Assembly: GCA_963666365.2 (NCBI GenBank)
Contig: CAXXNF010000002.1
Span: forward strand, 2,336,001 to 2,400,000
Length of the DNA stretch: 64,000 nt
Source of the DNA: Syntrophales bacterium
GTDB taxonomy: Bacteria > Desulfobacterota > Syntrophia > Syntrophales > UBA2210
Direction of reading: 5' to 3'
The position numbers and the translations under genes are program-made. Shown in pieces: positions 1 through 64,000 of this stretch (the first letter of the stretch is position 1; every line of letters begins with the position of its first letter). The notes under the pieces are model-generated. The model was not told the origin of the DNA. It did no database searches and saw nothing but the letters and a program-made list of their open reading frames with translations.

Positions 1-1500
1 ACGGACTCCAGTGCGCCGATTTTTGATGCAGAGGGCACGTTTATCGGCGGAATTTGTCTCACCGGTCGTTATTACAGAACGAATCCGCATACTTTAGGTT
101 TGGTGGTTGCCGCTGCCCAGGCGATAGAAAACACATTAAAAACAAAAAAGGCATTGAAAGACGTCCGCATTGCCTACAGCTATCAACAAACGGTATTCAG
201 TTCAATTCCGGAAGCGATTGTTGCGATTGGAAAAGATGGGTGCATCAAACTAATAAACAGGAATGCCCACCAAATGCTCTTTCCCGATATGCGGCATGTT
301 GAAGGAAAGAACATTGCCGAAATTCTGGGAGCGGACAACTCCTCTTTCATCAAGGTTTTAGAAAACGAGGAAATCACTGGCGATGTAGAAGTCACGATAA
401 CGACAAAGCACAGCAGCAATGATTACATAATGACAGTCAATCCTATTATTGGAGACGATCAGGAACTTCTCGGGCAAATTATTATTCTCACCGAAATCAA
501 ACGGGCAAGAAAGAGGGTTGCTCAGATGTTAGGCACCCGGGCTAATTTCTCTTTCACCCATATTCTGGGACAGAATGCAGCATTTGTCCTAATCAAAGAA
601 CGGGCGCACATTGTTTCCAAGAGCAATGCAAACGTGTTGCTGCTAGGCGAAAGCGGAACGGGTAAAGACATATTTGCACAGGCGATCCACAATGAGGGAG
701 AGCAAAAGGATGGTCCTTACATACCCATTAACTGTGCTGCTATCCCCAGAGACCTTATCACGAGCGAGTTGTTCGGTTATGCCGACGGGGCGTATACAGG
801 CTCGCGCCGCGGAGGAAATCAGGGGAAATTTGAGTTAGCTGACGGCGGCACTCTTTTTCTGGATGAAGTGGCAGAGATCCCCCTCGAATTGCAAGCAGTG
901 CTCCTCAGGGTAATCGAAGACAAAACCGTTACGCGCCTTGGATCAAAAGTGTCTCGACCGATAAATGTACGCGTCATAGCCGCGACAAACAAAGATCTTC
1001 AAAAAGAAACAGAAACAGGGAATTTCAGAAAAGATCTGTTCTACCGGCTAAATGTTTTTAATATCCATATGATTCCCCTGCGAGAACGACAAGATGATAT
1101 ACCCTTGCTCGTGGAATACTTCGTAAAGCAATACGGAAAAACATTGGGAAAGGAACACATGCGCATAGAGAAGAGCGTAATCGATGCGTTTCAACATTAT
1201 GCGTGGCCAGGCAATATACGTGAGTTACAAAATGTCGTTGAAAGGATGGTGCACTTTGCACAGTCTAATGTAGTAACGATAAATCTCCTTCCCGAAGAAA
1301 TCAATGAACTTTCCTCTGTTTCTGATCCCCCTGTCCAGGCACACATTCTGACGCCTAAGCAATTTGAGCAACAGCAGATCATGAGGTTAATGGAGGCAAA
1401 GGTCAGTAAAACCGACATCGCACGAAAAATGGGCATGTCCAGACCGACACTCTATCGGAAATTACGGGAATATAAGCCTCCGAGAAGATTTGAGAGTTGA
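1..1500 (+). CDS. Sigma54-dependent transcriptional activator (GAF-PAS-AAA+-Fis HTH, AcoR-like); 5' end lies before the window
   Basis: Frame is open from base 1 (SAPIFDAEG...HTLGLVVAAAQAIE, a GAF C-terminal pattern). Walker A GESGTGKD, ELFG..GAYTGS (GAFTGA variant), GTLFLDE, FRKDLFYRL, WPGNIREL and C-terminal HTH ARKMGMSRPTLYRKL. Confidence 0.93.
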   Translation, partial: TDSSAPIFDAEGTFIGGICLTGRYYRTNPHTLGLVVAAAQAIENTLKTKKALKDVRIAYSYQQTVFSSIPEAIVAIGKDGCIKLINRNAHQMLFPDMRHVEGKNIAEILGADNSSFIKVLENEEITGDVEVTITTKHSSNDYIMTVNPIIGDDQELLGQIIILTEIKRARKRVAQMLGTRANFSFTHILGQNAAFVLIKERAHIVSKSNANVLLLGESGTGKDIFAQAIHNEGEQKDGPYIPINCAAIPRDLITSELFGYADGAYTGSRRGGNQGKFELADGGTLFLDEVAEIPLELQAVLLRVIEDKTVTRLGSKVSRPINVRVIAATNKDLQKETETGNFRKDLFYRLNVFNIHMIPLRERQDDIPLLVEYFVKQYGKTLGKEHMRIEKSVIDAFQHYAWPGNIRELQNVVERMVHFAQSNVVTINLLPEEINELSSVSDPPVQAHILTPKQFEQQQIMRLMEAKVSKTDIARKMGMSRPTLYRKLREYKPPRRFES

Positions 1501-1552
1501 CTCAAGGGTTCGTCTTTCTTATACTTTCCCGATGAAACAAAAGGAGTGCGCA

Positions 1553-2908
1553 ATGAATGGACCCGCGCCGGCTGCCTCTGGAGCATTCATCTCGTCACTG
1601 GAATCGTGTTTTGCCCTTCCATTGAATGAAATTACATCTATTATGAGGAGTTTCCATGAAGAGATGGGCAGGGGCCTTTCCGGGCAGAGCAGCTCTCTGA
1701 AAATGCTGCCTTCATTTGTTGACATCCCGAGGGGCACTGAAAAAGGCACCTTTCTCGCCCTTGATCTTGGTGGTACGAATGTACGAGTACTTGCCGTCGA
1801 ACTCGACGGAAGGAGGAATGCGACTGTTCCTACCATCAGCACTTTTGTCGTTCCCCATCAGAATAGGGTGGGAACAGGGGTGGCGCTTTTTGATTTTATT
1901 GCCTGCTGCGTAGATTCTTTTCTGACTGAACACCGCCTTGACAGAACTCGCGTCTATGATCTCGCCTTTACCTTTTCTTTCCCCGTTGCACAGACAACTA
2001 TCGCATCAGGCACACTCATCGCCTGGACGAAAGGATTTACCGCCAGGGGCGTGCAGGGAAAAGACGTCGTAGAACTGTTGAATGCTGCGTTTAAAAGGAC
2101 GCGCATCAACTGCATCAACGTCACGGCGCTTACCAATGATACGGTCGGCACTCTGGCTGCCGGAAGCTATCGCGACCCCGCCTGCGACATGGGGGTTATT
2201 CTGGGAACGGGAACCAACGGGTGTTACCGGGAGAAATCATCCAATATCAAGATCTTGAACGGGCATGTTTCTGACGAATATATGATTGTCAACATGGAAT
2301 GGGGTAATTTTGACACAATGAAGCGGACGCGTTACGACAGACAACTGGATGAAGCGTCGGTCAATCAGGGGGCGATGTTTCTGGAAAAGATGGTCTCCGG
2401 CATGTATCTGGGCGAAGTGACGAGGCTCGTTCTAATGGACATGATAGAGAGGAACCTTATTTTTCTCAATGTACCGGATGCTGCAGAACGCTTCGGCGGC
2501 AAGGATTCGCTAACGGCTGAGCACATGTCCCTCATCCAGGGAGACGAGACGGCACAGCTCCACGACACGGACGCCTATCTGAAAATGAGGGGCGTAAAAA
2601 ATTCCACGCTTCCTGACAGACTATTACTCACACGTCTCTGTGAAATTGTCTCGGCCAGAGCAGCCGCAATAGGCACGACTGCCGTCTCGGCGGTACTCAC
2701 CTGGATGGATCCGGCACTTGAAGAGAGGCACACCGTAGCCGTTGACGGCTCACTCTTCGAGAAATATCCCGGATTTGAAACCTCGATGAGAGAAACACTC
2801 ACCATGCTCCATGGAAAAAATGCGGACAACATCAGACTGGTGCACTGTAAAGACGGATCGGGCAGGGGCGCAGCCATAGTCGCCGCAGTGGCCGCGTCGA
2901 AACAATAG
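1553..2908 (+). CDS. Hexokinase (eukaryote-type hexokinase family)
   Basis: Motifs LKMLPSFV, FLALDLGGTNVRV, FTFSFP, WTKGF, NDTVGTL, ILGTGTNGCY, NMEWGNF, EKMVSGMYLGE, VDGSLFE, DGSGRGAA. Start at ATG 1553 after AAGGAG at 1541-1546. Confidence 0.93.
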   Translation: MNGPAPAASGAFISSLESCFALPLNEITSIMRSFHEEMGRGLSGQSSSLKMLPSFVDIPRGTEKGTFLALDLGGTNVRVLAVELDGRRNATVPTISTFVVPHQNRVGTGVALFDFIACCVDSFLTEHRLDRTRVYDLAFTFSFPVAQTTIASGTLIAWTKGFTARGVQGKDVVELLNAAFKRTRINCINVTALTNDTVGTLAAGSYRDPACDMGVILGTGTNGCYREKSSNIKILNGHVSDEYMIVNMEWGNFDTMKRTRYDRQLDEASVNQGAMFLEKMVSGMYLGEVTRLVLMDMIERNLIFLNVPDAAERFGGKDSLTAEHMSLIQGDETAQLHDTDAYLKMRGVKNSTLPDRLLLTRLCEIVSARAAAIGTTAVSAVLTWMDPALEERHTVAVDGSLFEKYPGFETSMRETLTMLHGKNADNIRLVHCKDGSGRGAAIVAAVAASKQ

Positions 2909-2934
2909 ACAAGAGCGAGTGCCCCATCCTTCAG

Positions 2935-2971
2935 CCTCACCCGACCCTCAGGGGCTGAGGGTCGGGTGAGG
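2935..2971. terminator. Perfect 17-bp hairpin between convergent genes, likely terminator
   Basis: cctcacccgaccctcag-ggg-ctgagggtcgggtgagg followed by acttttc; lies between the hexokinase stop and the SBP stop. Confidence 0.75.
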
Positions 2972-2987
2972 ACTTTTCAGAGGTTCA

Positions 2988-4328
2988 TCATTTAGTGCAT
3001 CGCTCAAGCCCTTCCGGCAGCTCGGGCGTACAGAATTCCGCAGGCACGATAAAGGCCTTCGTGTACCCGGCGCTGTTCTCGTACCACTTTGTCGGATAGT
3101 CCAGCACGGATACATAGACATCCTTGATCTGCTGATGATCGCAGGCCCGCATTGTTGCTTTGCCGGTAAATGACTCGTATTCGTCGCCTTCCCAGACCTG
3201 TATGATTTTCTCCGGATCGGTACTTGCCGCGCGTTGCATCACGTCGAAGAACCAGTAACAGGCAAGGACCGCACCGCCGACACTCGCCGTAGGCCATCTG
3301 TACAACGGCGAATCGTAGGGTTTTCCCCAGGATTTCCACTGCGCCGTCCATATTTCATTAAATCGATTGTTTGCGGGGGTATCGACACAGGCCAGGTGGA
3401 AGAAGAGGTTGATGATTCCCTTCCCTTTGGGACCGCCGATCGTTTCCAGGGGGCTGTAATTATCGAAGTAAAGACCGGCAAGCTGTGCGGGTATCTCCAG
3501 TTCTTTGGCCTGTTTCAGGAGATTGTCTCCATCGGGCGGCCAGTCCGTTGAAAAAATTATTTCCGCCCCCGATCCCTGTATTTTCGTCAGGTAAGGTGCA
3601 AAATCCTTAGTGAAAAGCGGATGATATGCCTCTCCGACGATTTCCGCTTCCGGCTTATATTTCTTCAGGTATTTTTTAAACGACTCGGCAACAATATGAC
3701 CGTACCCGTAATCCTGATTCAGAATATAAAATTTTCGTTCCGGCCTTTTGGAAAAGAAGTAGGCCATTGCGGCACCTTCGGTATCGGTTTGCCAGCAGCA
3801 CCGGAAGGTGTATCTGTTGAAATTGCTTGCATCGTGAAGCGCCTTTGAAAATCCCGCATAATTCAGATAAATCTTTTTATATTTCGCCGCGACCTGCTGA
3901 CCGATAAGGCCGATATGCGAACCGCTTGTGCCGCACATCATGTGCACCTTGTCCTCGAGACAAAGCCGCTCAGCCACTTTTTTGGCAATGGCCGGTTTTG
4001 CCTGCGTATCGCCTCGCACAATCTTAATTTTCTTTTTCTTTCCATCGACGAGGATGCCTCCCTGCGCATTAATGTCATGCACAACCCACCCAACCGCTAT
4101 GGAATACACCTCGCCACTCAGGGCGGCGGGTCCTGAAAACGCGTCGAAGATACCCACATTTATTGTATCCCCCGAGGTCGGAAACGACTGATTGTTGGGA
4201 TCAAAGCTCTTCATGTCGCCCTTGAGGGGTTCAAAGGCGCACACGGGAAACACCGTTGCCGCAATCAGTAAAACAATGCCGATCATGGTAATTACTGCTG
4301 TTTTAGCTTTGCCGTTGCGAATGTTCAT
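2988..4328 (-). CDS. ABC transporter substrate-binding protein, LivK/PBP1 family (paralog 1)
   Basis: Signal peptide; GIFDAFSGPAA, INAQGGI, DTQAKP, FNRYTFR, QDYGYGH, DFAPYLTKI, MRACDHQ. RBS AGGAGG. Confidence 0.9.
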   Translation of the reverse strand: MNIRNGKAKTAVITMIGIVLLIAATVFPVCAFEPLKGDMKSFDPNNQSFPTSGDTINVGIFDAFSGPAALSGEVYSIAVGWVVHDINAQGGILVDGKKKKIKIVRGDTQAKPAIAKKVAERLCLEDKVHMMCGTSGSHIGLIGQQVAAKYKKIYLNYAGFSKALHDASNFNRYTFRCCWQTDTEGAAMAYFFSKRPERKFYILNQDYGYGHIVAESFKKYLKKYKPEAEIVGEAYHPLFTKDFAPYLTKIQGSGAEIIFSTDWPPDGDNLLKQAKELEIPAQLAGLYFDNYSPLETIGGPKGKGIINLFFHLACVDTPANNRFNEIWTAQWKSWGKPYDSPLYRWPTASVGGAVLACYWFFDVMQRAASTDPEKIIQVWEGDEYESFTGKATMRACDHQQIKDVYVSVLDYPTKWYENSAGYTKAFIVPAEFCTPELPEGLERCTK

Positions 4329-4373
4329 CGAATATCCTCCTTGTAGTTCGTTATGCAGTGCACACCTTATTTA

Positions 4374-5723
4374 TTATTTATTGCACCTGTCCAGATCAGC
4401 GGCGACTGCTGGCGTACAAAATTCCGGAGCGACCACTGTCGTCGTTCCCGGCCCTGCAGCATCCGGGTACCATTTGTTAGGATACGCATATTCAGTGGCA
4501 AACATGGGTCGCAGCACCTGGTGGTCACAGGCCCTCATCTTGATGACACCGGAAAATACCTTGAATTCATCATCTTCCCATTCCGCAATGACCTTCTCGG
4601 GATCGGTGGCGCCGATTCTCTCAACGATATCAAAATACCAATATGTCGCGCCGATAGTTGAGCCCAAGACGGTGATCGGCCACATATAAAGATCCGTATT
4701 ATAGGGTTTCCCCCATGTCTGTTTCCACAAATCATTCCATGTTTTATTAAACACCTTGTTTTCCGGTGTATCACAATTTATTGAGTGGTCATTGACCTGA
4801 ACCATGCCGATGCCGGCAGGCCCGCCGATTGCCTTCATCGTAACCGGTTCACAGGCGTCGCGAGTGGCTATGGGAATATTGATACCTAAGGAACGAGCGG
4901 TTTTTATGAGATTCTGCCCATCAGGCATCCAGTCGCTCGTAAAAATGACATCGGGATTTGCTGCCTGAATCTTTGTCATATAGGGGGCAAAGTCCTTCAT
5001 GAAGAGGGGGTGATAGACCTCGCCGATGATTTCGGCATTGGGCTTGTATTTTTTGAGACCTTCCTTAAACCCTTTCCCCATATTATGGCCGAACATATAA
5101 TCCTGACAGAGAATATAAAATTTGTTTTCCGGTCGCTTGGAATAAAAATACGCCATTCCCAACCCAAACATCTCCGTATTATAGCATGTTCTAAATGTAT
5201 ACCGGTTAAAGTTTGACCCATCAAGCAGGGACGTGGTGTTCGACATTCCATTGAGATGTACTGTTTCATATTTTTTGGCCACATTCTGGATAATGAGCGT
5301 CAAATGGCTTCCGGCACAACCCCAGAGCAAATCAACCTTGTCCTCGAGACAGAGTTTCTCTGCCACTTTTTTGCATATTACGGGCTTTCCTTGAGAATCC
5401 CCCTTGATAATCTCAATTTTCTTTATGTTGCCGTCTACCTTAATTCCGCCTCTTTTGTTTAAATCATGCACAACCCAGTTTGTGAGAAGCCAGTATATCT
5501 CGCCGTTACCGGCTGCCGGCCCGGAAAATGAATCGATGAGACCGATTTTGATGGTATCGCCTGTGGGCATTGTCACGTTATTCGGATCGTAATCTGTCAT
5601 ATTCATTGCCATTTTAGTTACATCAATGCCGCGTGGCTGTGCCGCAGCATTCACCGCACCACATAAAAAGATTATGGCAAAGACACACATCAAAGGCTTA
5701 CAGAATCTTTCTTTTTTCTTCAT
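4374..5723 (-). CDS. ABC transporter substrate-binding protein, LivK/PBP1 family (paralog 2)
   Basis: Same motif set as paralog 1 (FSGPAAG, LNKRGGI, FNRYTFR, QDYMFGH, MRACDHQ); signal peptide; RBS AAGGAG. Confidence 0.9.
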   Translation of the reverse strand: MKKKERFCKPLMCVFAIIFLCGAVNAAAQPRGIDVTKMAMNMTDYDPNNVTMPTGDTIKIGLIDSFSGPAAGNGEIYWLLTNWVVHDLNKRGGIKVDGNIKKIEIIKGDSQGKPVICKKVAEKLCLEDKVDLLWGCAGSHLTLIIQNVAKKYETVHLNGMSNTTSLLDGSNFNRYTFRTCYNTEMFGLGMAYFYSKRPENKFYILCQDYMFGHNMGKGFKEGLKKYKPNAEIIGEVYHPLFMKDFAPYMTKIQAANPDVIFTSDWMPDGQNLIKTARSLGINIPIATRDACEPVTMKAIGGPAGIGMVQVNDHSINCDTPENKVFNKTWNDLWKQTWGKPYNTDLYMWPITVLGSTIGATYWYFDIVERIGATDPEKVIAEWEDDEFKVFSGVIKMRACDHQVLRPMFATEYAYPNKWYPDAAGPGTTTVVAPEFCTPAVAADLDRCNK

Positions 5724-5829
5724 AATTCTCTCCTTTTGCCGTACAATCCATTCACTGATTTTTCATAATCTTACGGATTATATAGTCATAGGGAAAAGGG
5801 AAAGTAAACGATCATAATAAGACTAATTT

Positions 5830-5849
5830 ATGGCCATTGAATATAGCCT
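5830..5849. promoter_or_regulatory. Candidate operator ATGGCCA-N7-TAGCCT (copy 1)
   Basis: atggccattgaatatagcct upstream of SBP paralog 2; a second copy is on the other strand at 7465-7484. Confidence 0.4.
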
Positions 5850-5990
5850 TTACAGATTATTTCGGCATATAATATTATCAATCTGCGACAACATCGTTAA
5901 GTGCACTACAAAAGGGGTGGATACGTCATTCACGCGCATCCACCCCCGTTTCGCCATGCTTCACTGGTACCGCCGAAAAGACACTCAGTG

Positions 5991-7322
5991 TTATTTTTCA
6001 CATCTGTCAAGACCCTCGGGAAGAGGCGGCGTACAATACTTGGCGGGAATAGTAAATGGTTTGCCGTAGCTTGCCGCATCCTCAACCCAGGGGTTGGGAT
6101 ATTCGAATTCCGCGGCATACATGGGTTTTACCGCCTGGTGATCGCAGGCCCTCATCTCAAGGACTCCCGTCAACCCCTTATACTTGTCACCCTCGAAGGT
6201 GGCAATGACCTTCTCCGGATCAACGGTTCCGGCACGTTCAACGACATTGAAAAACCAGTAAAGCTGATCGCAGCAGGAACCAAGTACGGTAACCGGATAT
6301 CGGTACAGGATCGCGTTATAGGGGTGCCCCCATTTTTTCCACTGCTCGTGCCAGGCCTTGACAAAGGCCTGATTCTCCGGCGTCTCGCAGGTAATCATGT
6401 AATCGTTCACGTTGACCATGCCTTTTCCGGCCGGCCCAAGGGCCCTGAATGTTTCGGGCATGTCGGCGTAGAGGTTGGCAATGGGTATAGTCACGTCAAG
6501 GCTTTTCATGGTCATCATCAGGTTGTCCGAATCGGGCAGCCAGTCACCTGTATAGAGCACATCCGCATCGGCGCCCTTTAATTTTGTCACATAGGGGGCA
6601 AAATCTTTCATAAACAGGGGATGGTAGACTTCATCGACGATTACCGCATCCGGCTTGTACATCTTGAGCCCTTCCTTGAAGGCATCCGCCATTTCATGAC
6701 CGAAGAGATAGTCCTGCATCAAAAGATAGAACTTCTTTTCCGGACGCTTGGAATAGAAATAGGCAACTGCATGACCGAACATCTTTGAGTTCAGACAGGT
6801 CCTGAAGGTGTATCTGTTGAAGTTCTTCGCATCAAGCAGCCCGGCGGCATTTGCATACCCGATCACGTAGAGAGTATTGTACTTCTTGGCCACCGTCTGC
6901 AGCACCACGGAAATATGGCTGCCATTGGTTCCAAACATCAGGTTGACCTTTTCTTCAAGGCACATCCGCTCGGCCATCTTTTTCGCCGGCGCGGGCTTGC
7001 CCTGCGTATCCGCCTTCAGCACCTCGATCATTTTTCTCTTTCCGTCGACCAGAATGCCTCCCCGCTTGTTCAGATCATAGGCGACCCAGTTGGTTTGACA
7101 CCAGTATATCTCCCCGTTTCCCGCACCCGGACCGGAGAAAATGGCCGTGATCGCGATTTTGAAGGTATCGCCGGTGGGTTGCACCACCGTGTTGGGATCA
7201 TAGCCGGACATGTCGGACACCTTTGTCATATCGTAGCTGGGCATTGCAGAAGCGGTCACGCTGAAACCCAGAACAACGCAAAGGCACACCATCCCAAGAA
7301 GACACACACGTAACTTTCTCAT
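5991..7322 (-). CDS. ABC transporter substrate-binding protein, LivK/PBP1 family (paralog 3)
   Basis: Same motif set. Start placed at ATG 7322 after AAGGAG; signal peptide MRKLRVCLLG...ASA. Confidence 0.9.
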   Translation of the reverse strand: MRKLRVCLLGMVCLCVVLGFSVTASAMPSYDMTKVSDMSGYDPNTVVQPTGDTFKIAITAIFSGPGAGNGEIYWCQTNWVAYDLNKRGGILVDGKRKMIEVLKADTQGKPAPAKKMAERMCLEEKVNLMFGTNGSHISVVLQTVAKKYNTLYVIGYANAAGLLDAKNFNRYTFRTCLNSKMFGHAVAYFYSKRPEKKFYLLMQDYLFGHEMADAFKEGLKMYKPDAVIVDEVYHPLFMKDFAPYVTKLKGADADVLYTGDWLPDSDNLMMTMKSLDVTIPIANLYADMPETFRALGPAGKGMVNVNDYMITCETPENQAFVKAWHEQWKKWGHPYNAILYRYPVTVLGSCCDQLYWFFNVVERAGTVDPEKVIATFEGDKYKGLTGVLEMRACDHQAVKPMYAAEFEYPNPWVEDAASYGKPFTIPAKYCTPPLPEGLDRCEK

Positions 7323-7464
7323 CACTCTTCTCTCCTTTTTGATTGCGGGCGAAAATCGCCTGTGGCTGATACCGCCCAAGTTATCTTGCCATTTCCTTCA
7401 ATCGTATTGATTTACTATGTTCGCATATCTTTAAAAAAGCAACCGCCCTTTATAGGATACTTAT

Positions 7465-7484
7465 AGGCTAACCAAATTGGCCAT
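7465..7484. promoter_or_regulatory. Candidate operator ATGGCCA-N7-TAGCCT (copy 2, reverse orientation)
   Basis: aggctaaccaaattggccat in the divergent region between SBP paralog 3 and the CoA ligase. Confidence 0.4.
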
Positions 7485-7552
7485 TTTAGAACCATTGTAC
7501 TTTCCAAATACCTGTGCTTATATGCGCCATTATACATAATGGAGGTGAGCGA

Positions 7553-9220
7553 ATGGAGCATAAGTCCTGGCACAGGCATTACGATTACGATGTTCCCACA
7601 TCGATGCGGTATCCACGCATTTTACTTCACGACATATTGCAGATACCGGCAAACGCCTATCCCGATAAGGCGGCGTTGATCTATGAAGGCCGCACCATTA
7701 CCTTCTGGGAACTGCGTGACCTGGTGCTGAGAATGGCCAATGCCCTCCGTACTCTGGGTGTACAGAAGGGGGACCGCGTGGGGGTCCATCTGCCGACATG
7801 CCCCCAGTACGTAATTGCCTATCACGCCGTACTTTCGCTCGGCGCCATCGTGGTGAACCTCAATCCGATTTATACGGCGGAGGAACTCATCGGCATCGCC
7901 CGGCAAACCACCTTCACCACGTTGATCACCATTGATTCTGCAGTGCCCGCAATAGGACAATTATGCCGGCACTGTGAAATCCCAAGGGTAATTGTTGCGA
8001 ATCTGAAGGATTTCTCCGAAAACGATCGTCCCGAAGCGCCTGCGGCGCTCGATGAAGGATGGCTTTCATTTTCATCGGTCCTTGACGACTGTCAAGACAC
8101 CACACGTCCCCGTGTGAGTATTGTTCCGGAAGATCCTGCCGTCATTCAGTTCACGGGAGGCACCACGGGCATTCCGAAGGGGGCCGTCCTTTCCCATGCA
8201 AACCAGGTGACGGCCTTGGTCCAGGTCACCGCCTGGTATGCGCCGCGAGTTAAGTTGACGCCGAGAGAAAAGCTTTCTACACTCATAGTGCTTCCCCTCT
8301 ATCATGTCTACGGCAACATCGTGTCAAACTGGGCGATATATAACGGTGCCACGCAAATACTGGTACCTCAGTTTGAAATTGAGAAGCTGATGAATCTCAT
8401 CGCTTCCTTCGATGAAATCACCTACTTTCCGGCCGTTCCCACCATGCTCAGCGCAATCGTAAACCACCCGAAAGTTAAGGAATTGAAAATCAACAAAATC
8501 ATCGGGTTCGTCAATTCGGGCGGCGCCCCCTGTCCCGTCGAACTTATCGAACAGGTGAAAAATCTGGGCATATTTTTAACAGAGGGCTGGGCGATGAGCG
8601 AAACGGCCTGCACGGGAACCGGGAATCCTGTCATGGGCCTGAAAAAAGCGGGCAGTATCGGCATCCCCTTAATCGATACGGACATCCGGCTTGTCGATCT
8701 TGAAGAAGGATCAACGGAAGTCGCCCCGGGCGAGCCGGGAGAAATGATAATCAAAGGCCCGCAGATCATGCAGCATTACTGGAACAATCCCGAGGAAACG
8801 GCGAACCAGCTCAAGGACGGGTGGCTCTATACCGGCGACATCGTCGTCAGGGATGAGGATGGGTATCTTTTCATTGTCGACCGGAAGAAAGACATGATTA
8901 TCGCGGGAGGCTTCAACATCTATCCCAGAGAAGTCGATGAAGTCCTGCACCAGCACCCCAAAATTGAAATGGCCGTTACCGTGGGCGTACCCGATGCCTA
9001 CCGGGGAGAAACCGTGAAGGCCTATATTGTGTTGAAAAATGGAGAAAGGGCAACCGACAAGGATATCGTCGACTTCTGCAGAGAACAACTGGCCCCCTAT
9101 AAAGTGCCCAAACGTATAGAATTCAGAGATTCCCTCCCCCAGTCGGCCGTGGGGAAGATTCTCCGGAAAACCCTGCGTGAAGAAGAAATAGCAAAGCATT
9201 CCGAAGAAAAGCAGGGATGA
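7553..9220 (+). CDS. Long-chain-fatty-acid--CoA ligase (ANL adenylate-forming family)
   Basis: QFTGGTTGIPKG, EGWAMSE, GWLYTGDI, DRKKDMII.GGFNIYPREV, LPQSAVGKILR. ATG 7553 follows GGAGGTG. Confidence 0.92.
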   Translation: MEHKSWHRHYDYDVPTSMRYPRILLHDILQIPANAYPDKAALIYEGRTITFWELRDLVLRMANALRTLGVQKGDRVGVHLPTCPQYVIAYHAVLSLGAIVVNLNPIYTAEELIGIARQTTFTTLITIDSAVPAIGQLCRHCEIPRVIVANLKDFSENDRPEAPAALDEGWLSFSSVLDDCQDTTRPRVSIVPEDPAVIQFTGGTTGIPKGAVLSHANQVTALVQVTAWYAPRVKLTPREKLSTLIVLPLYHVYGNIVSNWAIYNGATQILVPQFEIEKLMNLIASFDEITYFPAVPTMLSAIVNHPKVKELKINKIIGFVNSGGAPCPVELIEQVKNLGIFLTEGWAMSETACTGTGNPVMGLKKAGSIGIPLIDTDIRLVDLEEGSTEVAPGEPGEMIIKGPQIMQHYWNNPEETANQLKDGWLYTGDIVVRDEDGYLFIVDRKKDMIIAGGFNIYPREVDEVLHQHPKIEMAVTVGVPDAYRGETVKAYIVLKNGERATDKDIVDFCREQLAPYKVPKRIEFRDSLPQSAVGKILRKTLREEEIAKHSEEKQG

Positions 9221-9236
9221 TATTCTATTTGGAAAT

Positions 9237-11822
9237 TCAGATTTCCCCCACTTTTCGGAGAACGTAGAGGACCTCGGGAAGACCGAGCACGCCGTCTCCG
9301 TTCGCATCGGCGCGCACAGTGAATTCACCTTCATTGACGGGAAGCCGCACGATCAGTCTCATCATGACGATCGCATCGCGCAGGTCCACAACGCCGCTGT
9401 CATCGACATCGCCGACGGGAACCACGTTGCGTATGGTCACGGTCATCTCATCGGAGTCCGACAGCGCGCCTCCCTGGGCGGTGTCGGTCACGGTGAGGCG
9501 CAACGTGACGGTGCCGTCTCCGATCCCCACATGGGGCGCCGTGAAGGTGGGTTTCACCGCTGCCGGATCGGACAGCGTCACTTCCTGCCCGGCAATAAGC
9601 CCGGCAGTGGTTACCACTTCCCACAGATAGGAGGCGATACCGTCGTCTGGATCGGTCGACGCCGATCCGTCGAGGGTCACCAGGGCGCCTTCATTCACGG
9701 TCTGATCCACGCCGGCTCGGGCCGTGGGGGCTTCGTTTATCCAGAGTACCGTTACTGTACAGGTGTCAGTGTCGCGAAGCCCGGGCTCACCGTAATCGGC
9801 GCCTCGGTCCGTCACGGTAAGCTGAAATGTGAGCTCTGCGCCGTCCATACCCACGGCCGGTGCGGTGAAAGTAGGTGTGGCGGCTGCAGGATCGGACAGG
9901 ACCACCGACGGCCCGTCGGTCTGTTCCCAGAGGTAGCTTTTGATGCCGTCGTCGGGATCGCTGGACCCTGATCCGTCAAGCGTCACAAGAGTTCCCTCGT
10001 TCACGGTTTGATCCGTCCCGGCATTGGCCACCGGCGGCAGGTTGGACCAGGTGACGTTGACGATGCAGGTATCCGTCGCGCTCAGCCCCCCTTCGGCACG
10101 ATCGCGCACAGTGAGCCGGAAACTCAGAGAGGCGCCGCCCGGACCAACGTCAGGCGCGGTAAAGGTGGCCACGGCCGAGGTTGCATCGGCAAGCGTCACT
10201 GTGGCTCCGTCAACCTGCTCCCAGCGATAGAAGAGCGTGTCTCCGTCGACATCGGAAGAACCGCTTCCGTCCAGTGTCACCAGGGTTCCTTCGGCCACGG
10301 TCTGGTCATCGCCTGCATGAGCCACCGGCGCATCATTCACGGCGTCGATGGTGACGGTAAACGTGGCGGTGTTGGAATCGACCGTGCCGTCGTTCACTTT
10401 GAAGGTGAAAGTGTCCGTCCCATGCGCATGCAGCGTCGGCGTGTACGTAAAGGCGCCTGTTGAGGTGTTTGTCAGGTTCACCGTCCCGAGCGATGGAGGC
10501 GAAACGATGCTGAAGGTGAGCGTGTCCCCATCCACATCGGACGCCGAAAGCGTCCCGTTGAAAGGCACATCCTCATCGGTCACTGCGCTGCCGTTCTGCG
10601 CCACCGGCGCATCGTTTACCGGGTTGATCGTCACGGTAAAGGTGGCGGTGTTGGAATCGACCGTGCCGTCGTTCACTTTGAAGGTGAATGTGTCCGTCCC
10701 ATGCGCGTTCATCGCCGGGGTGTACGTGAAGGCGCCTGTTGAGGTGTTTGTCAGATTCACCGTCCCGAGCGACGGAGGCGAAACAATGCTGAAGGTGAGC
10801 GTGTCCTCATCCACATCGGACGCCGAAAGCGTCCCGTTGAAAGGCACATCCTCATCGGTGGCGGTGCTGCCGTCCTGCGCCACCGGCGCGTCGTTCACCG
10901 AAGCTACGGTCACGGTGACGACGGCCTCGTTCGAAACGTACCCTGTTGTATCCTTCACCGTGTAGTGAAAGGAATCGGCGCCGTGATAGTTGAGGGCCGG
11001 CGTATAGGTGATGGCGCCGGTCTGACCGTCCACCGCCGTCTGTCCGTGCTGAGGCGCGACCGTGACGGTCACCGTGGCCGGATCGAGGGCGCCGTCCGCA
11101 TCGGTATCGTTGGCCAGGACGTTGACATCCACCGCCGTGTCCTCAGTGGTCTGCGCGGTATCGTTTACTGCCACGGGCGGTGCAATCGTCACTACATCAT
11201 CGATGGTCGCCGTGCTTCCCGTTGCATCGGCTCCCAGAAGGTCAAAATACAGATACAGGGTCACCGCGCCCTCCCCGGTCAGTGTCCCCAGGTCCACGGA
11301 AACCGTTGCCGGCAGGTTATCAGCTGACCAGGCACTGCCGCTCGCAGCGGCGCCGGGCACACTCACCGCCTGGGCGTAGTGAAGTTCTCCCGTCTGTTGG
11401 ACACTGAACAGGGCATCCGTATTAGAAAGGGTCGATATCGGGTCCACCGCCGGCAGCCCCAGTGCCGAATCTTTTAAAAGGGACACCTGAAAGCTGTCCG
11501 GTTCGGTTCCCTCCGCGTTGGCTTTGAGATCCAGGGTTTTCAGGGTAAAAAGAATGTAGCGCACCCCCGCCGGTACGCTAAAGGTCTGCCAGATGCTCGT
11601 GGGATAGGCCGCACCCTCGGTGAGCACCGCAGCACCGGCCGCCACGGTTACATCGCCTTCTAGTTCCCAGCCGAATCCCTCATTCCCGGGAGCAACGGAA
11701 AAATCCCCGTTCACTACTGCGGCAAAAAGCGACAGGGGACAGGACAGCACCCAGAGCATGATCGCCAGCACCAGCCCCATCCGGAAGTTCAGAATTGAAC
11801 ACTCTCTCACCGTTCTCGTCAT
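9237..11822 (-). CDS. Secreted 861-aa protein: signal peptide, N-terminal beta-sandwich, 3 cadherin-like/Big_9 repeats, 3 PKD-like repeats, C-terminal dockerin-like domain
   Basis: Hydrophobic N-terminus MGLVLAIMLWVLSCPLSLFA; repeats PVAVND/VNDAPVAQ..TDED; PVANAGTDQTVNEGTLVTLDGSGSSDPD; C-terminal GDVDDSGVVDLRDAI...DANGDGVLGLPEVLYVL. ATGA overlap with the stop of the giant ORF. Confidence 0.88.
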   Translation of the reverse strand: MTRTVRECSILNFRMGLVLAIMLWVLSCPLSLFAAVVNGDFSVAPGNEGFGWELEGDVTVAAGAAVLTEGAAYPTSIWQTFSVPAGVRYILFTLKTLDLKANAEGTEPDSFQVSLLKDSALGLPAVDPISTLSNTDALFSVQQTGELHYAQAVSVPGAAASGSAWSADNLPATVSVDLGTLTGEGAVTLYLYFDLLGADATGSTATIDDVVTIAPPVAVNDTAQTTEDTAVDVNVLANDTDADGALDPATVTVTVAPQHGQTAVDGQTGAITYTPALNYHGADSFHYTVKDTTGYVSNEAVVTVTVASVNDAPVAQDGSTATDEDVPFNGTLSASDVDEDTLTFSIVSPPSLGTVNLTNTSTGAFTYTPAMNAHGTDTFTFKVNDGTVDSNTATFTVTINPVNDAPVAQNGSAVTDEDVPFNGTLSASDVDGDTLTFSIVSPPSLGTVNLTNTSTGAFTYTPTLHAHGTDTFTFKVNDGTVDSNTATFTVTIDAVNDAPVAHAGDDQTVAEGTLVTLDGSGSSDVDGDTLFYRWEQVDGATVTLADATSAVATFTAPDVGPGGASLSFRLTVRDRAEGGLSATDTCIVNVTWSNLPPVANAGTDQTVNEGTLVTLDGSGSSDPDDGIKSYLWEQTDGPSVVLSDPAAATPTFTAPAVGMDGAELTFQLTVTDRGADYGEPGLRDTDTCTVTVLWINEAPTARAGVDQTVNEGALVTLDGSASTDPDDGIASYLWEVVTTAGLIAGQEVTLSDPAAVKPTFTAPHVGIGDGTVTLRLTVTDTAQGGALSDSDEMTVTIRNVVPVGDVDDSGVVDLRDAIVMMRLIVRLPVNEGEFTVRADANGDGVLGLPEVLYVLRKVGEI
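10341..10898 (-). repeat. Two near-identical 279-bp (93-aa) tandem Ig-like repeat units
   Basis: Units 10620-10898 and 10341-10619; for example gttggaatcg occurs at 10371 and 10650 (offset 279). Confidence 0.92.
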
Positions 11823-14800
11823 ACCACACCCATCAGCACACGCACTACATCCGCATCAAGGACGGAGGGAAGTTTTCGCAGGGACGGCAGAAGCGCCGGA
11901 TTCATAAGGTCTCCCGGATGCGCGAAGGGGCACAGGTGCTCCCGGTCGGCGGTAAGGATAACGCTCAGGCCGTCGCCCACAAAACGCCATGAACCGTCCA
12001 GCATCATCACCGTATGGGCCGCGAACCGGGCGTCATCCCCGTCGATACCCAGGAGGTGTCCCACTTCGTGGGCGAGGAAGGTCAGCAGATCGTATCTGCC
12101 CCAGGCATCCGATCCCTCACTCGCCGTCAGCGCCGTACTTCCCTTTCCGGAGAGAAACTCCTCGTTCGTTTCAGGGGTTGTGTCGACGAACCATCCTGCG
12201 CCGTCGGCGTCCCTGTCCACCGTAATGAGCCCGGTGAGCACGGTCCCGTCGGAGGCCCTTTCGATGACCGTGGCCCTGCCGAGCACCCCGTCGGGCAGGT
12301 CGGCCACGGTTACGGTAATCGCGGGAAGCGTCACGTCTCCGAGCACTGACCGCCACAGATCAAGGGCGGTCTCCGCCAGACGCTGCGCCGACACCTCAAA
12401 ATCTTCAACACTCTCAAAGATTACCGCTGTTTCGGTCACGCCAGTTGAAACCGTTTCCTCGGTCAGCAGCGCACTCCCGCCCCCGACACCGTCCACATAG
12501 AGGGTGTAGCCACTGTTATAGGAGGTGAGGCCCTCGACCACTTCCACCTTCACATAGTAGGCGCCGGGCGTCATATCCTTCAGTGAAATACCGGAGGCGC
12601 CTGCAGTCCCGTCCACAAATCCGACAAGCCTTCCTTCACTATCCATCAGGGAAAGTCGCAGATCGGGATCGGCATCCCTATAGACGACCCTCACCAGATC
12701 CCCGTCACCCCCGGGCACGGCCAGATCGAACCGGAACCAGTCCACATCCCTCCCGTCATGAATCGTAAGGGTCGGGGAGGTATAGTGACCGTCGCTTAGA
12801 GTCACCACGGTCGCCTGGGCATAGCTGTTGTTGGGCTCGTAGGCATCGGGCGCCGGAAGCACCACCGCCACCGTCCGCGCGACATTATCTCTCGTGGTGG
12901 TTTCCACGCCCGCATCCTGGCTCACTACGGCCATCAGGTAATAGAACCCGGGGGCCTGTGAGGACAGATCCAGCTGCGTCGCACCTGCCAGGGTCGCCCC
13001 CGCCGCGCAATCTACCATTGTTTCTGTAACGCCCAGCGAGATGTCCGATCCGGCATCGAAGACATCGTCGACGGAGAGGAAAAATCCGATGGTAAGGGCG
13101 CCGCTCGAAGCAGTCCCGAAATTCGTGACAGTCCAGTCGGCGGTGACCTGGGCGTCGCTTAGGGGCACCATCGTCTTGTCCGCGGAAACCGATACCATGG
13201 CCGGATCGGAACCGGTCACGTCGGGGGTCGTCATATTCATTGTGTAGGCCATGGCACCATCGAAATTACGGACCACCACCCTGTAGAGTCCCGCCTCGAC
13301 GCTGTCCAGGCTGATCTGCGTCACACCGTCGGACGATACCACACCTAAGGCGACAAGACCGCCCTTTGCGTCCACAAGCATCACGAAGGGGGTCCCCTCG
13401 ACCGCACTGTAGGTAACCTCGATGGAGTCGGTTGCCGTGCCGTCGGCCACCATACGGAACAGGTAGGCATCCAGGTCATAGCGGCTGTGGAGTGTCCGTC
13501 CGTTCTGGGTGAAGGCGCCGCGCATCACGCCCAGATCGATGGCGCCGTTCTCATCTTCGTTGTATTCCTCGGGGTCGGGATTGACGGCGAGGATCACCGG
13601 CACCGAAATCGAATTGTTCCGTTCGTTCAGTTCCGTGATCAGGCCTGCGGGGTCCGCCACGGCCTTCACCAGCAGGTCCGCACCATAGGAGCCGGCTGGT
13701 ACCGTCACGTTGAATTCGATTGAAACGGATTCACCGGCACCGATGACGCCGATCATCTGCGTTGGACTGAGGGCGTATTCATCGCCGGTTGCCACATCCA
13801 CGAGGACGAGGCCTACCGTTACCGACCGCGCCGCATCTCCTCCCGGGTTTTTCACAGAGACTGTAATCGGCGCGGCATTTGCGCCGGGAAGCAGTTCCGG
13901 CGGAGCGACAATGTCCTCGATCAGCAGATCGGCTTCGCTGCGGGATACCGACTGCACATAGAGCGTATAATCGAAGGCAGCCTCGTCAACGGGCGACACA
14001 CGGAGGTAGTATCTGCCGGGAGCGAGACCTTCCAGGGAGAGGGTCACCACGCCGTTTATCGCACCGGGCGCCTCATCGAATACCGCGACCCCGTTTACAT
14101 CCCGCAGTTCCGCCAGCAGAAGCCCTTCCAGGAAAAGGCGCTCCACCACCAGCTGGTCGCCGGCGGTGCCGGTTTCCGACAGATAGAAGGTGAACCAGTC
14201 CTCGTCGGCCATGGCGTGCAGGCTGAGGCCGGGAATCGTACGTGCGGTGGTTATACCGCCCAGATCCGTGGCGGTCGCCGCCGTGTCGTTATATTCGAAC
14301 GCATCGGGAGCAAGAGTCACCTCCACAGGCAGCATCGCCTCATTGTCCCTGCGCACCCGTTCGGGCACGATTTCACGCCGGTCGATCAGTGCACCCACGT
14401 ACACCTGTCCTGTCACCATGGCGGGAATCTTCACCCGGAAGGTCGACGACCAGGACTCTCCCGGGGCGAGGGCAGGCACCATGAAGGGGGATACGAGGTT
14501 CCCGTCGCCGAAATCCACCCGGCCGTCGCGGCTCCATACCAGCATGCTTTCCGCGGCAGGCGACGCGGCGTCTCCGGCATTGGTCACGCTCACCGTCACG
14601 TCGAAGTACTGCCCCGTCCGGACCGTCCCGTTCACTGGCCCGCCGGATATCGATGCAACCAGGGCAGCGGCGCTGCTGGTGGGACCGGTGATGGAAAGGT
14701 CATAGCCCGCACCGAGGGGCTCTCCCGACATCATCCCCAGATAGTATTCGCCGGCGGCAAGCCCTTCCAGCGAGAAGGTCAGATGGGTGGAATCGGTCCA

Positions 14801-17800
14801 CGTACCCAGCGCCACCTGGGCGCCTTCCGCATCGAGCAGGAACACGTTTACCGCCGGATCGCTGTAGGCAAAGGCGATGTTCACCGCGTCGGTCTCCCCA
14901 CCCTTTTCAATGGTGCGGAATCGATAGTAGTCGATGTCCCTGTCGTCGGCAAGATTGAGACCGGTCCACGTCTCCGTACCTGCAATCACCCCCAGGTCCG
15001 TGGCGGTAGAGGGATGGTTGTTGTCCTCGAGCGCATCGGCCGTCAGACTTGGATTCGCCGTTATTGCCATTTCGGGACCCCACTCCCATGGAGTGAACCA
15101 CTGGGCGCTCGCCTTCGGATCAAGCAGATTGTCGTGTTTGAGTAATGTCACCTTCACCACCTGTACGGCAACCGCATCACCCAAGAAGGTAAGCTGCCCC
15201 ACGGAGGTGATCTCAAGGGGAACCTTCACGGTAGGAACAATCTCCGCCTGCGTGAGGTTCCATGTGGCCGTGAGGCCCATCTTCACCTCCACTTCAACGC
15301 CGGCACCAAATATCTTGGAGACCGCCTGAACGCCCGCACCGATCTTGAGACCGCCTTCCAGGTTGGCGGTGAAGGTCGCCACATCGGACACGAATTTCCC
15401 TCCGTCGGCGGCCCCTCCGGTAAGTTTGAACTCGAAGCCGAAGGCCACCTTGCCCACAACTTTAAATTCATAAGTCAGGCTTCCTCCGGGCGGCGTAAAA
15501 CCTATTTTGTACTCCGCCTCTATGGGGTTGTCGAATTTCACCGCCAGGGAATACTCGCCCTCCTTCAGCTCGAAAAACTCATTTACCTTGAAAGGTTTCG
15601 CGGTAATCGTCACCTCAATTGCCGGCTTGTACTGCAGAGCTATATTTTTTGTTAAAGTTTTACTGATTCCGCGGTACAGATTGCCAGACTCGTAGCCTTC
15701 CTGGAGACTCCGCATCCAGGCGATTTTATCTTTGAGGTCGAACTTGATCTTCCGGGTCATAGGTTGAGCAAAATTGATCGCTTTCCAAACCAGCAGGCCC
15801 GTACCGGGGATATCGAACCGCTCCGTATAGCCGAAGAGTGTGATCTCCACGCTTGGCCCCGCATCCTGATAAACAATCTCCTTGGAGAGGCTGAAATCGA
15901 TGATCAGATGGCTCCCCACCGTGATCTTCACCAACGTATCTTTGGCCGCAAATTCGGAAGCAATCGTCAACCCCTCCCAGGAATCCTTCCAGTTGACGGC
16001 AGTGGCCTCGTAGGCCCCCAGTTCGGGCAGGAACACGATGGACCGGTCCTGGTTCGGGTCGCTCGTGGGAAGTATCCATTCGGGCTGTGCGATGGACTTT
16101 ATCTGGTACTCCTCGGAGTGGAGCGTCTTACCTTCGCTCAGCAGTGTATACTTCAGCGTCGTGAGATCGGCGGTGAGCAGCTTCATGTCTATGGTAAAGG
16201 TGAAGGACCAGGCGGCGGCGTTCCGTACCGGCGTGATCCCCAGATCCACACCGCCCAGTTCGATTCTCACCGTGTCGGTCTTCCTGAATTCTTCGGGCTG
16301 GACGAAGAGCGTGAAGGTGTTCACCACAGACACGTCGCGGATATACTGGCCGAAGATCTTGGGATCCTTGTCCCCGTCGTAGCTTGCCACCAGGGTGCCG
16401 GTCTTCATTTGGAAGGCGGCATCGTTGTTGGTCTCGATCTGCTCCTCGAAATTTCCGGCGGCGTCAATCTTCACGATCAGGAACCGGTCGTCATAAAGGC
16501 CGAGGGGGGAACTCAGTTTGAGTTCGACGGTGTGGCGCCCTCCGGTGACATACTGTTTGTCGATGGTCCAGACGTAGCTGAGCGCGCCCGGGATCAGGGT
16601 ATCGTCTTCGAACTGGCTGGTCTCGGCCCACCACATCTGGGCGGTCAGGCGCGTGTTGGCGTCGGGTTCCTCCCCGTAGACGGAGAAGGTGAACCGGATC
16701 ACATCCTGAGCGGCGTCACTTACCGCCGTGGACACAAAGACAGCGCTTTCTGCCACGAATTCGGTCGGCCCCATGGGGCTTGCGGCGATACCCGATGGCC
16801 GCGTCTTTTCGAGATCGGTGAACCTTCCCTTGGTGAGGGTCAGGCCCCGAGCCTCCTTCCTCGTGGCGTTTTCCTTCTCAATTTTCGCCTGGGCCTCCGC
16901 ATTGAACACGAAGACGCCGTCCACGAATTTCCCCTGCGAGAAATCGTAACCCGTGGGGTTCACTTCCCCCCTCGCGTAGGCATCGAGGGAAATCTGGATA
17001 TTCGTGCCGTCCTTGCCCGTCACTGAAGCATCCCGCTGCATGGCCTCGGCCACCTGGATCAACTGCTGCACATCGTAGTAGATCACCTCGTTGGTACCCT
17101 TGAAGGTGGCGAAGAGGAACCTGCCGAAGGGATCGATCGCCAGCTGGTCGGCCCATCCCCAGGGAATTTCCTCGGTGGCGCCGATCAGTGTTGCCTTGGC
17201 GGGATCGAGGGGGTTTCGCACCACGCCGACATTGGCGCCCCGGCCGAGATAGGGATCGCGGGTGTAATCGTCCACCGTGCCGTTGAAGGTGCAGTTGGCC
17301 AGCACCAGGGCGTACTCGACGCCGTTATAGCTGTAGAAGATGACATCTTCGATATTGTTGATGTCGAAGTAGGCCCGCGGCCCATTCCAGCTGTAGTACT
17401 GCACATTAGTGATGTTGGTGAAGAACATCGGGTTCAGCAGGGTCATGCCCGCAACGATGGGACTGTCTCTGAGGGCCACAATGCCGTCTTCCATCTGCAC
17501 CCGCTTGGCCAGCGAGGGGACCAGATCCATCTGCACGCGGTGGGAAATGGTCATGTTCCCCTGCAGATCCACGTTGACGATGGTGAGTCCTTCCACATCG
17601 CGTCCGCGCACGGCCACCGCCACCTGGCGGGTATCCTCCCAGGCCTCCAGGCCGAAGGGCTTATAGCCAACCCCCTTCACCTTGAAAGAGAGGTTTTTCG
17701 AGGGATAGGCGTCCGATGTGGGCAGAACGGCGCTGAAGAGCCAGCCCGCTTCGTAGGAGGCATCTCCTCCGGACCAGGGCGCCTTGCCGGGACTTGCCGC

Positions 17801-20800
17801 CAGCAGGATGTTCGGCACGTTCCTGTCTCCCGAGAGCAGCACCGCCACGCCGGTGAGACCCGTCAGCGTTCCCATATTCGGCAGTGTCACCTTGTGGGTG
17901 TAGAGGGATTGCTGGATATAGCTGTCCGTCTTCAGGGAGAACTGGTAGATATAGGGTTTCGCCCGGTCGGTCACGAACACCCGGTCGTAGTATGGATCGA
18001 CGGTGATGTACCAGGGCTGGGCACCCGGGGGCAGTATCAGCCGGTCGATCTCGGGGGTGTCGGGATTGAGATCGATCTCCTTGAGCGATATCACATCGAT
18101 GAAGGACACCGTCCCGTCATAGGAATTCGTAACGATGGCCGTCGTGCCGTCGGGGGTGACGACAATGCCCGAGGGGCCTCCCCCCACGGGGATGCGTACC
18201 TTGCCGGCGCTGGGCATGCCGGCATCGGCCAGCGGGTTAATGACCGTCACGGTGTTTTCCTGCGTATTGGTGACAAACACGTAGGAGGGGGCAAAAATCT
18301 TCGGCTCCGCCGTCATACTGGGAAGCACCCGCTCCACCGGCACGGGATCGGTCCCCCGCTCCCACTGATAGACCGTGACGGTCCGCGTGACCATGATATA
18401 TTTTCCGGAAAGCTGCACGTTGTCCGGCACCAGGGCCTTCACAACACCGCCGTCAAGGGATGCTACGGGCAGTTCGATCCGTTGACCGGGGAGGAGTCCC
18501 TCAGTTTGATGCCGGAAAATGGAATCCGTCAGGATCACCACACGAAGCTTCGACGCATCGTCGCCGAAGAGGGCGCCCTGGATCGTGATGGTCCCCTGCT
18601 GGACGCCGGAGGCGTCGGGTGCATACTCTACCGTGACGTTCGTAACGATAGGCGTATAGTCGTAGTGCTGCGGCTCATCCACCTGGGCGGCCACATTGAA
18701 GAGCGCACCGGGATCAGCCGGCACGGGGTATTCGCCCACCGAGGCGTAGCCGGTATCGGCATCATAGCGGATCACGCGCACGGCCGTCGCCCCTGCCGGC
18801 AGCGGAATGGCATTGTCCCAGACCTGATCGGGGTTGAAATACCAGCGCTGTTTCGCCGTCGATCCTGTCACTACCTCGATGACCGCGTCGTTATAATAGG
18901 GGGTTACCTGGAACAGTGTCACGGCATCGCTGTCGCCGAACATAAAGGTCCCCTCGTCCATCGTCCCAGGATTGGGAGGCGACGTGGTCCGGGCGTATCC
19001 GTCGGAACCGACGATAGCCACATCCACCAGCTCCCAGGTGTCTTCAAACTGTCCCGGCCCCCGCAGGATCTTGGCGGTACGGAACAGGTAGAGTTTGTCG
19101 CCGGGTGATGAACCGGCCGGCGCCGGCACCGTGATCGTAAGCGGCGCCGATGGATTGACCCCGCTCAGGTTGATCGTAAAGGCGCTGACGTAGGTGAATC
19201 CGTCGGGAAGCACCTGCATGCCGGCGTCCGAGCTGGGCACGGTCGTCACGGTCACCGTCTGTCCGTTCATGGTCCCGGGAGGCAGGGACACACTGATATT
19301 GTCGGCGTTGGTCACCACCCCGCCTGAGGCATCGACGGCGCTTCCGCTGGCGGTACTCAGGGCCACCTTGAATTCCAGCTCCTGACGGATGCCGCCGTTG
19401 ATCACCGTGACGGAGGCGTTTCCGAGCTTCACCGCAGTGACGAGACCGTCGGCGGTGACCGTAATGATCGATGAATCGGCGCTGTAGTACCGGGTGCCGC
19501 TCGCGGCGCCGGCCCAGTCGACCAGCGCTCCCGACTGATCGCGCAGGCCGAACATGATCTGACGGATCTCACCCGCAGCGAGCACATAGGCGGCGGGGTA
19601 GATGTTGTAGAGTGACGGCGTTTCACTCTCACCGACCACTATCGCGGCGGCCGCCGTAAGCGTCCCCTTCACGGCCGTCACCACCGTCGTCCCCTCGCCG
19701 AGCGCCCAGACACTGCCCACCTGATTGACCACTGCCACGGCATCGTCCAGGGACGACCAGACGGCGTAGCCGGTGGGCAGCCGCACATAGCCGCCGTCCG
19801 AAAACAGGCCGTAGAGCTTCAGGAACTCCGGTTCGTATACGTCGAGATGCAGCACCGCGTCTTCGGCACGGAATTCAATGCGTTGCAGCTCCGCATCGGA
19901 CAGGGTTACGGTCACGTGGGCGGCGCCGGAACGGGCGCTTCCGTCATCGGCGATAAAGTCGAAGCCCGCACCGGAACCGGCATACCCTTTCTCGGGGGTG
20001 AAATAGACTGTTGTTCCGTCCCCGCCCATCACCACGGTTCCCCGGGTCACATTGGCGATCACGTAGTCAAGCGACGAGCCGTCGGGATCAGTCGCCCAGG
20101 GCGCCAGATTCACCGCGACAGGGATATCCGGATAGGTGGTCGCGGCCCCTGCCGCCGCCGCGGGCGGGCGGTTGGCCGTGAAGCCGAAATTGAGTTCCAT
20201 ATAATAGCGGTCGGTGGCGTCCACGTCGCCGTCACGATCGGCATCGGCGGTGACCCGATAGGCGGCGTCGCCCGCGCTGGAACCCTCGGCCTGGGCGAAG
20301 AGGGCCGTGTCGCTTCCATCGACGAGACCGTCACCGTTCACGTCGCCGGCGGCATACAGGCCGACCGAGTAGAAACCGGCGCCGGCGCCGGATATCGTCA
20401 CCACATAAATACCGGAAGCATCGAGACCGAAGAGCGCCGTCCCGCTGCTGTCTCCGGTGCGCGCCTGCTGTCCCCTCACCCCTTCAATGACCGGCGCGGC
20501 CGGGACAAATCCGCCGGTCCCGGTCACATGGACGCCGAGCACAGCATAGCCCGACACCACGCTCTTCAGTTCATCCGGCGAGAGCACAAAGGCAATGCGC
20601 AGGGTCGCCCCTTCCGCAATCTGCCCCGTGTGGGCGCTGCTGATGGCATCCCGCAGGGGTCCCGCCACGGTATCGATCGTCCGTGTGGCGGTCATGTATC
20701 CGTCAGCGGAATACTCCACCAGGGAATGGGCAGCACCGTTTCCATAGAGTACCGCGGTGAGCAGGTGGGTGTCACCCTGATACTGGTACCAGGCCCTGCT

Positions 20801-23800
20801 GTCTCCCCTGAGATTGTTGACCGCCGTCAAGTCTCCGTACCCGCCGTAGGAATAGAGTATCCGGCCGCCTGCGGGGTCGGTGATGGCGGTGATTCTCCCC
20901 TCGGCATCCCGCTCGATCGCGATACGGCTTCCATCGGCGGCGAATATGCCGGCGGAGGTCACTACCACGCTGTCGCCGTCGGCATCCGTAAGCCCACGGA
21001 GGGCGCCGTTCCCGTCGTAGACATAGCAGACACCATCGGATGCCGTCAGTGTGAAGGCCTCTTCGCCGAACCCGGTCATATCGGCCGGGTTGTAAGGGAT
21101 GCCCGTTCCGCGCTCATAGAACATACCGGCGGCCTTCTCAAGCAGCGCCCCGCTCGTGTGCAGGGTCCAGGCCACCCCGTCATCGGGTGTCCACGCGGGT
21201 TGATACCAGGTCACCCCTCCCTGCTCCACCGGCAGGGGCGTGAAGGTGAAACCGGCGGACGCGCCGTCCGGAAGGGTCACGTAGAGCCGCGTCCCCTCGC
21301 CGTATCCGGCAAAGATGCCGATGGCCTCTTTCCCCGTGGGCTTCACATTGCTGGTGGCGCGCAGTTCGAATCCGGGGAACAGCCATCCGTATCCGAAGTC
21401 GCCCTTTACGCCGGCGGAGAACGACCGATAGACCCGTTCCAGATGAATCGCGACCCCGCCCAGCGTCATTTCCAGATCCACAGAGGAATCGGTGAACAGG
21501 CCGGTTTTTGCGGACGAGGAGATTTCCACCATCCGGGTCACTGTGGCGCTGCGGCCGCCGATATCACGGGCAGTCAGGCGCAGTTCATAGGCACCGTCCG
21601 GAAGCAGTGCGGCCGAGAGCGTTCCCAGGACGGATCGATCGACGCTTCCATAGCCCCGTCCCAGCGTATACACTTCAGAGGTCCCCAGGGCATGCAGAGA
21701 GAGCGCCCACTGGTCGAGATTCACGTCGGCAACGGCGCCGATTACTTCCACAACACCGGAGATCATCGCGGCATTATGCGGCGTGATCAGCGACACTGCA
21801 GGGGCGTTCACATCCTGCGGGTCGCGCACCTTGATTACCGTTTCCGCCGATGCGGTGGTTCCGTCCACATCAGTCGCCTCCACCGTCACTATGAAACGCC
21901 CCGGGGCTGCGGGAATGAACCAGGCCCGGTTGTAGCGGTCCAGAGACAGCTCTTTCCCGTCCACAAGGACCCTGAGGGATGCCACATCGGCGATACCCTC
22001 GGCTGCCCCGTGGATGATCACGGACTGCCCCGGATTCACCGGGAAGCCGGGGGTCAGTTCCAATATCACCGAGGGCGGAACGGGATCGAAAGACACCTCG
22101 AGGCGGACCGAGGCGCTGGCCGAAAGCTCACCATCGCTCACGGTGAAACGCAGATCGTGCCGTCCTGTCTGGGTGGCCAGCGGCGTCCAGGTCAATGTAC
22201 CTGTGGCTGCATCGAAGACCGCACCGGAGGGAAGATTTTCCACCGAGTAGGTAAGCGCCGCACCGGCATCGGGATCCGATCCGGGAACGGTCATGCTAAA
22301 GGGGCTGTCCACCAGGAGCACGTGTCCGCTCATATGCCCGATCACCGGGGCGCGGTTGACATTTGTCACCTCCACGCTGACGTCGTAGTAATCGGTCAGA
22401 CCGCCGGGGTCCCTCGCCACGAACCGGAAGATGTACAGACCGGCCTGATCGTAGCCTGGGGTCCACTGCATCATGGCCGCTTTGGCGTCGAAAACGGCGC
22501 CTGCCGGTATCGTCGATGAAACTCCGTCGCGGGTCACGCTTGCGATGGAATAGACCAGCGGGTCATTGTCAAGATCCCCCGCCTGCACCATAAACTGGAG
22601 CAGTGTTCCCTCCAGCGTGAGCTGCTTCCGCACCGGCACGAACTCCGGCGCCCGGTTCGTGTTGGCGACCGTGATGGTCACATCCTGACCGCTTGCGGCG
22701 GAACCGTCGGAAACCAGGAGACTTACTTTGTACGTTCCGGCCTGATCGTACCCCGGCGTCCAGGAAAAGACACCGGTGGCGGCGTCGAGCAGAGCCCCTC
22801 TCGGAAGTCCCGTCGCGGCAAAGTGTACCGGATCACCGTCATTATCGAGGTACCCCACCGTAAAGGTCAGTGCCGTGCCTTCGGCCGTCGTCTTATTCCC
22901 CATGGGGAGCAGCAGCGGGGCGGCGTTGTCGGTGCGCACGGCAATGGTGAAGGTTACACTGTCGGACAGCGCCAGTGCCGGATCGCCGTTTCCGCTGTCG
23001 GTAACCGTAACGGTTACCGTGTAATTGCCGGCCTGCAATGCTTCTGGCGTCCAGCTGATGCGGGCGCGCCCGTAGATGTTTTCCTGAACAACGGACACCC
23101 CCGCGGGAAGTCCCGTTGCCGTGAACACGAGGGGATCCTCGTCCAGATCCCGCGCGCGGAGGGAAAGTGTGAAGGCGTCGCCGATTTTCGCGACATAGCC
23201 TGACGCAACGGGGTCAAGCACCGGCGCGGCGTTGGGCGCGATCACCGTAAGCACAAAGGTCATCGTGCCGGTCAGCGCCGCCTTGGGATTGCCGTTGCCG
23301 TCGTCGGTGGCGCGTATCGTAAAGGTCTGATCTCCCCTGTCGGTAGTGACGGTGGGGTTGACGTGCAGAATACCGGTCCCGTCGCCGTTGTCCGTGAAGG
23401 TCGCCCAACCGGGGATGCCGTAGCCCGGCAGTCCGCCCACGGTCAGCGTGATCGGAGACCCGTCGGGATCGACGGCGCTCACCAGATAATCGAAACTTTC
23501 TCCCACCAGCATCGCGTCGTTTTCAATGGGTGCAACCACCGGTGTTGCATTCAGATCCCTCACCGTGATGGTAAGCCTCCCCGTGGCCGTGGTGGCAATG
23601 CCGGTCCCGTCACCGTCGTCGGTAACCGTGAAATCTACATAGTAGGTCCCCGCCTGATCATAGCCGGGCGTCCAGATGAAGGTCTGCCCATCCTCGGAAA
23701 ACTGCGCGCCCTCGGGCAGTGAGTAGGTCCAGATAAGTTCGGGCAGGAGCACGTCCGCATCCATGGTACCGTCGGGGAGCATCACCCCCACGCCCCGCGG

Positions 23801-26800
23801 ATTGTCGGGATCAACGGCGTTTATCTGCACCGTCAGGGTCTGCCCCTCGAATATTTCCCAGGCGCCGACCCCTTCGATGCGCATGGGGCCGTTGGCGTTC
23901 AGCACGGTCACGGTCATGGAACGGGATGCGGTTGCCTTGCCGTCGCTTACCGCAAAGGTAAGCACGTATATGCCGTGTTCATCATATTCGGGGGTCCAGG
24001 TAAATTCTCCCGTTACCGGATTGAGTGCGCCCCCCCCGGGCAACCCTGTCCCGCGGTAGGAGAGGCTGTCGCCGTCGGCATCGCTCCCCAGGAGACGCAC
24101 CACAAGCGTCTGGCCTTCCTGCAGGGTGCGATCCATGAGCGGTGCAAGTTCAGGGGCCTGATTTTTATTCACCACCAGGATTTCGAAGGATTGCCATGCA
24201 ACGCTGATACCGTCGCTCGCATAGACCCGCACATCGGGATAGCGCCCCGCCGAAGTGCCGTCGGTCTGCCATCGAAGCACCTGGCTTGCGGAATCAAACA
24301 CCGCCCCCGGAGGCAGGTGGTCCGCCCAGTAGAAGAGGGCATTCCCATCGCTGTCGCTCGCCCCTACCGGCAGTTCCAGAAGGTCCCCTTCGGTCAGGGA
24401 CTGGTCGGCCACGGGCAGCATCACCGGAGGCGCATTGACGCCGCTCACCTCCACCTGCCAGGTCTGCACGGCGAAGCCGCCCCGCGGATCGAAGACCCGG
24501 GCCTCGAACAGAGCGGAGGCCGGTGATCCGACGCCGGGAGTCCAGGTAAGCAGCCCCGTGGAGGCGTTCAGAACGGCGCCGGCAGGGGCCTGCACCAGCA
24601 GGAAGGAAACCTCGCCGTTTTCGGGATCCGAGGCAACCATCTGATAGCTGTATGCAGCATCAACCGTCGCGGTGAGGCCTGGTGTGGACGACACCACGGG
24701 CGCCTCATTCATTCCCACATCCACATTCACCCGGCTGAGCAGCGCAAAGGGCAGGTGATCGGGATTATAGACCCGCACGGTCAGGATGTCGGTTGATTCG
24801 CCGGGTGCAAGCCGTCCCTCGCCCTGCGCCGTCAGTTCCCGGTACCCGTATCCTTCGTCGGTGACGCCGTCGGGATCGAGAAGCACCGCCGTGACGTCCG
24901 AAAGACCGGTAAAGATAATTCTGAAGGGCGCCAGGACATCGAAATCGAGCGAGTTGACAATGTGTACATCAAAGGAAAACGTGTCGGTGCTTCGGTTGAA
25001 CCGTGTATTTTCAAAGACGGGCGCAAGCGTCGCCGTCACATCCACCATCACGGTGAATTCCGCGTTCACCGGCTCTGCGAGTGCAAGGCCCATGGCGCTT
25101 CGGATACCCGCGAGCACCGTCACATCATAGACACCCGCGGGGAGGGCCTCGAACTGTATCGTGGCGGTGCGCTCGGTGGAATCGTATGACACCTGACTGA
25201 TGGATATTTCTCTCCCCGCTGCGCTCACCAGCCGGTAATAGGCAGGGTTCATCGCCGACCCGGTTCCCCCGGCCCCGCCGTTGAACATGTCCATATCGAA
25301 CCGCACCGTGACGCTGTTCACCACCGGCAGCAGCGTGCTCCCGTCCACGGGCCACAGTGCCAGCACCGCCGGAGGAGTGATGGGGGCGAGGATCTCCACC
25401 TGTGAACTTTCAGCGATGTACAGTCTTCCGTCGGGTCCCACATCCATAAAGCCGCTCCGGGCGCCACCTTCAGCGATTCTCACCCGCTTGAGCGTGACCA
25501 TGTCCACCATGGTCAGGAATCCCGCATCCCCGTGGCTCACCACAAGGAGGTTTTCCAGTGCGGTTCCGGCCTGTCCGAAGGCGATCCCCAGAGCCGGGGC
25601 GTCGGGGATAAGGAAGATCTCCGCGTTTCCGCGGTTGTCAAACCGGAGGACGTATCCGTCATCAGGCCATGACGTTCCGTAGAGCGTCCCTTCTTCATCG
25701 AAGGCAAGACTGTGCACGCGGGTCGATGAAAACTGCGAGAATGTGCCCAGATCGGGATCGAACGTGGCGATTCCTTCACCGGTTGCCAGGTAGAGCGTGC
25801 CCGAATCGGGATGGACGGCCATTCCAAGCTGCACGCCGGTCCCGTAACGGGCGAGCACGGCGCCCCTATCCGGATCTATTCTGAGAAGGGCCCCGCCACC
25901 GGTAGTCGCCCAGAGCCTGCCGGCCTGGTCGAAGACCATGTCGTAAACCGGCACATCAAGCGTTACCAAAGGTGTGTCCGCTGCGCCACCGCCGGCGCCG
26001 AACCGCCAGATCTGGTTGCGTCCTTCTCCTCCACTCACAAAGACGGCACTGCCGTCGGGGCTGAAGGCGATGCCGACAGGCCCGATACCGGCGCCGGACT
26101 GGGCAAAACCCGTGGCAAAGACACTCACGGTAAAGGGCTCATAGACCCGCGTGAATGATGACGAGATGCCTCCAGGCATACCGGCGGGCACCTGATCCAG
26201 GGCCTGGAGGAACAGCGGGTTGGTCACCGGGACCGCCGGCGGGGTGACTATGGTCACTCGCGTTCCGGCTGCAAGTTGAGACTCCGTGGGAGCGACGCCC
26301 AGATTGACGCCGGGATTGTAGGCCGGCAGTATAACTCCGTCCGGCGCCGATTCCACGTTTCCGGCATTATCGGCGGAAAGGACGATGAATTCCGCCGTGG
26401 CGCCCGGCGCTGTCGCATAGGTGACCGTAGTCTCGGTGATACGCCGCTGCCAGGCCTTCCAGGCCCCGTCGCCTTCACGCACATAGACGGTGTAGTCCTT
26501 CACTCCCGAACCTTCCACGTCATCAACACCTGTGAAGGTAATCCGGTAGGTAGTGGCTCCGCTGGATCCGATCCCCAGACTCTTGACCTCAACGGTGGTC
26601 GTAGGGGCGGTCATGTCCAGGGTGCCGGTCTGTGTATTGGTATCGAGCGGGGTGCCGCCGTCATAGATCACACGGGCGGACGCATCAACAGTCAAACCGG
26701 TGACCATATTCTTGCCCTCGGTGTACACCGGCCAGGGTTTGATATAGTAACTGAGTCGACCCAGCTGCGCACGGTCCGTATTGGGCAGCAGAAGCCCGCG

Positions 26801-29800
26801 ATCGGGATCGCTGATCACCAGACCCGTCTCCGGATCGAGGGCGGTAAAGGTCCAGAGCGCGATACCGCTCATCACGTCCACACCCGCCGTCACCTGCAGC
26901 ATGAACCCTTTTTCTTCGACAAAATCGAAGAGACCGCTGAAGGATGCCTGGTTATCGGGCAGATGAAGCTGGATATCCCCGAGCGACACCTCACCCAGCA
27001 GGAAGCTTCGCACATCCAGATCATCATCCAGATCCACGTAAATCTGTATCCTGTTCACCGCCGCGTTGCTTTCAGCCGAATTCTCGAACTGAATGGTGTA
27101 GGGCAGGTACATATCGGCGGGCAGGAAGTTATCAGGCCCGTACCCGGCCGGTCCCACCATGCGCACCAGATCGGACCGGTCCCCGGTGATGCCGAAGAAA
27201 TCGCTCAGATTCGGATCCTTTACGGCCGCCTTTTCAACTTCGATCCCCGTTCCGGCCTGCACCCAGAACGACTCAAAGTGGGTCTCGTTCGTCAGCCCGA
27301 GATCGAAATTGGCGGCATCGGGAAGGGTGTCCTTCGGAAAGCGCCCTGAATCCTCATGCCCGTACCATTTGCGCACCTGAGCGAAGAACCCGGTCAAGTC
27401 TCCCTCGTCGATGATATCACCCTGGGTATCGATCCCCAGGAGACCGGCAGTGGCGATGGACACCAGGCTCGAGACGGTCGGCAACAGGTGCACCTCGGGG
27501 GGCACGTCTTCCGGCCGAAGCTGCCCGGCGTCCTCCAGTCCCATGAGGTACAGTGCCGCCCAGACCTCGGAATCGGCTGCCGCCTCTACCAGCACCCGGG
27601 GCGCCGCCGGGTCGTCCAGAACGGCCACCCGCAGCTTCTCTGCGACGCCTCTCTGATAGGCGACATATTCCGCAGCCGTCATCGGTGTAGCGGCGGCGGC
27701 AATGTAGAATTTGAAGGCAAACCCCTCATAGGGCCACTGCGGATCCACATCGGGATCACGGAGGTCTTTCAGGGCATTGGGATCCTTTTTCAATATGTCC
27801 CGCATCTCCGGGTAGAGATCGGCGGTAAAGGTAAGCCCCATATACCCCTGATTGATGAAATCGAAGGTAAAGCCGGAGGCCATCAGCATACCGTTCAGGT
27901 TGAGAACGGAATCAAGTTCCGCCCAGGGCACCCCTTCCACTTCGGGGAATCCGCTCAGGTTGGTCCGGAAAATGAGGTTGTCCCCCACCGACCAGACCTC
28001 TTCCTCACCGGCGTACCATTCCCCTTCGTCGCTCATCTTGACCTGGACGTATTCATACCAGTCGGCGTCGTTCATCACATAGGGCATGGAGAACTCGAAG
28101 TGGACGTAGGGAATGTCCACATTGGTGAGACTGTACACGCCGAACCCATACCAGCCCACATCGCCGTATTCCAGTTCCTTCGGTCCCCCGAGACCGACGG
28201 TAAGGGAAAGGGGTTCCGCTTCCTCAATCAGGTAACGGTAGGGGATGCGCGCCCTTTCTCCGTCCGGGTTTATCACTTCCACATCATAGAGCCCCTGGGG
28301 CGCGCCGGTGAGATCGAAGACGGCCACGATGCGCGTGGCATTCACGATTTCATAGTTTACGGCCTCGTATTCTGCGATCTGTGGCCGTATCAGCTTCACG
28401 ATGGCGCTGTTGGAGAAGCGGGCGCCACGCACCTCCATGGTGACATAGCGGGAATCGCCGCCGTTATCGGGCTTTACGTCGGTAATACAGAAAGGGAGAA
28501 GCTCCGCAGTGATCGTCACCTCGGAAGAAAGGGTTTCCTCTCCGGGGGTGAATTCACGGGCCGCGTCCTGCCACCCCGCGCTTCGGACCAGGATATAATA
28601 GTGCCCGGCCTCGGTCATGGGCACCAGAGCCGTCTGATCGCTCCAGAGATGCCCCTCGAATTTGCCGTCGTAGTAAATGGAATTAGGCAGCCCCTCGTAG
28701 CGTACATAGAGCTCGTTGGCGATAGTCTTGTCCTCGGCGGTAAGTGTCACCTTCAGCGTCTCTCCGGCGGGAACGACAATCTCGTAAAGCAGTTCACGCC
28801 CCACCGTGAGGGTATCGGTAAAAGGAACTTCGAGCTGAAGGGTGTCAATGGATACCTCCACGGTATCGGCCGATGCAAGCTTGTTGTTGGCGTTGTTTGC
28901 CCCCTCGTTGATGTCGTCAAAGATGTCCGCGCGCACGATGACCCGGTAATCGCCGGGCAGCACCGTGGGAAGGAGGGCCGTCAAGGTGGCAGTATAGCTT
29001 TCGCCGGGGGCCAGATCCCTGTATATGGGGCGCATCTCGCCGGGGCGGTCCGGATCGGGTTCCAACTCCACGCGGCCGATAAGCTTATCGCCCAGATCCC
29101 AGATACCGTCAGCCGAGAGATATAATGCATCCGCCCAGTACCCTTTGGCGTGCTCGTTATTGTCGGTGGCGTTTTTGACCGAGTAGTTGATGGTGGTCCA
29201 GTCGTTGACTGCTCCTTCCTCAGGGACGGTAATGAACTCGACCACCAGATCCGTCGGGGGCGCCAGATCGATAATCATGGCTGTGGCGGCGGCGCCGGCG
29301 TTATTCCCTTCGTTGGCCCCTTCGTACACAAAGCCGTAAGGATTCGTGGCGTTGGGCACATCGGTAAGTACGAATACGTAGTAGGGCCCAAGAATCCCTC
29401 TGGGAACGGTGAAACTCTCGGTGACATTGTAGGAGGCGCCGGCCGCCAGGGCGCCTTTGTGCACCACCTGTCCCAGAAAGTGGTCGCTCTTCACATCCAG
29501 GAAACGGTCGCGGGAGAGGAAGATGTAATCGGACCAGGTGTTCTGGCGATCGGGGATCGCTCCCACCGAGTCATTGGTGACCGTGTAGGACACATCGAAG
29601 GTTCTCCCCGTAATCGCATGGCCCTCAGCGGCATCCTCGTTCCCCACGAAGGTTACCGAGGAGACTTTCAGATCGGGAGAATCGACCAGTGTCACCTGCA
29701 GAGATGTGGCGATGATGTTGTTCCCCTCATCGGCGAATTCCTTCACCTGCCCCATCAGATTCCATTCCGTTGCCGGCCAGGGCGGATCAATGCGATAGGA

Positions 29801-31396
29801 CCCCTTTGCCGTCGGATAGGGCAGGGTTGACGCAAGGTACTGGCCCGCCCCGTAGGGGGAATCGATGTACACAAGCAGATAGAAGGTTCCCTCGATATCA
29901 TCGGGAAGCCTGACGGTGCTCGACACCTGATAGCTTTGCCCGATTTCGAGTACGCCCTTGTGGCGGTTTTCGCCTATGAGCAGGTCATAGCGATCGATGC
30001 TCGAATCCTGGCTGATGTAAATCCGGTCGATCCAGAAATCTCCCCGGGTGGCATGGGTGCCCGCGTTGGTCACGGTCCAGGCGATATCGATGGTCTGGCC
30101 GCTCGAGGCATCCGCCGGGATCACCAGAGAACCTTCCACCACCTTGAGGTCCGGTTCGCGGTAGGTCACCTGCATCACCGCCGATCCCACGTTATTCAAT
30201 TTATGCGGATCGTTATCCCCTTCATAGACGCGATCCTTCAGTTCACCCGGCCAGTCGGGGAAACTGGTAGCGGTGAGCCCGTCGATGCCACCCCACCAGG
30301 CCTCCACACTGGGATTTCTGTCAGTGAACACATAGACATAGCGCCGCCCTTCGGCGCCCAGGGGCAGTGACACCGTGGTAGAGGCGCTATAGGAATCGCC
30401 GGCCGCCAGGGCGCTCTGCGGACTCTCACTGCCGAGGAAGGGTGATACATGGGCAACGGCGCCCACATATTGGGCCCGATCGAAAATGAATTCGGGGTCG
30501 GGAGACACATAGACATAATCGGTCCACCGTTCGGTCCCCCTGTAGACATCGTAGGCGCCCATATTGGTGACGGTCCACTCGACGGTGACCGTCTGACCGG
30601 AGAACGCCTCATTCGGAACGATCACCGACGTCACCTGCAGGTCAGCTGGGATCGGCGTGACGATGGAGGCAACGGCCCTGTCGTTGTTGGCGGTGAAGGG
30701 GCCTTCCCAGACCTTACGCACCTCGACCTCGTCTTCACCCCAGAGAATCCATCGCAGTTCCGATTTGCTCAGGCTGTCGATCTTCGCATAGACCTCGGAG
30801 ACGGACATGGTTTCCAGATCACCGATCTTGTCCTTGATCCGGTCCGTGAGCTTCGCCATCTCCAGCAGCAGCTCCTCGTCGTCGGTGAGCAGGATGTTCG
30901 GATCCACATTGGTCTCGACGATAATGAAACTTCCCTTGGCGCTGGGCGGCAGCGTGAAGTCGATGCTGCGCGTGTAGCTCTGGCCCCGCTCGAGGACTCC
31001 TTCGTGCAACACGGCGAAGACCAGAGTCTTGTTGGTTCCCGCTTCGTCTTCACTCACATAGACGGCGTCGGCCCACCGGTCCAGATCGGTCTTGTTGGAA
31101 CCGTTGTTGGCGACGGTCCAGGACACATGTACCTTGCTTCCGCCGTACACCGCCTGCGGCGCCTGGACGTTGGTCACCTCCAGATCGGCCGGGGGCGTAT
31201 AGAGTACGACCAGGGGCTGGGCAGCCGTCTTGAAATTATTGTTGTCCACTGCGTGGGGGTCATCGGGATTGATATTCACATCAAAGGTGAGTTCGAAGAC
31301 CTGGTTCCAGGCGTCGCTGTACACCATAATCTCGAAGATCCCCTGAATATGAATGGGCACGGTCCCGGTGATGGTCCCCTCATAGTACTCACCCAC
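11819..31396 (-). CDS. C-terminal part (6525 aa) of giant extracellular multidomain protein: CARDB-like, beta-propellers, putative Ig (He_PIG-like) repeats, YD/RHS-like repeats, dockerin-like, Big_2-like, YVTN-like propeller, PPC, HEXXH domain
   Basis: Long uninterrupted ORF with motifs PDLKV..WTVTN, LP.GA.FD...FTWTPGYDQAG, GDFGYGW, RDAEGRITAITDP, GDVNGDGLVDGSD, DAYEPNNS..DVDWFRF, HEVGHLLG. It begins mid-repeat without an evident RBS, so it is probably not an independent gene. Confidence 0.88.
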   Translation of the reverse strand: MGEYYEGTITGTVPIHIQGIFEIMVYSDAWNQVFELTFDVNINPDDPHAVDNNNFKTAAQPLVVLYTPPADLEVTNVQAPQAVYGGSKVHVSWTVANNGSNKTDLDRWADAVYVSEDEAGTNKTLVFAVLHEGVLERGQSYTRSIDFTLPPSAKGSFIIVETNVDPNILLTDDEELLLEMAKLTDRIKDKIGDLETMSVSEVYAKIDSLSKSELRWILWGEDEVEVRKVWEGPFTANNDRAVASIVTPIPADLQVTSVIVPNEAFSGQTVTVEWTVTNMGAYDVYRGTERWTDYVYVSPDPEFIFDRAQYVGAVAHVSPFLGSESPQSALAAGDSYSASTTVSLPLGAEGRRYVYVFTDRNPSVEAWWGGIDGLTATSFPDWPGELKDRVYEGDNDPHKLNNVGSAVMQVTYREPDLKVVEGSLVIPADASSGQTIDIAWTVTNAGTHATRGDFWIDRIYISQDSSIDRYDLLIGENRHKGVLEIGQSYQVSSTVRLPDDIEGTFYLLVYIDSPYGAGQYLASTLPYPTAKGSYRIDPPWPATEWNLMGQVKEFADEGNNIIATSLQVTLVDSPDLKVSSVTFVGNEDAAEGHAITGRTFDVSYTVTNDSVGAIPDRQNTWSDYIFLSRDRFLDVKSDHFLGQVVHKGALAAGASYNVTESFTVPRGILGPYYVFVLTDVPNATNPYGFVYEGANEGNNAGAAATAMIIDLAPPTDLVVEFITVPEEGAVNDWTTINYSVKNATDNNEHAKGYWADALYLSADGIWDLGDKLIGRVELEPDPDRPGEMRPIYRDLAPGESYTATLTALLPTVLPGDYRVIVRADIFDDINEGANNANNKLASADTVEVSIDTLQLEVPFTDTLTVGRELLYEIVVPAGETLKVTLTAEDKTIANELYVRYEGLPNSIYYDGKFEGHLWSDQTALVPMTEAGHYYILVRSAGWQDAAREFTPGEETLSSEVTITAELLPFCITDVKPDNGGDSRYVTMEVRGARFSNSAIVKLIRPQIAEYEAVNYEIVNATRIVAVFDLTGAPQGLYDVEVINPDGERARIPYRYLIEEAEPLSLTVGLGGPKELEYGDVGWYGFGVYSLTNVDIPYVHFEFSMPYVMNDADWYEYVQVKMSDEGEWYAGEEEVWSVGDNLIFRTNLSGFPEVEGVPWAELDSVLNLNGMLMASGFTFDFINQGYMGLTFTADLYPEMRDILKKDPNALKDLRDPDVDPQWPYEGFAFKFYIAAAATPMTAAEYVAYQRGVAEKLRVAVLDDPAAPRVLVEAAADSEVWAALYLMGLEDAGQLRPEDVPPEVHLLPTVSSLVSIATAGLLGIDTQGDIIDEGDLTGFFAQVRKWYGHEDSGRFPKDTLPDAANFDLGLTNETHFESFWVQAGTGIEVEKAAVKDPNLSDFFGITGDRSDLVRMVGPAGYGPDNFLPADMYLPYTIQFENSAESNAAVNRIQIYVDLDDDLDVRSFLLGEVSLGDIQLHLPDNQASFSGLFDFVEEKGFMLQVTAGVDVMSGIALWTFTALDPETGLVISDPDRGLLLPNTDRAQLGRLSYYIKPWPVYTEGKNMVTGLTVDASARVIYDGGTPLDTNTQTGTLDMTAPTTTVEVKSLGIGSSGATTYRITFTGVDDVEGSGVKDYTVYVREGDGAWKAWQRRITETTVTYATAPGATAEFIVLSADNAGNVESAPDGVILPAYNPGVNLGVAPTESQLAAGTRVTIVTPPAVPVTNPLFLQALDQVPAGMPGGISSSFTRVYEPFTVSVFATGFAQSGAGIGPVGIAFSPDGSAVFVSGGEGRNQIWRFGAGGGAADTPLVTLDVPVYDMVFDQAGRLWATTGGGALLRIDPDRGAVLARYGTGVQLGMAVHPDSGTLYLATGEGIATFDPDLGTFSQFSSTRVHSLAFDEEGTLYGTSWPDDGYVLRFDNRGNAEIFLIPDAPALGIAFGQAGTALENLLVVSHGDAGFLTMVDMVTLKRVRIAEGGARSGFMDVGPDGRLYIAESSQVEILAPITPPAVLALWPVDGSTLLPVVNSVTVRFDMDMFNGGAGGTGSAMNPAYYRLVSAAGREISISQVSYDSTERTATIQFEALPAGVYDVTVLAGIRSAMGLALAEPVNAEFTVMVDVTATLAPVFENTRFNRSTDTFSFDVHIVNSLDFDVLAPFRIIFTGLSDVTAVLLDPDGVTDEGYGYRELTAQGEGRLAPGESTDILTVRVYNPDHLPFALLSRVNVDVGMNEAPVVSSTPGLTATVDAAYSYQMVASDPENGEVSFLLVQAPAGAVLNASTGLLTWTPGVGSPASALFEARVFDPRGGFAVQTWQVEVSGVNAPPVMLPVADQSLTEGDLLELPVGASDSDGNALFYWADHLPPGAVFDSASQVLRWQTDGTSAGRYPDVRVYASDGISVAWQSFEILVVNKNQAPELAPLMDRTLQEGQTLVVRLLGSDADGDSLSYRGTGLPGGGALNPVTGEFTWTPEYDEHGIYVLTFAVSDGKATASRSMTVTVLNANGPMRIEGVGAWEIFEGQTLTVQINAVDPDNPRGVGVMLPDGTMDADVLLPELIWTYSLPEGAQFSEDGQTFIWTPGYDQAGTYYVDFTVTDDGDGTGIATTATGRLTITVRDLNATPVVAPIENDAMLVGESFDYLVSAVDPDGSPITLTVGGLPGYGIPGWATFTDNGDGTGILHVNPTVTTDRGDQTFTIRATDDGNGNPKAALTGTMTFVLTVIAPNAAPVLDPVASGYVAKIGDAFTLSLRARDLDEDPLVFTATGLPAGVSVVQENIYGRARISWTPEALQAGNYTVTVTVTDSGNGDPALALSDSVTFTIAVRTDNAAPLLLPMGNKTTAEGTALTFTVGYLDNDGDPVHFAATGLPRGALLDAATGVFSWTPGYDQAGTYKVSLLVSDGSAASGQDVTITVANTNRAPEFVPVRKQLTLEGTLLQFMVQAGDLDNDPLVYSIASVTRDGVSSTIPAGAVFDAKAAMMQWTPGYDQAGLYIFRFVARDPGGLTDYYDVSVEVTNVNRAPVIGHMSGHVLLVDSPFSMTVPGSDPDAGAALTYSVENLPSGAVFDAATGTLTWTPLATQTGRHDLRFTVSDGELSASASVRLEVSFDPVPPSVILELTPGFPVNPGQSVIIHGAAEGIADVASLRVLVDGKELSLDRYNRAWFIPAAPGRFIVTVEATDVDGTTASAETVIKVRDPQDVNAPAVSLITPHNAAMISGVVEVIGAVADVNLDQWALSLHALGTSEVYTLGRGYGSVDRSVLGTLSAALLPDGAYELRLTARDIGGRSATVTRMVEISSSAKTGLFTDSSVDLEMTLGGVAIHLERVYRSFSAGVKGDFGYGWLFPGFELRATSNVKPTGKEAIGIFAGYGEGTRLYVTLPDGASAGFTFTPLPVEQGGVTWYQPAWTPDDGVAWTLHTSGALLEKAAGMFYERGTGIPYNPADMTGFGEEAFTLTASDGVCYVYDGNGALRGLTDADGDSVVVTSAGIFAADGSRIAIERDAEGRITAITDPAGGRILYSYGGYGDLTAVNNLRGDSRAWYQYQGDTHLLTAVLYGNGAAHSLVEYSADGYMTATRTIDTVAGPLRDAISSAHTGQIAEGATLRIAFVLSPDELKSVVSGYAVLGVHVTGTGGFVPAAPVIEGVRGQQARTGDSSGTALFGLDASGIYVVTISGAGAGFYSVGLYAAGDVNGDGLVDGSDTALFAQAEGSSAGDAAYRVTADADRDGDVDATDRYYMELNFGFTANRPPAAAAGAATTYPDIPVAVNLAPWATDPDGSSLDYVIANVTRGTVVMGGDGTTVYFTPEKGYAGSGAGFDFIADDGSARSGAAHVTVTLSDAELQRIEFRAEDAVLHLDVYEPEFLKLYGLFSDGGYVRLPTGYAVWSSLDDAVAVVNQVGSVWALGEGTTVVTAVKGTLTAAAAIVVGESETPSLYNIYPAAYVLAAGEIRQIMFGLRDQSGALVDWAGAASGTRYYSADSSIITVTADGLVTAVKLGNASVTVINGGIRQELEFKVALSTASGSAVDASGGVVTNADNISVSLPPGTMNGQTVTVTTVPSSDAGMQVLPDGFTYVSAFTINLSGVNPSAPLTITVPAPAGSSPGDKLYLFRTAKILRGPGQFEDTWELVDVAIVGSDGYARTTSPPNPGTMDEGTFMFGDSDAVTLFQVTPYYNDAVIEVVTGSTAKQRWYFNPDQVWDNAIPLPAGATAVRVIRYDADTGYASVGEYPVPADPGALFNVAAQVDEPQHYDYTPIVTNVTVEYAPDASGVQQGTITIQGALFGDDASKLRVVILTDSIFRHQTEGLLPGQRIELPVASLDGGVVKALVPDNVQLSGKYIMVTRTVTVYQWERGTDPVPVERVLPSMTAEPKIFAPSYVFVTNTQENTVTVINPLADAGMPSAGKVRIPVGGGPSGIVVTPDGTTAIVTNSYDGTVSFIDVISLKEIDLNPDTPEIDRLILPPGAQPWYITVDPYYDRVFVTDRAKPYIYQFSLKTDSYIQQSLYTHKVTLPNMGTLTGLTGVAVLLSGDRNVPNILLAASPGKAPWSGGDASYEAGWLFSAVLPTSDAYPSKNLSFKVKGVGYKPFGLEAWEDTRQVAVAVRGRDVEGLTIVNVDLQGNMTISHRVQMDLVPSLAKRVQMEDGIVALRDSPIVAGMTLLNPMFFTNITNVQYYSWNGPRAYFDINNIEDVIFYSYNGVEYALVLANCTFNGTVDDYTRDPYLGRGANVGVVRNPLDPAKATLIGATEEIPWGWADQLAIDPFGRFLFATFKGTNEVIYYDVQQLIQVAEAMQRDASVTGKDGTNIQISLDAYARGEVNPTGYDFSQGKFVDGVFVFNAEAQAKIEKENATRKEARGLTLTKGRFTDLEKTRPSGIAASPMGPTEFVAESAVFVSTAVSDAAQDVIRFTFSVYGEEPDANTRLTAQMWWAETSQFEDDTLIPGALSYVWTIDKQYVTGGRHTVELKLSSPLGLYDDRFLIVKIDAAGNFEEQIETNNDAAFQMKTGTLVASYDGDKDPKIFGQYIRDVSVVNTFTLFVQPEEFRKTDTVRIELGGVDLGITPVRNAAAWSFTFTIDMKLLTADLTTLKYTLLSEGKTLHSEEYQIKSIAQPEWILPTSDPNQDRSIVFLPELGAYEATAVNWKDSWEGLTIASEFAAKDTLVKITVGSHLIIDFSLSKEIVYQDAGPSVEITLFGYTERFDIPGTGLLVWKAINFAQPMTRKIKFDLKDKIAWMRSLQEGYESGNLYRGISKTLTKNIALQYKPAIEVTITAKPFKVNEFFELKEGEYSLAVKFDNPIEAEYKIGFTPPGGSLTYEFKVVGKVAFGFEFKLTGGAADGGKFVSDVATFTANLEGGLKIGAGVQAVSKIFGAGVEVEVKMGLTATWNLTQAEIVPTVKVPLEITSVGQLTFLGDAVAVQVVKVTLLKHDNLLDPKASAQWFTPWEWGPEMAITANPSLTADALEDNNHPSTATDLGVIAGTETWTGLNLADDRDIDYYRFRTIEKGGETDAVNIAFAYSDPAVNVFLLDAEGAQVALGTWTDSTHLTFSLEGLAAGEYYLGMMSGEPLGAGYDLSITGPTSSAAALVASISGGPVNGTVRTGQYFDVTVSVTNAGDAASPAAESMLVWSRDGRVDFGDGNLVSPFMVPALAPGESWSSTFRVKIPAMVTGQVYVGALIDRREIVPERVRRDNEAMLPVEVTLAPDAFEYNDTAATATDLGGITTARTIPGLSLHAMADEDWFTFYLSETGTAGDQLVVERLFLEGLLLAELRDVNGVAVFDEAPGAINGVVTLSLEGLAPGRYYLRVSPVDEAAFDYTLYVQSVSRSEADLLIEDIVAPPELLPGANAAPITVSVKNPGGDAARSVTVGLVLVDVATGDEYALSPTQMIGVIGAGESVSIEFNVTVPAGSYGADLLVKAVADPAGLITELNERNNSISVPVILAVNPDPEEYNEDENGAIDLGVMRGAFTQNGRTLHSRYDLDAYLFRMVADGTATDSIEVTYSAVEGTPFVMLVDAKGGLVALGVVSSDGVTQISLDSVEAGLYRVVVRNFDGAMAYTMNMTTPDVTGSDPAMVSVSADKTMVPLSDAQVTADWTVTNFGTASSGALTIGFFLSVDDVFDAGSDISLGVTETMVDCAAGATLAGATQLDLSSQAPGFYYLMAVVSQDAGVETTTRDNVARTVAVVLPAPDAYEPNNSYAQATVVTLSDGHYTSPTLTIHDGRDVDWFRFDLAVPGGDGDLVRVVYRDADPDLRLSLMDSEGRLVGFVDGTAGASGISLKDMTPGAYYVKVEVVEGLTSYNSGYTLYVDGVGGGSALLTEETVSTGVTETAVIFESVEDFEVSAQRLAETALDLWRSVLGDVTLPAITVTVADLPDGVLGRATVIERASDGTVLTGLITVDRDADGAGWFVDTTPETNEEFLSGKGSTALTASEGSDAWGRYDLLTFLAHEVGHLLGIDGDDARFAAHTVMMLDGSWRFVGDGLSVILTADREHLCPFAHPGDLMNPALLPSLRKLPSVLDADVVRVLMGVV

Positions 31397-34300
31397 TTCG
31401 AGGGCGCCCGTGTGGGTCGCCGATCCGATCCGGAAGTCTTCCCTCCCCCCCCGGCGCCGTCTTATCCGCCGACAGCCAGAGGGAATCGGTCCACGTGGCC
31501 GGGAAGGTCACCCCTGCCCCCTTGTTGGTCACCCGGTAATAGACGGTGATCTGCGAACCGTCGAAGACCTCGGTGGGGCCGGCCACATTGGAGACCACCA
31601 GATCGGGAGGGGGAACGGGCTGTGCGTCTACGGTAAGGGACTGGGCACGCGTGTTGTTGTTCTCTCCCGCCACCGGATCGAATTCATCCACCGAATTGGA
31701 GGCGTCGACTTTGACAATAATGTACATCAGGCCCTGGGCCGCCTGGGGAATGCGCCAGTTCCCGTAGGAGCTGTACTGCTCGCCTATTGCAAGGGCAGAG
31801 CCGTTCTGCACCCAGCCGAGCTGAAGATCCCCGCCGTCCAGTTTGTTATCCAGCGACAGATAGACGCCGTCGTACCAGCGGCTGCCGCCGGTGGGCGTCG
31901 CCGCATCCCCAAGGTTGCTCACCACCCACTCCACATCCACCACGGCGCCGGCGGTGACGGTGGCGGGAATGGTCATGGAAGTCACCTGAAGATCGGGACG
32001 CTCATACAACTGAACTGTGATGGAATCCCAGGCCGTATCATTGTTGGTTCTGTCAGGATCGAGGACCGCCCCGTTCACATCGGTGCGTACAAACACCTCA
32101 TAGACACCGGAAATATACTTGGGCAGGCGGAAATTTTCCGTGCGGGTGTAGGACAGTCCCGCCCCGAGTCCCTGGGTCATGGTAAAGCTGCCGATCCGTA
32201 CGGCCTTTGACCGATCGCCGTTCGGCGCAACGAATATGGCGTCCACCCAGGTGCCGGTCAGGGCACTCGGCCCCTCATTGCGCACGGTCCAGGTGATATC
32301 CACCGCATCGCCGTCCTTTGCACTCTCCGGCGCGGTGACCGTCTCCACCACCAGGTCTGAGCGGGGCGCCACCGTATAGGTGACCTGTACCGGATCGGAC
32401 ACCTTCACATTGTTGGTAGACTGCGCGGACGCGCCGTATATGAATTCATAGGGCCCGCCTGAAACAGCAGTCTTGACGAAGAGGTAGCGGGTCGCCGTCA
32501 TCGGCTCGGCAATTACAAGATCGAGGGGAAGCGTGATCTCCACCGTCCGTGAATAGGTGCCATCGGGAGTGATGTTCCCTACGTGGGTAAAGCGTCCCAG
32601 TTCCTTCGCCCCTGCCATGTCGGCGGTCGTGCCCAGATACACCGCATCGGCCCACTCAGGTACGGAGGTGGGTCCGATACCGCTGTTGGTGACGGTCCAG
32701 CTCAGGGTAAAGGGAACACCCGTCGTAACGGCGTCGGCCACATCCACGCTGACCACTGTCAGATCGGCATAGGGCCGGAGCATAATGTCCACGAAATAAC
32801 CCGGACCGGCCTGGTTGGCACCGTCGCCCGTATGCTCATAGACCGCATCATCGATATCGGTCACCACGAAGAGCGTGAATCGCCCCTGGGTCGAGGCTGG
32901 AAGCAGGATGGTTTCCGAACGCTGATAGGACGTCCCCACGGGCATAAGTCCCGAATGGGTGAACCGCCCCACGATCCAGTCGTCCCCGTCGCCCAGCACC
33001 TCGTTCCGCGAGAGGATGACCGCATCCGTCCAGGTATCCACGGGACCGGCGCCCGTACCCTGATTGGCGACCGTCCAGGAGACGGTGAGATCGGCCGGAT
33101 CGCCAATGATCTGCTGCGGTGCCGCAACCGCGCTTACCGCGAGGTCGGCATAGGGCGCCAGTTCGACCTCCATCACGCTTGATACGCCGACGTCGTCTTC
33201 CAGTCCGTCGCCTTCGACAATCTCCCCGGCCGCATCGGTCTTCACCAGCAGATAGTAGGCACCTTCGATGCCGTTGGGAAGGGTCACGGAAAGGGTTTCA
33301 CTATAGGTCCCCGTTGCCGCGAGGATACCGGTATGAACCTTTTCACCAAGCAGCACGTCCCCCGCCGACAGGGATGCGTCGGTGGAAAGATAGATCCGGT
33401 CGATCCAGTCCGGACCGGCGGGACCGGAGCCGTTGTTGGCCACCGTCCAGGTGACATTCACCGCAGTGCCCGAAAGGGCATCGGAGGGCGCCTGCACGGA
33501 ACTCACCTGAAGGTCCCCGTGGACCAGGGTGACCGGTGCCGAATCCTTTCTGTTATTGTCCTCTGCGGTCCCCCGTTCGTAGACGGCGTTCGCTGCATCG
33601 GTTCTGACCATCCAGGTATACTGCCCGTCCGGCAGCACCGGCACGGTCACTGTTTCGGTCCGCGTGTAGGTCGATCCCACCGCAAGGGTTTCGGTGCGGG
33701 TGAAGGCACCCAGAAGCGTCTCCCCTCCCTGTCCGTCAGCCAGGTACAGTCTGTCGATCCAGGAAGCACCCGCTGCGGCCTGTCCCTTATTCTCCACGGT
33801 CCAGGATACTGCAGCGCTCTGCCCCACCACAGCAACGGGTCCCGCCACGGCGGTCACAACCAGATCGGGCAGCGGCGCCTGGGTGATGGTCACCGCACCG
33901 ATACTGGCGGCTGCGTTGTTGCCTTCCTCACCCGGTTCATTCACCTGATTGTAGACATCGGTGAGAACCAGGATTCGATAGGTCCCCTGGTCTGTATCGA
34001 GTGGCAGCAGATCCTGGGGAATCGCGATATCGACCGCCATCCCGTAACTCTCGTTCGATCCCAGGGATCCGGAATGTACAAAAGTTCCCAGATTCCTATC
34101 GCTGTTGACATCGAGCACGGCATCAGTGGACAGATAGACCCTGTCCCACCAGGCCGTTGCCAATGTGGCGGCCGTGCCGTGATTGGTCACCCGCCAGGCC
34201 ACCGCTATCTGGCCGCCCGTCAGGGCCGTCGCCGGCACGGTCACCGCATCCACCTGCAGGTCGGCAGGGGGCGTTGCGTACTCGATGGTCACGGTGCTCT

Positions 34301-37300
34301 CATAGCGGTTGTTCGCCTCGTCGCTTTCCGGCACCTGGTTCCAGACATCCACCTGGACGAGAAGTGTGTAGTCGCCTTCAACGGCCCAGGGGATCGTCAC
34401 CGAGGTGTTGCGGGTCACGCTCCCGCTCGCCGCCAGGGCCTGACTCTGGGTAAACGTGCCCACGGTGATATCGTCGTAGTTGCCAAAATAATCGTCCTGG
34501 GACAGCACAGCCCGCTCGTACCAGCCGGTATCGGCCGGGGCCGAGCCCTGGTTGGTGACGGTGTACGAAATCGCGAAGACCTGTCCGTTTTTTACGGTGG
34601 CTTCATGGGTCACTCCCGAAAGCACCAGATCCGGTGCGCTCAGTGCAACCATATGAACCGATGTGTTGTTGTCCTCATCCGCTTCGGGCTGCGACTTGTA
34701 GTGGTCGGTCGCCACAATGACGTACCAGTTCCCGGTGAGACCCCCCGGAATGTTCACCGATTTGGAAACACTGTAGCTCCCTCCCGATGCAAGCGCCGCG
34801 CTTCTCACCACAGTGGCAAGCAGCCGGTCGGCGCCATCCAGTGTGGTGTCGCTGCTGAGAAAGACCGCGTCGGTCCAGCCGGTCGTCGCGGCGCCGGCGC
34901 CGGAATTCGTCACCGTCCAGTCAACCGCAAGGGACTTGCCCGCCGCTGCGGTTGCCGGTACCGTCGCCGCCACCGTGAGATCAGCGGAACGCACTTCCAA
35001 AGCCACCGCCGTCGTGTTGTTGGCGACGTCTGTCTCGCTCTGCTGGCCGTAGGCGTCGGTCACAAAAAGCAGATAGCGGGCGCCGGTGCCGATGGAGGCG
35101 GGAATGGGCACCACGTTTCCGGCGCTTCTGGTGACCGTGTAGACGCCCCCTGCTGCCAGCGCCTCCGTGTTGGATATATTAAAGGATGCAAGAAGCGTAT
35201 CGGCTGAATCGTAGACGGTGTCATCGGACAGAAACACCATATCCCACCAGGACTTGGTGGCGGGGCCGTTACCGTCGTTTTTCACGGTCCAGCTCAGGGC
35301 GATGCGTTCGCCCCAGGAGGCCGATGCCGGCGCTGTCGTCGCCGTGACAATCAGATCCGCCGCGTTGAAGGTGATCGCCTGGGTCTTGACGTTGTTCCCT
35401 TCGTTGGCTTCTACCTGGCCGTTTCCTGCATCGGTCACGAAGATAAGATAGCCGGCGCCGCTGAGCCCGGCGGGGAGGTTCGCCTCGGTGGTCACCGTGT
35501 AGGTTCCCCCGGCCGCTGCGAGGGGGATATGATTCGCCGCCGAGAGGGAAAGCACCAAAATGTCCGTATCGGGATTCCACTGATCGTCCGTCGAGAGATA
35601 GACCCGGTCGTACCAGGTCGCCATGGCTGCCCCGGTTCCCTGGTTCACCACGGTCCAGGAAAGGCTTATGCGCTCGCCCCAGCTCGCCGTGGCCGGTGCG
35701 GTGACGGCCGTAATCTGAAGATCAGGATCACTGATCACCACCTGCCGCACCACGGTGTTGTTGGCGATGCTGGTCTCCCCCTGCACACCGTCACCGTTTA
35801 CCACAAAAATAAAATAGCGTGTACCCACTTCTCCCGCGGGGAGCACCACCTGGCGGCTTCCGGAATAGCTCGCCCCGGCGTTCAGCGGTGTCTGCGCCGA
35901 GATGTATTCGCTTACGAGAAGCCGCGCGCTCTGATCCAGTGTCTGCGATGAAGAGAGGTAGATCCGGTCGTACCAGTCCGCATAGGCGGTGCTGGCACCG
36001 GAATTGGTCACCGTCCAGCCGAGCAGTACCGCCTGACCCACGGCCGCGGTGGCCGGAGCACTTACGGCGACGAGATTCAGATCCGGTGGCTGCTGAATGG
36101 TGATTGCCTGCGCGGTCCCGGCATTGTTCGTCTCATCCGATTCGCTTTGCACCTTTCCGCCGTCGGTCACCACAATCAGGTACTTATAGTCGGTCGCCGA
36201 ATTGGGAAGCGTCACCACGCCCGATCGGGTATAGGTAGCGCCCGCAGCCAGGGGTGAGAACGCCGATGCGCTGAATGAACCCACCAGTTCATCGTCGTTG
36301 GTCAGCGTCTGGTCATAGGACAGATAGACATAGTCGTACCAGTTTCCATAGGCCCCGCCCTGACCAGCATTCGATACGGTCCAGAATACCGTGATCGACT
36401 GCTGCACCGCCGCCTGGGACGGCGCAGTCACGCTGGTGACGGTCAGATCGGGAATTTCTATCGTCAGTGCGGCCGACATGCCCGTGTTGTTCGTCTCATC
36501 GCTTTCCCCCTGTTCGTCATAACCGTCGGCCTTGACAAAGAGATACCAGGTACCCACCGACACCTGGGGCAGTGTGACCATCCGTGTTACCGTATAGGAC
36601 GCGCCCGGGGCCAGGGGGGTCAATGCCGCTACATCCTCGGCATGGACAAAGCGGTCCGTGCCCGTATTGAGCACCGTGTCGGAGGACAGATAGACCAGAT
36701 CGCGCCAGTCGCCGGGGGCTTGTACCGTCGTGCTGGCATTCGTGATGGTCCAGCTGATTTCCACCGCGGCGCCCGGGGCCGCCTTCGAGGGACCGGTCAC
36801 CTGATCCACCCGCAGATCGGGCACCGAAACGGTCAGCATGGCCGGCGCCGTGACATTGTTCCCCTCGTTCGATTCCCCCTGGTTGTTATAGACATCAGCC
36901 GCCACGAACAGATAATAGGTGCCGGCCGCGAGTGCGGGGAGCCTTACCGATTTTATAGTGGTATAGAAGGCGCCGGAGGCCAGCGGGACACGATCCGACG
37001 CGGAAAAGACGCCGATTCTGGTGTCCACCTCGGGATCGAACAGGGTATCCTCGGAGAGATAGACCCCGTCGGACCAGGCCCGGAGCGCCGGGGAAGAACC
37101 GCTGTTAGCCACCTTCCAGGAAAGCTGCAGCGCTTCCGAAGAGGCGGCGGCGGTAGGTACGGCAACCCAGCTGACCACCAGGTCCGGTGCGGTGAGCGTC
37201 AGGGCTACGGCCGTCACGTTATCGTTTTCGCTCGTCTCACCCTGAGTTCTCGAACCGTCAGCCAGAACAAGCAGATAGGACGTCGATGCCGTCCAGGTGG

Positions 37301-40300
37301 AAGGAAGGGCGACCTGGGTCGAAAGCGCCGTGCCGTATGCGGACTGGGCGGCAAGCGGGGTCTGACCCGCCGCCGAGGCGGCGCCCAGGTAAGTGTCGCC
37401 CGGATCAAGGGTCTGATCGACCGACAGATAGAGATAGTCGTTCCAGTCGGCCGCCGCCGGTTCGCTGCCCGAGTTGGTGACCTTCCAGGATATGGTCACG
37501 GTCTCGCCGAGTACGGCGGAGGCGGGCGCGGTGACATCACCGGCAGCGACAATAAGATTGGGTGCCGTCAGCGTGATGGCCGAATAGGCCAGGTTGTTCG
37601 TCTCGTCAGTCTCCCCCTGATAGCCGGAGGCGTCGGCCGCAAAGAGCAGATAGCGGCTCCCGATGCCCGTCTCGGGAAGGAAGAGATCCCTTGTTTCGGT
37701 GTACCCGGCATTCGGCGCCAGCGGCCTCTGCGTGTACGGCGGCACGGTAAAGCTTCCCAGCAGGGTGTCCCCTTCGTCCAGCGCCGTGTCATCGGAGAGA
37801 TAGACACTGTCGTACCACCCCGTGGTGGTGTCATACTGTCCGATATTCTCTACGGTCCAGCTCACCGTGATCGTCTCGCCCAGCACTGCCGACGCGGGGG
37901 CGGTTACCGCGGTCACGTCCAGATCGGGGGCGTTCACCACTATCTGTACGGCATAGGAGTTGTTGGCGTCGTCCACTTCGGCCTGGTAGTTGCTCCCGTC
38001 GGCCTCGAAGATCAGCCACAGCACGCCGACGGAGTCGCCCGGCAGGGACATTGTATAATCGGACACCGTGTAGGAGGCGCCGCCGGCCAGACCGCCGGCA
38101 TTGTTCCGATAGACGCTCCTGAGCCTGGTGTCGAAGGCATCGAGGGTGTTGTCGCTGCTCAGATAGATGTAATCATACCAGCCGGAGGCATTTGCCGATC
38201 CCGTATGGTCGTTGGTGACGGTCCAGGAGACCTGGATGGACTGCCCCGCCGAGGCGGCGGCAGGGACCGTGGGTGCCGTCAGTATTTTCAGATCGGAGTT
38301 TTCAATGGTAATCGACCGCGCGCCGGCATAGGAATTGGCCTCCACGGGATAATTGTTCGTGTTGTCCGACTCACCCTGATTTCCGGTCCCCTGGTTGTAG
38401 GCGTAATCGGTGCAGAACTGGAGCCAGTAGACACTCGTCTGATCGGCAGGGTTGGGGAGTGTGATATTCGGCAGACGCATCTTGCGGGTCACCGTATAGG
38501 AACCCGCGGAGGAGGAGGTCACCCAGGCGGGGGCATACTCGGGGGAGGTGCTGTAGTAGCCGCCGATCATGGACCCGTCGTGACCGCCGGCGGAAGAATC
38601 CGCCGCGATCAGGCCGGCGCCGTCGTCGAATTTCCAGTAGCCTGCCAGACCCGTTTCGGAACCGGAGAGCGTCTGCGACCGGTCGGCCTCGATTTCGGGA
38701 CCGCTTCGGGCACGGTTCCACACCCGCACCTCGTCAATATAGCCATAGAAGTAGTCGGAGCGATCCGCGGGATTGCTGCCGATGACGACGTCCCTGTCGG
38801 CGGTGGCGTACTCGATGGCGCCGGTGGAGAAGGATTCTCCATCCTTATAGAAGGTAATGCCGAAGCCCACCTGGAAGACGGCGGCCAGGTGCTGCCATTT
38901 TCCCACCTCGACGGCAAGCCCCGTGTCTATGCTTTCGATCCCGTTGCAGACATGCCAGGTGTTCCCCTCCTGGAGGATGCTCCATTCCCTCCCATTGTAA
39001 TAATTGGATGTGCTGATCACATACCGCTGTCCCGAACTGCTCAACACCGGGAGGACCCAGGCCTCAAAGGTCGCCCCTGATCCCGCCGAGCTCTGATCGA
39101 TATTGAGTGTGGTTTCCACCCGTCCGTAGCTGCCGGAAAAGAGGAGCGCCGTCTGACCCTCGGACAGGAAAAAGCCCAGGTAGTCCTGCTGGGTGTACCC
39201 TTCATAGTCGGCGCCCCAGGCCTGCTCCTGGGAAAGGAAGATCATATCATACCACTGCCCTGCCGCGGGACCGTCGCCCTGATTTGTCACCGTCCAGGAG
39301 ACATCAATGACACCCTGGGAAGACCCTGAAGAGGGCGCTAAGGTTTCGGTTACCACCAGGTCGGGGGCAGGATTTATAGTGATCGGTATCGCCCGCGTGT
39401 TGTTGCCGCTGTCGGTCTCGCCCTGATAGTCGTAACGATTGGCGACCAGAATCAGGTAGAACTCACCGGGACTGGCCGGGTTGATCCGGAAGGAACCGCT
39501 GTTCGTGTAACTCGCGCCCGGCGCTAATGGAAGCAGATGGGCCGATGAAAAACTCTGCAGGTGGGTGTCGCCGTACTGATCGAAGACGGCGTCCGCAGAG
39601 AGGTACACATAATCATACAGATCGGAAGAGCCGGCCGCATAGGCCCCCTGGTTTTTCACCGTCCAGGAAAGCGTGATCAACTCGCCCCAGGACACCGTTT
39701 CGGGGGCCGTTACCGACGTGATGATCAGATCAGGTCCCTGCACATCGGCGGTCAGGGCCGCCACGTTATCCGTCTCGTTGGTCTCAAGGTAGTACCTGGA
39801 GTAATCGGTTACCACCAGGATATAGTATGACCCGGAGGGCATCGAGGGAATCTTCGCGTTCACGCTCTTCTCATAACTGTCGCCCGGCGCGAAGGGGGCA
39901 CCTTCAGAATAGTAATTGTACGTGGTGGTTAGACGCGTGTCATTATTGTCCCAGACGGCGTCGGTGGAAAGATAGACGGCGTCATAGATATAATACGTAT
40001 AAGAGGTGGAACCGGTGTTGGTCACCGTCCAGTCCACCATCACCTCCATCCCCATGAGCGCCGTGTCCGTTCTGGCCGGTGTGTAGATGATCCGGGCGAG
40101 ACCCTTTCCGGTGTCGTTCGACCGGTACCATGTCGACGGGTCCGAGACACCTACCCTATAGGTCCCGGCAGAAAGGGTGACATTGACCTCGGCGGTCCAG
40201 TCATAGGAACCTTCGCTCACGGCCGTCCAGGCGCCCACGGTCGATCCGTCCTGTCTATAGACGGACAGCGTCACCTGAGGTGCATTGTAGGAATGCCTCG

Positions 40301-42911
40301 TGGTGATCGAAGCAATCGTGGCCTCTTCCGCCAGCGTAAATGTCATAGGAACTGTGGGGGCGGTATAAGAATGAGAATCACCCAAGTTTCCCGTCGTGAC
40401 CGGTGCCGGGGTCCAGGAGGCGCCGCTTATGGTCAGGTTCCCCTCCCCCAGGGTCAGGGCGACGGCACGCACGTTGTTCGCTCTGTTCAGTTCGCTGCCG
40501 CTTGGATTTCCATAATAATCAACTCCCGTCACCACCAGGAGATACTTGTTCCCCGGCAGCGCCGTCGAGGGGATGGTGACGCTTTTTTCGACCTGGTACG
40601 AGGCGCCGGGGCCGAAGGGCGCACTGAATCCCTCGGCATAACTTGCATACTGATATCCCATGCTCGTATCTTCCTGGTCCCAGACCTGATCATCGGAAAG
40701 GTAAAATCTGTCGTACCAATTGGTAGTGAATGTGTTTGCATCACCACTGTTCCTGACCGTGTACGTCACAGTAAGTGAAAGATTATTGCCGCCGACGACA
40801 CTGCGATCCGTGCTAGCAGCGGTCACTTCCAGGTCGGGTGAGGGCATGTCAACAGCCACGGCAGCGACATTGTTGGTTTCCGATCCTTCCACAAGACTGT
40901 TGTTGACATCCGCGACGAACAACAGATAGGCGCCGGTCCGATTCGTGGGCAGCGTGATGCTCATAGTACGGTCGAAGGTGCCGCCCGAATCCAGGGTGCC
41001 GGATTCGTACTTCTCCCAGTAATAGCTGCTGTAATCATCGCTGGAGAGGACGCTGTCATAGGATAGATAGACCTTATCATACCAGTACTGGTAGGTAGCC
41101 CCGTCACCCTGATTGGCCGTCGTCCAGGATACCTGTATGGTTTCGCCGGCCGTCGTCGTGCCGCTGTCGACGGAGGCACCGGTAATCGTAAGATCGGGGG
41201 GAATGAAGTGCACCGATATCGCTTCGGCCCGGACATTGTTCGTTTCACTGCTCTCGGGCTGCAGGCCGGTATAATCGGCCCTGAAGAGCAGGTGCGTCCA
41301 GGCACCGTAGGGAATGGTTACGTTCTGATTGACCGTATAGGATTCACCCGCGGCCAGACCGCCCCGGCGCTCTACTGAGATCAAAAAGGGATCGGCCTCG
41401 TCCCACAGGTTATCGGTAGAGACATAGACCCGGTCCCACCAGCTTGTGATGCCCGCCGCCGCATCGCCCCCATTGGTCACGGTCCATGAAACGTCCACCG
41501 CGGCGCCGGCATCCACCGTTTCCGTGGGGACCGTCGCGGCGCTCACCGTCAAATCGGCCCCAGGAGGCGACACCGTCGCGGGCGCGGCAGCGCTGATATT
41601 GTTCGTGCGGTCCGCCTCCATGGCGCCCGTCGCGGTCGGCGGATTGACAACGGCAAAGAAATTGGTCGATCCGACGGGAACGGCGCTTCCCGGCGCAAAG
41701 GTCACCGTGCCGGACGCATTTCCTCCGGCGGACACAGTGCCGAGACCGTCAATGGGAAACTCACCTACGTAGGTATCGCCGTACTGGTCCCAGGTCTGAT
41801 CGGGCGATGCATAGACGCCGGCATACCATTGGCCGTTCAATCCCGTGGCGTCATCCGGCCCGGCATTCGCCACGGAGAGCGTGGCTGTCACCGGCGAACC
41901 GGAAATCACCTCGGCGGGGACGGTGAAAGAATTCACCGACAGATCGAAATTCGGTTGCAGGGTAATCGTCAGTGTGTAGGCGCCGGTAACACCAGTACCA
42001 AGGCTCGTTGCTCTGGCAACATAATTTACACCTTGTTCTGCGGTGAATATTATCCGTGAATTGAGTCCCTCTCCACTATCGTCGTCTGACTTAATTGAAG
42101 CACCGGTGTCTCCATTCACAAGATAGAGATAGGCGTCGAAATTCGCTACCAGATCGATGGTGATGGGCTGACCCGCCTGAAAGGACACATAGTCGCTCAG
42201 CAGATAGTCATCGTAATACTTCCCTGTGCTCAGGGGGTTATCGGGATCATCGGCCGTGAGTTCCCCTTCGATGACCTCGGTCCCCGCGGCCATCGGCGCC
42301 GCGGCCAGAGGGATCAGTTCCAGCGGCTCACAGACCAACGCGCTTCCGGCATACACCTCTCCGTCACTGCCGTCGGTTTCGGAATTACTGGTAATTTCAA
42401 GGATACCTTGCCCCGAGGGGGGGCTGTGGGGCGCCGTCAGTGTGGCGACCATCATCTCCGTCACGGACACATACCCGGCCGCGGGACGCCCCTGATCGGT
42501 AACAAGCAGATTTTCCTCATGGTTTTCAGTCCCTGGCAGCCCCTCGGCAGTGCTCAAGAACAGGGAAATTTCTTCCGCCGGCAGGCCTTCATCGACCGCT
42601 TCATCCTGTGACGGATCGTCACCACTCGATTCGACTGCGGTCAGAGAAAGGGCGTCCGCGAGGGGAAGTCCTTCAAAAAGGTCTGATGCATAGAGTAAGG
42701 CCGAGGGGGCGGCATCGCCCGTATCGGCAGGGGATTCCACCGTTGTGACGGGCACTTCGATCGGCGATTCCGGTTCCCGCAGGTCAGCATCAAAGGTATC
42801 GGCCACCGCGGCATAGAGGTACGACGCCGCAGGCGCCATATCCGCGGACAAGAGCACCCTGGGTTCAAGCCCCTCGAGCTCAAATCGGTTATGTGGGTCA
42901 CCCTTTGCCAT
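31389..42911 (-). CDS. N-terminal part (3840 aa) of giant extracellular protein: LEPRxLL motif, PPC-like domain, about 26 CARDB-like repeats, inserted LamG domain
   Basis: FELEGLEPRVLLSAD at the N-terminus; repeated PDL.V....P......VSWTV.N.G.....W.D.VYLS.D...E..E.NN; LamG signature FYGYIDEVRVWNRAR...LAGYWKFDDG. The last ~17 residues after the G8 tract do not fit the repeat consensus. Confidence 0.9.
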   Translation of the reverse strand: MAKGDPHNRFELEGLEPRVLLSADMAPAASYLYAAVADTFDADLREPESPIEVPVTTVESPADTGDAAPSALLYASDLFEGLPLADALSLTAVESSGDDPSQDEAVDEGLPAEEISLFLSTAEGLPGTENHEENLLVTDQGRPAAGYVSVTEMMVATLTAPHSPPSGQGILEITSNSETDGSDGEVYAGSALVCEPLELIPLAAAPMAAGTEVIEGELTADDPDNPLSTGKYYDDYLLSDYVSFQAGQPITIDLVANFDAYLYLVNGDTGASIKSDDDSGEGLNSRIIFTAEQGVNYVARATSLGTGVTGAYTLTITLQPNFDLSVNSFTVPAEVISGSPVTATLSVANAGPDDATGLNGQWYAGVYASPDQTWDQYGDTYVGEFPIDGLGTVSAGGNASGTVTFAPGSAVPVGSTNFFAVVNPPTATGAMEADRTNNISAAAPATVSPPGADLTVSAATVPTETVDAGAAVDVSWTVTNGGDAAAGITSWWDRVYVSTDNLWDEADPFLISVERRGGLAAGESYTVNQNVTIPYGAWTHLLFRADYTGLQPESSETNNVRAEAISVHFIPPDLTITGASVDSGTTTAGETIQVSWTTANQGDGATYQYWYDKVYLSYDSVLSSDDYSSYYWEKYESGTLDSGGTFDRTMSITLPTNRTGAYLLFVADVNNSLVEGSETNNVAAVAVDMPSPDLEVTAASTDRSVVGGNNLSLTVTYTVRNSGDANTFTTNWYDRFYLSDDQVWDQEDTSMGYQYASYAEGFSAPFGPGASYQVEKSVTIPSTALPGNKYLLVVTGVDYYGNPSGSELNRANNVRAVALTLGEGNLTISGASWTPAPVTTGNLGDSHSYTAPTVPMTFTLAEEATIASITTRHSYNAPQVTLSVYRQDGSTVGAWTAVSEGSYDWTAEVNVTLSAGTYRVGVSDPSTWYRSNDTGKGLARIIYTPARTDTALMGMEVMVDWTVTNTGSTSYTYYIYDAVYLSTDAVWDNNDTRLTTTYNYYSEGAPFAPGDSYEKSVNAKIPSMPSGSYYILVVTDYSRYYLETNETDNVAALTADVQGPDLIITSVTAPETVSWGELITLSWTVKNQGAYAAGSSDLYDYVYLSADAVFDQYGDTHLQSFSSAHLLPLAPGASYTNSGSFRINPASPGEFYLILVANRYDYQGETDSGNNTRAIPITINPAPDLVVTETLAPSSGSSQGVIDVSWTVTNQGDGPAAGQWYDMIFLSQEQAWGADYEGYTQQDYLGFFLSEGQTALLFSGSYGRVETTLNIDQSSAGSGATFEAWVLPVLSSSGQRYVISTSNYYNGREWSILQEGNTWHVCNGIESIDTGLAVEVGKWQHLAAVFQVGFGITFYKDGESFSTGAIEYATADRDVVIGSNPADRSDYFYGYIDEVRVWNRARSGPEIEADRSQTLSGSETGLAGYWKFDDGAGLIAADSSAGGHDGSMIGGYYSTSPEYAPAWVTSSSAGSYTVTRKMRLPNITLPNPADQTSVYWLQFCTDYAYNQGTGNQGESDNTNNYPVEANSYAGARSITIENSDLKILTAPTVPAAASAGQSIQVSWTVTNDHTGSANASGWYDYIYLSSDNTLDAFDTRLRSVYRNNAGGLAGGASYTVSDYTMSLPGDSVGVLWLIFEADGSNYQAEVDDANNSYAVQIVVNAPDLDVTAVTAPASAVLGETITVSWTVENIGQYDTTTGWYDSVYLSDDTALDEGDTLLGSFTVPPYTQRPLAPNAGYTETRDLFLPETGIGSRYLLFAADASGYQGETDETNNLAYSAITLTAPNLIVAAGDVTAPASAVLGETVTISWKVTNSGSEPAAADWNDYLYLSVDQTLDPGDTYLGAASAAGQTPLAAQSAYGTALSTQVALPSTWTASTSYLLVLADGSRTQGETSENDNVTAVALTLTAPDLVVSWVAVPTAAASSEALQLSWKVANSGSSPALRAWSDGVYLSEDTLFDPEVDTRIGVFSASDRVPLASGAFYTTIKSVRLPALAAGTYYLFVAADVYNNQGESNEGNNVTAPAMLTVSVPDLRVDQVTGPSKAAPGAAVEISWTITNASTTVQAPGDWRDLVYLSSDTVLNTGTDRFVHAEDVAALTPLAPGASYTVTRMVTLPQVSVGTWYLFVKADGYDEQGESDETNNTGMSAALTIEIPDLTVTSVTAPSQAAVQQSITVFWTVSNAGQGGAYGNWYDYVYLSYDQTLTNDDELVGSFSASAFSPLAAGATYTRSGVVTLPNSATDYKYLIVVTDGGKVQSESDETNNAGTAQAITIQQPPDLNLVAVSAPATAAVGQAVLLGWTVTNSGASTAYADWYDRIYLSSSQTLDQSARLLVSEYISAQTPLNAGASYSGSRQVVLPAGEVGTRYFIFVVNGDGVQGETSIANNTVVRQVVISDPDLQITAVTAPATASWGERISLSWTVVNQGTGAAMATWYDRVYLSTDDQWNPDTDILVLSLSAANHIPLAAAGGTYTVTTEANLPAGLSGAGYLIFVTDAGNGQVEANEGNNVKTQAITFNAADLIVTATTAPASASWGERIALSWTVKNDGNGPATKSWWDMVFLSDDTVYDSADTLLASFNISNTEALAAGGVYTVTRSAGNVVPIPASIGTGARYLLFVTDAYGQQSETDVANNTTAVALEVRSADLTVAATVPATAAAGKSLAVDWTVTNSGAGAATTGWTDAVFLSSDTTLDGADRLLATVVRSAALASGGSYSVSKSVNIPGGLTGNWYVIVATDHYKSQPEADEDNNTSVHMVALSAPDLVLSGVTHEATVKNGQVFAISYTVTNQGSAPADTGWYERAVLSQDDYFGNYDDITVGTFTQSQALAASGSVTRNTSVTIPWAVEGDYTLLVQVDVWNQVPESDEANNRYESTVTIEYATPPADLQVDAVTVPATALTGGQIAVAWRVTNHGTAATLATAWWDRVYLSTDAVLDVNSDRNLGTFVHSGSLGSNESYGMAVDIAIPQDLLPLDTDQGTYRILVLTDVYNQVNEPGEEGNNAAASIGAVTITQAPLPDLVVTAVAGPVAVVGQSAAVSWTVENKGQAAAGASWIDRLYLADGQGGETLLGAFTRTETLAVGSTYTRTETVTVPVLPDGQYTWMVRTDAANAVYERGTAEDNNRKDSAPVTLVHGDLQVSSVQAPSDALSGTAVNVTWTVANNGSGPAGPDWIDRIYLSTDASLSAGDVLLGEKVHTGILAATGTYSETLSVTLPNGIEGAYYLLVKTDAAGEIVEGDGLEDDVGVSSVMEVELAPYADLAVSAVAAPQQIIGDPADLTVSWTVANQGTGAGPVDTWTDAVILSRNEVLGDGDDWIVGRFTHSGLMPVGTSYQRSETILLPASTQGRFTLFVVTDIDDAVYEHTGDGANQAGPGYFVDIMLRPYADLTVVSVDVADAVTTGVPFTLSWTVTNSGIGPTSVPEWADAVYLGTTADMAGAKELGRFTHVGNITPDGTYSRTVEITLPLDLVIAEPMTATRYLFVKTAVSGGPYEFIYGASAQSTNNVKVSDPVQVTYTVAPRSDLVVETVTAPESAKDGDAVDITWTVRNEGPSALTGTWVDAIFVAPNGDRSKAVRIGSFTMTQGLGAGLSYTRTENFRLPKYISGVYEVFVRTDVNGAVLDPDRTNNDTAWDSITVQLYERPDLQVTSMTIPATVTAGAVVDVEWVVSNLGDAATPTGGSRWYDGVYLSLDNKLDGGDLQLGWVQNGSALAIGEQYSSYGNWRIPQAAQGLMYIIVKVDASNSVDEFDPVAGENNNTRAQSLTVDAQPVPPPDLVVSNVAGPTEVFDGSQITVYYRVTNKGAGVTFPATWTDSLWLSADKTAPGGEGRLPDRIGDPHGRPRSG
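31445..31452 (-). repeat. G8 homopolymer (C8 on + strand) at the frameshift point of the giant gene
   Basis: Minus strand reads gcg ccG GGG GGG Gag gga aga. With 7 G it reads ...ccg ggg ggg agg gaa gac ttc cgg atc gga tcg gcg acc cac acg ggc gcc ctc gaa gtg ggt gag tac and joins the 6525-aa frame. Confidence 0.9.
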
Positions 42912-43037
42912 GCCGCTTCCCGGAAAAACGGAGGTCTTCTAATAACGTATTCATTGCGGAGCTTTTAACGAGCAGTTGCACGCAACGTCTCGGAATCTCT
43001 TACCCTGGAAAAACCTACCCTGGGAACATATATATCA

Positions 43038-43066
43038 ATTATAAGGGTACGTTCTCTCCAGACCAA
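43038..43066 (-). promoter_or_regulatory. Sigma70-type promoter candidate P2 for the giant gene (TTGGTC-17-TATAAT)
   Basis: Minus strand ttggtc tggagagaacgtaccct tataat. Confidence 0.5.
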
Positions 43067-43081
43067 GATACTCTGACTTGT

Positions 43082-43110
43082 ATTTTAAGTGCTCCCCTCA
43101 TGCTTGTCAA
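43082..43110 (-). promoter_or_regulatory. Sigma70-type promoter candidate P1 for the giant gene (TTGACA-17-TAAAAT)
   Basis: Minus strand ttgaca agcatgaggggagcact taaaat, a near-consensus match about 170 bp upstream of ATG 42911. Confidence 0.65.
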
Positions 43111-43155
43111 TACGCTTTTTTGTGATATTGCTCACACACCATTTTCCGATAGAGG

Positions 43156-44697
43156 TTACTTTTTCAGCGCTTCTTCGCGAAGCACCGTTTTCAGAACCTT
43201 CTGCATGGCGTTTTTTGGCAGTGCATCGCGAAATTCCACTACCGCCGGTTTTTTGTAGCTTGCCATGCGATCGCGGCAGTATTCAATAATTTCTTCTTCC
43301 GTCGCCTCTTCCCCCCTTTTGAGCACAAGGACCGCCTTCACGATTTCACCCCAGTACTCATCATGGACCCCGATTACGGCGGCCTCTTCGATTTTCGGGT
43401 GTTTGTGCAGCACCGCCTCGATTTCCACGGGATAGATGTTTTCGCCGCCGCGGATGATCATATCCTTCTTTCTGCCGCTGAGATACATGTATCCGTCCTC
43501 ATCCATGCAGGCAAGATCACCCGTATGCATCCATCCCCCTTTCAGAGCCTCCGCCGTGGCCTCCTCGTTTCTCCAGTAGCCCTTCATCACCTTGGGACTG
43601 CGGGAAACAATTTCTCCGACCTCGCCGTGGGGAAGTTCCCGATCGTTGTCGTCGAAGATACGCGCCTCCCCTTCCGGTATGGAACGACCGATGCCTGAAA
43701 GCCGGTGGATTTTTTTGTCCACTGTTTCTTTGTCCCCTTCGAGATAATGATCTTCAGGTCCCAGCACGGCGACAATGCCCGTCGTCTCGGTCATGCCGAA
43801 GAAATTGGTAAAGTCGGCTTTGAGGACTTCCTTGGCCCGCAAGAGCAGAGTGACCGGCATCGGTGAGGCGCCATAGCCGATATGGGTAAGGGAATCGGTA
43901 TTCCGTGTTGCGAAATCGGGATGGTCAAGCACGGCCTGGAGCATGGTGGGAACAAGATAGGTGGTGTTCACCCGCTCCTTTTCAACGATCTCCAGGAAGA
44001 CACCGGCATCGAAGGCCGGGAGAATAATCATGGTATCGCCGCGATATAGAGGGAGCGAGATACAGACGATGCCGGCGATATGGTACATGGGCACATTGAT
44101 CAGGAGCGTGCCGGGACCGAATGTGTGGGTGTCGGTCAGCGGGGTCAGCATGTTTGCATGGGTAATCATCGCCCCCTTGGGCAGTCCCGTGGTACCGCTC
44201 GTATAAATGATGCAGGCCGTATCGTCGTCCGCCATGGGAAGGGGTGAAAACACTTCCGGTGATTGCGAGGACAATGCCTTTTCGTAGGGTTCCGTGCCGG
44301 CCTTCTGCTCTCCCATGCAGAGAATATGTTCCACCGAGGGAATCTCCGGACGGATGGACTCTATCATGTCCACATACCGATCTCCCACGATAAGCACCTT
44401 GGCCGCGGAATTGTTGAGAATGTACTTCGTTTCTTCCCCTCGCAACCTGAAGTTCAATGTCACTATAATTGCGCCAACCTTCTCAATGGCATAAACCATT
44501 TCGGCAAACTGAAAGCAGTTCACCTGAAAAATGGCAATGCGGTCGCCCGGTGTGACGCCGACGCTGACAAAATACCGGGCAAGCCGGCTCGCCCGCTCCT
44601 CAACCTGCCGAAAGGTCAGGCGGTGATCTCCCTCTATTATGCAGATGTTGTCGGCACACTCTCTGCATACCTTTTCGATATTCACTGCTACGTTCAT
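43156..44697 (-). CDS. Acyl-CoA synthetase / long-chain-fatty-acid--CoA ligase
   Basis: IYTSGTTGLPKG, FGMTET, GWMHTGDL, GRKKDMIIRGGENIYP.EIE, LPKNAMQKVLK. Confidence 0.92.
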   Translation of the reverse strand: MNVAVNIEKVCRECADNICIIEGDHRLTFRQVEERASRLARYFVSVGVTPGDRIAIFQVNCFQFAEMVYAIEKVGAIIVTLNFRLRGEETKYILNNSAAKVLIVGDRYVDMIESIRPEIPSVEHILCMGEQKAGTEPYEKALSSQSPEVFSPLPMADDDTACIIYTSGTTGLPKGAMITHANMLTPLTDTHTFGPGTLLINVPMYHIAGIVCISLPLYRGDTMIILPAFDAGVFLEIVEKERVNTTYLVPTMLQAVLDHPDFATRNTDSLTHIGYGASPMPVTLLLRAKEVLKADFTNFFGMTETTGIVAVLGPEDHYLEGDKETVDKKIHRLSGIGRSIPEGEARIFDDNDRELPHGEVGEIVSRSPKVMKGYWRNEEATAEALKGGWMHTGDLACMDEDGYMYLSGRKKDMIIRGGENIYPVEIEAVLHKHPKIEEAAVIGVHDEYWGEIVKAVLVLKRGEEATEEEIIEYCRDRMASYKKPAVVEFRDALPKNAMQKVLKTVLREEALKK

Positions 44698-44847
44698 AGT
44701 ACACTCCCCCTATACAATTCAGTTCACTGTTTTCACAAGGCGCCTTTCTGAGATATTTACCACAAAACCTGCACAGGCGAAATTTATTTATCAGCTTTCG
44801 GTCTCATGAAATGCCTCTGTCATCTTCCGATCGGAACGGAAAGATTC

Positions 44848-44877
44848 TTGACAGGTATTGAAAATTGCTGGTATGGT
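44848..44877 (+). promoter_or_regulatory. Sigma70-type promoter candidate for fbp-aldolase (TTGACA-18-TATGGT)
   Basis: ttgacaggtattgaaaattgctggtatggt about 80 bp upstream of the fbp start. Confidence 0.45.
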
Positions 44878-44958
44878 TCCACGTTGTCCGGTATCCGGAG
44901 CTTGGAAGCAGTTCTCCTCTCCATACAACTCAGTTGCAGTGAAAATGAAAGGATTATC

Positions 44959-45894
44959 ATGGAAAACATATCCGATGCCACAAAGCATTTTGTCGATCTG
45001 AGACGGCACATGTGGATCGCCGGGATCGAGGTCGATCTGCGACGGCTTATCTGGCAGATTGCCGTCACGGGCAAGTACATATCGGCAAAAATTCATGAAT
45101 CGAACCGGAAGCTTGCCGGATTCAGAAATATCTACGACGAAGACCAGCTCGCTCTCGACAAGAGTTCCGATGAAATTCTACAGAGCCAGCTCCGTTTCTC
45201 GGGATTCGTGCGGGAATACGCCTCGGAAGAACTTGAATCCATTATTCAGATCGGCAGGGGGGACGAGAAGTATTGTGTGACCGCAGACCCGCTGGACGGT
45301 TCGTCACTGGTGGACACCAATCTTTCCATCGGCACCATTATCGGCATTCACAGCGGGGCCGTAATGCGCAGGGGTCGAGACAGCATGGTGGCGGCCATGT
45401 ACATTACCTACGGACCGCTGATCACCATGGTCTATTCGGCGGGCAAGGGCACCCATGAATTCGTCCTGAACAGAGAAGGGGAGTATGTCCTTTCGAACGA
45501 AAATATCACCATGAACGAGAGGGGATCCATATACAGCCTGGGCGGCCTGCGAAAAGACTGGACGGCGCCCCACAGGCGGTATGTGGAATTTCTCGAAGCC
45601 GAAGGCTACAAGCTCAGATACAGCGGCGGGTTCGTTCCCGACATCAACCAGATTATGATCAAAAAGGGGGGACTGTTCACCTACCCGGCACTTACCACAA
45701 GCAAAAAGGGCAAACTGAGGCTCATCTTTGAATTGCAGCCCATGGCCTTTTTAGTGGAACAGGCCGGGGGCAAGGCCACCGACGGCGAAGGGGACATTCT
45801 TTCGATTACGCCGGAAAGTCTTGACCAGCGGTGCCCCGTGTATATCGGCAGCCGCTTTGAGATAGAAAGGGCTCGAGAATTTCTGACAGATTAA
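44959..45894 (+). CDS. fbp: Fructose-1,6-bisphosphatase class I
   Basis: QLALD, ASEE, DPLDGSS, SIGTI, LRYSGGFVPD, GKLRLIFE..PMAFLVEQAGG. Start at ATG 44959 after AAGGA. Confidence 0.93.
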   Translation: MENISDATKHFVDLRRHMWIAGIEVDLRRLIWQIAVTGKYISAKIHESNRKLAGFRNIYDEDQLALDKSSDEILQSQLRFSGFVREYASEELESIIQIGRGDEKYCVTADPLDGSSLVDTNLSIGTIIGIHSGAVMRRGRDSMVAAMYITYGPLITMVYSAGKGTHEFVLNREGEYVLSNENITMNERGSIYSLGGLRKDWTAPHRRYVEFLEAEGYKLRYSGGFVPDINQIMIKKGGLFTYPALTTSKKGKLRLIFELQPMAFLVEQAGGKATDGEGDILSITPESLDQRCPVYIGSRFEIERAREFLTD

Positions 45895-45920
45895 GACGAT
45901 CGACTGGGAAAGGAGACGCC

Positions 45921-47315
45921 ATGATCTACCGCAGTATCGATGAATTAAAACAGCAATGTACCGGGATTCTTACAATAAAAGATGATTCCGTCGCGGTGCT
46001 CGACGAAGAAACGCTCGTATCCGGGCTGATCGACAATCTTGTATATTCGGCCGTATTCAGTAGCGCCCCCGATGTCCGCGAAGGCGCCTGCTGGCTCATT
46101 CGTCGTGCCGGCGCAGCCCTGGGAATTGTCTCATCATCGATTCAATCATTGTATGAGGCAATGGGAGAAGGCGGAGTTTCCGGATACACCGTGCCGGCCA
46201 TTAATCTCAGGGGCATTACCTACGTCTGTGCTCAGGCGGTTTTTCGGAGCGCCATGGCAGAGAGGGCCGGGGCGTTCATCTTCGAAATCGCCCGGTCGGA
46301 AATCGGCTATACCGACCAGCGACCCCTCGAGTATACAACGGTGGTCACAGCGGCGGCACTCAAGACAGGCTATAGAGGACCGATCTTCCTTCAGGGGGAC
46401 CATTTTCAGATCAATGCAAAAAAATACAAAGCCGATCCGATGGCCGAAACTCATGCCGTCGCATCCCTTATCAGGGAGGCGATCGAAGGGGGCTTTTATA
46501 ATATCGACATCGACGCATCGACGGTCGTTGACCTTTCACAGTCCACCCTGACGGCGCAACAGGAAAAAAACTTCGACATCACCGCCGACTTGACGGCGCT
46601 GATCCGGGAGATCGAACCGCCCGGAATCACCGTATCCGTGGGAGGGGAAATCGGCGAAGTAGGAACTAAAAATACCACTGTCGAAGAGTTCATCGCCTTT
46701 ATGGAGGGGTACCGGAAGGCCCTCAACGAAAGGGGTGAAGGACTCACGGGCATCAGCAAGATAAGCATACAAACCGGCACGACCCACGGCGGCGTTCCCC
46801 TTCCTGACGGTTCTATCGCCCAGGTGAAAATCGATTTTGACACGCTCAGGGAAATTTCGAAAATCGCCCGCAGCGACTACGGTCTCTCCGGCGCCGTGCA
46901 ACACGGTGCGTCAACACTCCCGGAGGATGCCTTTGACAAATTTCCCGAGACGGGTACCGCTGAAGTGCACCTGGCGACGGGATTTCAGAACATCCTGTAT
47001 GACAGCGACCACTTCCCCGCAGTTCTTAAAGCCCGCATATACGAGTATATAACAGGCGATCTGGCCGGTGAAAAAAAAGCCTCCGATACGGAAGAACAGT
47101 TTATCTACAAAACCAGGAAGAAGGGATTCGGTAGGTTCAAGAAAGACCTCTGGAACCTCCCCACGGAAATACTTGCCGCCATCGGAGCGGAGCTTGAAGA
47201 GCGTTTTTCCTTTCTTTTCGATAAATTGAACATCCAGGGAACGGAAGAAACGGTCCACCGCATTGTGAAACCCGTGGATGTCCCCGTTCAAGCACCGAAA
47301 GGACTTGCAGATTAA
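45921..47315 (+). CDS. Class II (metal-dependent) fructose/ketose-bisphosphate aldolase family protein
   Basis: VPAINLR, GDHFQ, IDIDAS, GGEIGEVG, GTTHGG, VQHGAS, HLATGFQN; directly downstream of fbp. Confidence 0.82.
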   Translation: MIYRSIDELKQQCTGILTIKDDSVAVLDEETLVSGLIDNLVYSAVFSSAPDVREGACWLIRRAGAALGIVSSSIQSLYEAMGEGGVSGYTVPAINLRGITYVCAQAVFRSAMAERAGAFIFEIARSEIGYTDQRPLEYTTVVTAAALKTGYRGPIFLQGDHFQINAKKYKADPMAETHAVASLIREAIEGGFYNIDIDASTVVDLSQSTLTAQQEKNFDITADLTALIREIEPPGITVSVGGEIGEVGTKNTTVEEFIAFMEGYRKALNERGEGLTGISKISIQTGTTHGGVPLPDGSIAQVKIDFDTLREISKIARSDYGLSGAVQHGASTLPEDAFDKFPETGTAEVHLATGFQNILYDSDHFPAVLKARIYEYITGDLAGEKKASDTEEQFIYKTRKKGFGRFKKDLWNLPTEILAAIGAELEERFSFLFDKLNIQGTEETVHRIVKPVDVPVQAPKGLAD

Positions 47316-47344
47316 GAGAGAACTGCCTCGTGCGGAGACGCGAA

Positions 47345-47880
47345 GACACTGCGGGAAAATAAATATAAAAGACTGTATCGCGCAGAGACGCAGAGGCGCG
47401 GAGGAACAGAGTTGCTGCAATTGCACAATCTACCATTCCCGCCTCCGTCGGGGGTTTCACTCATTCCCCACACCCGGCGGGAGGCCACACCTCTTCACTT
47501 CCCCTCCCCTGGCGGGAGGCCATTCCTCTTTTTTGCTTCCCCTCCCCTGGCGGGAGGCCACTCCTCTTCGCTTCCCCTCCCCTGGTGGGAGGGGATTGAG
47601 GGGAGGGGGATAATTACAATCCCTACGGATAATTAAATCACCCCCACCCTGACCCTCCCCCATCAAGGGGGAGGGAAAAAAAGGGATAGCTTCCCCATCA
47701 AGGGGGAGGAAAACGAGGTTCGGCTGGTTCTTCATCAAGAAGAAGGAAACAGGAGGAAGGGCTCTCGCCATCAAGGGGAATAAACTGAGCGTCTGTCAGC
47801 CCGGCAAGAGTGAAAAGGAGCTGAGAATGTAAAGGTTCTCTCTGCGGTCTCGGCGACACTGCGGGAAAATAAATATAAAA
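47345..47880. repeat. Composite intergenic repeat region: 26-bp perfect direct repeats flanking a cluster of REP-like palindromic units
   Basis: gacactgcgggaaaataaatataaaa at 47345-47370 and 47855-47880. Four tandem ttcccctcccctggcgggagg-type units at about 47464-47608. Hairpin ccctccccc-atcaa-gggggaggg near 47653-47675, with decaying catcaagggg copies downstream. Confidence 0.85.
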
Positions 47881-47971
47881 AAACCTGCCTCGCGCAGGGG
47901 CCCGGCGACGCGGAGGGAGAAAAGAAGCAAAAAGTATCTCCTCGGCGACGCTGCGGGAGAATCAACCTCCC

Positions 47972-49864
47972 TTAGCGGATCTTTGCTCCCACCTGGGGTT
48001 CGCCGTCAAAGGAAACCAAGGTAAAGCCGCCGCCGGTTTTCTCGGTTGCCAGAAGCATGCCGTTCGATTGGACGCCTCTGATTTTTGTCGGTTTCAGGTT
48101 CACAAGCACGACGATATGCTTCCCCACCAGCTCTTCCGGTGAGTAGTCTTTGCCTATGCCCGCCACGATGGTCCGCTCCTCGCCCACATCTATTTTCATC
48201 TTTACGAGCTTGTCCGCCTGGGGAACCCGTTCGGCCTCGATGACACGGGCGACTCTGAGATCCATCTTGTCGAAATCCTCTATGCCGATCTCCGGTTTTA
48301 CATCGGAAAGCCTGCGGGGCTGCTGCTCTGCCTTCGCCTCATAGACAACGCGCGGGAACAGCGCCTCCCCCTTCGTCAGTGCGCTCCCGGCGGAAAGGCC
48401 GCCCCATTGTTCGATAGCGGTGAAACTCCCTGTCGACGTGATCCCCAGCCTTTTCAGAATTTCCTCCGAAGTGCCCGGCATAAAGGGGTGCAGGATGAAC
48501 GCGACGACCCGCAAGGCCTCCAGCACGTGATACATCACCGTATCCAGCCGTTTCCGGGAGGCCTTGTCCTTCGCCAGCGACCAGGGCTCCGTCCCGACGA
48601 TATACTTGTTGGCGGCATTGATAAATTCCCAGATTGATATCAAGGCCTTGTGGAATTGAAGGGCCTCGAAGTTCCCCGTCACCTCATTCAAGAGCTTCTC
48701 ACCCCGTTCAATGAGTGCGCGATCGATTTCCTCGTCCATGCCCCGTGCGGGAACGGCGCCGTTGCAGTATTTCACCGCCATGGACAGACTGCGGCTCACC
48801 AGATTACCCAAATCGTTTGCAAGGTCGGAGTTCAGACGCGCCACAAGGCCCTCTTCGCTGAAGTTCGCATCAAGCCCGAAGACCATCTCGCGCATCAGGT
48901 AGTAACGGAAGGAATCAAGTCCGTATTTGTCTTTTAAATCGAGCGGTTTCACTACAGTTCCGAGGCTCTTCGACATCTTGCCCGCATCGATGTTCCAGTA
49001 TCCATGCACATTCAGATGCTGATAGGGCTCGATGCCGGCCGCCTTCAGCATAGTGGGCCAGTAAATCCCGTGCGGTTTGAGAATATCCTTCGCAATCAGA
49101 TGCTGCGCCACGGGCCAGAATTCGTGAAATTTTTCACCGTCGGGATAGCCGATTCCGGTAAGGTAGTTGATAAGGGCGTCGAACCACACATAGGTCACAT
49201 AGTGGTCGTCGAATGGAAGGTCGATCCCCCAGGTCAGCCGCGTTTTGGGACGGGAGATACAGAGGTCCTCCAGCGGCTCCTTCAAAAAAGCCAGGGCCTC
49301 GTTTTTATATCGTTCGGGACGGATAAAATCGGTGTTTTCCCTGATGTATCCGATCAACCAGTCCTGATATTTGCTCATTTTAAAGAAGTAATTGCTTTCC
49401 TTTCTGTGTTCGGGCACAGTCTTGTGATCGGGACAGAGCCCGTCCACAAGCTCCGATTCCCGGTAGAAGCGTTCGCAGCCCACGCAATAAAATCCCTCAT
49501 ATTCCCCGAAATAGATGTCGCCGGCATCATACACCTTTTGCAGTATCGACCGCACCACGGCGATATGATCGGTGTCGGTGGTCCGTATGAAATAATCGTT
49601 CTCTATCATGAGCTCCGGCCAGAGCGCCTTGAATTGCGCACTGATTCCGTCGGCATACTCCTTCGGCGACACCCCGGCAGCCATGGCGGCCTCTGCGATT
49701 TTGTCGCCATGCTCATCGGTACCGGTCATAAAAAATGTGCGGCAGCCCGCCATTCGGTAAAATCGGGCCATCACATCGGCAACGATGGTGGTATAGGCAT
49801 GCCCGATGTGGGGTGACGCATTCACATAGTAAATAGGAGTGGTTACATAAAAGGGTGTGTCCAT
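47972..49864 (-). CDS. metG: Methionyl-tRNA synthetase with C-terminal tRNA-binding domain
   Basis: TTPIYYVN..PHIGHAY, GTDEHG, YVWFDAL, KMSKSLG, C-terminal OB fold (VNLKP..IRGVQSNGMLL). Confidence 0.97.
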   Translation of the reverse strand: MDTPFYVTTPIYYVNASPHIGHAYTTIVADVMARFYRMAGCRTFFMTGTDEHGDKIAEAAMAAGVSPKEYADGISAQFKALWPELMIENDYFIRTTDTDHIAVVRSILQKVYDAGDIYFGEYEGFYCVGCERFYRESELVDGLCPDHKTVPEHRKESNYFFKMSKYQDWLIGYIRENTDFIRPERYKNEALAFLKEPLEDLCISRPKTRLTWGIDLPFDDHYVTYVWFDALINYLTGIGYPDGEKFHEFWPVAQHLIAKDILKPHGIYWPTMLKAAGIEPYQHLNVHGYWNIDAGKMSKSLGTVVKPLDLKDKYGLDSFRYYLMREMVFGLDANFSEEGLVARLNSDLANDLGNLVSRSLSMAVKYCNGAVPARGMDEEIDRALIERGEKLLNEVTGNFEALQFHKALISIWEFINAANKYIVGTEPWSLAKDKASRKRLDTVMYHVLEALRVVAFILHPFMPGTSEEILKRLGITSTGSFTAIEQWGGLSAGSALTKGEALFPRVVYEAKAEQQPRRLSDVKPEIGIEDFDKMDLRVARVIEAERVPQADKLVKMKIDVGEERTIVAGIGKDYSPEELVGKHIVVLVNLKPTKIRGVQSNGMLLATEKTGGGFTLVSFDGEPQVGAKIR

Positions 49865-49883
49865 AGAATTCTCTTTAACCTCG

Positions 49884-50717
49884 TTACGATCCCTGTCTGT
49901 TTTGTTTCATTATATCGTGGATGGAAATTTCCACTTCCTTGCCTTCTCCCAAATCGACAACTATCTTTTCATCCAGCACGTTTTGCCGTACCACTTTCCC
50001 TTTTCCCTGGGGCAGATCGATGATTTTACCTATTTTCGGCATATGTTTCTTCGCAGCACGATAGTTGTCGTATTCAAAGGCAAGGCAGCACATGAGCCTG
50101 CCGCAAAGACCGGAAATCTTTTCCGGATTGAGCAGCATGTTCTGCTCTTTCGCCATTTTTATTGATACAGGGGCAAAATTATTTAAAAAACCGACGCAGC
50201 AGAGCTCTCTGCCGCACATCCCCATTCCTCCGTATATTTTGGCCTCGCTTCTGACCCAGATCTGCCGCAGTTCAATCCGCGTACGGTATTTCGCCACCAG
50301 ATCCTTCACGAGCTCCCGGAAATCGACCCGGCTTTCGGCAGTAAAATAAAAAATAAGCTTGCTCCGATCAAAGAGATAGGAGACGTCGACAAGCCTCATG
50401 GGGAGGCCTCGTTCGCCTATTTTTCTTCGGCAGAACTGAAAGGCATCCTTCTCAATTTCGGCATTTTCCCGCTCGCTGTTCAGATCGGAATTATCCGCCC
50501 GCCGTATCACCCGTTTGAGATTATCGGGAAGATCCGACGGGGAAGTGAGCTTGACCAATGTCGCGACGGTTCCGATGGCCGGACCGTTCTCGGTGTCGAC
50601 AATCACCTTGTCGCCCTTCTCCACCGCCGTCCCGGAACCGTCAAAGGTGTATATCTTCCCCTTGCTGCGAAACCTTACGCCTGCCATCTGTGTGCATGGG
50701 GTATCGTTATCGTCCAT
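49884..50717 (-). CDS. ricT: PSP1 domain / RicT (YaaT) family protein
   Basis: FYFTAESRVDFRELVKDL, RIELRQI, G.CGRELCC, KISGLCGRLMCCL; typical position between holB and metG. Confidence 0.9.
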   Translation of the reverse strand: MDDNDTPCTQMAGVRFRSKGKIYTFDGSGTAVEKGDKVIVDTENGPAIGTVATLVKLTSPSDLPDNLKRVIRRADNSDLNSERENAEIEKDAFQFCRRKIGERGLPMRLVDVSYLFDRSKLIFYFTAESRVDFRELVKDLVAKYRTRIELRQIWVRSEAKIYGGMGMCGRELCCVGFLNNFAPVSIKMAKEQNMLLNPEKISGLCGRLMCCLAFEYDNYRAAKKHMPKIGKIIDLPQGKGKVVRQNVLDEKIVVDLGEGKEVEISIHDIMKQNRQGS

Positions 50718-51747
50718 ATGTCCTTCTTGCAGAAAACCGATTTCTGTGCTCATTCTCATTCTCGACGCTCATAAGATGGAAAAGTGTAAATACCATCGAC
50801 TCTAATGTCAACTGCTTGTTGGCATTTCTTTCAACGGCGCGAATCGCCCGTGCAACAGCCTCTACTGCTTCTATTATCGACGCCCTGCCTATTTTTCCCG
50901 ACAGGGTCTCCGAGGTCTTCAAAAGATCCCTGTGCAGCATGAAATCATGCCGGCCCGTTTCTTTCAGTACCAGAACATCCCTGAGCCATTCCCTCAGAAT
51001 CCCGAGTTTTTCCAGAATACCCGCTCTCTCATCGCCAAACTCATGGGCAATCGAAAAAAGTGAGAGCCCCTTTCCTCGATGCATCATCGCGATCTTTTCT
51101 ATTGTCTCCCTCTTGAACCGCTCCCGGCTCTCCTCTTCCCGCTCCGGAATCCTCCCGATGCTTCCCTGTGACGCCGCGGCAATAATCGCTGCATCCTCTT
51201 CTTCCATGCCTCTGGTCTCCATCAGATAGGTCTTCACCGTCGCGGGCCGGACCGGATTGAATCGAATCTTCTGACATCGCGAGAGTATTGTCCGGGGGAA
51301 TCCGTCATAGCGCGATGTCAGCAGGATCAATACGTTATAGGGCATGGGCTCTTCCAGTGTCTTGAGCAGCGCATTGGCCGCCGCGTCATTCATCCTGTGG
51401 GCATCTTCTATGATCACCACCCGCCGCCGTCCCTCAAAAGGTCTGAACTGCATCTGTTTTTGCAGTTCTCTGATATCGCCTATCTTAATGACGATGCCCT
51501 GCGGTTTTACCACCACAAGGTCGGGATGGGCGTCATGAGCGATCTTCCTGCAGGACGGACAGTGCTCACAGCCGTCGCTCCCGCCATTGAGACAGTTCAG
51601 CGCCTTTGCAAATGCCATGGCCGTTGTTTTTTTTCCCACGCCAGGCATTCCGGAAAAGAGATAAGCATGGGCCACCCGATTCCTCTTAATGGAATTTCTG
51701 AGGAGATCGATCTGGCGTGCATGGCCGTAAATATCGCGAAATGACAT
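50707..51747 (-). CDS. holB: DNA polymerase III subunit delta'
   Basis: HAYLFSG..GVGK, zinc motif C..C..C, HPD, AANALLKTLEEP, TILSRCQ. Start at MSFRDIYG. Confidence 0.93.
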   Translation of the reverse strand: MSFRDIYGHARQIDLLRNSIKRNRVAHAYLFSGMPGVGKKTTAMAFAKALNCLNGGSDGCEHCPSCRKIAHDAHPDLVVVKPQGIVIKIGDIRELQKQMQFRPFEGRRRVVIIEDAHRMNDAAANALLKTLEEPMPYNVLILLTSRYDGFPRTILSRCQKIRFNPVRPATVKTYLMETRGMEEEDAAIIAAASQGSIGRIPEREEESRERFKRETIEKIAMMHRGKGLSLFSIAHEFGDERAGILEKLGILREWLRDVLVLKETGRHDFMLHRDLLKTSETLSGKIGRASIIEAVEAVARAIRAVERNANKQLTLESMVFTLFHLMSVENENEHRNRFSARRTYGR

Positions 51748-51751
51748 GGGA

Positions 51752-52402
51752 TCAGATACCGAGTATCTCTGAAATACTGCGGGATACCTCAAGAAATACA
51801 GCGTCGGCATCTTGAGAGGCATCGATTATTCTAAAGCGACGCGGTTCTTTTTCCGCGATCCGCCGGTAGGCCTCTCTCACCTTTTGATGAAAGTCCTCCT
51901 GTTCCCGTTCAAAACGATCCACCCCCGCCGTCGCACCGTCAGGACCGAGAGTCCTGCCGGCCACTCTTTTCAGCCCGACGTGGACAGGCAGATCGAAGAG
52001 GAGGGTCACATCCGGTTTTATGGAAAAGGATGCGAAGGCATTAATCGCTTCTATCATATTCAGGTCGAGCCCCCTTCCGGAACCCTGGTAAGCAATGGTC
52101 GCATCGGAAAAGCGGTCGCATATCACTACTTTTTCCTCATTCAACGCCGGAACAATCACTTCATCCACATGTTGCGCCCGATCGGCGGCAAAGAGAAGAA
52201 GCTCGGCCCTCTCTCCTATCTTCAAAGAGGTCCTGTCAAGAAGGAGTGATCGAAGCTCTTTCCCCAGACGGCTTCCGCCCGGTTCGCTGGTGACGAGGCA
52301 TGGGATCTTTGCCCTTCGAAGCCACTCGCCCGTTCTCAGAACCTGTGTGGTCTTGCCGGAACCCTCCACCCCCTCAAATGTAATAAATTTCGCCATATAC
52401 AC
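51752..52402 (-). CDS. tmk: Thymidylate kinase
   Basis: FITFEGVEGSGKTTQ, EPGG, LLFAADRAQH, CDRFSDATIAYQG, DRFE. Start may be ATG 52396. Confidence 0.96.
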   Translation of the reverse strand: MYMAKFITFEGVEGSGKTTQVLRTGEWLRRAKIPCLVTSEPGGSRLGKELRSLLLDRTSLKIGERAELLLFAADRAQHVDEVIVPALNEEKVVICDRFSDATIAYQGSGRGLDLNMIEAINAFASFSIKPDVTLLFDLPVHVGLKRVAGRTLGPDGATAGVDRFEREQEDFHQKVREAYRRIAEKEPRRFRIIDASQDADAVFLEVSRSISEILGI

Positions 52403-52492
52403 TACCGTGCCCCTGCTTCACTGCGCCCGAAAACGGGTTTTCGGAACAGACGGGGCAGGGGCATGCCGACGGCACGGACCGCAGGGATATTT

Positions 52493-52699
<207 letters not shown>

Positions 52700-52739
52700 T
52701 TATTCCTGAAAAACGTATTGATAGTGCACCCTCTATTCT

Positions 52740-53333
52740 TCAATGGGGCATATCGTCAATCATTTTTTTCGCTACATCCTTTGCAACCCCGGCAAGATCG
52801 GGCTTTATTATAATATAATCCTTTGCCTCGTGATGTTCACAGGTCCACAGAATTTTCCCCGTCGATGGGTCGACGAGATTCATTCCGAACCCTACCTTGG
52901 CAACCTCTTTCTTCTTTTCGTTGACGGTAAAATGCCAGAAGTCCACCCGCACGATCAAGAAGGCATCGGCCCCTATATCATCAGCGATGCGACGGCTCAG
53001 ATCGGGATCGGAAAAGTTGACCTTTTCCAGTTTCAGAAGATATTCCTCCACCGCCTGTGCAAAGGAACCGTCAGCCTTTCTCCTTTCACCTATCGATTCG
53101 GGCGAAAGAACCGTCTCAAACCATCCTCTCTCTCTCACCACTTCTGTAATGATCTTTTCCGCCCGGCCCACCGCCTCCTCATAGGGACCCGTGTTTACGG
53201 AGAGAACGGCTATATTCCGGGGGTGGAAGGTTCCGGCATCAGTAGCGCATTTCGAGTAACGCAGCCCACCGCAGGCCGAAAGAAAAAGGCATACAAGAAC
53301 CGTTAAAAGTGTTGTGAGACAACTGTATTTCAT
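52740..53333 (-). CDS. Putative lipoprotein (DUF799/GNA1162-like)
   Basis: MKYSCLTTLLTVLVCLFLSA-C lipobox; pattern IAVL...DAFLIVRV..W...VGFGMNLVD..TGKILW. Confidence 0.65.
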   Translation of the reverse strand: MKYSCLTTLLTVLVCLFLSACGGLRYSKCATDAGTFHPRNIAVLSVNTGPYEEAVGRAEKIITEVVRERGWFETVLSPESIGERRKADGSFAQAVEEYLLKLEKVNFSDPDLSRRIADDIGADAFLIVRVDFWHFTVNEKKKEVAKVGFGMNLVDPSTGKILWTCEHHEAKDYIIIKPDLAGVAKDVAKKMIDDMPH

Positions 53334-53361
53334 TATCGGAATGCCTTTCGCATCAGCGTTT

Positions 53362-55098
53362 TCATGTAAAAAACCGCCCGATGTGAAACCAGAGAACAAC
53401 ACTCACACCGGCAATAATATAATTCGTACCGAAGAGCCCTTCAAGAGCGGCATTCGAAAATTGCGCTCTTTTATCACAAAGTTCCAAACAAATCCATATA
53501 TAAAATACCGAGATAAGCAGCGCCGTCCCGACCATCGGGACGTAACCGGCGCCTACCGCGGCAATGATCATTACTGCAAGAAAAAGGGCAATCCCTTTTA
53601 TCAATCCTCGGGCCTTTGCCTCTCCCATGACCACGGGAATCGTCTCCCGCCCTACAAGCCGGTCGCTCTGTACCTCCACCATGTCGGACAATGCGGATTT
53701 CACAAAGACGATCGAAGAAATAAACAAAAAGGCGCATACCATCGTGGGCGTGAGATGGAACCCCCCTTCCATTGCGGGGATGAACGTCGTGACGATGCCC
53801 CAGGCGGCCGCCGTAAAAATGTTTTTCGACCCGGAGATGTCCCTCAAACGCTTTACTTTCAGGCTTCGCGGAAATACAACCACATTATAAAGCACGCCGA
53901 GGAGCGAAATGACAAAAAGACAGATGAGCGCACTGATGCTGAGCGCCGCGGAGATCATCAGCGCCAGAAAGAGGGCGCAGACGGCCGCGGTCATATAGCC
54001 TTTTCTGTGCCGTATGTATATTTCATCTCTGAACCCCCCGGTGATTCTCCCCAGATGGCGATCCTGCAGGCGATTGATCGTATGCATGGCATAGACATAC
54101 AATGCGGCCACACTCATGCTGAGCACATTCAGCCTCAGTCCCTGAAGAAACATGCTCACCATAGTGAGTGATGCAGCGCCGAGCACTGAATAGAGGTCTG
54201 TCTGGACGGCAAGGAACCCGGCGGAATAGACCCACTCCATTTTTCTCTGCTTCTTTCCCCGCAGATGAAATGTCAGATATTCGATTACGCTGTCGGTGAT
54301 CCAATTCGGCGTGGAAGCGCCGGCGGATACGCCGATCCGGTCAGCCCCCGCAAGGTCGATATGACGCAATTCGTCCGCCGTCTCTACATGAAATGCGGGC
54401 GTGCCCCTGCTCCGGGCAATATCGGCCAGACGTTGCGTATTGGCGCTGTTTTTCCCCCCCACGATGACCATGGCGTCTGTTTCAGAGGTCATTTTTTTTA
54501 TTTCAGCCTGCCGCCGCTCCGTGGAATCACAAATTGTATTGAATATCACCGCATGGGGAAAACGCTCGACGATAGACCCTGCAACCTCGTCAAAGCGCTT
54601 TGCATTCTGTGTGGTCTGCGCAACCACACAGACCTTGTCCAGGGGAGGAAGGCCGCTCACGTCGTCACCTTCGCCCAGCACGATCCCCTTCGACCCCGCA
54701 TAGCCGAGCAGGCCCGACACTTCCGGGTGCTCGCCGTCTCCCACAATAATGACATGATATGCTTCCCGGGCATGCTTTTTTATAATCGCCTGCACGCGGG
54801 CAACCTTTGGACAGGTCGCATCGACGATGGTTGCCCCTTTTGCCTTCAACAGCGCCCTTTCCTGAGGAGAGATGCCGTGAGCCCGTATGACGACCACGCC
54901 GCCGTCGATCTCATCGATGGTTGAGACCGGGACAATCCCCTGTTTTCTCAGGAGTTCAACCGTCTGAGGATTGTGAATAAGCTGACCGTAGGTATAGACG
55001 GGCCGCGCCCCCTTCTTACGGGCAATGTCGAGAACGATGTCCACGGCACGGCGCACCCCCATGCAAAATCCCGCTGTTTTGGCTCTTTTTATGATCAT
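53362..55098 (-). CDS. ispH: 4-hydroxy-3-methylbut-2-enyl diphosphate reductase fused to a C-terminal UbiA-like membrane domain
   Basis: AGFCMGVRRA, LIHN, IRAHG, DATCPKV, HPEV, QTT, TICDST..RQ, SANT, SAGASTP. Then about 290 aa with multiple hydrophobic helices and NRLQD / DMVEVQSDRLVGRETIPV motifs. Confidence 0.9.
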   Translation of the reverse strand: MIIKRAKTAGFCMGVRRAVDIVLDIARKKGARPVYTYGQLIHNPQTVELLRKQGIVPVSTIDEIDGGVVVIRAHGISPQERALLKAKGATIVDATCPKVARVQAIIKKHAREAYHVIIVGDGEHPEVSGLLGYAGSKGIVLGEGDDVSGLPPLDKVCVVAQTTQNAKRFDEVAGSIVERFPHAVIFNTICDSTERRQAEIKKMTSETDAMVIVGGKNSANTQRLADIARSRGTPAFHVETADELRHIDLAGADRIGVSAGASTPNWITDSVIEYLTFHLRGKKQRKMEWVYSAGFLAVQTDLYSVLGAASLTMVSMFLQGLRLNVLSMSVAALYVYAMHTINRLQDRHLGRITGGFRDEIYIRHRKGYMTAAVCALFLALMISAALSISALICLFVISLLGVLYNVVVFPRSLKVKRLRDISGSKNIFTAAAWGIVTTFIPAMEGGFHLTPTMVCAFLFISSIVFVKSALSDMVEVQSDRLVGRETIPVVMGEAKARGLIKGIALFLAVMIIAAVGAGYVPMVGTALLISVFYIWICLELCDKRAQFSNAALEGLFGTNYIIAGVSVVLWFHIGRFFT

Positions 55099-55104
55099 AT
55101 CCGC

Positions 55105-55920
55105 TCACATCGAACAGGAAGGCTGCGAGGCAACTGATTCATTTTCTCCTGCAGAGACGCCACGACGCAGAGAAACACATTTGTGTGCGTAAATAAAGAA
55201 CTCCCTGTTTCCGGCAGGCCCCAGCAGTGGCGACTCGCACAGGCCTGCAACCCGGAACCCCCGGTCTTCCGCAACTGCTGCAATTTCATCGACAACCCGG
55301 TCATGCACCTCACGGTCCTTCACCACGCCGCCCTTTCCGATTTCAGAACGGTGTGCTTCAAACTGCGGCTTTATCAGCGCCAGAAGCCGGGCGCCTTCCG
55401 GAAGAAGGGGATAAAGCGCCGGCACTACCAGTTTGAGGGAAATAAAGGACACGTCAACCGTCACGATATCTATGGGCTCGTCAATTCCCCTGCCGTCGAA
55501 ATATCGTATATTGGTCCGTTCGAGAACACGGACACGCTCATCCATCCTGATTTTCCAGGCAAGCTGCCCATATCCCACATCAACGGCATAGACTATTCTC
55601 GCCCCTTCCTGCAGAAGACAGTCGGTAAATCCCCCCGTGGAGGCGCCGACATCCATTGCCACCGATCCCGCGACATCGACGCGGAAGGTCTCGAGGGCAT
55701 GCTTGAGCTTAACCCCCCCCCGGCTCACATAGGGATTCTGGTCTCCCCTGATGCGGATATCGGCATTGACCGATACAAGCTGTCCTGCCTTGTCTACCGT
55801 TGTTTCGTTGACTACCACGCTTCCCGACAGGATCAGTGAGCGCGCACGCTCACGCGACGACACCAATCCCCGTTCCGTCATCAGTTTGTCGAGCCGAATC
55901 TTTTTATCTTTATCACTCAT
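55105..55920 (-). CDS. tlyA: TlyA family RNA methyltransferase
   Basis: S4 domain [49 protein letters not shown]. Confidence 0.95.
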
Positions 55921-57791
55921 GAAGCAAGCGCCATGATACGGAGTGTCTCTTCGACAATTCCCTCCGCATCAAGCCTGTAACGCCTTCTCAGCTCCGACTG
56001 CGTTCCCTGTTCCACAAACCGGTCATCTATTCCCAGTCGCCCTATCGCCCGCGGCGCGACACCTTTCTGCGCAAAAAGTTCCAGCACGGCGCTTCCGAAA
56101 CCGCCCATCAGCACGTTCTCTTCCACGGTAATCACCTTACCCGCGGCGGAGGCCGCATCGCAGATAAGATCGCCGTCAAGGGGCTTCACAAAGCGGCTGT
56201 TCACCACCGTCGCTTCAATCCCCTGTGATGACAGCATCTCGGCCGCCTGAAGCGAAGGGTAGACCGTCGATCCTATGGCGATGAGCGCCACGTCGCTCCC
56301 GTGACGGAGGATTTCGCCCCTCCCCAGTTCCATGACCCGCAGCGGATCATCGATGGGCACGCCCATCCCCCTTCCCCGGGGATAGCGGATAGCCACAGGC
56401 ACTCCGCATTCAACAGCGGTTTTGAGCATGTGTCGAAGCTCATTTTCATCCTTCGGCGCCATTACCGTCATGTGGGGAATCGACCTGAGATAGGAAAAGT
56501 CGAAAAGGCCGTGATGGGTAGGCCCGTCATCACCGACAATTCCTCCCCGATCGAGCGCCAGCACTAAGGGCAGCTTCTGAAGGCAGACGTCGTGCAGCAC
56601 CTGGTCGTAAGCCCGCTGCAAAAAAGTGGAATAAATTGCCACAACGGGGATAATGCCCTCCACCGCGAGACCCGCGGCAAAGGTGACCCCGTGTTGTTCG
56701 GCGATGCCCACATCGAAAAAGCGCTCGGGATAGATGCGGGCAAACTCATCGAGACCGGTGCCGTGGCGCATGGCGGCCGTTATTGCCGCCACGCGAGGAT
56801 TTTCCGAGGCAAGCTGCACCATGGTCCCGCCGAAGACATCCGTGTAGGCGGGTGGCGCGTCAGCATAGTGTGGTATCGCACCCGTATCGATATCGAAGGG
56901 ACCCAGACCGTGAAAACGAGAGGGCTCCTCCTCGGCAAATTTGTAGCCCTTCCCCTTTTTCGTAATAACGTGGACAAGGATCGGCCCTTTCAATTCGCGT
57001 ATGTTTTCGAAATTTTTTATCAGCTGATCGAGGTGGTGACCCTGAAGCGGTCCGATATACTTGAAGCCCATCTCTTCGAAGAGCATGCCGGGCACGAGGA
57101 AGGCCTTGAGCGATTCTTCTGCCTGTTTCGTAATTTTCACCATCTGCTCCCCGATCCCGGGAATGGTTTTCAGAAACCCCTGCACGCGACTCTTCAGCTT
57201 CGTCACCTGCTGCCCCGTCATTATCCTGTTCAGATATGAGGACAGGGCGCCCACATTGGGGGAGATGGACATCTCATTGTCATTGAGCACAATGATCAGG
57301 TCTTTCTGACGATCGCCGGACCAGTTGAGCCCCTCGAAGGCAATCCCCGCCGTCATGGATCCGTCGCCGATCACCGCAATAACCTTGTAATTCCGGCCTG
57401 TGAGGCACCGCGCCTCGGCAAGGCCCGAAGCAACCGATATGGAGGTGCTGCTGTGCCCTACCCCGAACACGTCGTAGATGCTTTCCTCGCGCTTCGGAAA
57501 TCCACTCAGCCCGCCAAGTTTTCTCAGTGTGCCGAATTCATCCTTTCGTCCCGTGACAATCTTGTGTGCATAGGCCTGATGCCCCACATCCCAGACAATT
57601 TTATCTTCGGGCGTGCTGAACACATAATGGAGTGCCAGCGTAAGTTCGACGGCGCCCAGCGACGCGGCAAGGTGGCCTCCATTCGAGGCGACCGTTTCGA
57701 TGATCTTCTGCCGTATTTCCTCCGCCAGACTATTCAGCTCCTCCAGGGTAAAATTTCTGATATCGGCGGGACTGTTAACTCGGTACAGCAT
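55917..57791 (-). CDS. dxs: 1-deoxy-D-xylulose-5-phosphate synthase
   Basis: [56 protein letters not shown]. Start at ATG 57791 after GAGGGAG. Confidence 0.97.
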
Positions 57792-57860
57792 AGCTCCCTC
57801 TTTTTCCGTCACCTGTCATTCCTTCCATACGCCCTGCTTCCGGAAAAGCGACGGCCTTCT

Positions 57861-58760
57861 TTATGAGGTTCGATCCACAATAAAACGCGCGATCATGCGG
57901 AGGGGATCGGCGCGCTCGTCAAAGGGTGAAAGATCGGTCAGGGCCTGGTCTACCAGTTCTCGGGCCTGCGCCCGCGAGGGTTCCAGTCCCATGAGCGCGG
58001 GATAGGTCGCCTTTTTTCGCTCGCCGTCACAGCCTGTTTCTTTTCCCAATACCTCCACATCGCCCTCCACATCGAGAATATCATCGGCAATCTGAAAGGC
58101 CAGTCCGATCTTCGCACCATATTCAGTAAGTCTTGCAAGCTCCTGCGGCCCTGCGCCGGCAAGGATCGCTCCGGCACGGAGAGACACCTGAAGCAGTGCC
58201 GCCGTTTTGTGGGTATGAATATAGCGGAGGGTCTCGAAATCAATCTCTTTCCCCTCCGATTCCAGATCAACCGCCTGGCCGCCGACCATACCGAAAAACC
58301 CCGCGGCACGGGCGATTTCTTGAATGACGGTCAGCAGCCCCTCTCCGTCAGAACCCCCGACGGCGGCCATGAGGCAAAAGGCCTCCGTCAGAAGGGCGTC
58401 CCCGGCAAGGATCGCTATTCCTTCGCCGAACACCTTGTGATTTGTCAATCTTCCCCGGCGATACTCGTCATCATCCATGGCAGGAAGATCGTCATGAATC
58501 AGAGAATAGGTGTGGATCATTTCGAGGGCGCAGGCGACGGGAAGTACCGCATCACTGTCTCCCCCCACCGCCTCGGCGGCGGCCATGCATAAAATGGGAC
58601 GCAGCCGTTTTCCACCGGCGAATATACTGTACCGGGCGGCGTTACAGAGCGAAGGGGGGTAGGCGTCGACCCCGGGCACATAGCGCTCGAGGGCCTCGTC
58701 AACTATTTTTTTCCGCGCCTCCAGATATTTCTTCAACGCTTCGCTGTCGTTACTGCGCAC
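57861..58760 (-). CDS. ispA: Geranylgeranyl/farnesyl diphosphate synthase
   Basis: GGKRLRP, IHTYSLIHDDLPAMDDD.YRRG, GQAVD, KTAAL, FQIADDILD. GTG start at 58760. Confidence 0.95.
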   Translation of the reverse strand: MRSNDSEALKKYLEARKKIVDEALERYVPGVDAYPPSLCNAARYSIFAGGKRLRPILCMAAAEAVGGDSDAVLPVACALEMIHTYSLIHDDLPAMDDDEYRRGRLTNHKVFGEGIAILAGDALLTEAFCLMAAVGGSDGEGLLTVIQEIARAAGFFGMVGGQAVDLESEGKEIDFETLRYIHTHKTAALLQVSLRAGAILAGAGPQELARLTEYGAKIGLAFQIADDILDVEGDVEVLGKETGCDGERKKATYPALMGLEPSRAQARELVDQALTDLSPFDERADPLRMIARFIVDRTS

Positions 58761-58986
58761 TTTCTTTCTCCTCTGTAAAGGGGGCAATGCGCACTTCATC
58801 GCCTTCCTGAAGGAGCATGTCCACTGTTCGTTCCGCCTCGTCGAGCTTGTTCATACAGAAACGTGAAAGCTCTATCCCTTCCTGAAAGGCTTTTAACGAT
58901 TCATCAAGCGTCATTTCTCCCGATTCCATCGCTTTTACGATACTTTCCAGCTTTTCCAGGGCCTTTTCAAATTTCTTTTCCGCCAT
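58750..58986 (-). CDS. xseB: Exodeoxyribonuclease VII small subunit
   Basis: [16 protein letters not shown]...LDESL..FQEG; lies between xseA and ispA. Confidence 0.95.
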   Translation of the reverse strand: MAEKKFEKALEKLESIVKAMESGEMTLDESLKAFQEGIELSRFCMNKLDEAERTVDMLLQEGDEVRIAPFTEEKESAQ

Positions 58987-60319
58987 CGCCGTTCTCCTTC
59001 ATGATGGTGGTGACATGTGCGTGGAAGGTTCCCGACGCAACCTGCACCGATACGGGGGTTCCCTCGGTGAGAGACGTCACCTCCCTGATAATCTTCCCTT
59101 CTGGCAATCGCCGTGCAATGCCGTATCCCCGGCTCAATACGGACAGGGGATTGAGACTTTCCAGCAAGGACAGAGATTCATTCAGCCGGCGCCGTGCGCG
59201 ATCCTGACAGTAACGGCACTGAAAAACAGCCTCTTTGGTCAATGTGCGCACCCGGTACCGCCCTTCGGCAATGACTCCCTTCGGGTTGAACCGCCGAAGG
59301 GCACGGGCATGCTCCTGTAAGCGCCGCTCCTTTTCGGCGAGCCCCCGGTGAATCCTCCGGGAAAGCCCGTCGCGCATGTCATCGACAGACAGTCTCAGAT
59401 CAGCGATTGTCCTTCGGGGATCCACAAGACGTTCTGCAAGAAAATGGAGGCGCTCCCGCCTGCTCTGTTGCAGATGCCGGCACACCTGCGCCATGCGATT
59501 GCCCAGGGAGAACAGTGCGCTGCCTAATTCTCTCCGGTCGGGCGCCACGATTTCCGCCGCCGCCGAGGGCGTAGGCGCCCTCAGGTCGGCCGTAAAATCG
59601 GCAATGGTGAAATCTATCTCGTGTCCCACCGCCGATACGACGGGTATGCGGGATCTGTAGATTGCCCGTGCCACCCGTTCGTCGTTGAAGGGATAAAGGT
59701 CCTCCATGGAACCCCCTCCCCGGGTTACAATGATCACATCCACATCGGTCCGGCTGTTGAGCAGATCAACGGCGTGAGCGATCTCGGCGGCCGCTTCCAC
59801 TCCCTGGACCCTGACGGGCACGATCACAATATTGCCTGAGGGGAATCTTCTTTTTGTGATATTCAGAATATCACGTATCGCCGCCCCCGTGGGCGATGTG
59901 ACAATCCCGATTTTTTCGGGAAAACGCGGAAGGGGCCGTTTATGGGCCCTGTCGAAAAGCCCTTCCCCTTCAAGCCTTCGTTTCAGTTGCTCGAAGGCGA
60001 TTTGAAGGGCGCCGATCCCCCGTGGTTCCGCGGCCTCGACAATAAGCTGATATTCGCCACGGGGAACATAGACTGAAAGACGCGCACGACAGATGACGGC
60101 AAGTCCCTCTTCCATGTCGAACCCTATGGCGTTGCCGCTCCGGCGGAACACCACGGCCCGCACCTGGCTTCCCTCGTCTTTGAGGGTAAAATAGAGGTGC
60201 CCCGATCCGGGCCGGCGCAGATTTGAAATTTCACCGGCCACCCAGAGAACGCCGAATCCAGTCTCCAGGTACGCCTTTATATTGGCCGTCAGTTCTGTCA
60301 CAGTAAGAATATGTTCCAT
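58967..60319 (-). CDS. xseA: Exodeoxyribonuclease VII large subunit
   Basis: [58 protein letters not shown]. Confidence 0.96.
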
Positions 60320-60340
60320 AAAACAGGACGGGAAGAGGAC

Positions 60341-62098
60341 CTATTTTGCAGTCCCTTTTATTTCTCTTCTCCGTGAGGTGCCTCTCATTTTTTTCAACAC
60401 GTTCGATTCGATCCGTTTTGCCTGTTCCATCATGCCCGTCACATCATCCCCTTCAGCTTCGGGATCGAATTCCGCCTTTTCACTGATGCCGAATCTCATT
60501 CTCAGCACCTTCTCTTCTCGAGGAGTAAGCGTTGCCAGAATATTCCTCGTCTGTTTTGCCAGATCCATGCTCATGGTGGCATCGGAGGGCGACATAATTT
60601 TCTTATCCTCGATGAAATCTCCCAGAGAACTGTCCTCTTCCTCTCCGATGGGCGTTTCAAGAGATATAGGTTCTTTGGCGATTTTCAAGACTTTTCTGAC
60701 TTTTTCCAGAGGAAATTCCATCTTTTGCGCAATTTCCTCGGGGTTTGGCTCTCTTCCCAATTCCTGCACAAGGTAACGGGAAGTTCTGATCAGTTTATTT
60801 ATGGTTTCTATCATGTGCACGGGAATGCGAATCGTTCGTGCCTGGTCGGCGATCGCCCTGGTAATTGCCTGGCGAATCCACCAGGTGGCATAGGTGGAAA
60901 ACTTGTATCCACGTTGATATTCAAACTTTTCCACCGCTTTCATCAGCCCGATGTTCCCTTCCTGAATCAGGTCGAGAAACTGCAAGCCGCGGTTGGTGTA
61001 TTTTTTGGCGATACTTACCACAAGTCTCAGATTCGCCTGAATAAGTTTCTGTTTTGCCTCGTTTGCCTCAGATTCCCCTTTATTGATGAGTGCCACCAGC
61101 ACTTTCAACGATTCGGTCGATGCACCGATCTTGTCGGCAATCGCCCTTCTTTCGCGGCGGGAGTTCTTTACCACCTTCTCGGATTCCTTGAGCCTGGCAA
61201 GAGGAATATTCGCTTCTTTTGCAATTGCCTGTTCCTGTTCGGGTTTTTTCCTCATACGCGCACAGAGGTCGTCCAGATTTTTCAGCGAGAGGCCCGTTTT
61301 CTCCTTGCATGCCTGTATCTGGTCTTCCATCACCCTGATACGTTCTACATTCTTTTTAAGCTTAGCCACCATCCCGTTCACCCGCCGCTTGCTGAAATTT
61401 ATCTCTTTGCAAAGGGCGATGATGCGCTGGGTATTTTTTTCGATGTCTGAAGCGAGGTGCGCTTTACGGGCTTCGTCAATTCCTTTTTCCCTCAGTTCCC
61501 CTCTCAGGACGGTATTTGCCTCATGAACCGCACGAATCTGCTCGATGAGCGCCTGCACCCGCTCAATATGCACCTCTTCTTCCACAAACCCCGCTTCATC
61601 CTCAAGGCTGTCGATCACGCTTTTTATACGAATGTCGCCGTTTTTGAGCCGTTCTCCGATCCTGACCACCTCTTCCACGAAATAGGGGAGATTGAAAAGG
61701 GTCTGCATTACTTTGCGCTCCCCCTCTTCGATCTGTTTGGCGATTTCTACTTCTTCCTCTCGGCTCAGAAGGGAAACAAGCCCCATTTCCCGCAAATAGA
61801 GCTTTACGGGGTCTCCGGTCTTGCCCAGAGGAGAGGCCATGGCCGAAGGCTCTTTGTCGAGTTCTTTCTGATCGTCGGAGTCATCGGAAAATTTACTTCT
61901 CCCGGTGGGACTCTCCTTTTCCGCATCTATGACATCTATATTTTTTTCACCGAAAAACACAATAATATCGTCAATCTGATCGGAAGATACGACATCGGAC
62001 GGCAGCATGTCATTCATGTCATCATAGGTAAGAAAACCCTTTTCCTCACCCAGAGAAATCAGCTTTTTCACTTCATCCGAGTTAATGACTCTTTTCAT
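60341..62098 (-). CDS. rpoD: Primary-type sigma70 factor RpoD with degenerate region 4.2
   Basis: Region 1.1, 1.2 ([11 protein letters not shown]), 2 ([42 protein letters not shown]) and 3 are intact; directly downstream of dnaG. C-terminal HTH is non-consensus. Start at ATG 62098 after AAGGAG. Confidence 0.93.
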
Positions 62099-62147
62099 GT
62101 AGTTTTTCTCCTTGTATGCCGGCGGCATTGATCATTCATATCACTCG

Positions 62148-63944
62148 TCACAGAAAGGTTTCCTGCGACTGGAGCCGTTTTTCTTCTCCGAGCAAACGCT
62201 CCTTTTCAAGCAGCAGCCTGCGGCAGAGATCTCCATCACCTTTTTCACGGGCCGTCACCATTTGCCGCATCAGCATTCGATGGCGCTCCTTGTACCATTT
62301 TGCCTTAATTTTCAGTATAGTATCACGAAACACCCTGTCGATGATTTCTTCTTTTTCAGGAGAATCCTCCATTGCCAACTTGAGAAGGGCGTCTCTCACC
62401 GCCCTGTCGTCCATGCTGTCGGCGATATCCGATATGGTCACCGCCTGCCGGTTATCATAGGCCGCACACACCCGCTCGGCAGCCGCCTTCAGGCGGGGAT
62501 CGGTAAAAAATCCCAGGATCCGCTCATTTTGGATCAGCGGTATCTTGTGGGAATATTCGACCATCAAATAGAGGCCATACAGTTCTATCGGCTCGAGTCT
62601 GCCCGCCGCCGGCTCTGCATGGGGCTTCACATTCGGCACTTCAGCGCTCCTCTTCGTCGGCGCCTTTTTTACCCGATCCTTGATGAGCGATTCATCGAGC
62701 CCCAGCTTTTCAGCCACCCTTTTGATGAATAGATTCCGCTGAATTACATCGGAAATGGCACTGATCAATGAAATCGCCCTCCCGGCAAGTACGGTCTGTT
62801 CTTCCATCGATCGATTGTCCCCCATGACGGAGTCGATATAATAATCGACCATGGACGGGGCATGGGCAATCAATTCGTCCATTGCATCCCTGCCATGGGT
62901 CCTCACGTAATCATCGGGATCATGACCCTCCGGCAGAGGGACTATTCGCGCACGGACCTCCGCCTCGAGGAAAAGCGGCAGACTCCGTTCTATGGCAGTG
63001 CGCCCCCCCGCGTCACCGTCGTAGAGGAGCACGACATTCCGGGTAAACCTTCTGAGCAGTTCCACCTGGCGCGGGGTAAGGGCTGTGCCGAGCGTGGCCA
63101 CCACATTTCTGATACCCGCATTCCACAGCGAAAGCAGATCGAAATACCCCTCTACAATGATGCAGCCGTCACTTCGCTGAATATCTCCCTTTGTACGATA
63201 CAGACCGTAAAGATTGTCTCCCTTTATATAGAGGGGAGATTCCGGAGAATTAAGATATTTCGGTTCCTCGCCTCCCAGCGCCCTCCCGCCGAAGGCAACC
63301 ACATCTCCGTTCACATTTTCTATCGGCAGCATCAGCCTGTTGCGGAAACGATCATAACAGGCGGATTCATTTTTAACGACCAGAAGCCCCGCTTTCTCTG
63401 CGAGCCCCTGTGAAATTTTAGAAGCGGCAAAATAACTCCTGAGGTTCCCCCATCCCTCCGGGGCATACCCGATCTGAAATGTTTCGATGAGGGAAGCCCC
63501 CACCCCCCGTGCGTCAAGGTAATCACGGGCGATCCGCCCCTTTTCCGATGAAAAGTTCCTCCGATAATACTCGGCGGTCATGCGGTGCAGCGCCAGCAGA
63601 TTTTCCCGCTCACTGTGCTTCCTTTTTTCACCTGCCGTCATCCGCCGCAGGGGGATCTCAATACCGGCTCTGGCGGCAAGGTGTCGAACCGCCTCGGGAA
63701 ACGTGCAGGTGTTCACCTTCATCAGAAACGAATATACATTCCCCCCTTCGCCGCACCCATAGCACCGGTATATCTGCTTTTCAGGGTTTACCGTAAATGA
63801 TGGCGCTTTCTCTTTATGAAAGGGACAGAGGCCTACGTAATGCCTGCCTGCTTTTTTCAGCGTAACGAATTCAGAAATGAGATCGACGATATCCGTCCTG
63901 TGCTTTACCTCTTCGACTATTTCGTGAGGAATATATCCGTTCAA
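62148..63944 (-). CDS. dnaG: DNA primase
   Basis: CPFH.EK.PSF..CYGC zinc finger, DRFRNR, FGGR, KYLNSPE, EGYFD, YDGD.GG, DPDD. Confidence 0.97.
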   Translation of the reverse strand: MNGYIPHEIVEEVKHRTDIVDLISEFVTLKKAGRHYVGLCPFHKEKAPSFTVNPEKQIYRCYGCGEGGNVYSFLMKVNTCTFPEAVRHLAARAGIEIPLRRMTAGEKRKHSERENLLALHRMTAEYYRRNFSSEKGRIARDYLDARGVGASLIETFQIGYAPEGWGNLRSYFAASKISQGLAEKAGLLVVKNESACYDRFRNRLMLPIENVNGDVVAFGGRALGGEEPKYLNSPESPLYIKGDNLYGLYRTKGDIQRSDGCIIVEGYFDLLSLWNAGIRNVVATLGTALTPRQVELLRRFTRNVVLLYDGDAGGRTAIERSLPLFLEAEVRARIVPLPEGHDPDDYVRTHGRDAMDELIAHAPSMVDYYIDSVMGDNRSMEEQTVLAGRAISLISAISDVIQRNLFIKRVAEKLGLDESLIKDRVKKAPTKRSAEVPNVKPHAEPAAGRLEPIELYGLYLMVEYSHKIPLIQNERILGFFTDPRLKAAAERVCAAYDNRQAVTISDIADSMDDRAVRDALLKLAMEDSPEKEEIIDRVFRDTILKIKAKWYKERHRMLMRQMVTAREKGDGDLCRRLLLEKERLLGEEKRLQSQETFL

Positions 63945-63971
63945 TTCCTTCGTCTTTCTTGTGCTTCATGC

Positions 63972-64000
63972 TCAGCTGGACAGGACCGCCTTTACCAGTT
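63972..64000 (-). CDS. Possible 3' end of an upstream gene (GatB/YqeY-like by position)
   Basis: Only ...LVKAVLSS-stop is visible; yqeY commonly precedes dnaG. Confidence 0.3.

Follow-up and report, generated by a model that had tools for sequence, protein, structure and literature searches.

A one-base frame break at a G8 run in a giant LEPR-XLL surface protein gene of a Syntrophales bacterium, most likely an assembly error

Two reading frames that meet beside a G8 run

Poly-G phase variation typically affects surface genes, and within the 64,000-nucleotide stretch of Syntrophales DNA analysed here (the window), two very long reading frames meet close to a run of eight G residues. Does this arrangement mark a switch that changes the length of a giant surface protein, or an artefact of assembly within an intact gene? 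A sequence-only reading of the window had offered both answers. A true switch would place contingency loci in the giant genes of uncultured anaerobes; as set out below, the evidence points to an assembly error instead. The features concerned are as follows.

31389..42911, minus strand: ORF1, the 5' part of the giant gene as assembled; 3840 aa from an ATG start, the last 18 residues out of frame
11819..31396, minus strand: ORF2, the 3' part of the giant gene as assembled; 6525 aa from a GTG start
31445..31452, minus strand (C8 on the plus strand): the G8 run where the frame breaks; the organism most likely has G7 here
31512..31607, minus strand: first third of the interrupted CARDB repeat (profile positions 2-33 of 101), just upstream of the break
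24030..24037, minus strand: a second G8 run, in frame inside ORF2, which serves as a control; interrupted in L016, the closest homologous locus

Coordinates and translations bear out the sequence-only description of the junction, in which frames of 3840 and 6525 aa share 8 bp within a single CARDB repeat, with the G8 run at 31445-31452. Translation past this run gives GEGRLPDRIGDPHGRPRSG-stop in the annotated frame and REDFRIGSATHTGALEVGEYYEG in the shifted one. Recalculation with a G7 run returns the single product proposed earlier, 3822 + 16 + 6525 = 10,363 aa and about 1.10 MDa, from a gene of about 31.1 kb. The earlier statement that the second frame lacks an evident ribosome-binding site likewise holds, no Shine-Dalgarno-like motif being visible by eye before the ORF2 GTG. 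The single sigma70-like promoter match inside ORF2 is not meaningful against an expectation of 0.3 +/- 0.6, and the window has no Rfam matches. By the window alone, the extra base could equally sit in the neighbouring GGG or AA; alignment to L016, a 93%-identical relative, places it in the G run. Such runs are common here: the genome holds 75 G or C runs of eight, 34 of which, the second run in ORF2 among them, lie well inside uninterrupted ORFs of at least 200 aa.

Continuity of the gene in relatives and in same-strain sequence

Comparison of the tract among related genomes, a check that the earlier reading had proposed, gave a uniform outcome. Two scans fetched ten homologous loci, nine of them distinct (L018 and L023 are the same), and all nine cross the junction in one frame with a longest G run of 2-3. 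The genome G104, which is close kin to locus L021, likewise reads straight through, its tract interrupted and its G runs no longer than 3. In L016, which shares 92.8% DNA identity with the window over 20 kb, GGA GGA codons interrupt the tract and encode PGGREDFRI, exactly the peptide that a G7 run would give.

Whole-genome searches supply the full-length evidence. Single open frames span 10,766 codons in G041 (locus L022), at least 11,648 codons in G042 (locus L024), where the frame runs off the contig, and 10,399 codons in G104. ORF1 and ORF2 are colinear with all three at 45-55% identity, and in G041 their matches lie exactly 16 residues apart, as expected for the joined product; the contig of G090 begins downstream of the junction and is uninformative there. 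The nearest named homologs belong to Syntrophus and Zixiibacteriota MAGs (77% and 76%), which makes a syntrophic deltaproteobacterium the probable host, and homologs were found in MAGs of Desulfobacterales, Opitutales, Zixiibacteriota and Rhizobacter. Distribution of the giant gene is patchy: with this query it appears in 3 of 301 genomes of the order, the window's own genome (G000) included, and a search of 40 relatives with the junction region returned one weak match (G014) and no match in G001, a genome of the same genus. Breaks do occur in such giant genes, at places other than the junction, as seen in the distant Rhizobacter homolog L018, which has in-frame TAA and TAG stops at L018:4865 and L018:17468 where L019 and L025 are continuous.

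The sequence downstream of the break carries no sign of the decay that had been suggested as the mark of a pseudogene. Across its first 3600 codons, ORF2 differs from L016 by 480 synonymous and 156 non-synonymous changes, with no stop. Since the last 548 codons upstream of the break differ in a similar way (116 synonymous, 30 non-synonymous), the downstream half shows no decay. Some 5' repeats (window positions about 40500-40700 and 38000-40000) share 45-86% of their amino acids with L016 in places, next to repeats at 98-100%, a pattern that suggests mosaic exchange of N-terminal modules in the giant gene.

Four public sequencing runs are listed for the window, among which X1 holds 99% of its words and may be the source sample itself; the junction lies outside the coverage of X3 and X4. 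No RNA run is among those listed, which carries no information on expression. Record 1 of X1, a Logan contig, aligns window positions 23600-34624 (11,025 bases) to 11,024 record bases, with no substitutions and one gap. Depth of X1 is 4.99 (= 5 x 663/664) in the bin 30904-31567, which holds the tract, and 5 in bins without another contig; because 4.99 in a 664-base bin is the value expected for one missing base, we infer that the gap falls in the bin holding the G8 run. A relative, run X2 (depth 222), omits one base at 31449. Several indels relative to the window are common to X2 and L016, so the two perhaps represent one lineage. As the runs were seen as Logan contigs, which drop rare variants, and X1 has a depth of only 5 and may itself be the source sample, a mixed G7/G8 population in the strain would be compatible with these data.

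Indel rate of the assembly and the competing explanations

The window's genome comprises 2 contigs, 4.0 Mb in length and 94% complete, a contiguity that suggests a long-read metagenome assembly, probably of low coverage. Homopolymer indels dominate long-read errors, according to the part of PMC12007338 consulted. A scan of 1,345 ORFs drawn from 1.6 Mb of G001 (about 3.5 Mb in total) yielded 789 orthologous genes, 8 of which contain 10 frameshift junctions in the window's assembly (9 in 7 genes once one antisense ORF is dropped). The reciprocal control gave 3 junctions in 728 genes, so that the assembly's rate is only about threefold that of the control. One further junction, in an antisense ORF, came from default tblastn with the first 321 queries, was missed by the faster search and is uncounted. 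The resulting rate of 0.8-1.1 frameshifts per 100 kb of coding DNA corresponds to a 22-29% chance of at least one in a 31-kb gene. Four junctions carry extra bases and five lack bases, most of them in short runs of 2-4; all are junctions in assembled sequence rather than in reads, and some may be true pseudogenes.

A clear case among them is dnaN. This single-copy gene is split by a single-base frameshift near G000:C1 1,308,390, which leaves its C-terminal domain in a separate 250-codon frame, the only copy in the genome; since an essential single-copy gene of this kind cannot be broken, the assembly evidently has indel errors.

Several other breaks were recorded in passing. The ortholog of a G001 surface protein of 2030 aa is interrupted by a frameshift near G000:C2 1,494,291, and gene boundaries there need rechecking. 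Near G000:C1 768,535 and 769,000, two adjacent genes are frameshifted relative to their G001 orthologs; we take these genes to resemble ExeA/GspC of general secretion. An acyl-CoA-ligase-like gene at G000:C2 737,880-739,113 has three breaks, and single breaks relative to G001 orthologs lie near G000:C2 1,016,373 and 1,973,821. The C-terminus of RpoD (window 60341-62128, minus strand) was rejected as another frameshift and is uncounted, as it reads in frame to its stop; only the start of its sigma region 4 is matched, after which the protein diverges in frame.

Taken together, the same-strain contig that is one base shorter, the continuity of all homologs and the genome-wide indel rate indicate that the split is very probably a one-base consensus error in an intact gene for a LEPR-XLL giant surface protein of about 10,363 aa. 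The organism would then carry one uninterrupted gene of about 31.1 kb, and a homopolymer error, made in a low-coverage and probably long-read assembly, would have added a surplus G to a G7 run in the window consensus. Between the two answers offered at the outset, it is the artefact, with one giant gene, that finds support, and the phase-variation switch that does not. The gene should accordingly be annotated as a single protein of about 10.4k aa. Since coding DNA in this assembly carries about one frameshift in every 100 kb, other reports of split genes in it call for a check.

The same observations bear on three competing accounts. In the best placed of these, which we nonetheless consider unlikely, slippage is real but incidental: synonymous changes would have produced a pure G7 run, some cells would carry G8 and make a truncated CARDB stalk, and the assembler would have chosen the G8 allele. 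L016 has an interrupted tract where this strain has a pure run, which means that slippage could be particular to the strain, and contigs cannot show rare variants; a streptococcal mga gene offers a precedent in a C8-to-C7 change described, in the portion of PMC11868660 at hand, as real but of low frequency and rarely reverting. Against this account, the only same-strain contig carries the shorter form, the mismatch-repair genes mutS and mutL are intact in the genome, and the assembly contains other single-base frameshifts, that of dnaN included. A more specific form is a shade more doubtful: interrupted glycine codons would recently have become an uninterrupted G7/G8 run prone to slippage in vivo, whereby a sub-population would make a 3.8k-aa CARDB stalk free of the distal modules. 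Were it true, an environmental anaerobe would here be acquiring a phase-variable switch of length in its 1.1-MDa LEPR-XLL surface protein.

An evolved switch between a stalk of 3.8k aa and the complete 1.1 MDa protein is very improbable. The locus does resemble the poly-G contingency loci of Neisseria and Campylobacter in having an intragenic G run and a frameshift in a surface gene; the tract lies after most of the CARDB repeats, and the N-terminal export motif might still export a truncated product. Contingency loci, however, have G runs of at least 9, whereas the present run, known from assembled sequence, has 7-8 residues (G8 assembled, probably G7) and falls below G9, our working cut-off and the minimum that PhasomeIt requires for phase-variable tracts in Neisseria, as given in the available text of PMC5953494. 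Nor is the tract kept and varying among relatives, being present in none of the nine homologous loci and not in G104, and the break cuts through a domain about 11.5 kb from the start of the gene, in a genome that encodes both MutS and MutL.

Least probable of all is a frameshift that became fixed recently, giving a young pseudogene, or else a fixed G8 with programmed slippage, be it ribosomal or transcriptional: the window consensus is G8 and decay would be absent after a very recent mutation, but the same-strain contig is shorter by one base, relatives conserve neither the sequence nor a slippery motif, and change in ORF2 is mostly synonymous.

Architecture, partner and export of the giant protein

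Read as one product, as the assembly-error explanation implies, the giant protein begins with a LEPR-XLL motif and continues through a succession of extracellular repeat domains. Its mapped features, and the partner gene downstream, are as follows.

42825..42884, minus strand: LEPR-XLL motif (NF012209 LEPR-8K; LEPRVLLS), residues 10-29
38691..39095, minus strand: Laminin_G_3/ConA-like domain, residues 1273-1407
25535..25942, minus strand: SGL-like beta-propeller match from the domain search
20813..20908, minus strand: single RHS/YD repeat match from the domain search
20207..20350, minus strand: Dockerin_1 domain from the domain search
15077..16429, minus strand: variable beta-rich domain of about 450 aa, the most variable part among homologs
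12056..12070, minus strand: HEXXH motif (HEVGH), matrixin-like only below threshold
9237..11822, minus strand: downstream partner gene, 861 aa, overlapping the ORF2 stop by 4 bp

The NF012209 profile scores 23.3 bits against the whole of ORF1 and 27.3 bits against its first 300 aa, relative to a cut-off of 17; the motif is also found in G041 and G042 and is visible in G104. With a motif above the cut-off at the N-terminus, giant size and extracellular repeat domains, the protein belongs among the LEPR-XLL giants. ORF1 consists of the LEPR-XLL leader, about 20 CARDB repeats and one LamG domain; the earlier description of it as a CARDB-only stalk thus has to be amended for both the leader motif and the Laminin_G_3 domain. 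ORF2 runs from further CARDB repeats through PPC-like and DUF7619 regions, an SGL-like propeller and a He_PIG/Big_9/cadherin Ig stalk to the RHS repeat, dockerin, Big_2, a YncE-like propeller, the variable beta-rich domain, PPC-like/CARDB repeats and the HEXXH region.

The suggestion that the distal part carries effector-like modules proved overstated. The search gave a single RHS repeat, a DUF6531 match below threshold and no RHS-associated core, so that the protein lacks the make-up of an RHS/YD polymorphic toxin, and searches of Pfam and NCBIfam found no toxin domain. The HEVGH region matches Peptidase_M10 at E=0.042, below the cut-off, and is absent from the G104 homolog. For the variable domain, no Pfam family was matched, Atlas matches reached at most 0.85 and 8 homologs were found; its single-sequence model has a pLDDT of 35. 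Unrelated CARDB, dockerin and T9SS-tail proteins (P0003-P0006) contain the same domain as well. A T9SS tail (TIGR04183) in the giant protein itself was rejected, as the match is internal and no stretch passes alone. The most likely role is that of a long surface stalk or adhesin displaying binding modules, in which about 30 CARDB/Ig repeats would be followed by beta-propellers, a cadherin/Ig rod, the dockerin and variable distal modules.

The 861-aa partner has a signal-peptide-like N-terminus, Big_9/cadherin/PKD repeats and a C-terminal dockerin, and homologs of it follow the giant gene in G041 (a 1995-codon frame) and G104 (794). Dockerins occur on both proteins, and the giant protein may work together with this co-encoded Ig/dockerin partner. 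Export would probably proceed without a Sec signal through a cassette of OEP, HlyD, M50 and secondary SecA proteins, a proposal based on co-occurrence: in G000:C1, a row of genes for OEP, HlyD, GAF-HlyD, M50 and SecA_DEAD immediately precedes another LEPR-XLL gene, on the other contig and away from the giant gene studied here, and G041, G042, G104 and G001 likewise have a short second SecA_DEAD frame. The cassette matches the secondary SecA_DEAD and type I secretion-like locus of Kamneva et al. 2015 (PMC4452313), as far as the text seen goes; that text names no such substrate.

Among known systems, the LEPR-XLL giants (NF012209) share with this protein the N-terminal motif, the giant size and the extracellular Ig-like repeats. 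The sections seen of PMC10868602 mention a Vibrio example of about 8000 aa; it has an RTX/serralysin tail, whereas the present protein has a CARDB-dominated stalk, propellers, a short YD stretch and a dockerin. A literature search for LEPR-XLL, CARDB and giant proteins, covering main texts, found no paper on this CARDB-dominated subfamily, and the portions of PMC10868602 and PMC9611531 seen make passing mentions only. The dockerin-type giants of Omnitrophota (bioRxiv 10.1101/2023.11.21.568195) likewise combine giant extracellular repeats with dockerin and, in the part of that preprint consulted, are proposed to act in attachment. Unlike the present protein, they are described there as having many dockerin/TSP3 repeats, C-terminal membrane and SecA parts and at least 30,000 aa, and a term search for CARDB or LEPR found no mention in the preprint or in PMC11573180. 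The giant protein is a new representative of a known but barely studied LEPR-XLL class.

Other large genes accompany it in the genome. Giant open frames of 9223, 7438 and 9652 codons, one of which has a LEPR-XLL motif, cluster at G000:C2 3,050-93,700, and a third LEPR-XLL gene lies at G000:C1 10,792, beside the secondary SecA cassette. At window positions 1490-2908, on the plus strand, a 472-aa frame encodes a two-domain hexokinase (Pfam Hexokinase_1 and Hexokinase_2), a family better known from eukaryotes.

Follow-up and report, generated by a model that had tools for sequence, protein, structure and literature searches.

Few DNA-reading modules of bacteria are as conserved as region 4.2 of the primary sigma factor, and every textbook model known to us places it in the same polypeptide chain as the reader of the -10 box. 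The sigma factors known to be split, SigO-RsoA of Bacillus subtilis among them, are alternative, phage or conjugative-element factors, and they are divided between regions 2 and 4. Two other kinds of protein act on region 4 in trans. In phage T4, AsiA remodels an intact region 4 and MotA reads a different box, both being phage proteins that act on the host sigma; in actinobacteria, the primary sigma is bound at its region 4 by the WhiB-like iron-sulfur proteins, which are small and have four cysteines. According to a preprint, the two-subunit sigmas SigO-RsoA, Tn916 Sig7-Sig8, T4 gp55/gp33 and SPO1 gp33/gp34 divide the reading of the -10 and -35 boxes over two polypeptides (bioRxiv 10.64898/2026.10.01.756105).

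In the 64,000-nucleotide stretch of Syntrophales DNA that was analysed (the window), rpoD occupies 60341..62128 on the minus strand and encodes 595 amino acids plus a stop. Directly upstream lies dnaG (primase; 62148..63944, minus strand; Pfam Zn_ribbon_DnaG, DNAG_N, Toprim and DnaB_bind) and directly downstream xseA (exonuclease VII large subunit; 58967..60319, minus strand; Pfam Exonuc_VII_L, 341.7 bits). An earlier note on this DNA had described the product as a dnaG-linked primary sigma with normal regions 1.1 to 4.1 and without the -35 recognition helix-turn-helix, and our domain searches bear out this description. Pfam regions 1.1 (72.7 bits), 1.2 (48.9), 2 (85.1) and 3 (103.1) all scored above their cut-offs, and the protein passed the full-length NCBIfam RpoD equivalog NF004208 with 624.4 bits (cut-off 555), while RpoD_Cterm TIGR02393 was narrowly missed (349.9 vs 354). 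Region 4 is incomplete by the Sigma70_r4 profile (PF04545), which aligned only with residues 531-547, corresponding to profile positions 2-18 of 50, and gave 21.6 bits against a gathering score of 24.1.

The span flagged in the earlier note (residues 553-586; 60371..60472, minus strand) lies outside this match, and our translation of it gave the same 34 residues. In profile-profile alignment RpoD is collinear with canonical RpoD C-termini over 96 columns (alignment A3), with the recognition-helix residues T-R-E-R-I-R-Q replaced by M-M-E-Q-A-K-R. A3 drew partly on a related-locus search whose 80 loci were all ordinary sigma genes, since one of its two patterns fits RpoD genes in general, and which was uninformative about S4P (the stand-alone region-4 protein introduced below). 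A canonical region 4.2 in another frame at the 3' end of rpoD was considered and discarded, as was a frameshift, because both alternative frames are riddled with stop codons; the earlier note had likewise argued that the gene is not frameshifted. RpoD hence resembles the canonical group-1 factors (RpoD/SigA) in regions 1.1, 1.2, 2, 3 and 4.1, in its linkage to dnaG, in passing the equivalog model and in its collinear C-terminus, but differs from them in having no 4.2 helix-turn-helix in cis, this module being found on a separate gene.

The C-terminal part of RpoD comprises three segments. Region 4.1 (residues 514-546; 60491..60589, minus strand) consists of columns that are invariant in alignment A2 or nearly so, and has a dN/dS of at most 0.03 and two helices predicted by AF2 at positions 27-45 and 49-59 of a 108-aa C-terminal piece (pLDDT 79-89). 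A variable acidic linker follows (residues 549-565; 60434..60484, minus strand), which is positionally homologous to canonical region 4.2; a canonical factor would have helix 1 of its helix-turn-helix here, followed by the beginning of the recognition helix. The linker has no conserved column and varies in length in A2, and AF2 modelled it with low confidence and without helix 1. With a dN/dS of 0.09-0.89, compared with at most 0.03 and 0-0.22 in its flanks, the linker is evolving almost neutrally. The third segment (residues 566-595; 60344..60433, minus strand) is a remnant C-terminal helix with a basic RRR tail, which is kept within the class (A2; 25-residue class consensus), has a dN/dS of 0-0.22 and was modelled by AF2 as a helix at positions 75-95 of the piece. 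The residues at the base-contacting positions vary between families, and in two of these (L037 and L042) the segment is proline-rich or otherwise unhelix-like.

We read 34 RpoD C-termini, from this genome, 29 relatives, two further genomes of the class and two genomes of the lineage f25. The canonical recognition helix was present in none of them (32 from the class including this genome, two from f25); judged from these sequences, the decay of region 4.2 runs across the whole class. One of the f25 genomes, G209, additionally encodes a sigma of 497 aa whose region 4.2 is canonical, and no recognisable dnaG was seen in the flanks read around the two f25 sigma genes. A tree of the RpoD core, built on 30 rows (three f25, 11 canonical and 16 class loci, the other 16 of the 32 class loci being near-duplicates that were omitted), has long branches, and the decay in the class and in f25 fits either one origin or two.

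RpoD is the sole primary-type sigma of its genome and stands in the dnaG-rpoD arrangement. A genome-wide search returned five Sigma70_r2 loci, namely RpoD, sigma-32, FliA and two ECF sigmas, and a second RpoD paralogue was not among them; the earlier suggestion that duties are split with a second RpoD is accordingly unsupported for this genome. RpoD-like matches at E <= 1e-50 numbered one each in all 40 genomes having a match (40/40).

A search for stand-alone region-4 proteins elsewhere in the genome, a check proposed in the earlier note, was successful. Outside the window, about 1.69 Mb from rpoD, the gene G000:C2:702399-702677 encodes a highly conserved 92-residue protein, which we name S4P, with a Cys-rich N-terminal half followed by a canonical group-1 region 4.2 that includes the 13-residue recognition-helix motif. 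S4P passes Sigma70_r4 (PF04545) with 49.4 bits (cut-off 24.1), matching only the 4.2 half at profile positions 18-50, and is also matched by the extreme C-terminus of the RpoD models. Against group-1 sigma region 4.2 in the PDB the best E-value was 2.7e-16, with profile matches spanning positions 41-84 only, and in profile-profile alignment S4P is 61% identical to canonical 4.2 with its tail; it retains the whole of 4.2 and the group-1 C-terminal tail. We also considered whether the N-terminal half might be a region 4.1 that has diverged, but this is unsupported, since hhalign covers columns 40-85 only and the N-terminal 39 residues have no profile similarity to region 4.1. Four cysteines, C5, C16, C21 and C33, are invariant in alignment A1 and have the spacing C-x10-C-x4-C-x11-C. 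Modelled alone by AF2, S4P gave a mean pLDDT of 56.4 and C-terminal helices only. RpoD and S4P are thus two polypeptides that divide the sigma modules as in a split sigma, RpoD having region 2 without 4.2 and S4P having 4.2 only.

Searches of Pfam and PHROGs with S4P gave sigma region 4 matches only, that in PHROGs being to the generic sigma-factor family phrog_351. The nearest clusters in the ESM Atlas are unnamed Sigma70_r4 proteins of Thermodesulfobacteriota and two mostly viral clusters, the latter search serving as a lead only. In S4P, as with T4 AsiA and MotA, a protein acting in trans on sigma region 4 would take over recognition of the upstream element, but S4P differs from the phage proteins in that it matches only sigma region 4 families in Pfam and PHROGs. 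Its cysteine spacing is unlike the Wbl pattern, the Whib family was absent from its Pfam matches at E <= 1, and unlike the WhiB-like proteins it also bears a sigma-type helix-turn-helix.

S4P was found in 147 of 151 genomes of the class, with 72-97% identity, and is more conserved than RpoD (58-84% in the class comparison). For its helix-turn-helix we obtained a dN/dS of about 0-0.03, and for its N-terminal half one of 0.003-0.08. The gene is unlinked to rpoD and has a predicted promoter of its own, and in 30 of 38 loci it keeps its position relative to the genes for enoyl-CoA hydratase and SppA. Among 401 sampled genomes of the phylum, a profile of the N-terminal domain found S4P in 16, comprising all 14 of the class and both of f25, and in none of the 385 others; the class and f25 are the lineages in which a decayed RpoD was read. 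This co-occurrence represents at most two independent cases, since the RpoD tree fits one event or two. S4P was not found in the five class genomes G006, G029, G078, G111 and G132, which are 90-100% complete and have a decayed RpoD, and four of these five have a congener with S4P. It can furthermore coexist with an intact sigma, since G209 has both.

The earlier note had also proposed that RpoD might read only -10 or extended -10 promoters. This is unsupported, as TTGACA is enriched 16-18 bp upstream of -10-like hexamers and the extended -10 TG is not. Genome-wide, there are 195 cases of an exact TTGACA with a 17-bp spacer to a downstream TATAAT-like hexamer (up to two mismatches), compared with about 92 at other spacers. 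In a crude non-coding set of 0.49 Mb the counts at spacers of 16, 17 and 18 bp were 52, 112 and 67 (background 31.7 +/- 8.5), and in coding DNA there was no spacer peak for such pairs. Upstream of 3070 non-coding -10-like sites, exact TTGACA was found 15, 28 and 15 times at these three spacers and 0-5 times at nearly all others. The frequency of TG at non-coding -10-like sites was 0.059, with about 0.06 at neighbouring offsets, and we rejected compensation by extended -10 elements for want of such enrichment. Hence -35 boxes are still in use in this genome.

Within the window, the two TTGACA sites listed in the earlier note (43105-43110, minus strand; 44848-44853, plus strand) are present and belong to candidate promoters found by pattern search, TTGACA-N17-TAAAAT (43082..43110, minus strand) and TTGACA-N18-TATGGT (44848..44877, plus strand). 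Three TTGACA-N15-19-TANNNT sites occur there where 0.85 are expected, a number reached in 7 of 100 shuffles and so not above chance by itself. The S4P gene has an exact TTGACA upstream in 32 of 38 loci, and in 27 of the 38 a pair of boxes 16-18 bp apart departs from TTGACA and TATAAT by at most two mismatches in total. Collectively, the TTGACA statistics indicate that something reads this box at the right distance, and we infer that the reader is S4P.

We then modelled RpoD residues 515-595 in complex with S4P, using our own alignments and including zinc. The three runs gave ipSAE values of 0.64, 0.67 and 0.67, compared with 0.00 for the best control, a pass that, as the tool itself cautions, may be due to solved structures of sigma region 4 that the predictor has memorised. 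In calibration, 116 of 157 solved complexes reached the mark, as did 2 of 215 mismatched pairs. The runs had at least 78% of contacts in common, with a partner pLDDT of at least 72. Contacts are closest where the second helix of RpoD region 4.1 meets the helix-turn-helix of S4P on its hydrophobic face, residues 50-60 of the RpoD C-terminal piece touching this helix-turn-helix, and the remnant RpoD helix is placed against the Cys-rich N-terminal half of S4P. A further ground for caution is that the core contacts of the model are those found within an ordinary region 4.

These data are consistent with a model, which we consider probable, where the primary sigma of this lineage works as two polypeptides, with S4P supplying region 4.2 to RpoD in trans. 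With regions 1.1 to 4.1 kept, RpoD would still bind core RNA polymerase, read the -10 box and melt DNA, whereas its own region 4.2, decayed to an acidic linker, a remnant helix and a basic tail, would no longer read the -35 box. Docking of S4P on RpoD region 4.1 would rebuild a composite sigma region 4 in trans, with the remnant RpoD helix holding the N-terminal half of S4P, and this module, at the usual place of region 4, would read a TTGACA separated by 17 bp from the downstream -10 box. The association of RpoD with S4P, its geometry and the role of S4P as the -35 reader are what we infer from the genes, the promoters and the model. The earlier note had offered several explanations for the altered RpoD, of which the need for a partner in -35 recognition is the one we favour, as S4P exists and is modelled to dock on region 4.1.

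Other readings have to be weighed against this one. S4P could be a free-standing factor that binds TTGACA-like boxes, acting either as a class II-like activator that recruits a -35-blind RpoD holoenzyme or as a repressor. Its own promoter and distance from rpoD, the many small Sigma70_r4 proteins in metagenomes and phages, and its presence beside a canonical sigma in G209 would all suit such a factor. However, the -35 boxes lie at the canonical 16-18 bp from the -10 box, as a reader fixed in the holoenzyme would give; S4P is confined, among the sampled phylum genomes, to lineages in which RpoD has lost 4.2; and in the complex model it sits on RpoD region 4.1. A pure repressor would moreover leave the retention of -35 boxes at hundreds of promoters unexplained. 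We therefore regard a free-standing role as rather unlikely. We give less credence still to a variant in which S4P alone replaces the whole of region 4 on the beta flap tip, leaving RpoD region 4.1 and the remnant helix as a tether or in another role. The flap-tip helix of rpoB is canonical and S4P has its full 4.2 and tail, as this variant would have it, but the first 39 residues of S4P have no profile similarity to 4.1, RpoD region 4.1 is invariant, as expected of a part of region 4 that still binds the flap, and the complex model, built from RpoD 515-595 and S4P, pairs region 4.1 with the S4P helix-turn-helix.

It is very unlikely that the remnant helix and basic tail of RpoD have been rewired so that RpoD itself reads the -35 box, S4P being unrelated. 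Purifying selection on this helix and the RRR tail, and their conservation in the class, would fit, but helix 1 of the helix-turn-helix is absent, the base-contacting residues differ between families, the segment in L037 and L042 is proline-rich or unhelix-like, and the preceding segment is acidic and nearly neutral, yet the promoters retain a standard TTGACA. An assembly error, which the earlier note had recognised as a threat to its claim, or a decaying pseudogene has a negligible probability. Nothing was found in favour of either, and the comparative data refute both: the frame is intact, 34 of 34 orthologues from independent assemblies share the decay and the flanks are under strong purifying selection.

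The RpoD-S4P pair, which remains our preferred reading, would resemble the known two-subunit sigmas in dividing -10 and -35 reading between two proteins. It differs from them in that the sigma is the housekeeping one and is split inside region 4, between 4.1 and 4.2. In addition, RpoD still carries the decayed 4.2, a distance of 1.69 Mb separates the two genes and the small subunit has a Cys-rich domain. For this group, our literature searches gave no paper that describes a decayed RpoD region 4.2 or a stand-alone protein with region 4.2.

A further proposal, which we put forward tentatively and hold to be improbable, is that -35 recognition has been moved to a detachable, cysteine-liganded subunit, with S4P carrying zinc or an iron-sulfur cluster on its four cysteines. 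Metal or redox state would then govern how S4P folds, or how it docks on RpoD region 4.1 and the remnant helix, and the whole -35-dependent transcriptome of these strict anaerobes could be tuned in one step. The perfect -35 box at the promoter of the S4P gene would add positive feedback. With -35 recognition switchable via S4P, the class would run a two-state primary holoenzyme that reads the -10 box only in the absence of S4P and both boxes in its presence.

Syntrophales are abundant syntrophs of methanogenic digesters and sediments, and their whole class appears to have shifted region 4.2 of its primary sigma to a separate, essential-looking gene. If the two-polypeptide model is correct, the housekeeping sigma described here would be the first known to be split, and it would mean that region 4 can be built from two chains. 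It would also provide a natural system in which to ask what -35 recognition adds to global transcription, and would give a function to thousands of metagenomic 'hypothetical proteins', 7502 of which are S4P-like at E <= 1e-5.

The rpoD gene (595 aa, window 60341-62128) lies on the minus strand with dnaG (window 62148-63944) and xseA (window 58967-60319). Its residues 553-586 (window 60371-60472, minus strand) are exactly the 34 residues quoted in an earlier note, which claimed that this RpoD has lost its -35 recognition helix. Regions 1.1, 1.2, 2 and 3 gave Pfam matches well over the cut-offs. Sigma70_r4 matched only residues 531-547, scored 21.6 bits, below its gathering score of 24.1, and covered only profile positions 2-18 of 50. 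The protein passes the full-length NCBIfam RpoD model (624 vs 555 bits) and falls narrowly below the C-terminal model (349.9 vs 354). The two other reading frames are closed and the C-terminus is collinear with canonical RpoD C-termini over 96 columns of a profile-profile alignment; hence the odd segment is the positional homologue of region 4.2, the helix-turn-helix that reads the -35 box, and, as the earlier note held, no frameshift product. AF2 modelling of a 108-residue C-terminal piece predicts both region 4.1 helices (pLDDT 79-89), no first helix of the helix-turn-helix, and one long helix at the C-terminus, at modest confidence (mean pLDDT 67.6). The observation in the earlier note is thus confirmed and its interpretation is partly supported.

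Elsewhere in the window, an isoprenoid gene neighbourhood that includes dxs-like and ispA-like ORFs contains a 578-aa fusion ORF (window 53362-55098, minus strand), in which a complete IspH/LytB domain (308.9 bits) is followed at the C-terminus by a membrane domain of the UbiA prenyltransferase type (49.1 bits).

The decay of RpoD region 4.2 is a lineage trait and no error. A single RpoD-like gene (identity 58-84%) was found in 40 of 41 genomes, comprising the source genome and 40 relatives. All 30 RpoD loci returned share one C-terminal architecture, in which an invariant region 4.1 is followed by approximately 17-21 variable, mostly acidic residues and then by a conserved helix with a basic tail. 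Similar decay in two further genomes of the same GTDB class and in two genomes of a second family of the phylum (f25) extends this to 34 of 34 C-termini read. Rough Nei-Gojobori dN/dS values for close pairs, based on short segments with several pairs saturated, were at most 0.03 for regions 3.2 to 4.1, 0.09-0.89 for the linker replacing the helix-turn-helix and 0-0.22 for the remnant helix and tail.

The 1.9-Mb f25 genomes (L099, G209:C2:263588-267334; L097 and L098) encode a 578-aa RpoD-like sigma with a region 4.2 more decayed still, and one of the two, G209, has an additional 497-aa sigma with canonical 4.2 intact. The f25 state may be an intermediate or parallel stage of the same transition.

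A stand-alone region 4 protein, of the kind that the earlier note had suggested looking for, was found outside the window. A PF04545 scan of the whole genome gave a 50.6-bit match over profile positions 18-50, the portion missing from RpoD, in a small frame at G000:C2:702522-702620. This frame belongs to a gene separate from rpoD (L008:1378-1656, equal to C2:702399-702677) encoding a 92-aa protein, here S4P, that carries region 4.2. The start is most likely the GTG after a purine-rich stretch; relatives have a Met start two or three residues ahead of a conserved LYxCKK. The C-terminal half of S4P matches the final ~40 positions of the RpoD equivalog models and, in the PDB, region 4.2 of group-1 sigmas (best E 2.7e-16; SigB and RpoS match much less well); profile-profile alignment with canonical 4.2 plus tail gave 61% identity. 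The N-terminal 39 residues gave no match in Pfam, the PDB or region 4.1 profiles, and this part contains four invariant cysteines (C5, C16, C21 and C33 of the S4P alignment) and a fifth that is nearly invariant. In 30 of 38 loci enoyl-CoA hydratase and SppA genes face it in convergent orientation, a conserved neighbourhood that points to a core gene passed on vertically. On the same contig, identical frames for a 254-aa LuxR/GerE-type response regulator lie ~35 kb apart (L011 and L012; G000:C2:1888541-1888672 and C2:1923421-1923552), and a third, diverged copy (L013) adjoins L011; the sequences suggest a recent segmental duplication.

Full-length S4P was detected at E <= 1e-40 in 37 of the 41 genomes. 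In the class, which a single order represents in this sample, 147 of 151 genomes have it at E <= 1e-8 (identity 72-97%). Its conservation exceeds that of RpoD taken as a whole. Among the matches listed for a 201-genome phylum sample, full-length S4P occurs only in six class and two f25 genomes; the remaining matches cover only the 4.2 half, nearly all at the end of 460-700-aa frames that are ordinary RpoD genes. A profile of the N-terminal half matched 16 of 401 phylum genomes, namely 14/14 of the class and 2/2 of f25, and none of the 385 sampled beyond these groups. S4P is therefore present, in these samples, exactly where RpoD has lost 4.2. The RpoD tree recovers the class as a single clade (support 97/96) and gives f25 no firm place, so the co-occurrence amounts to one evolutionary event or at most two. 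Five class genomes with decayed RpoD (G006, G029, G078, G111 and G132; 90-100% complete) have no S4P even by profile; since a congener of four of them carries it, assembly gaps are a likely, albeit unproven, cause. G078 encodes an extra 321-aa sigma with region 4.2 intact (L100, G078:C1:297311-300958; TLEEIGRKFGLTRERVRQIE).

In a large protein collection S4P entries are annotated 'hypothetical protein' or 'sigma factor-like helix-turn-helix DNA-binding protein'; their sources are MAGs of Smithella and Syntrophales, names that place the class. A wider set of 80-170-aa proteins (P0131-P0264) combines a Cys...Cys...Cys-W...NC(S/T) pattern with a downstream sigma-type 4.2 helix-turn-helix, whose recognition helix has diverged in some members (TREGVR, TRMRICQ). 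Of the ESM Atlas clusters nearest S4P, two are mostly viral.

We scanned the whole genome (4.0 Mb, two contigs) for exact TTGACA followed, after a spacer of between 8 and 29 bp, by a hexamer at most two mismatches from TATAAT. Spacers of 16, 17 and 18 bp gave 124, 195 and 120 pairs, against ~92 at other spacers. The peak was found in a crude non-coding set (0.49 Mb outside greedily chosen ORFs of at least 120 aa; 52, 112 and 67 against 31.7 +/- 8.5) and was absent from coding DNA (66, 73 and 43 against 55.8 +/- 10). Five scrambled hexamers gave no comparable spacer peak. When 3070 non-coding -10-like sites are taken as the starting point, spacers of 16, 17 and 18 bp yield 15, 28 and 15 exact TTGACA boxes and nearly all others 0-5, the lone exception being spacer 4 with 9. 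A TTGACA reader, kept at the usual distance from the -10 reader, thus works in the cell. The proposal that this sigma reads only -10 or extended -10 promoters does not agree with this peak, nor is TG enriched at the extended -10 position (0.059 vs ~0.06). A second RpoD, also proposed, is absent: the genome has no other primary or group-2 sigma, its other sigma-70 family genes being a sigma-32 (NF005143, 316 vs 241 bits), a FliA/WhiG sigma and two ECF sigmas.

Exact TTGACA also lies upstream of S4P in 32 of 38 loci, and 27 of the 38, which are relatives and not independent, have at most two total mismatches to TTGACA and TATAAT 16-18 bp apart, with differing spacer sequences. That the -35 box has been kept while the intergenic DNA around it diverged is a further sign of a -35 reader at work, and it suggests positive feedback. 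An identical 46-nt promoter-like stretch (TTGACA-N17-TATACG, flanks identical) occurs three times on the other contig (G000:C1 offsets 135351, 528245 and 733203) and probably serves a repeated mobile element as its own or its outward promoter.

RpoD residues 515-595 (34-row alignment) were modelled with S4P (38-row alignment) and one zinc ion. The runs gave ipSAE of 0.64, 0.67 and 0.67, with all three controls at 0.00, at least 78% of contacts common to runs and partner pLDDT of at least 72. In calibration, 116 of 157 solved complexes but also 2 of 215 mismatched pairs attained the mark that this model passed, counts that hold only roughly here. The tightest predicted contacts lie between the second 4.1 helix (R50-G60 of the RpoD piece) and F43, L45, V48, M52, I59, I62, E63, A66 and L67 of S4P, the hydrophobic face of its helix-turn-helix. 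We take this packing to be that inside ordinary region 4 of solved structures, so the pass may reflect memory of solved sigma structures; what the model does show is that the residues needed for such packing are present in both partners. A second, less familiar predicted interface pairs the RpoD remnant helix (positions 79-94) with the N-terminal half of S4P (positions 1-43). The partner for -35 recognition envisaged in the earlier note thus has a candidate that can be modelled on RpoD 4.1, its binding being a prediction.

Collectively, a split primary sigma is the best-supported reading and probably the correct one, although we infer every step from the existence and co-occurrence of S4P to its role as the -35-reading subunit. 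RpoD would contribute regions 1.1 to 4.1 and S4P would contribute 4.2 in trans, rebuilding region 4 on RpoD 4.1; the extra clamp that a non-covalent module needs would come from the remnant helix of RpoD together with the Cys-rich half of S4P. S4P could act as an independent activator or repressor, a role that we consider unlikely and against which its occurrence alongside RpoD decay counts. Replacement by S4P of the whole of region 4 on the flap is less probable still; in its favour, rpoB has kept its beta flap-tip helix unaltered, and against it, RpoD retains 4.1. Reading of the -35 box by RpoD through a rewired remnant seems very improbable: the segment differs between families, some keeping recognisable 4.2 remnants (for example TRERARQIE in L043) and others, such as L037 and L042, being proline-rich or otherwise unrecognisable there. 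That the decay is an artefact, given its recurrence in every C-terminus read, is scarcely credible.

Split sigma factors are known, among them SigO-RsoA, Tn916 Sig7-Sig8, T4 gp55/gp33 and SPO1 gp33/gp34 (bioRxiv 10.64898/2026.10.01.756105). A search of full-text literature, with most subscription journals outside its reach and hence no proof of absence, found no description of a decayed RpoD 4.2 or of a separate 4.2 protein in this group. To our knowledge, each of these known pairs is an alternative sigma or belongs to a mobile element, and the division falls between region 2 and region 4. In contrast, it is the housekeeping sigma that would be split here, inside region 4, with a decayed copy of 4.2 retained and a Cys-rich domain added.
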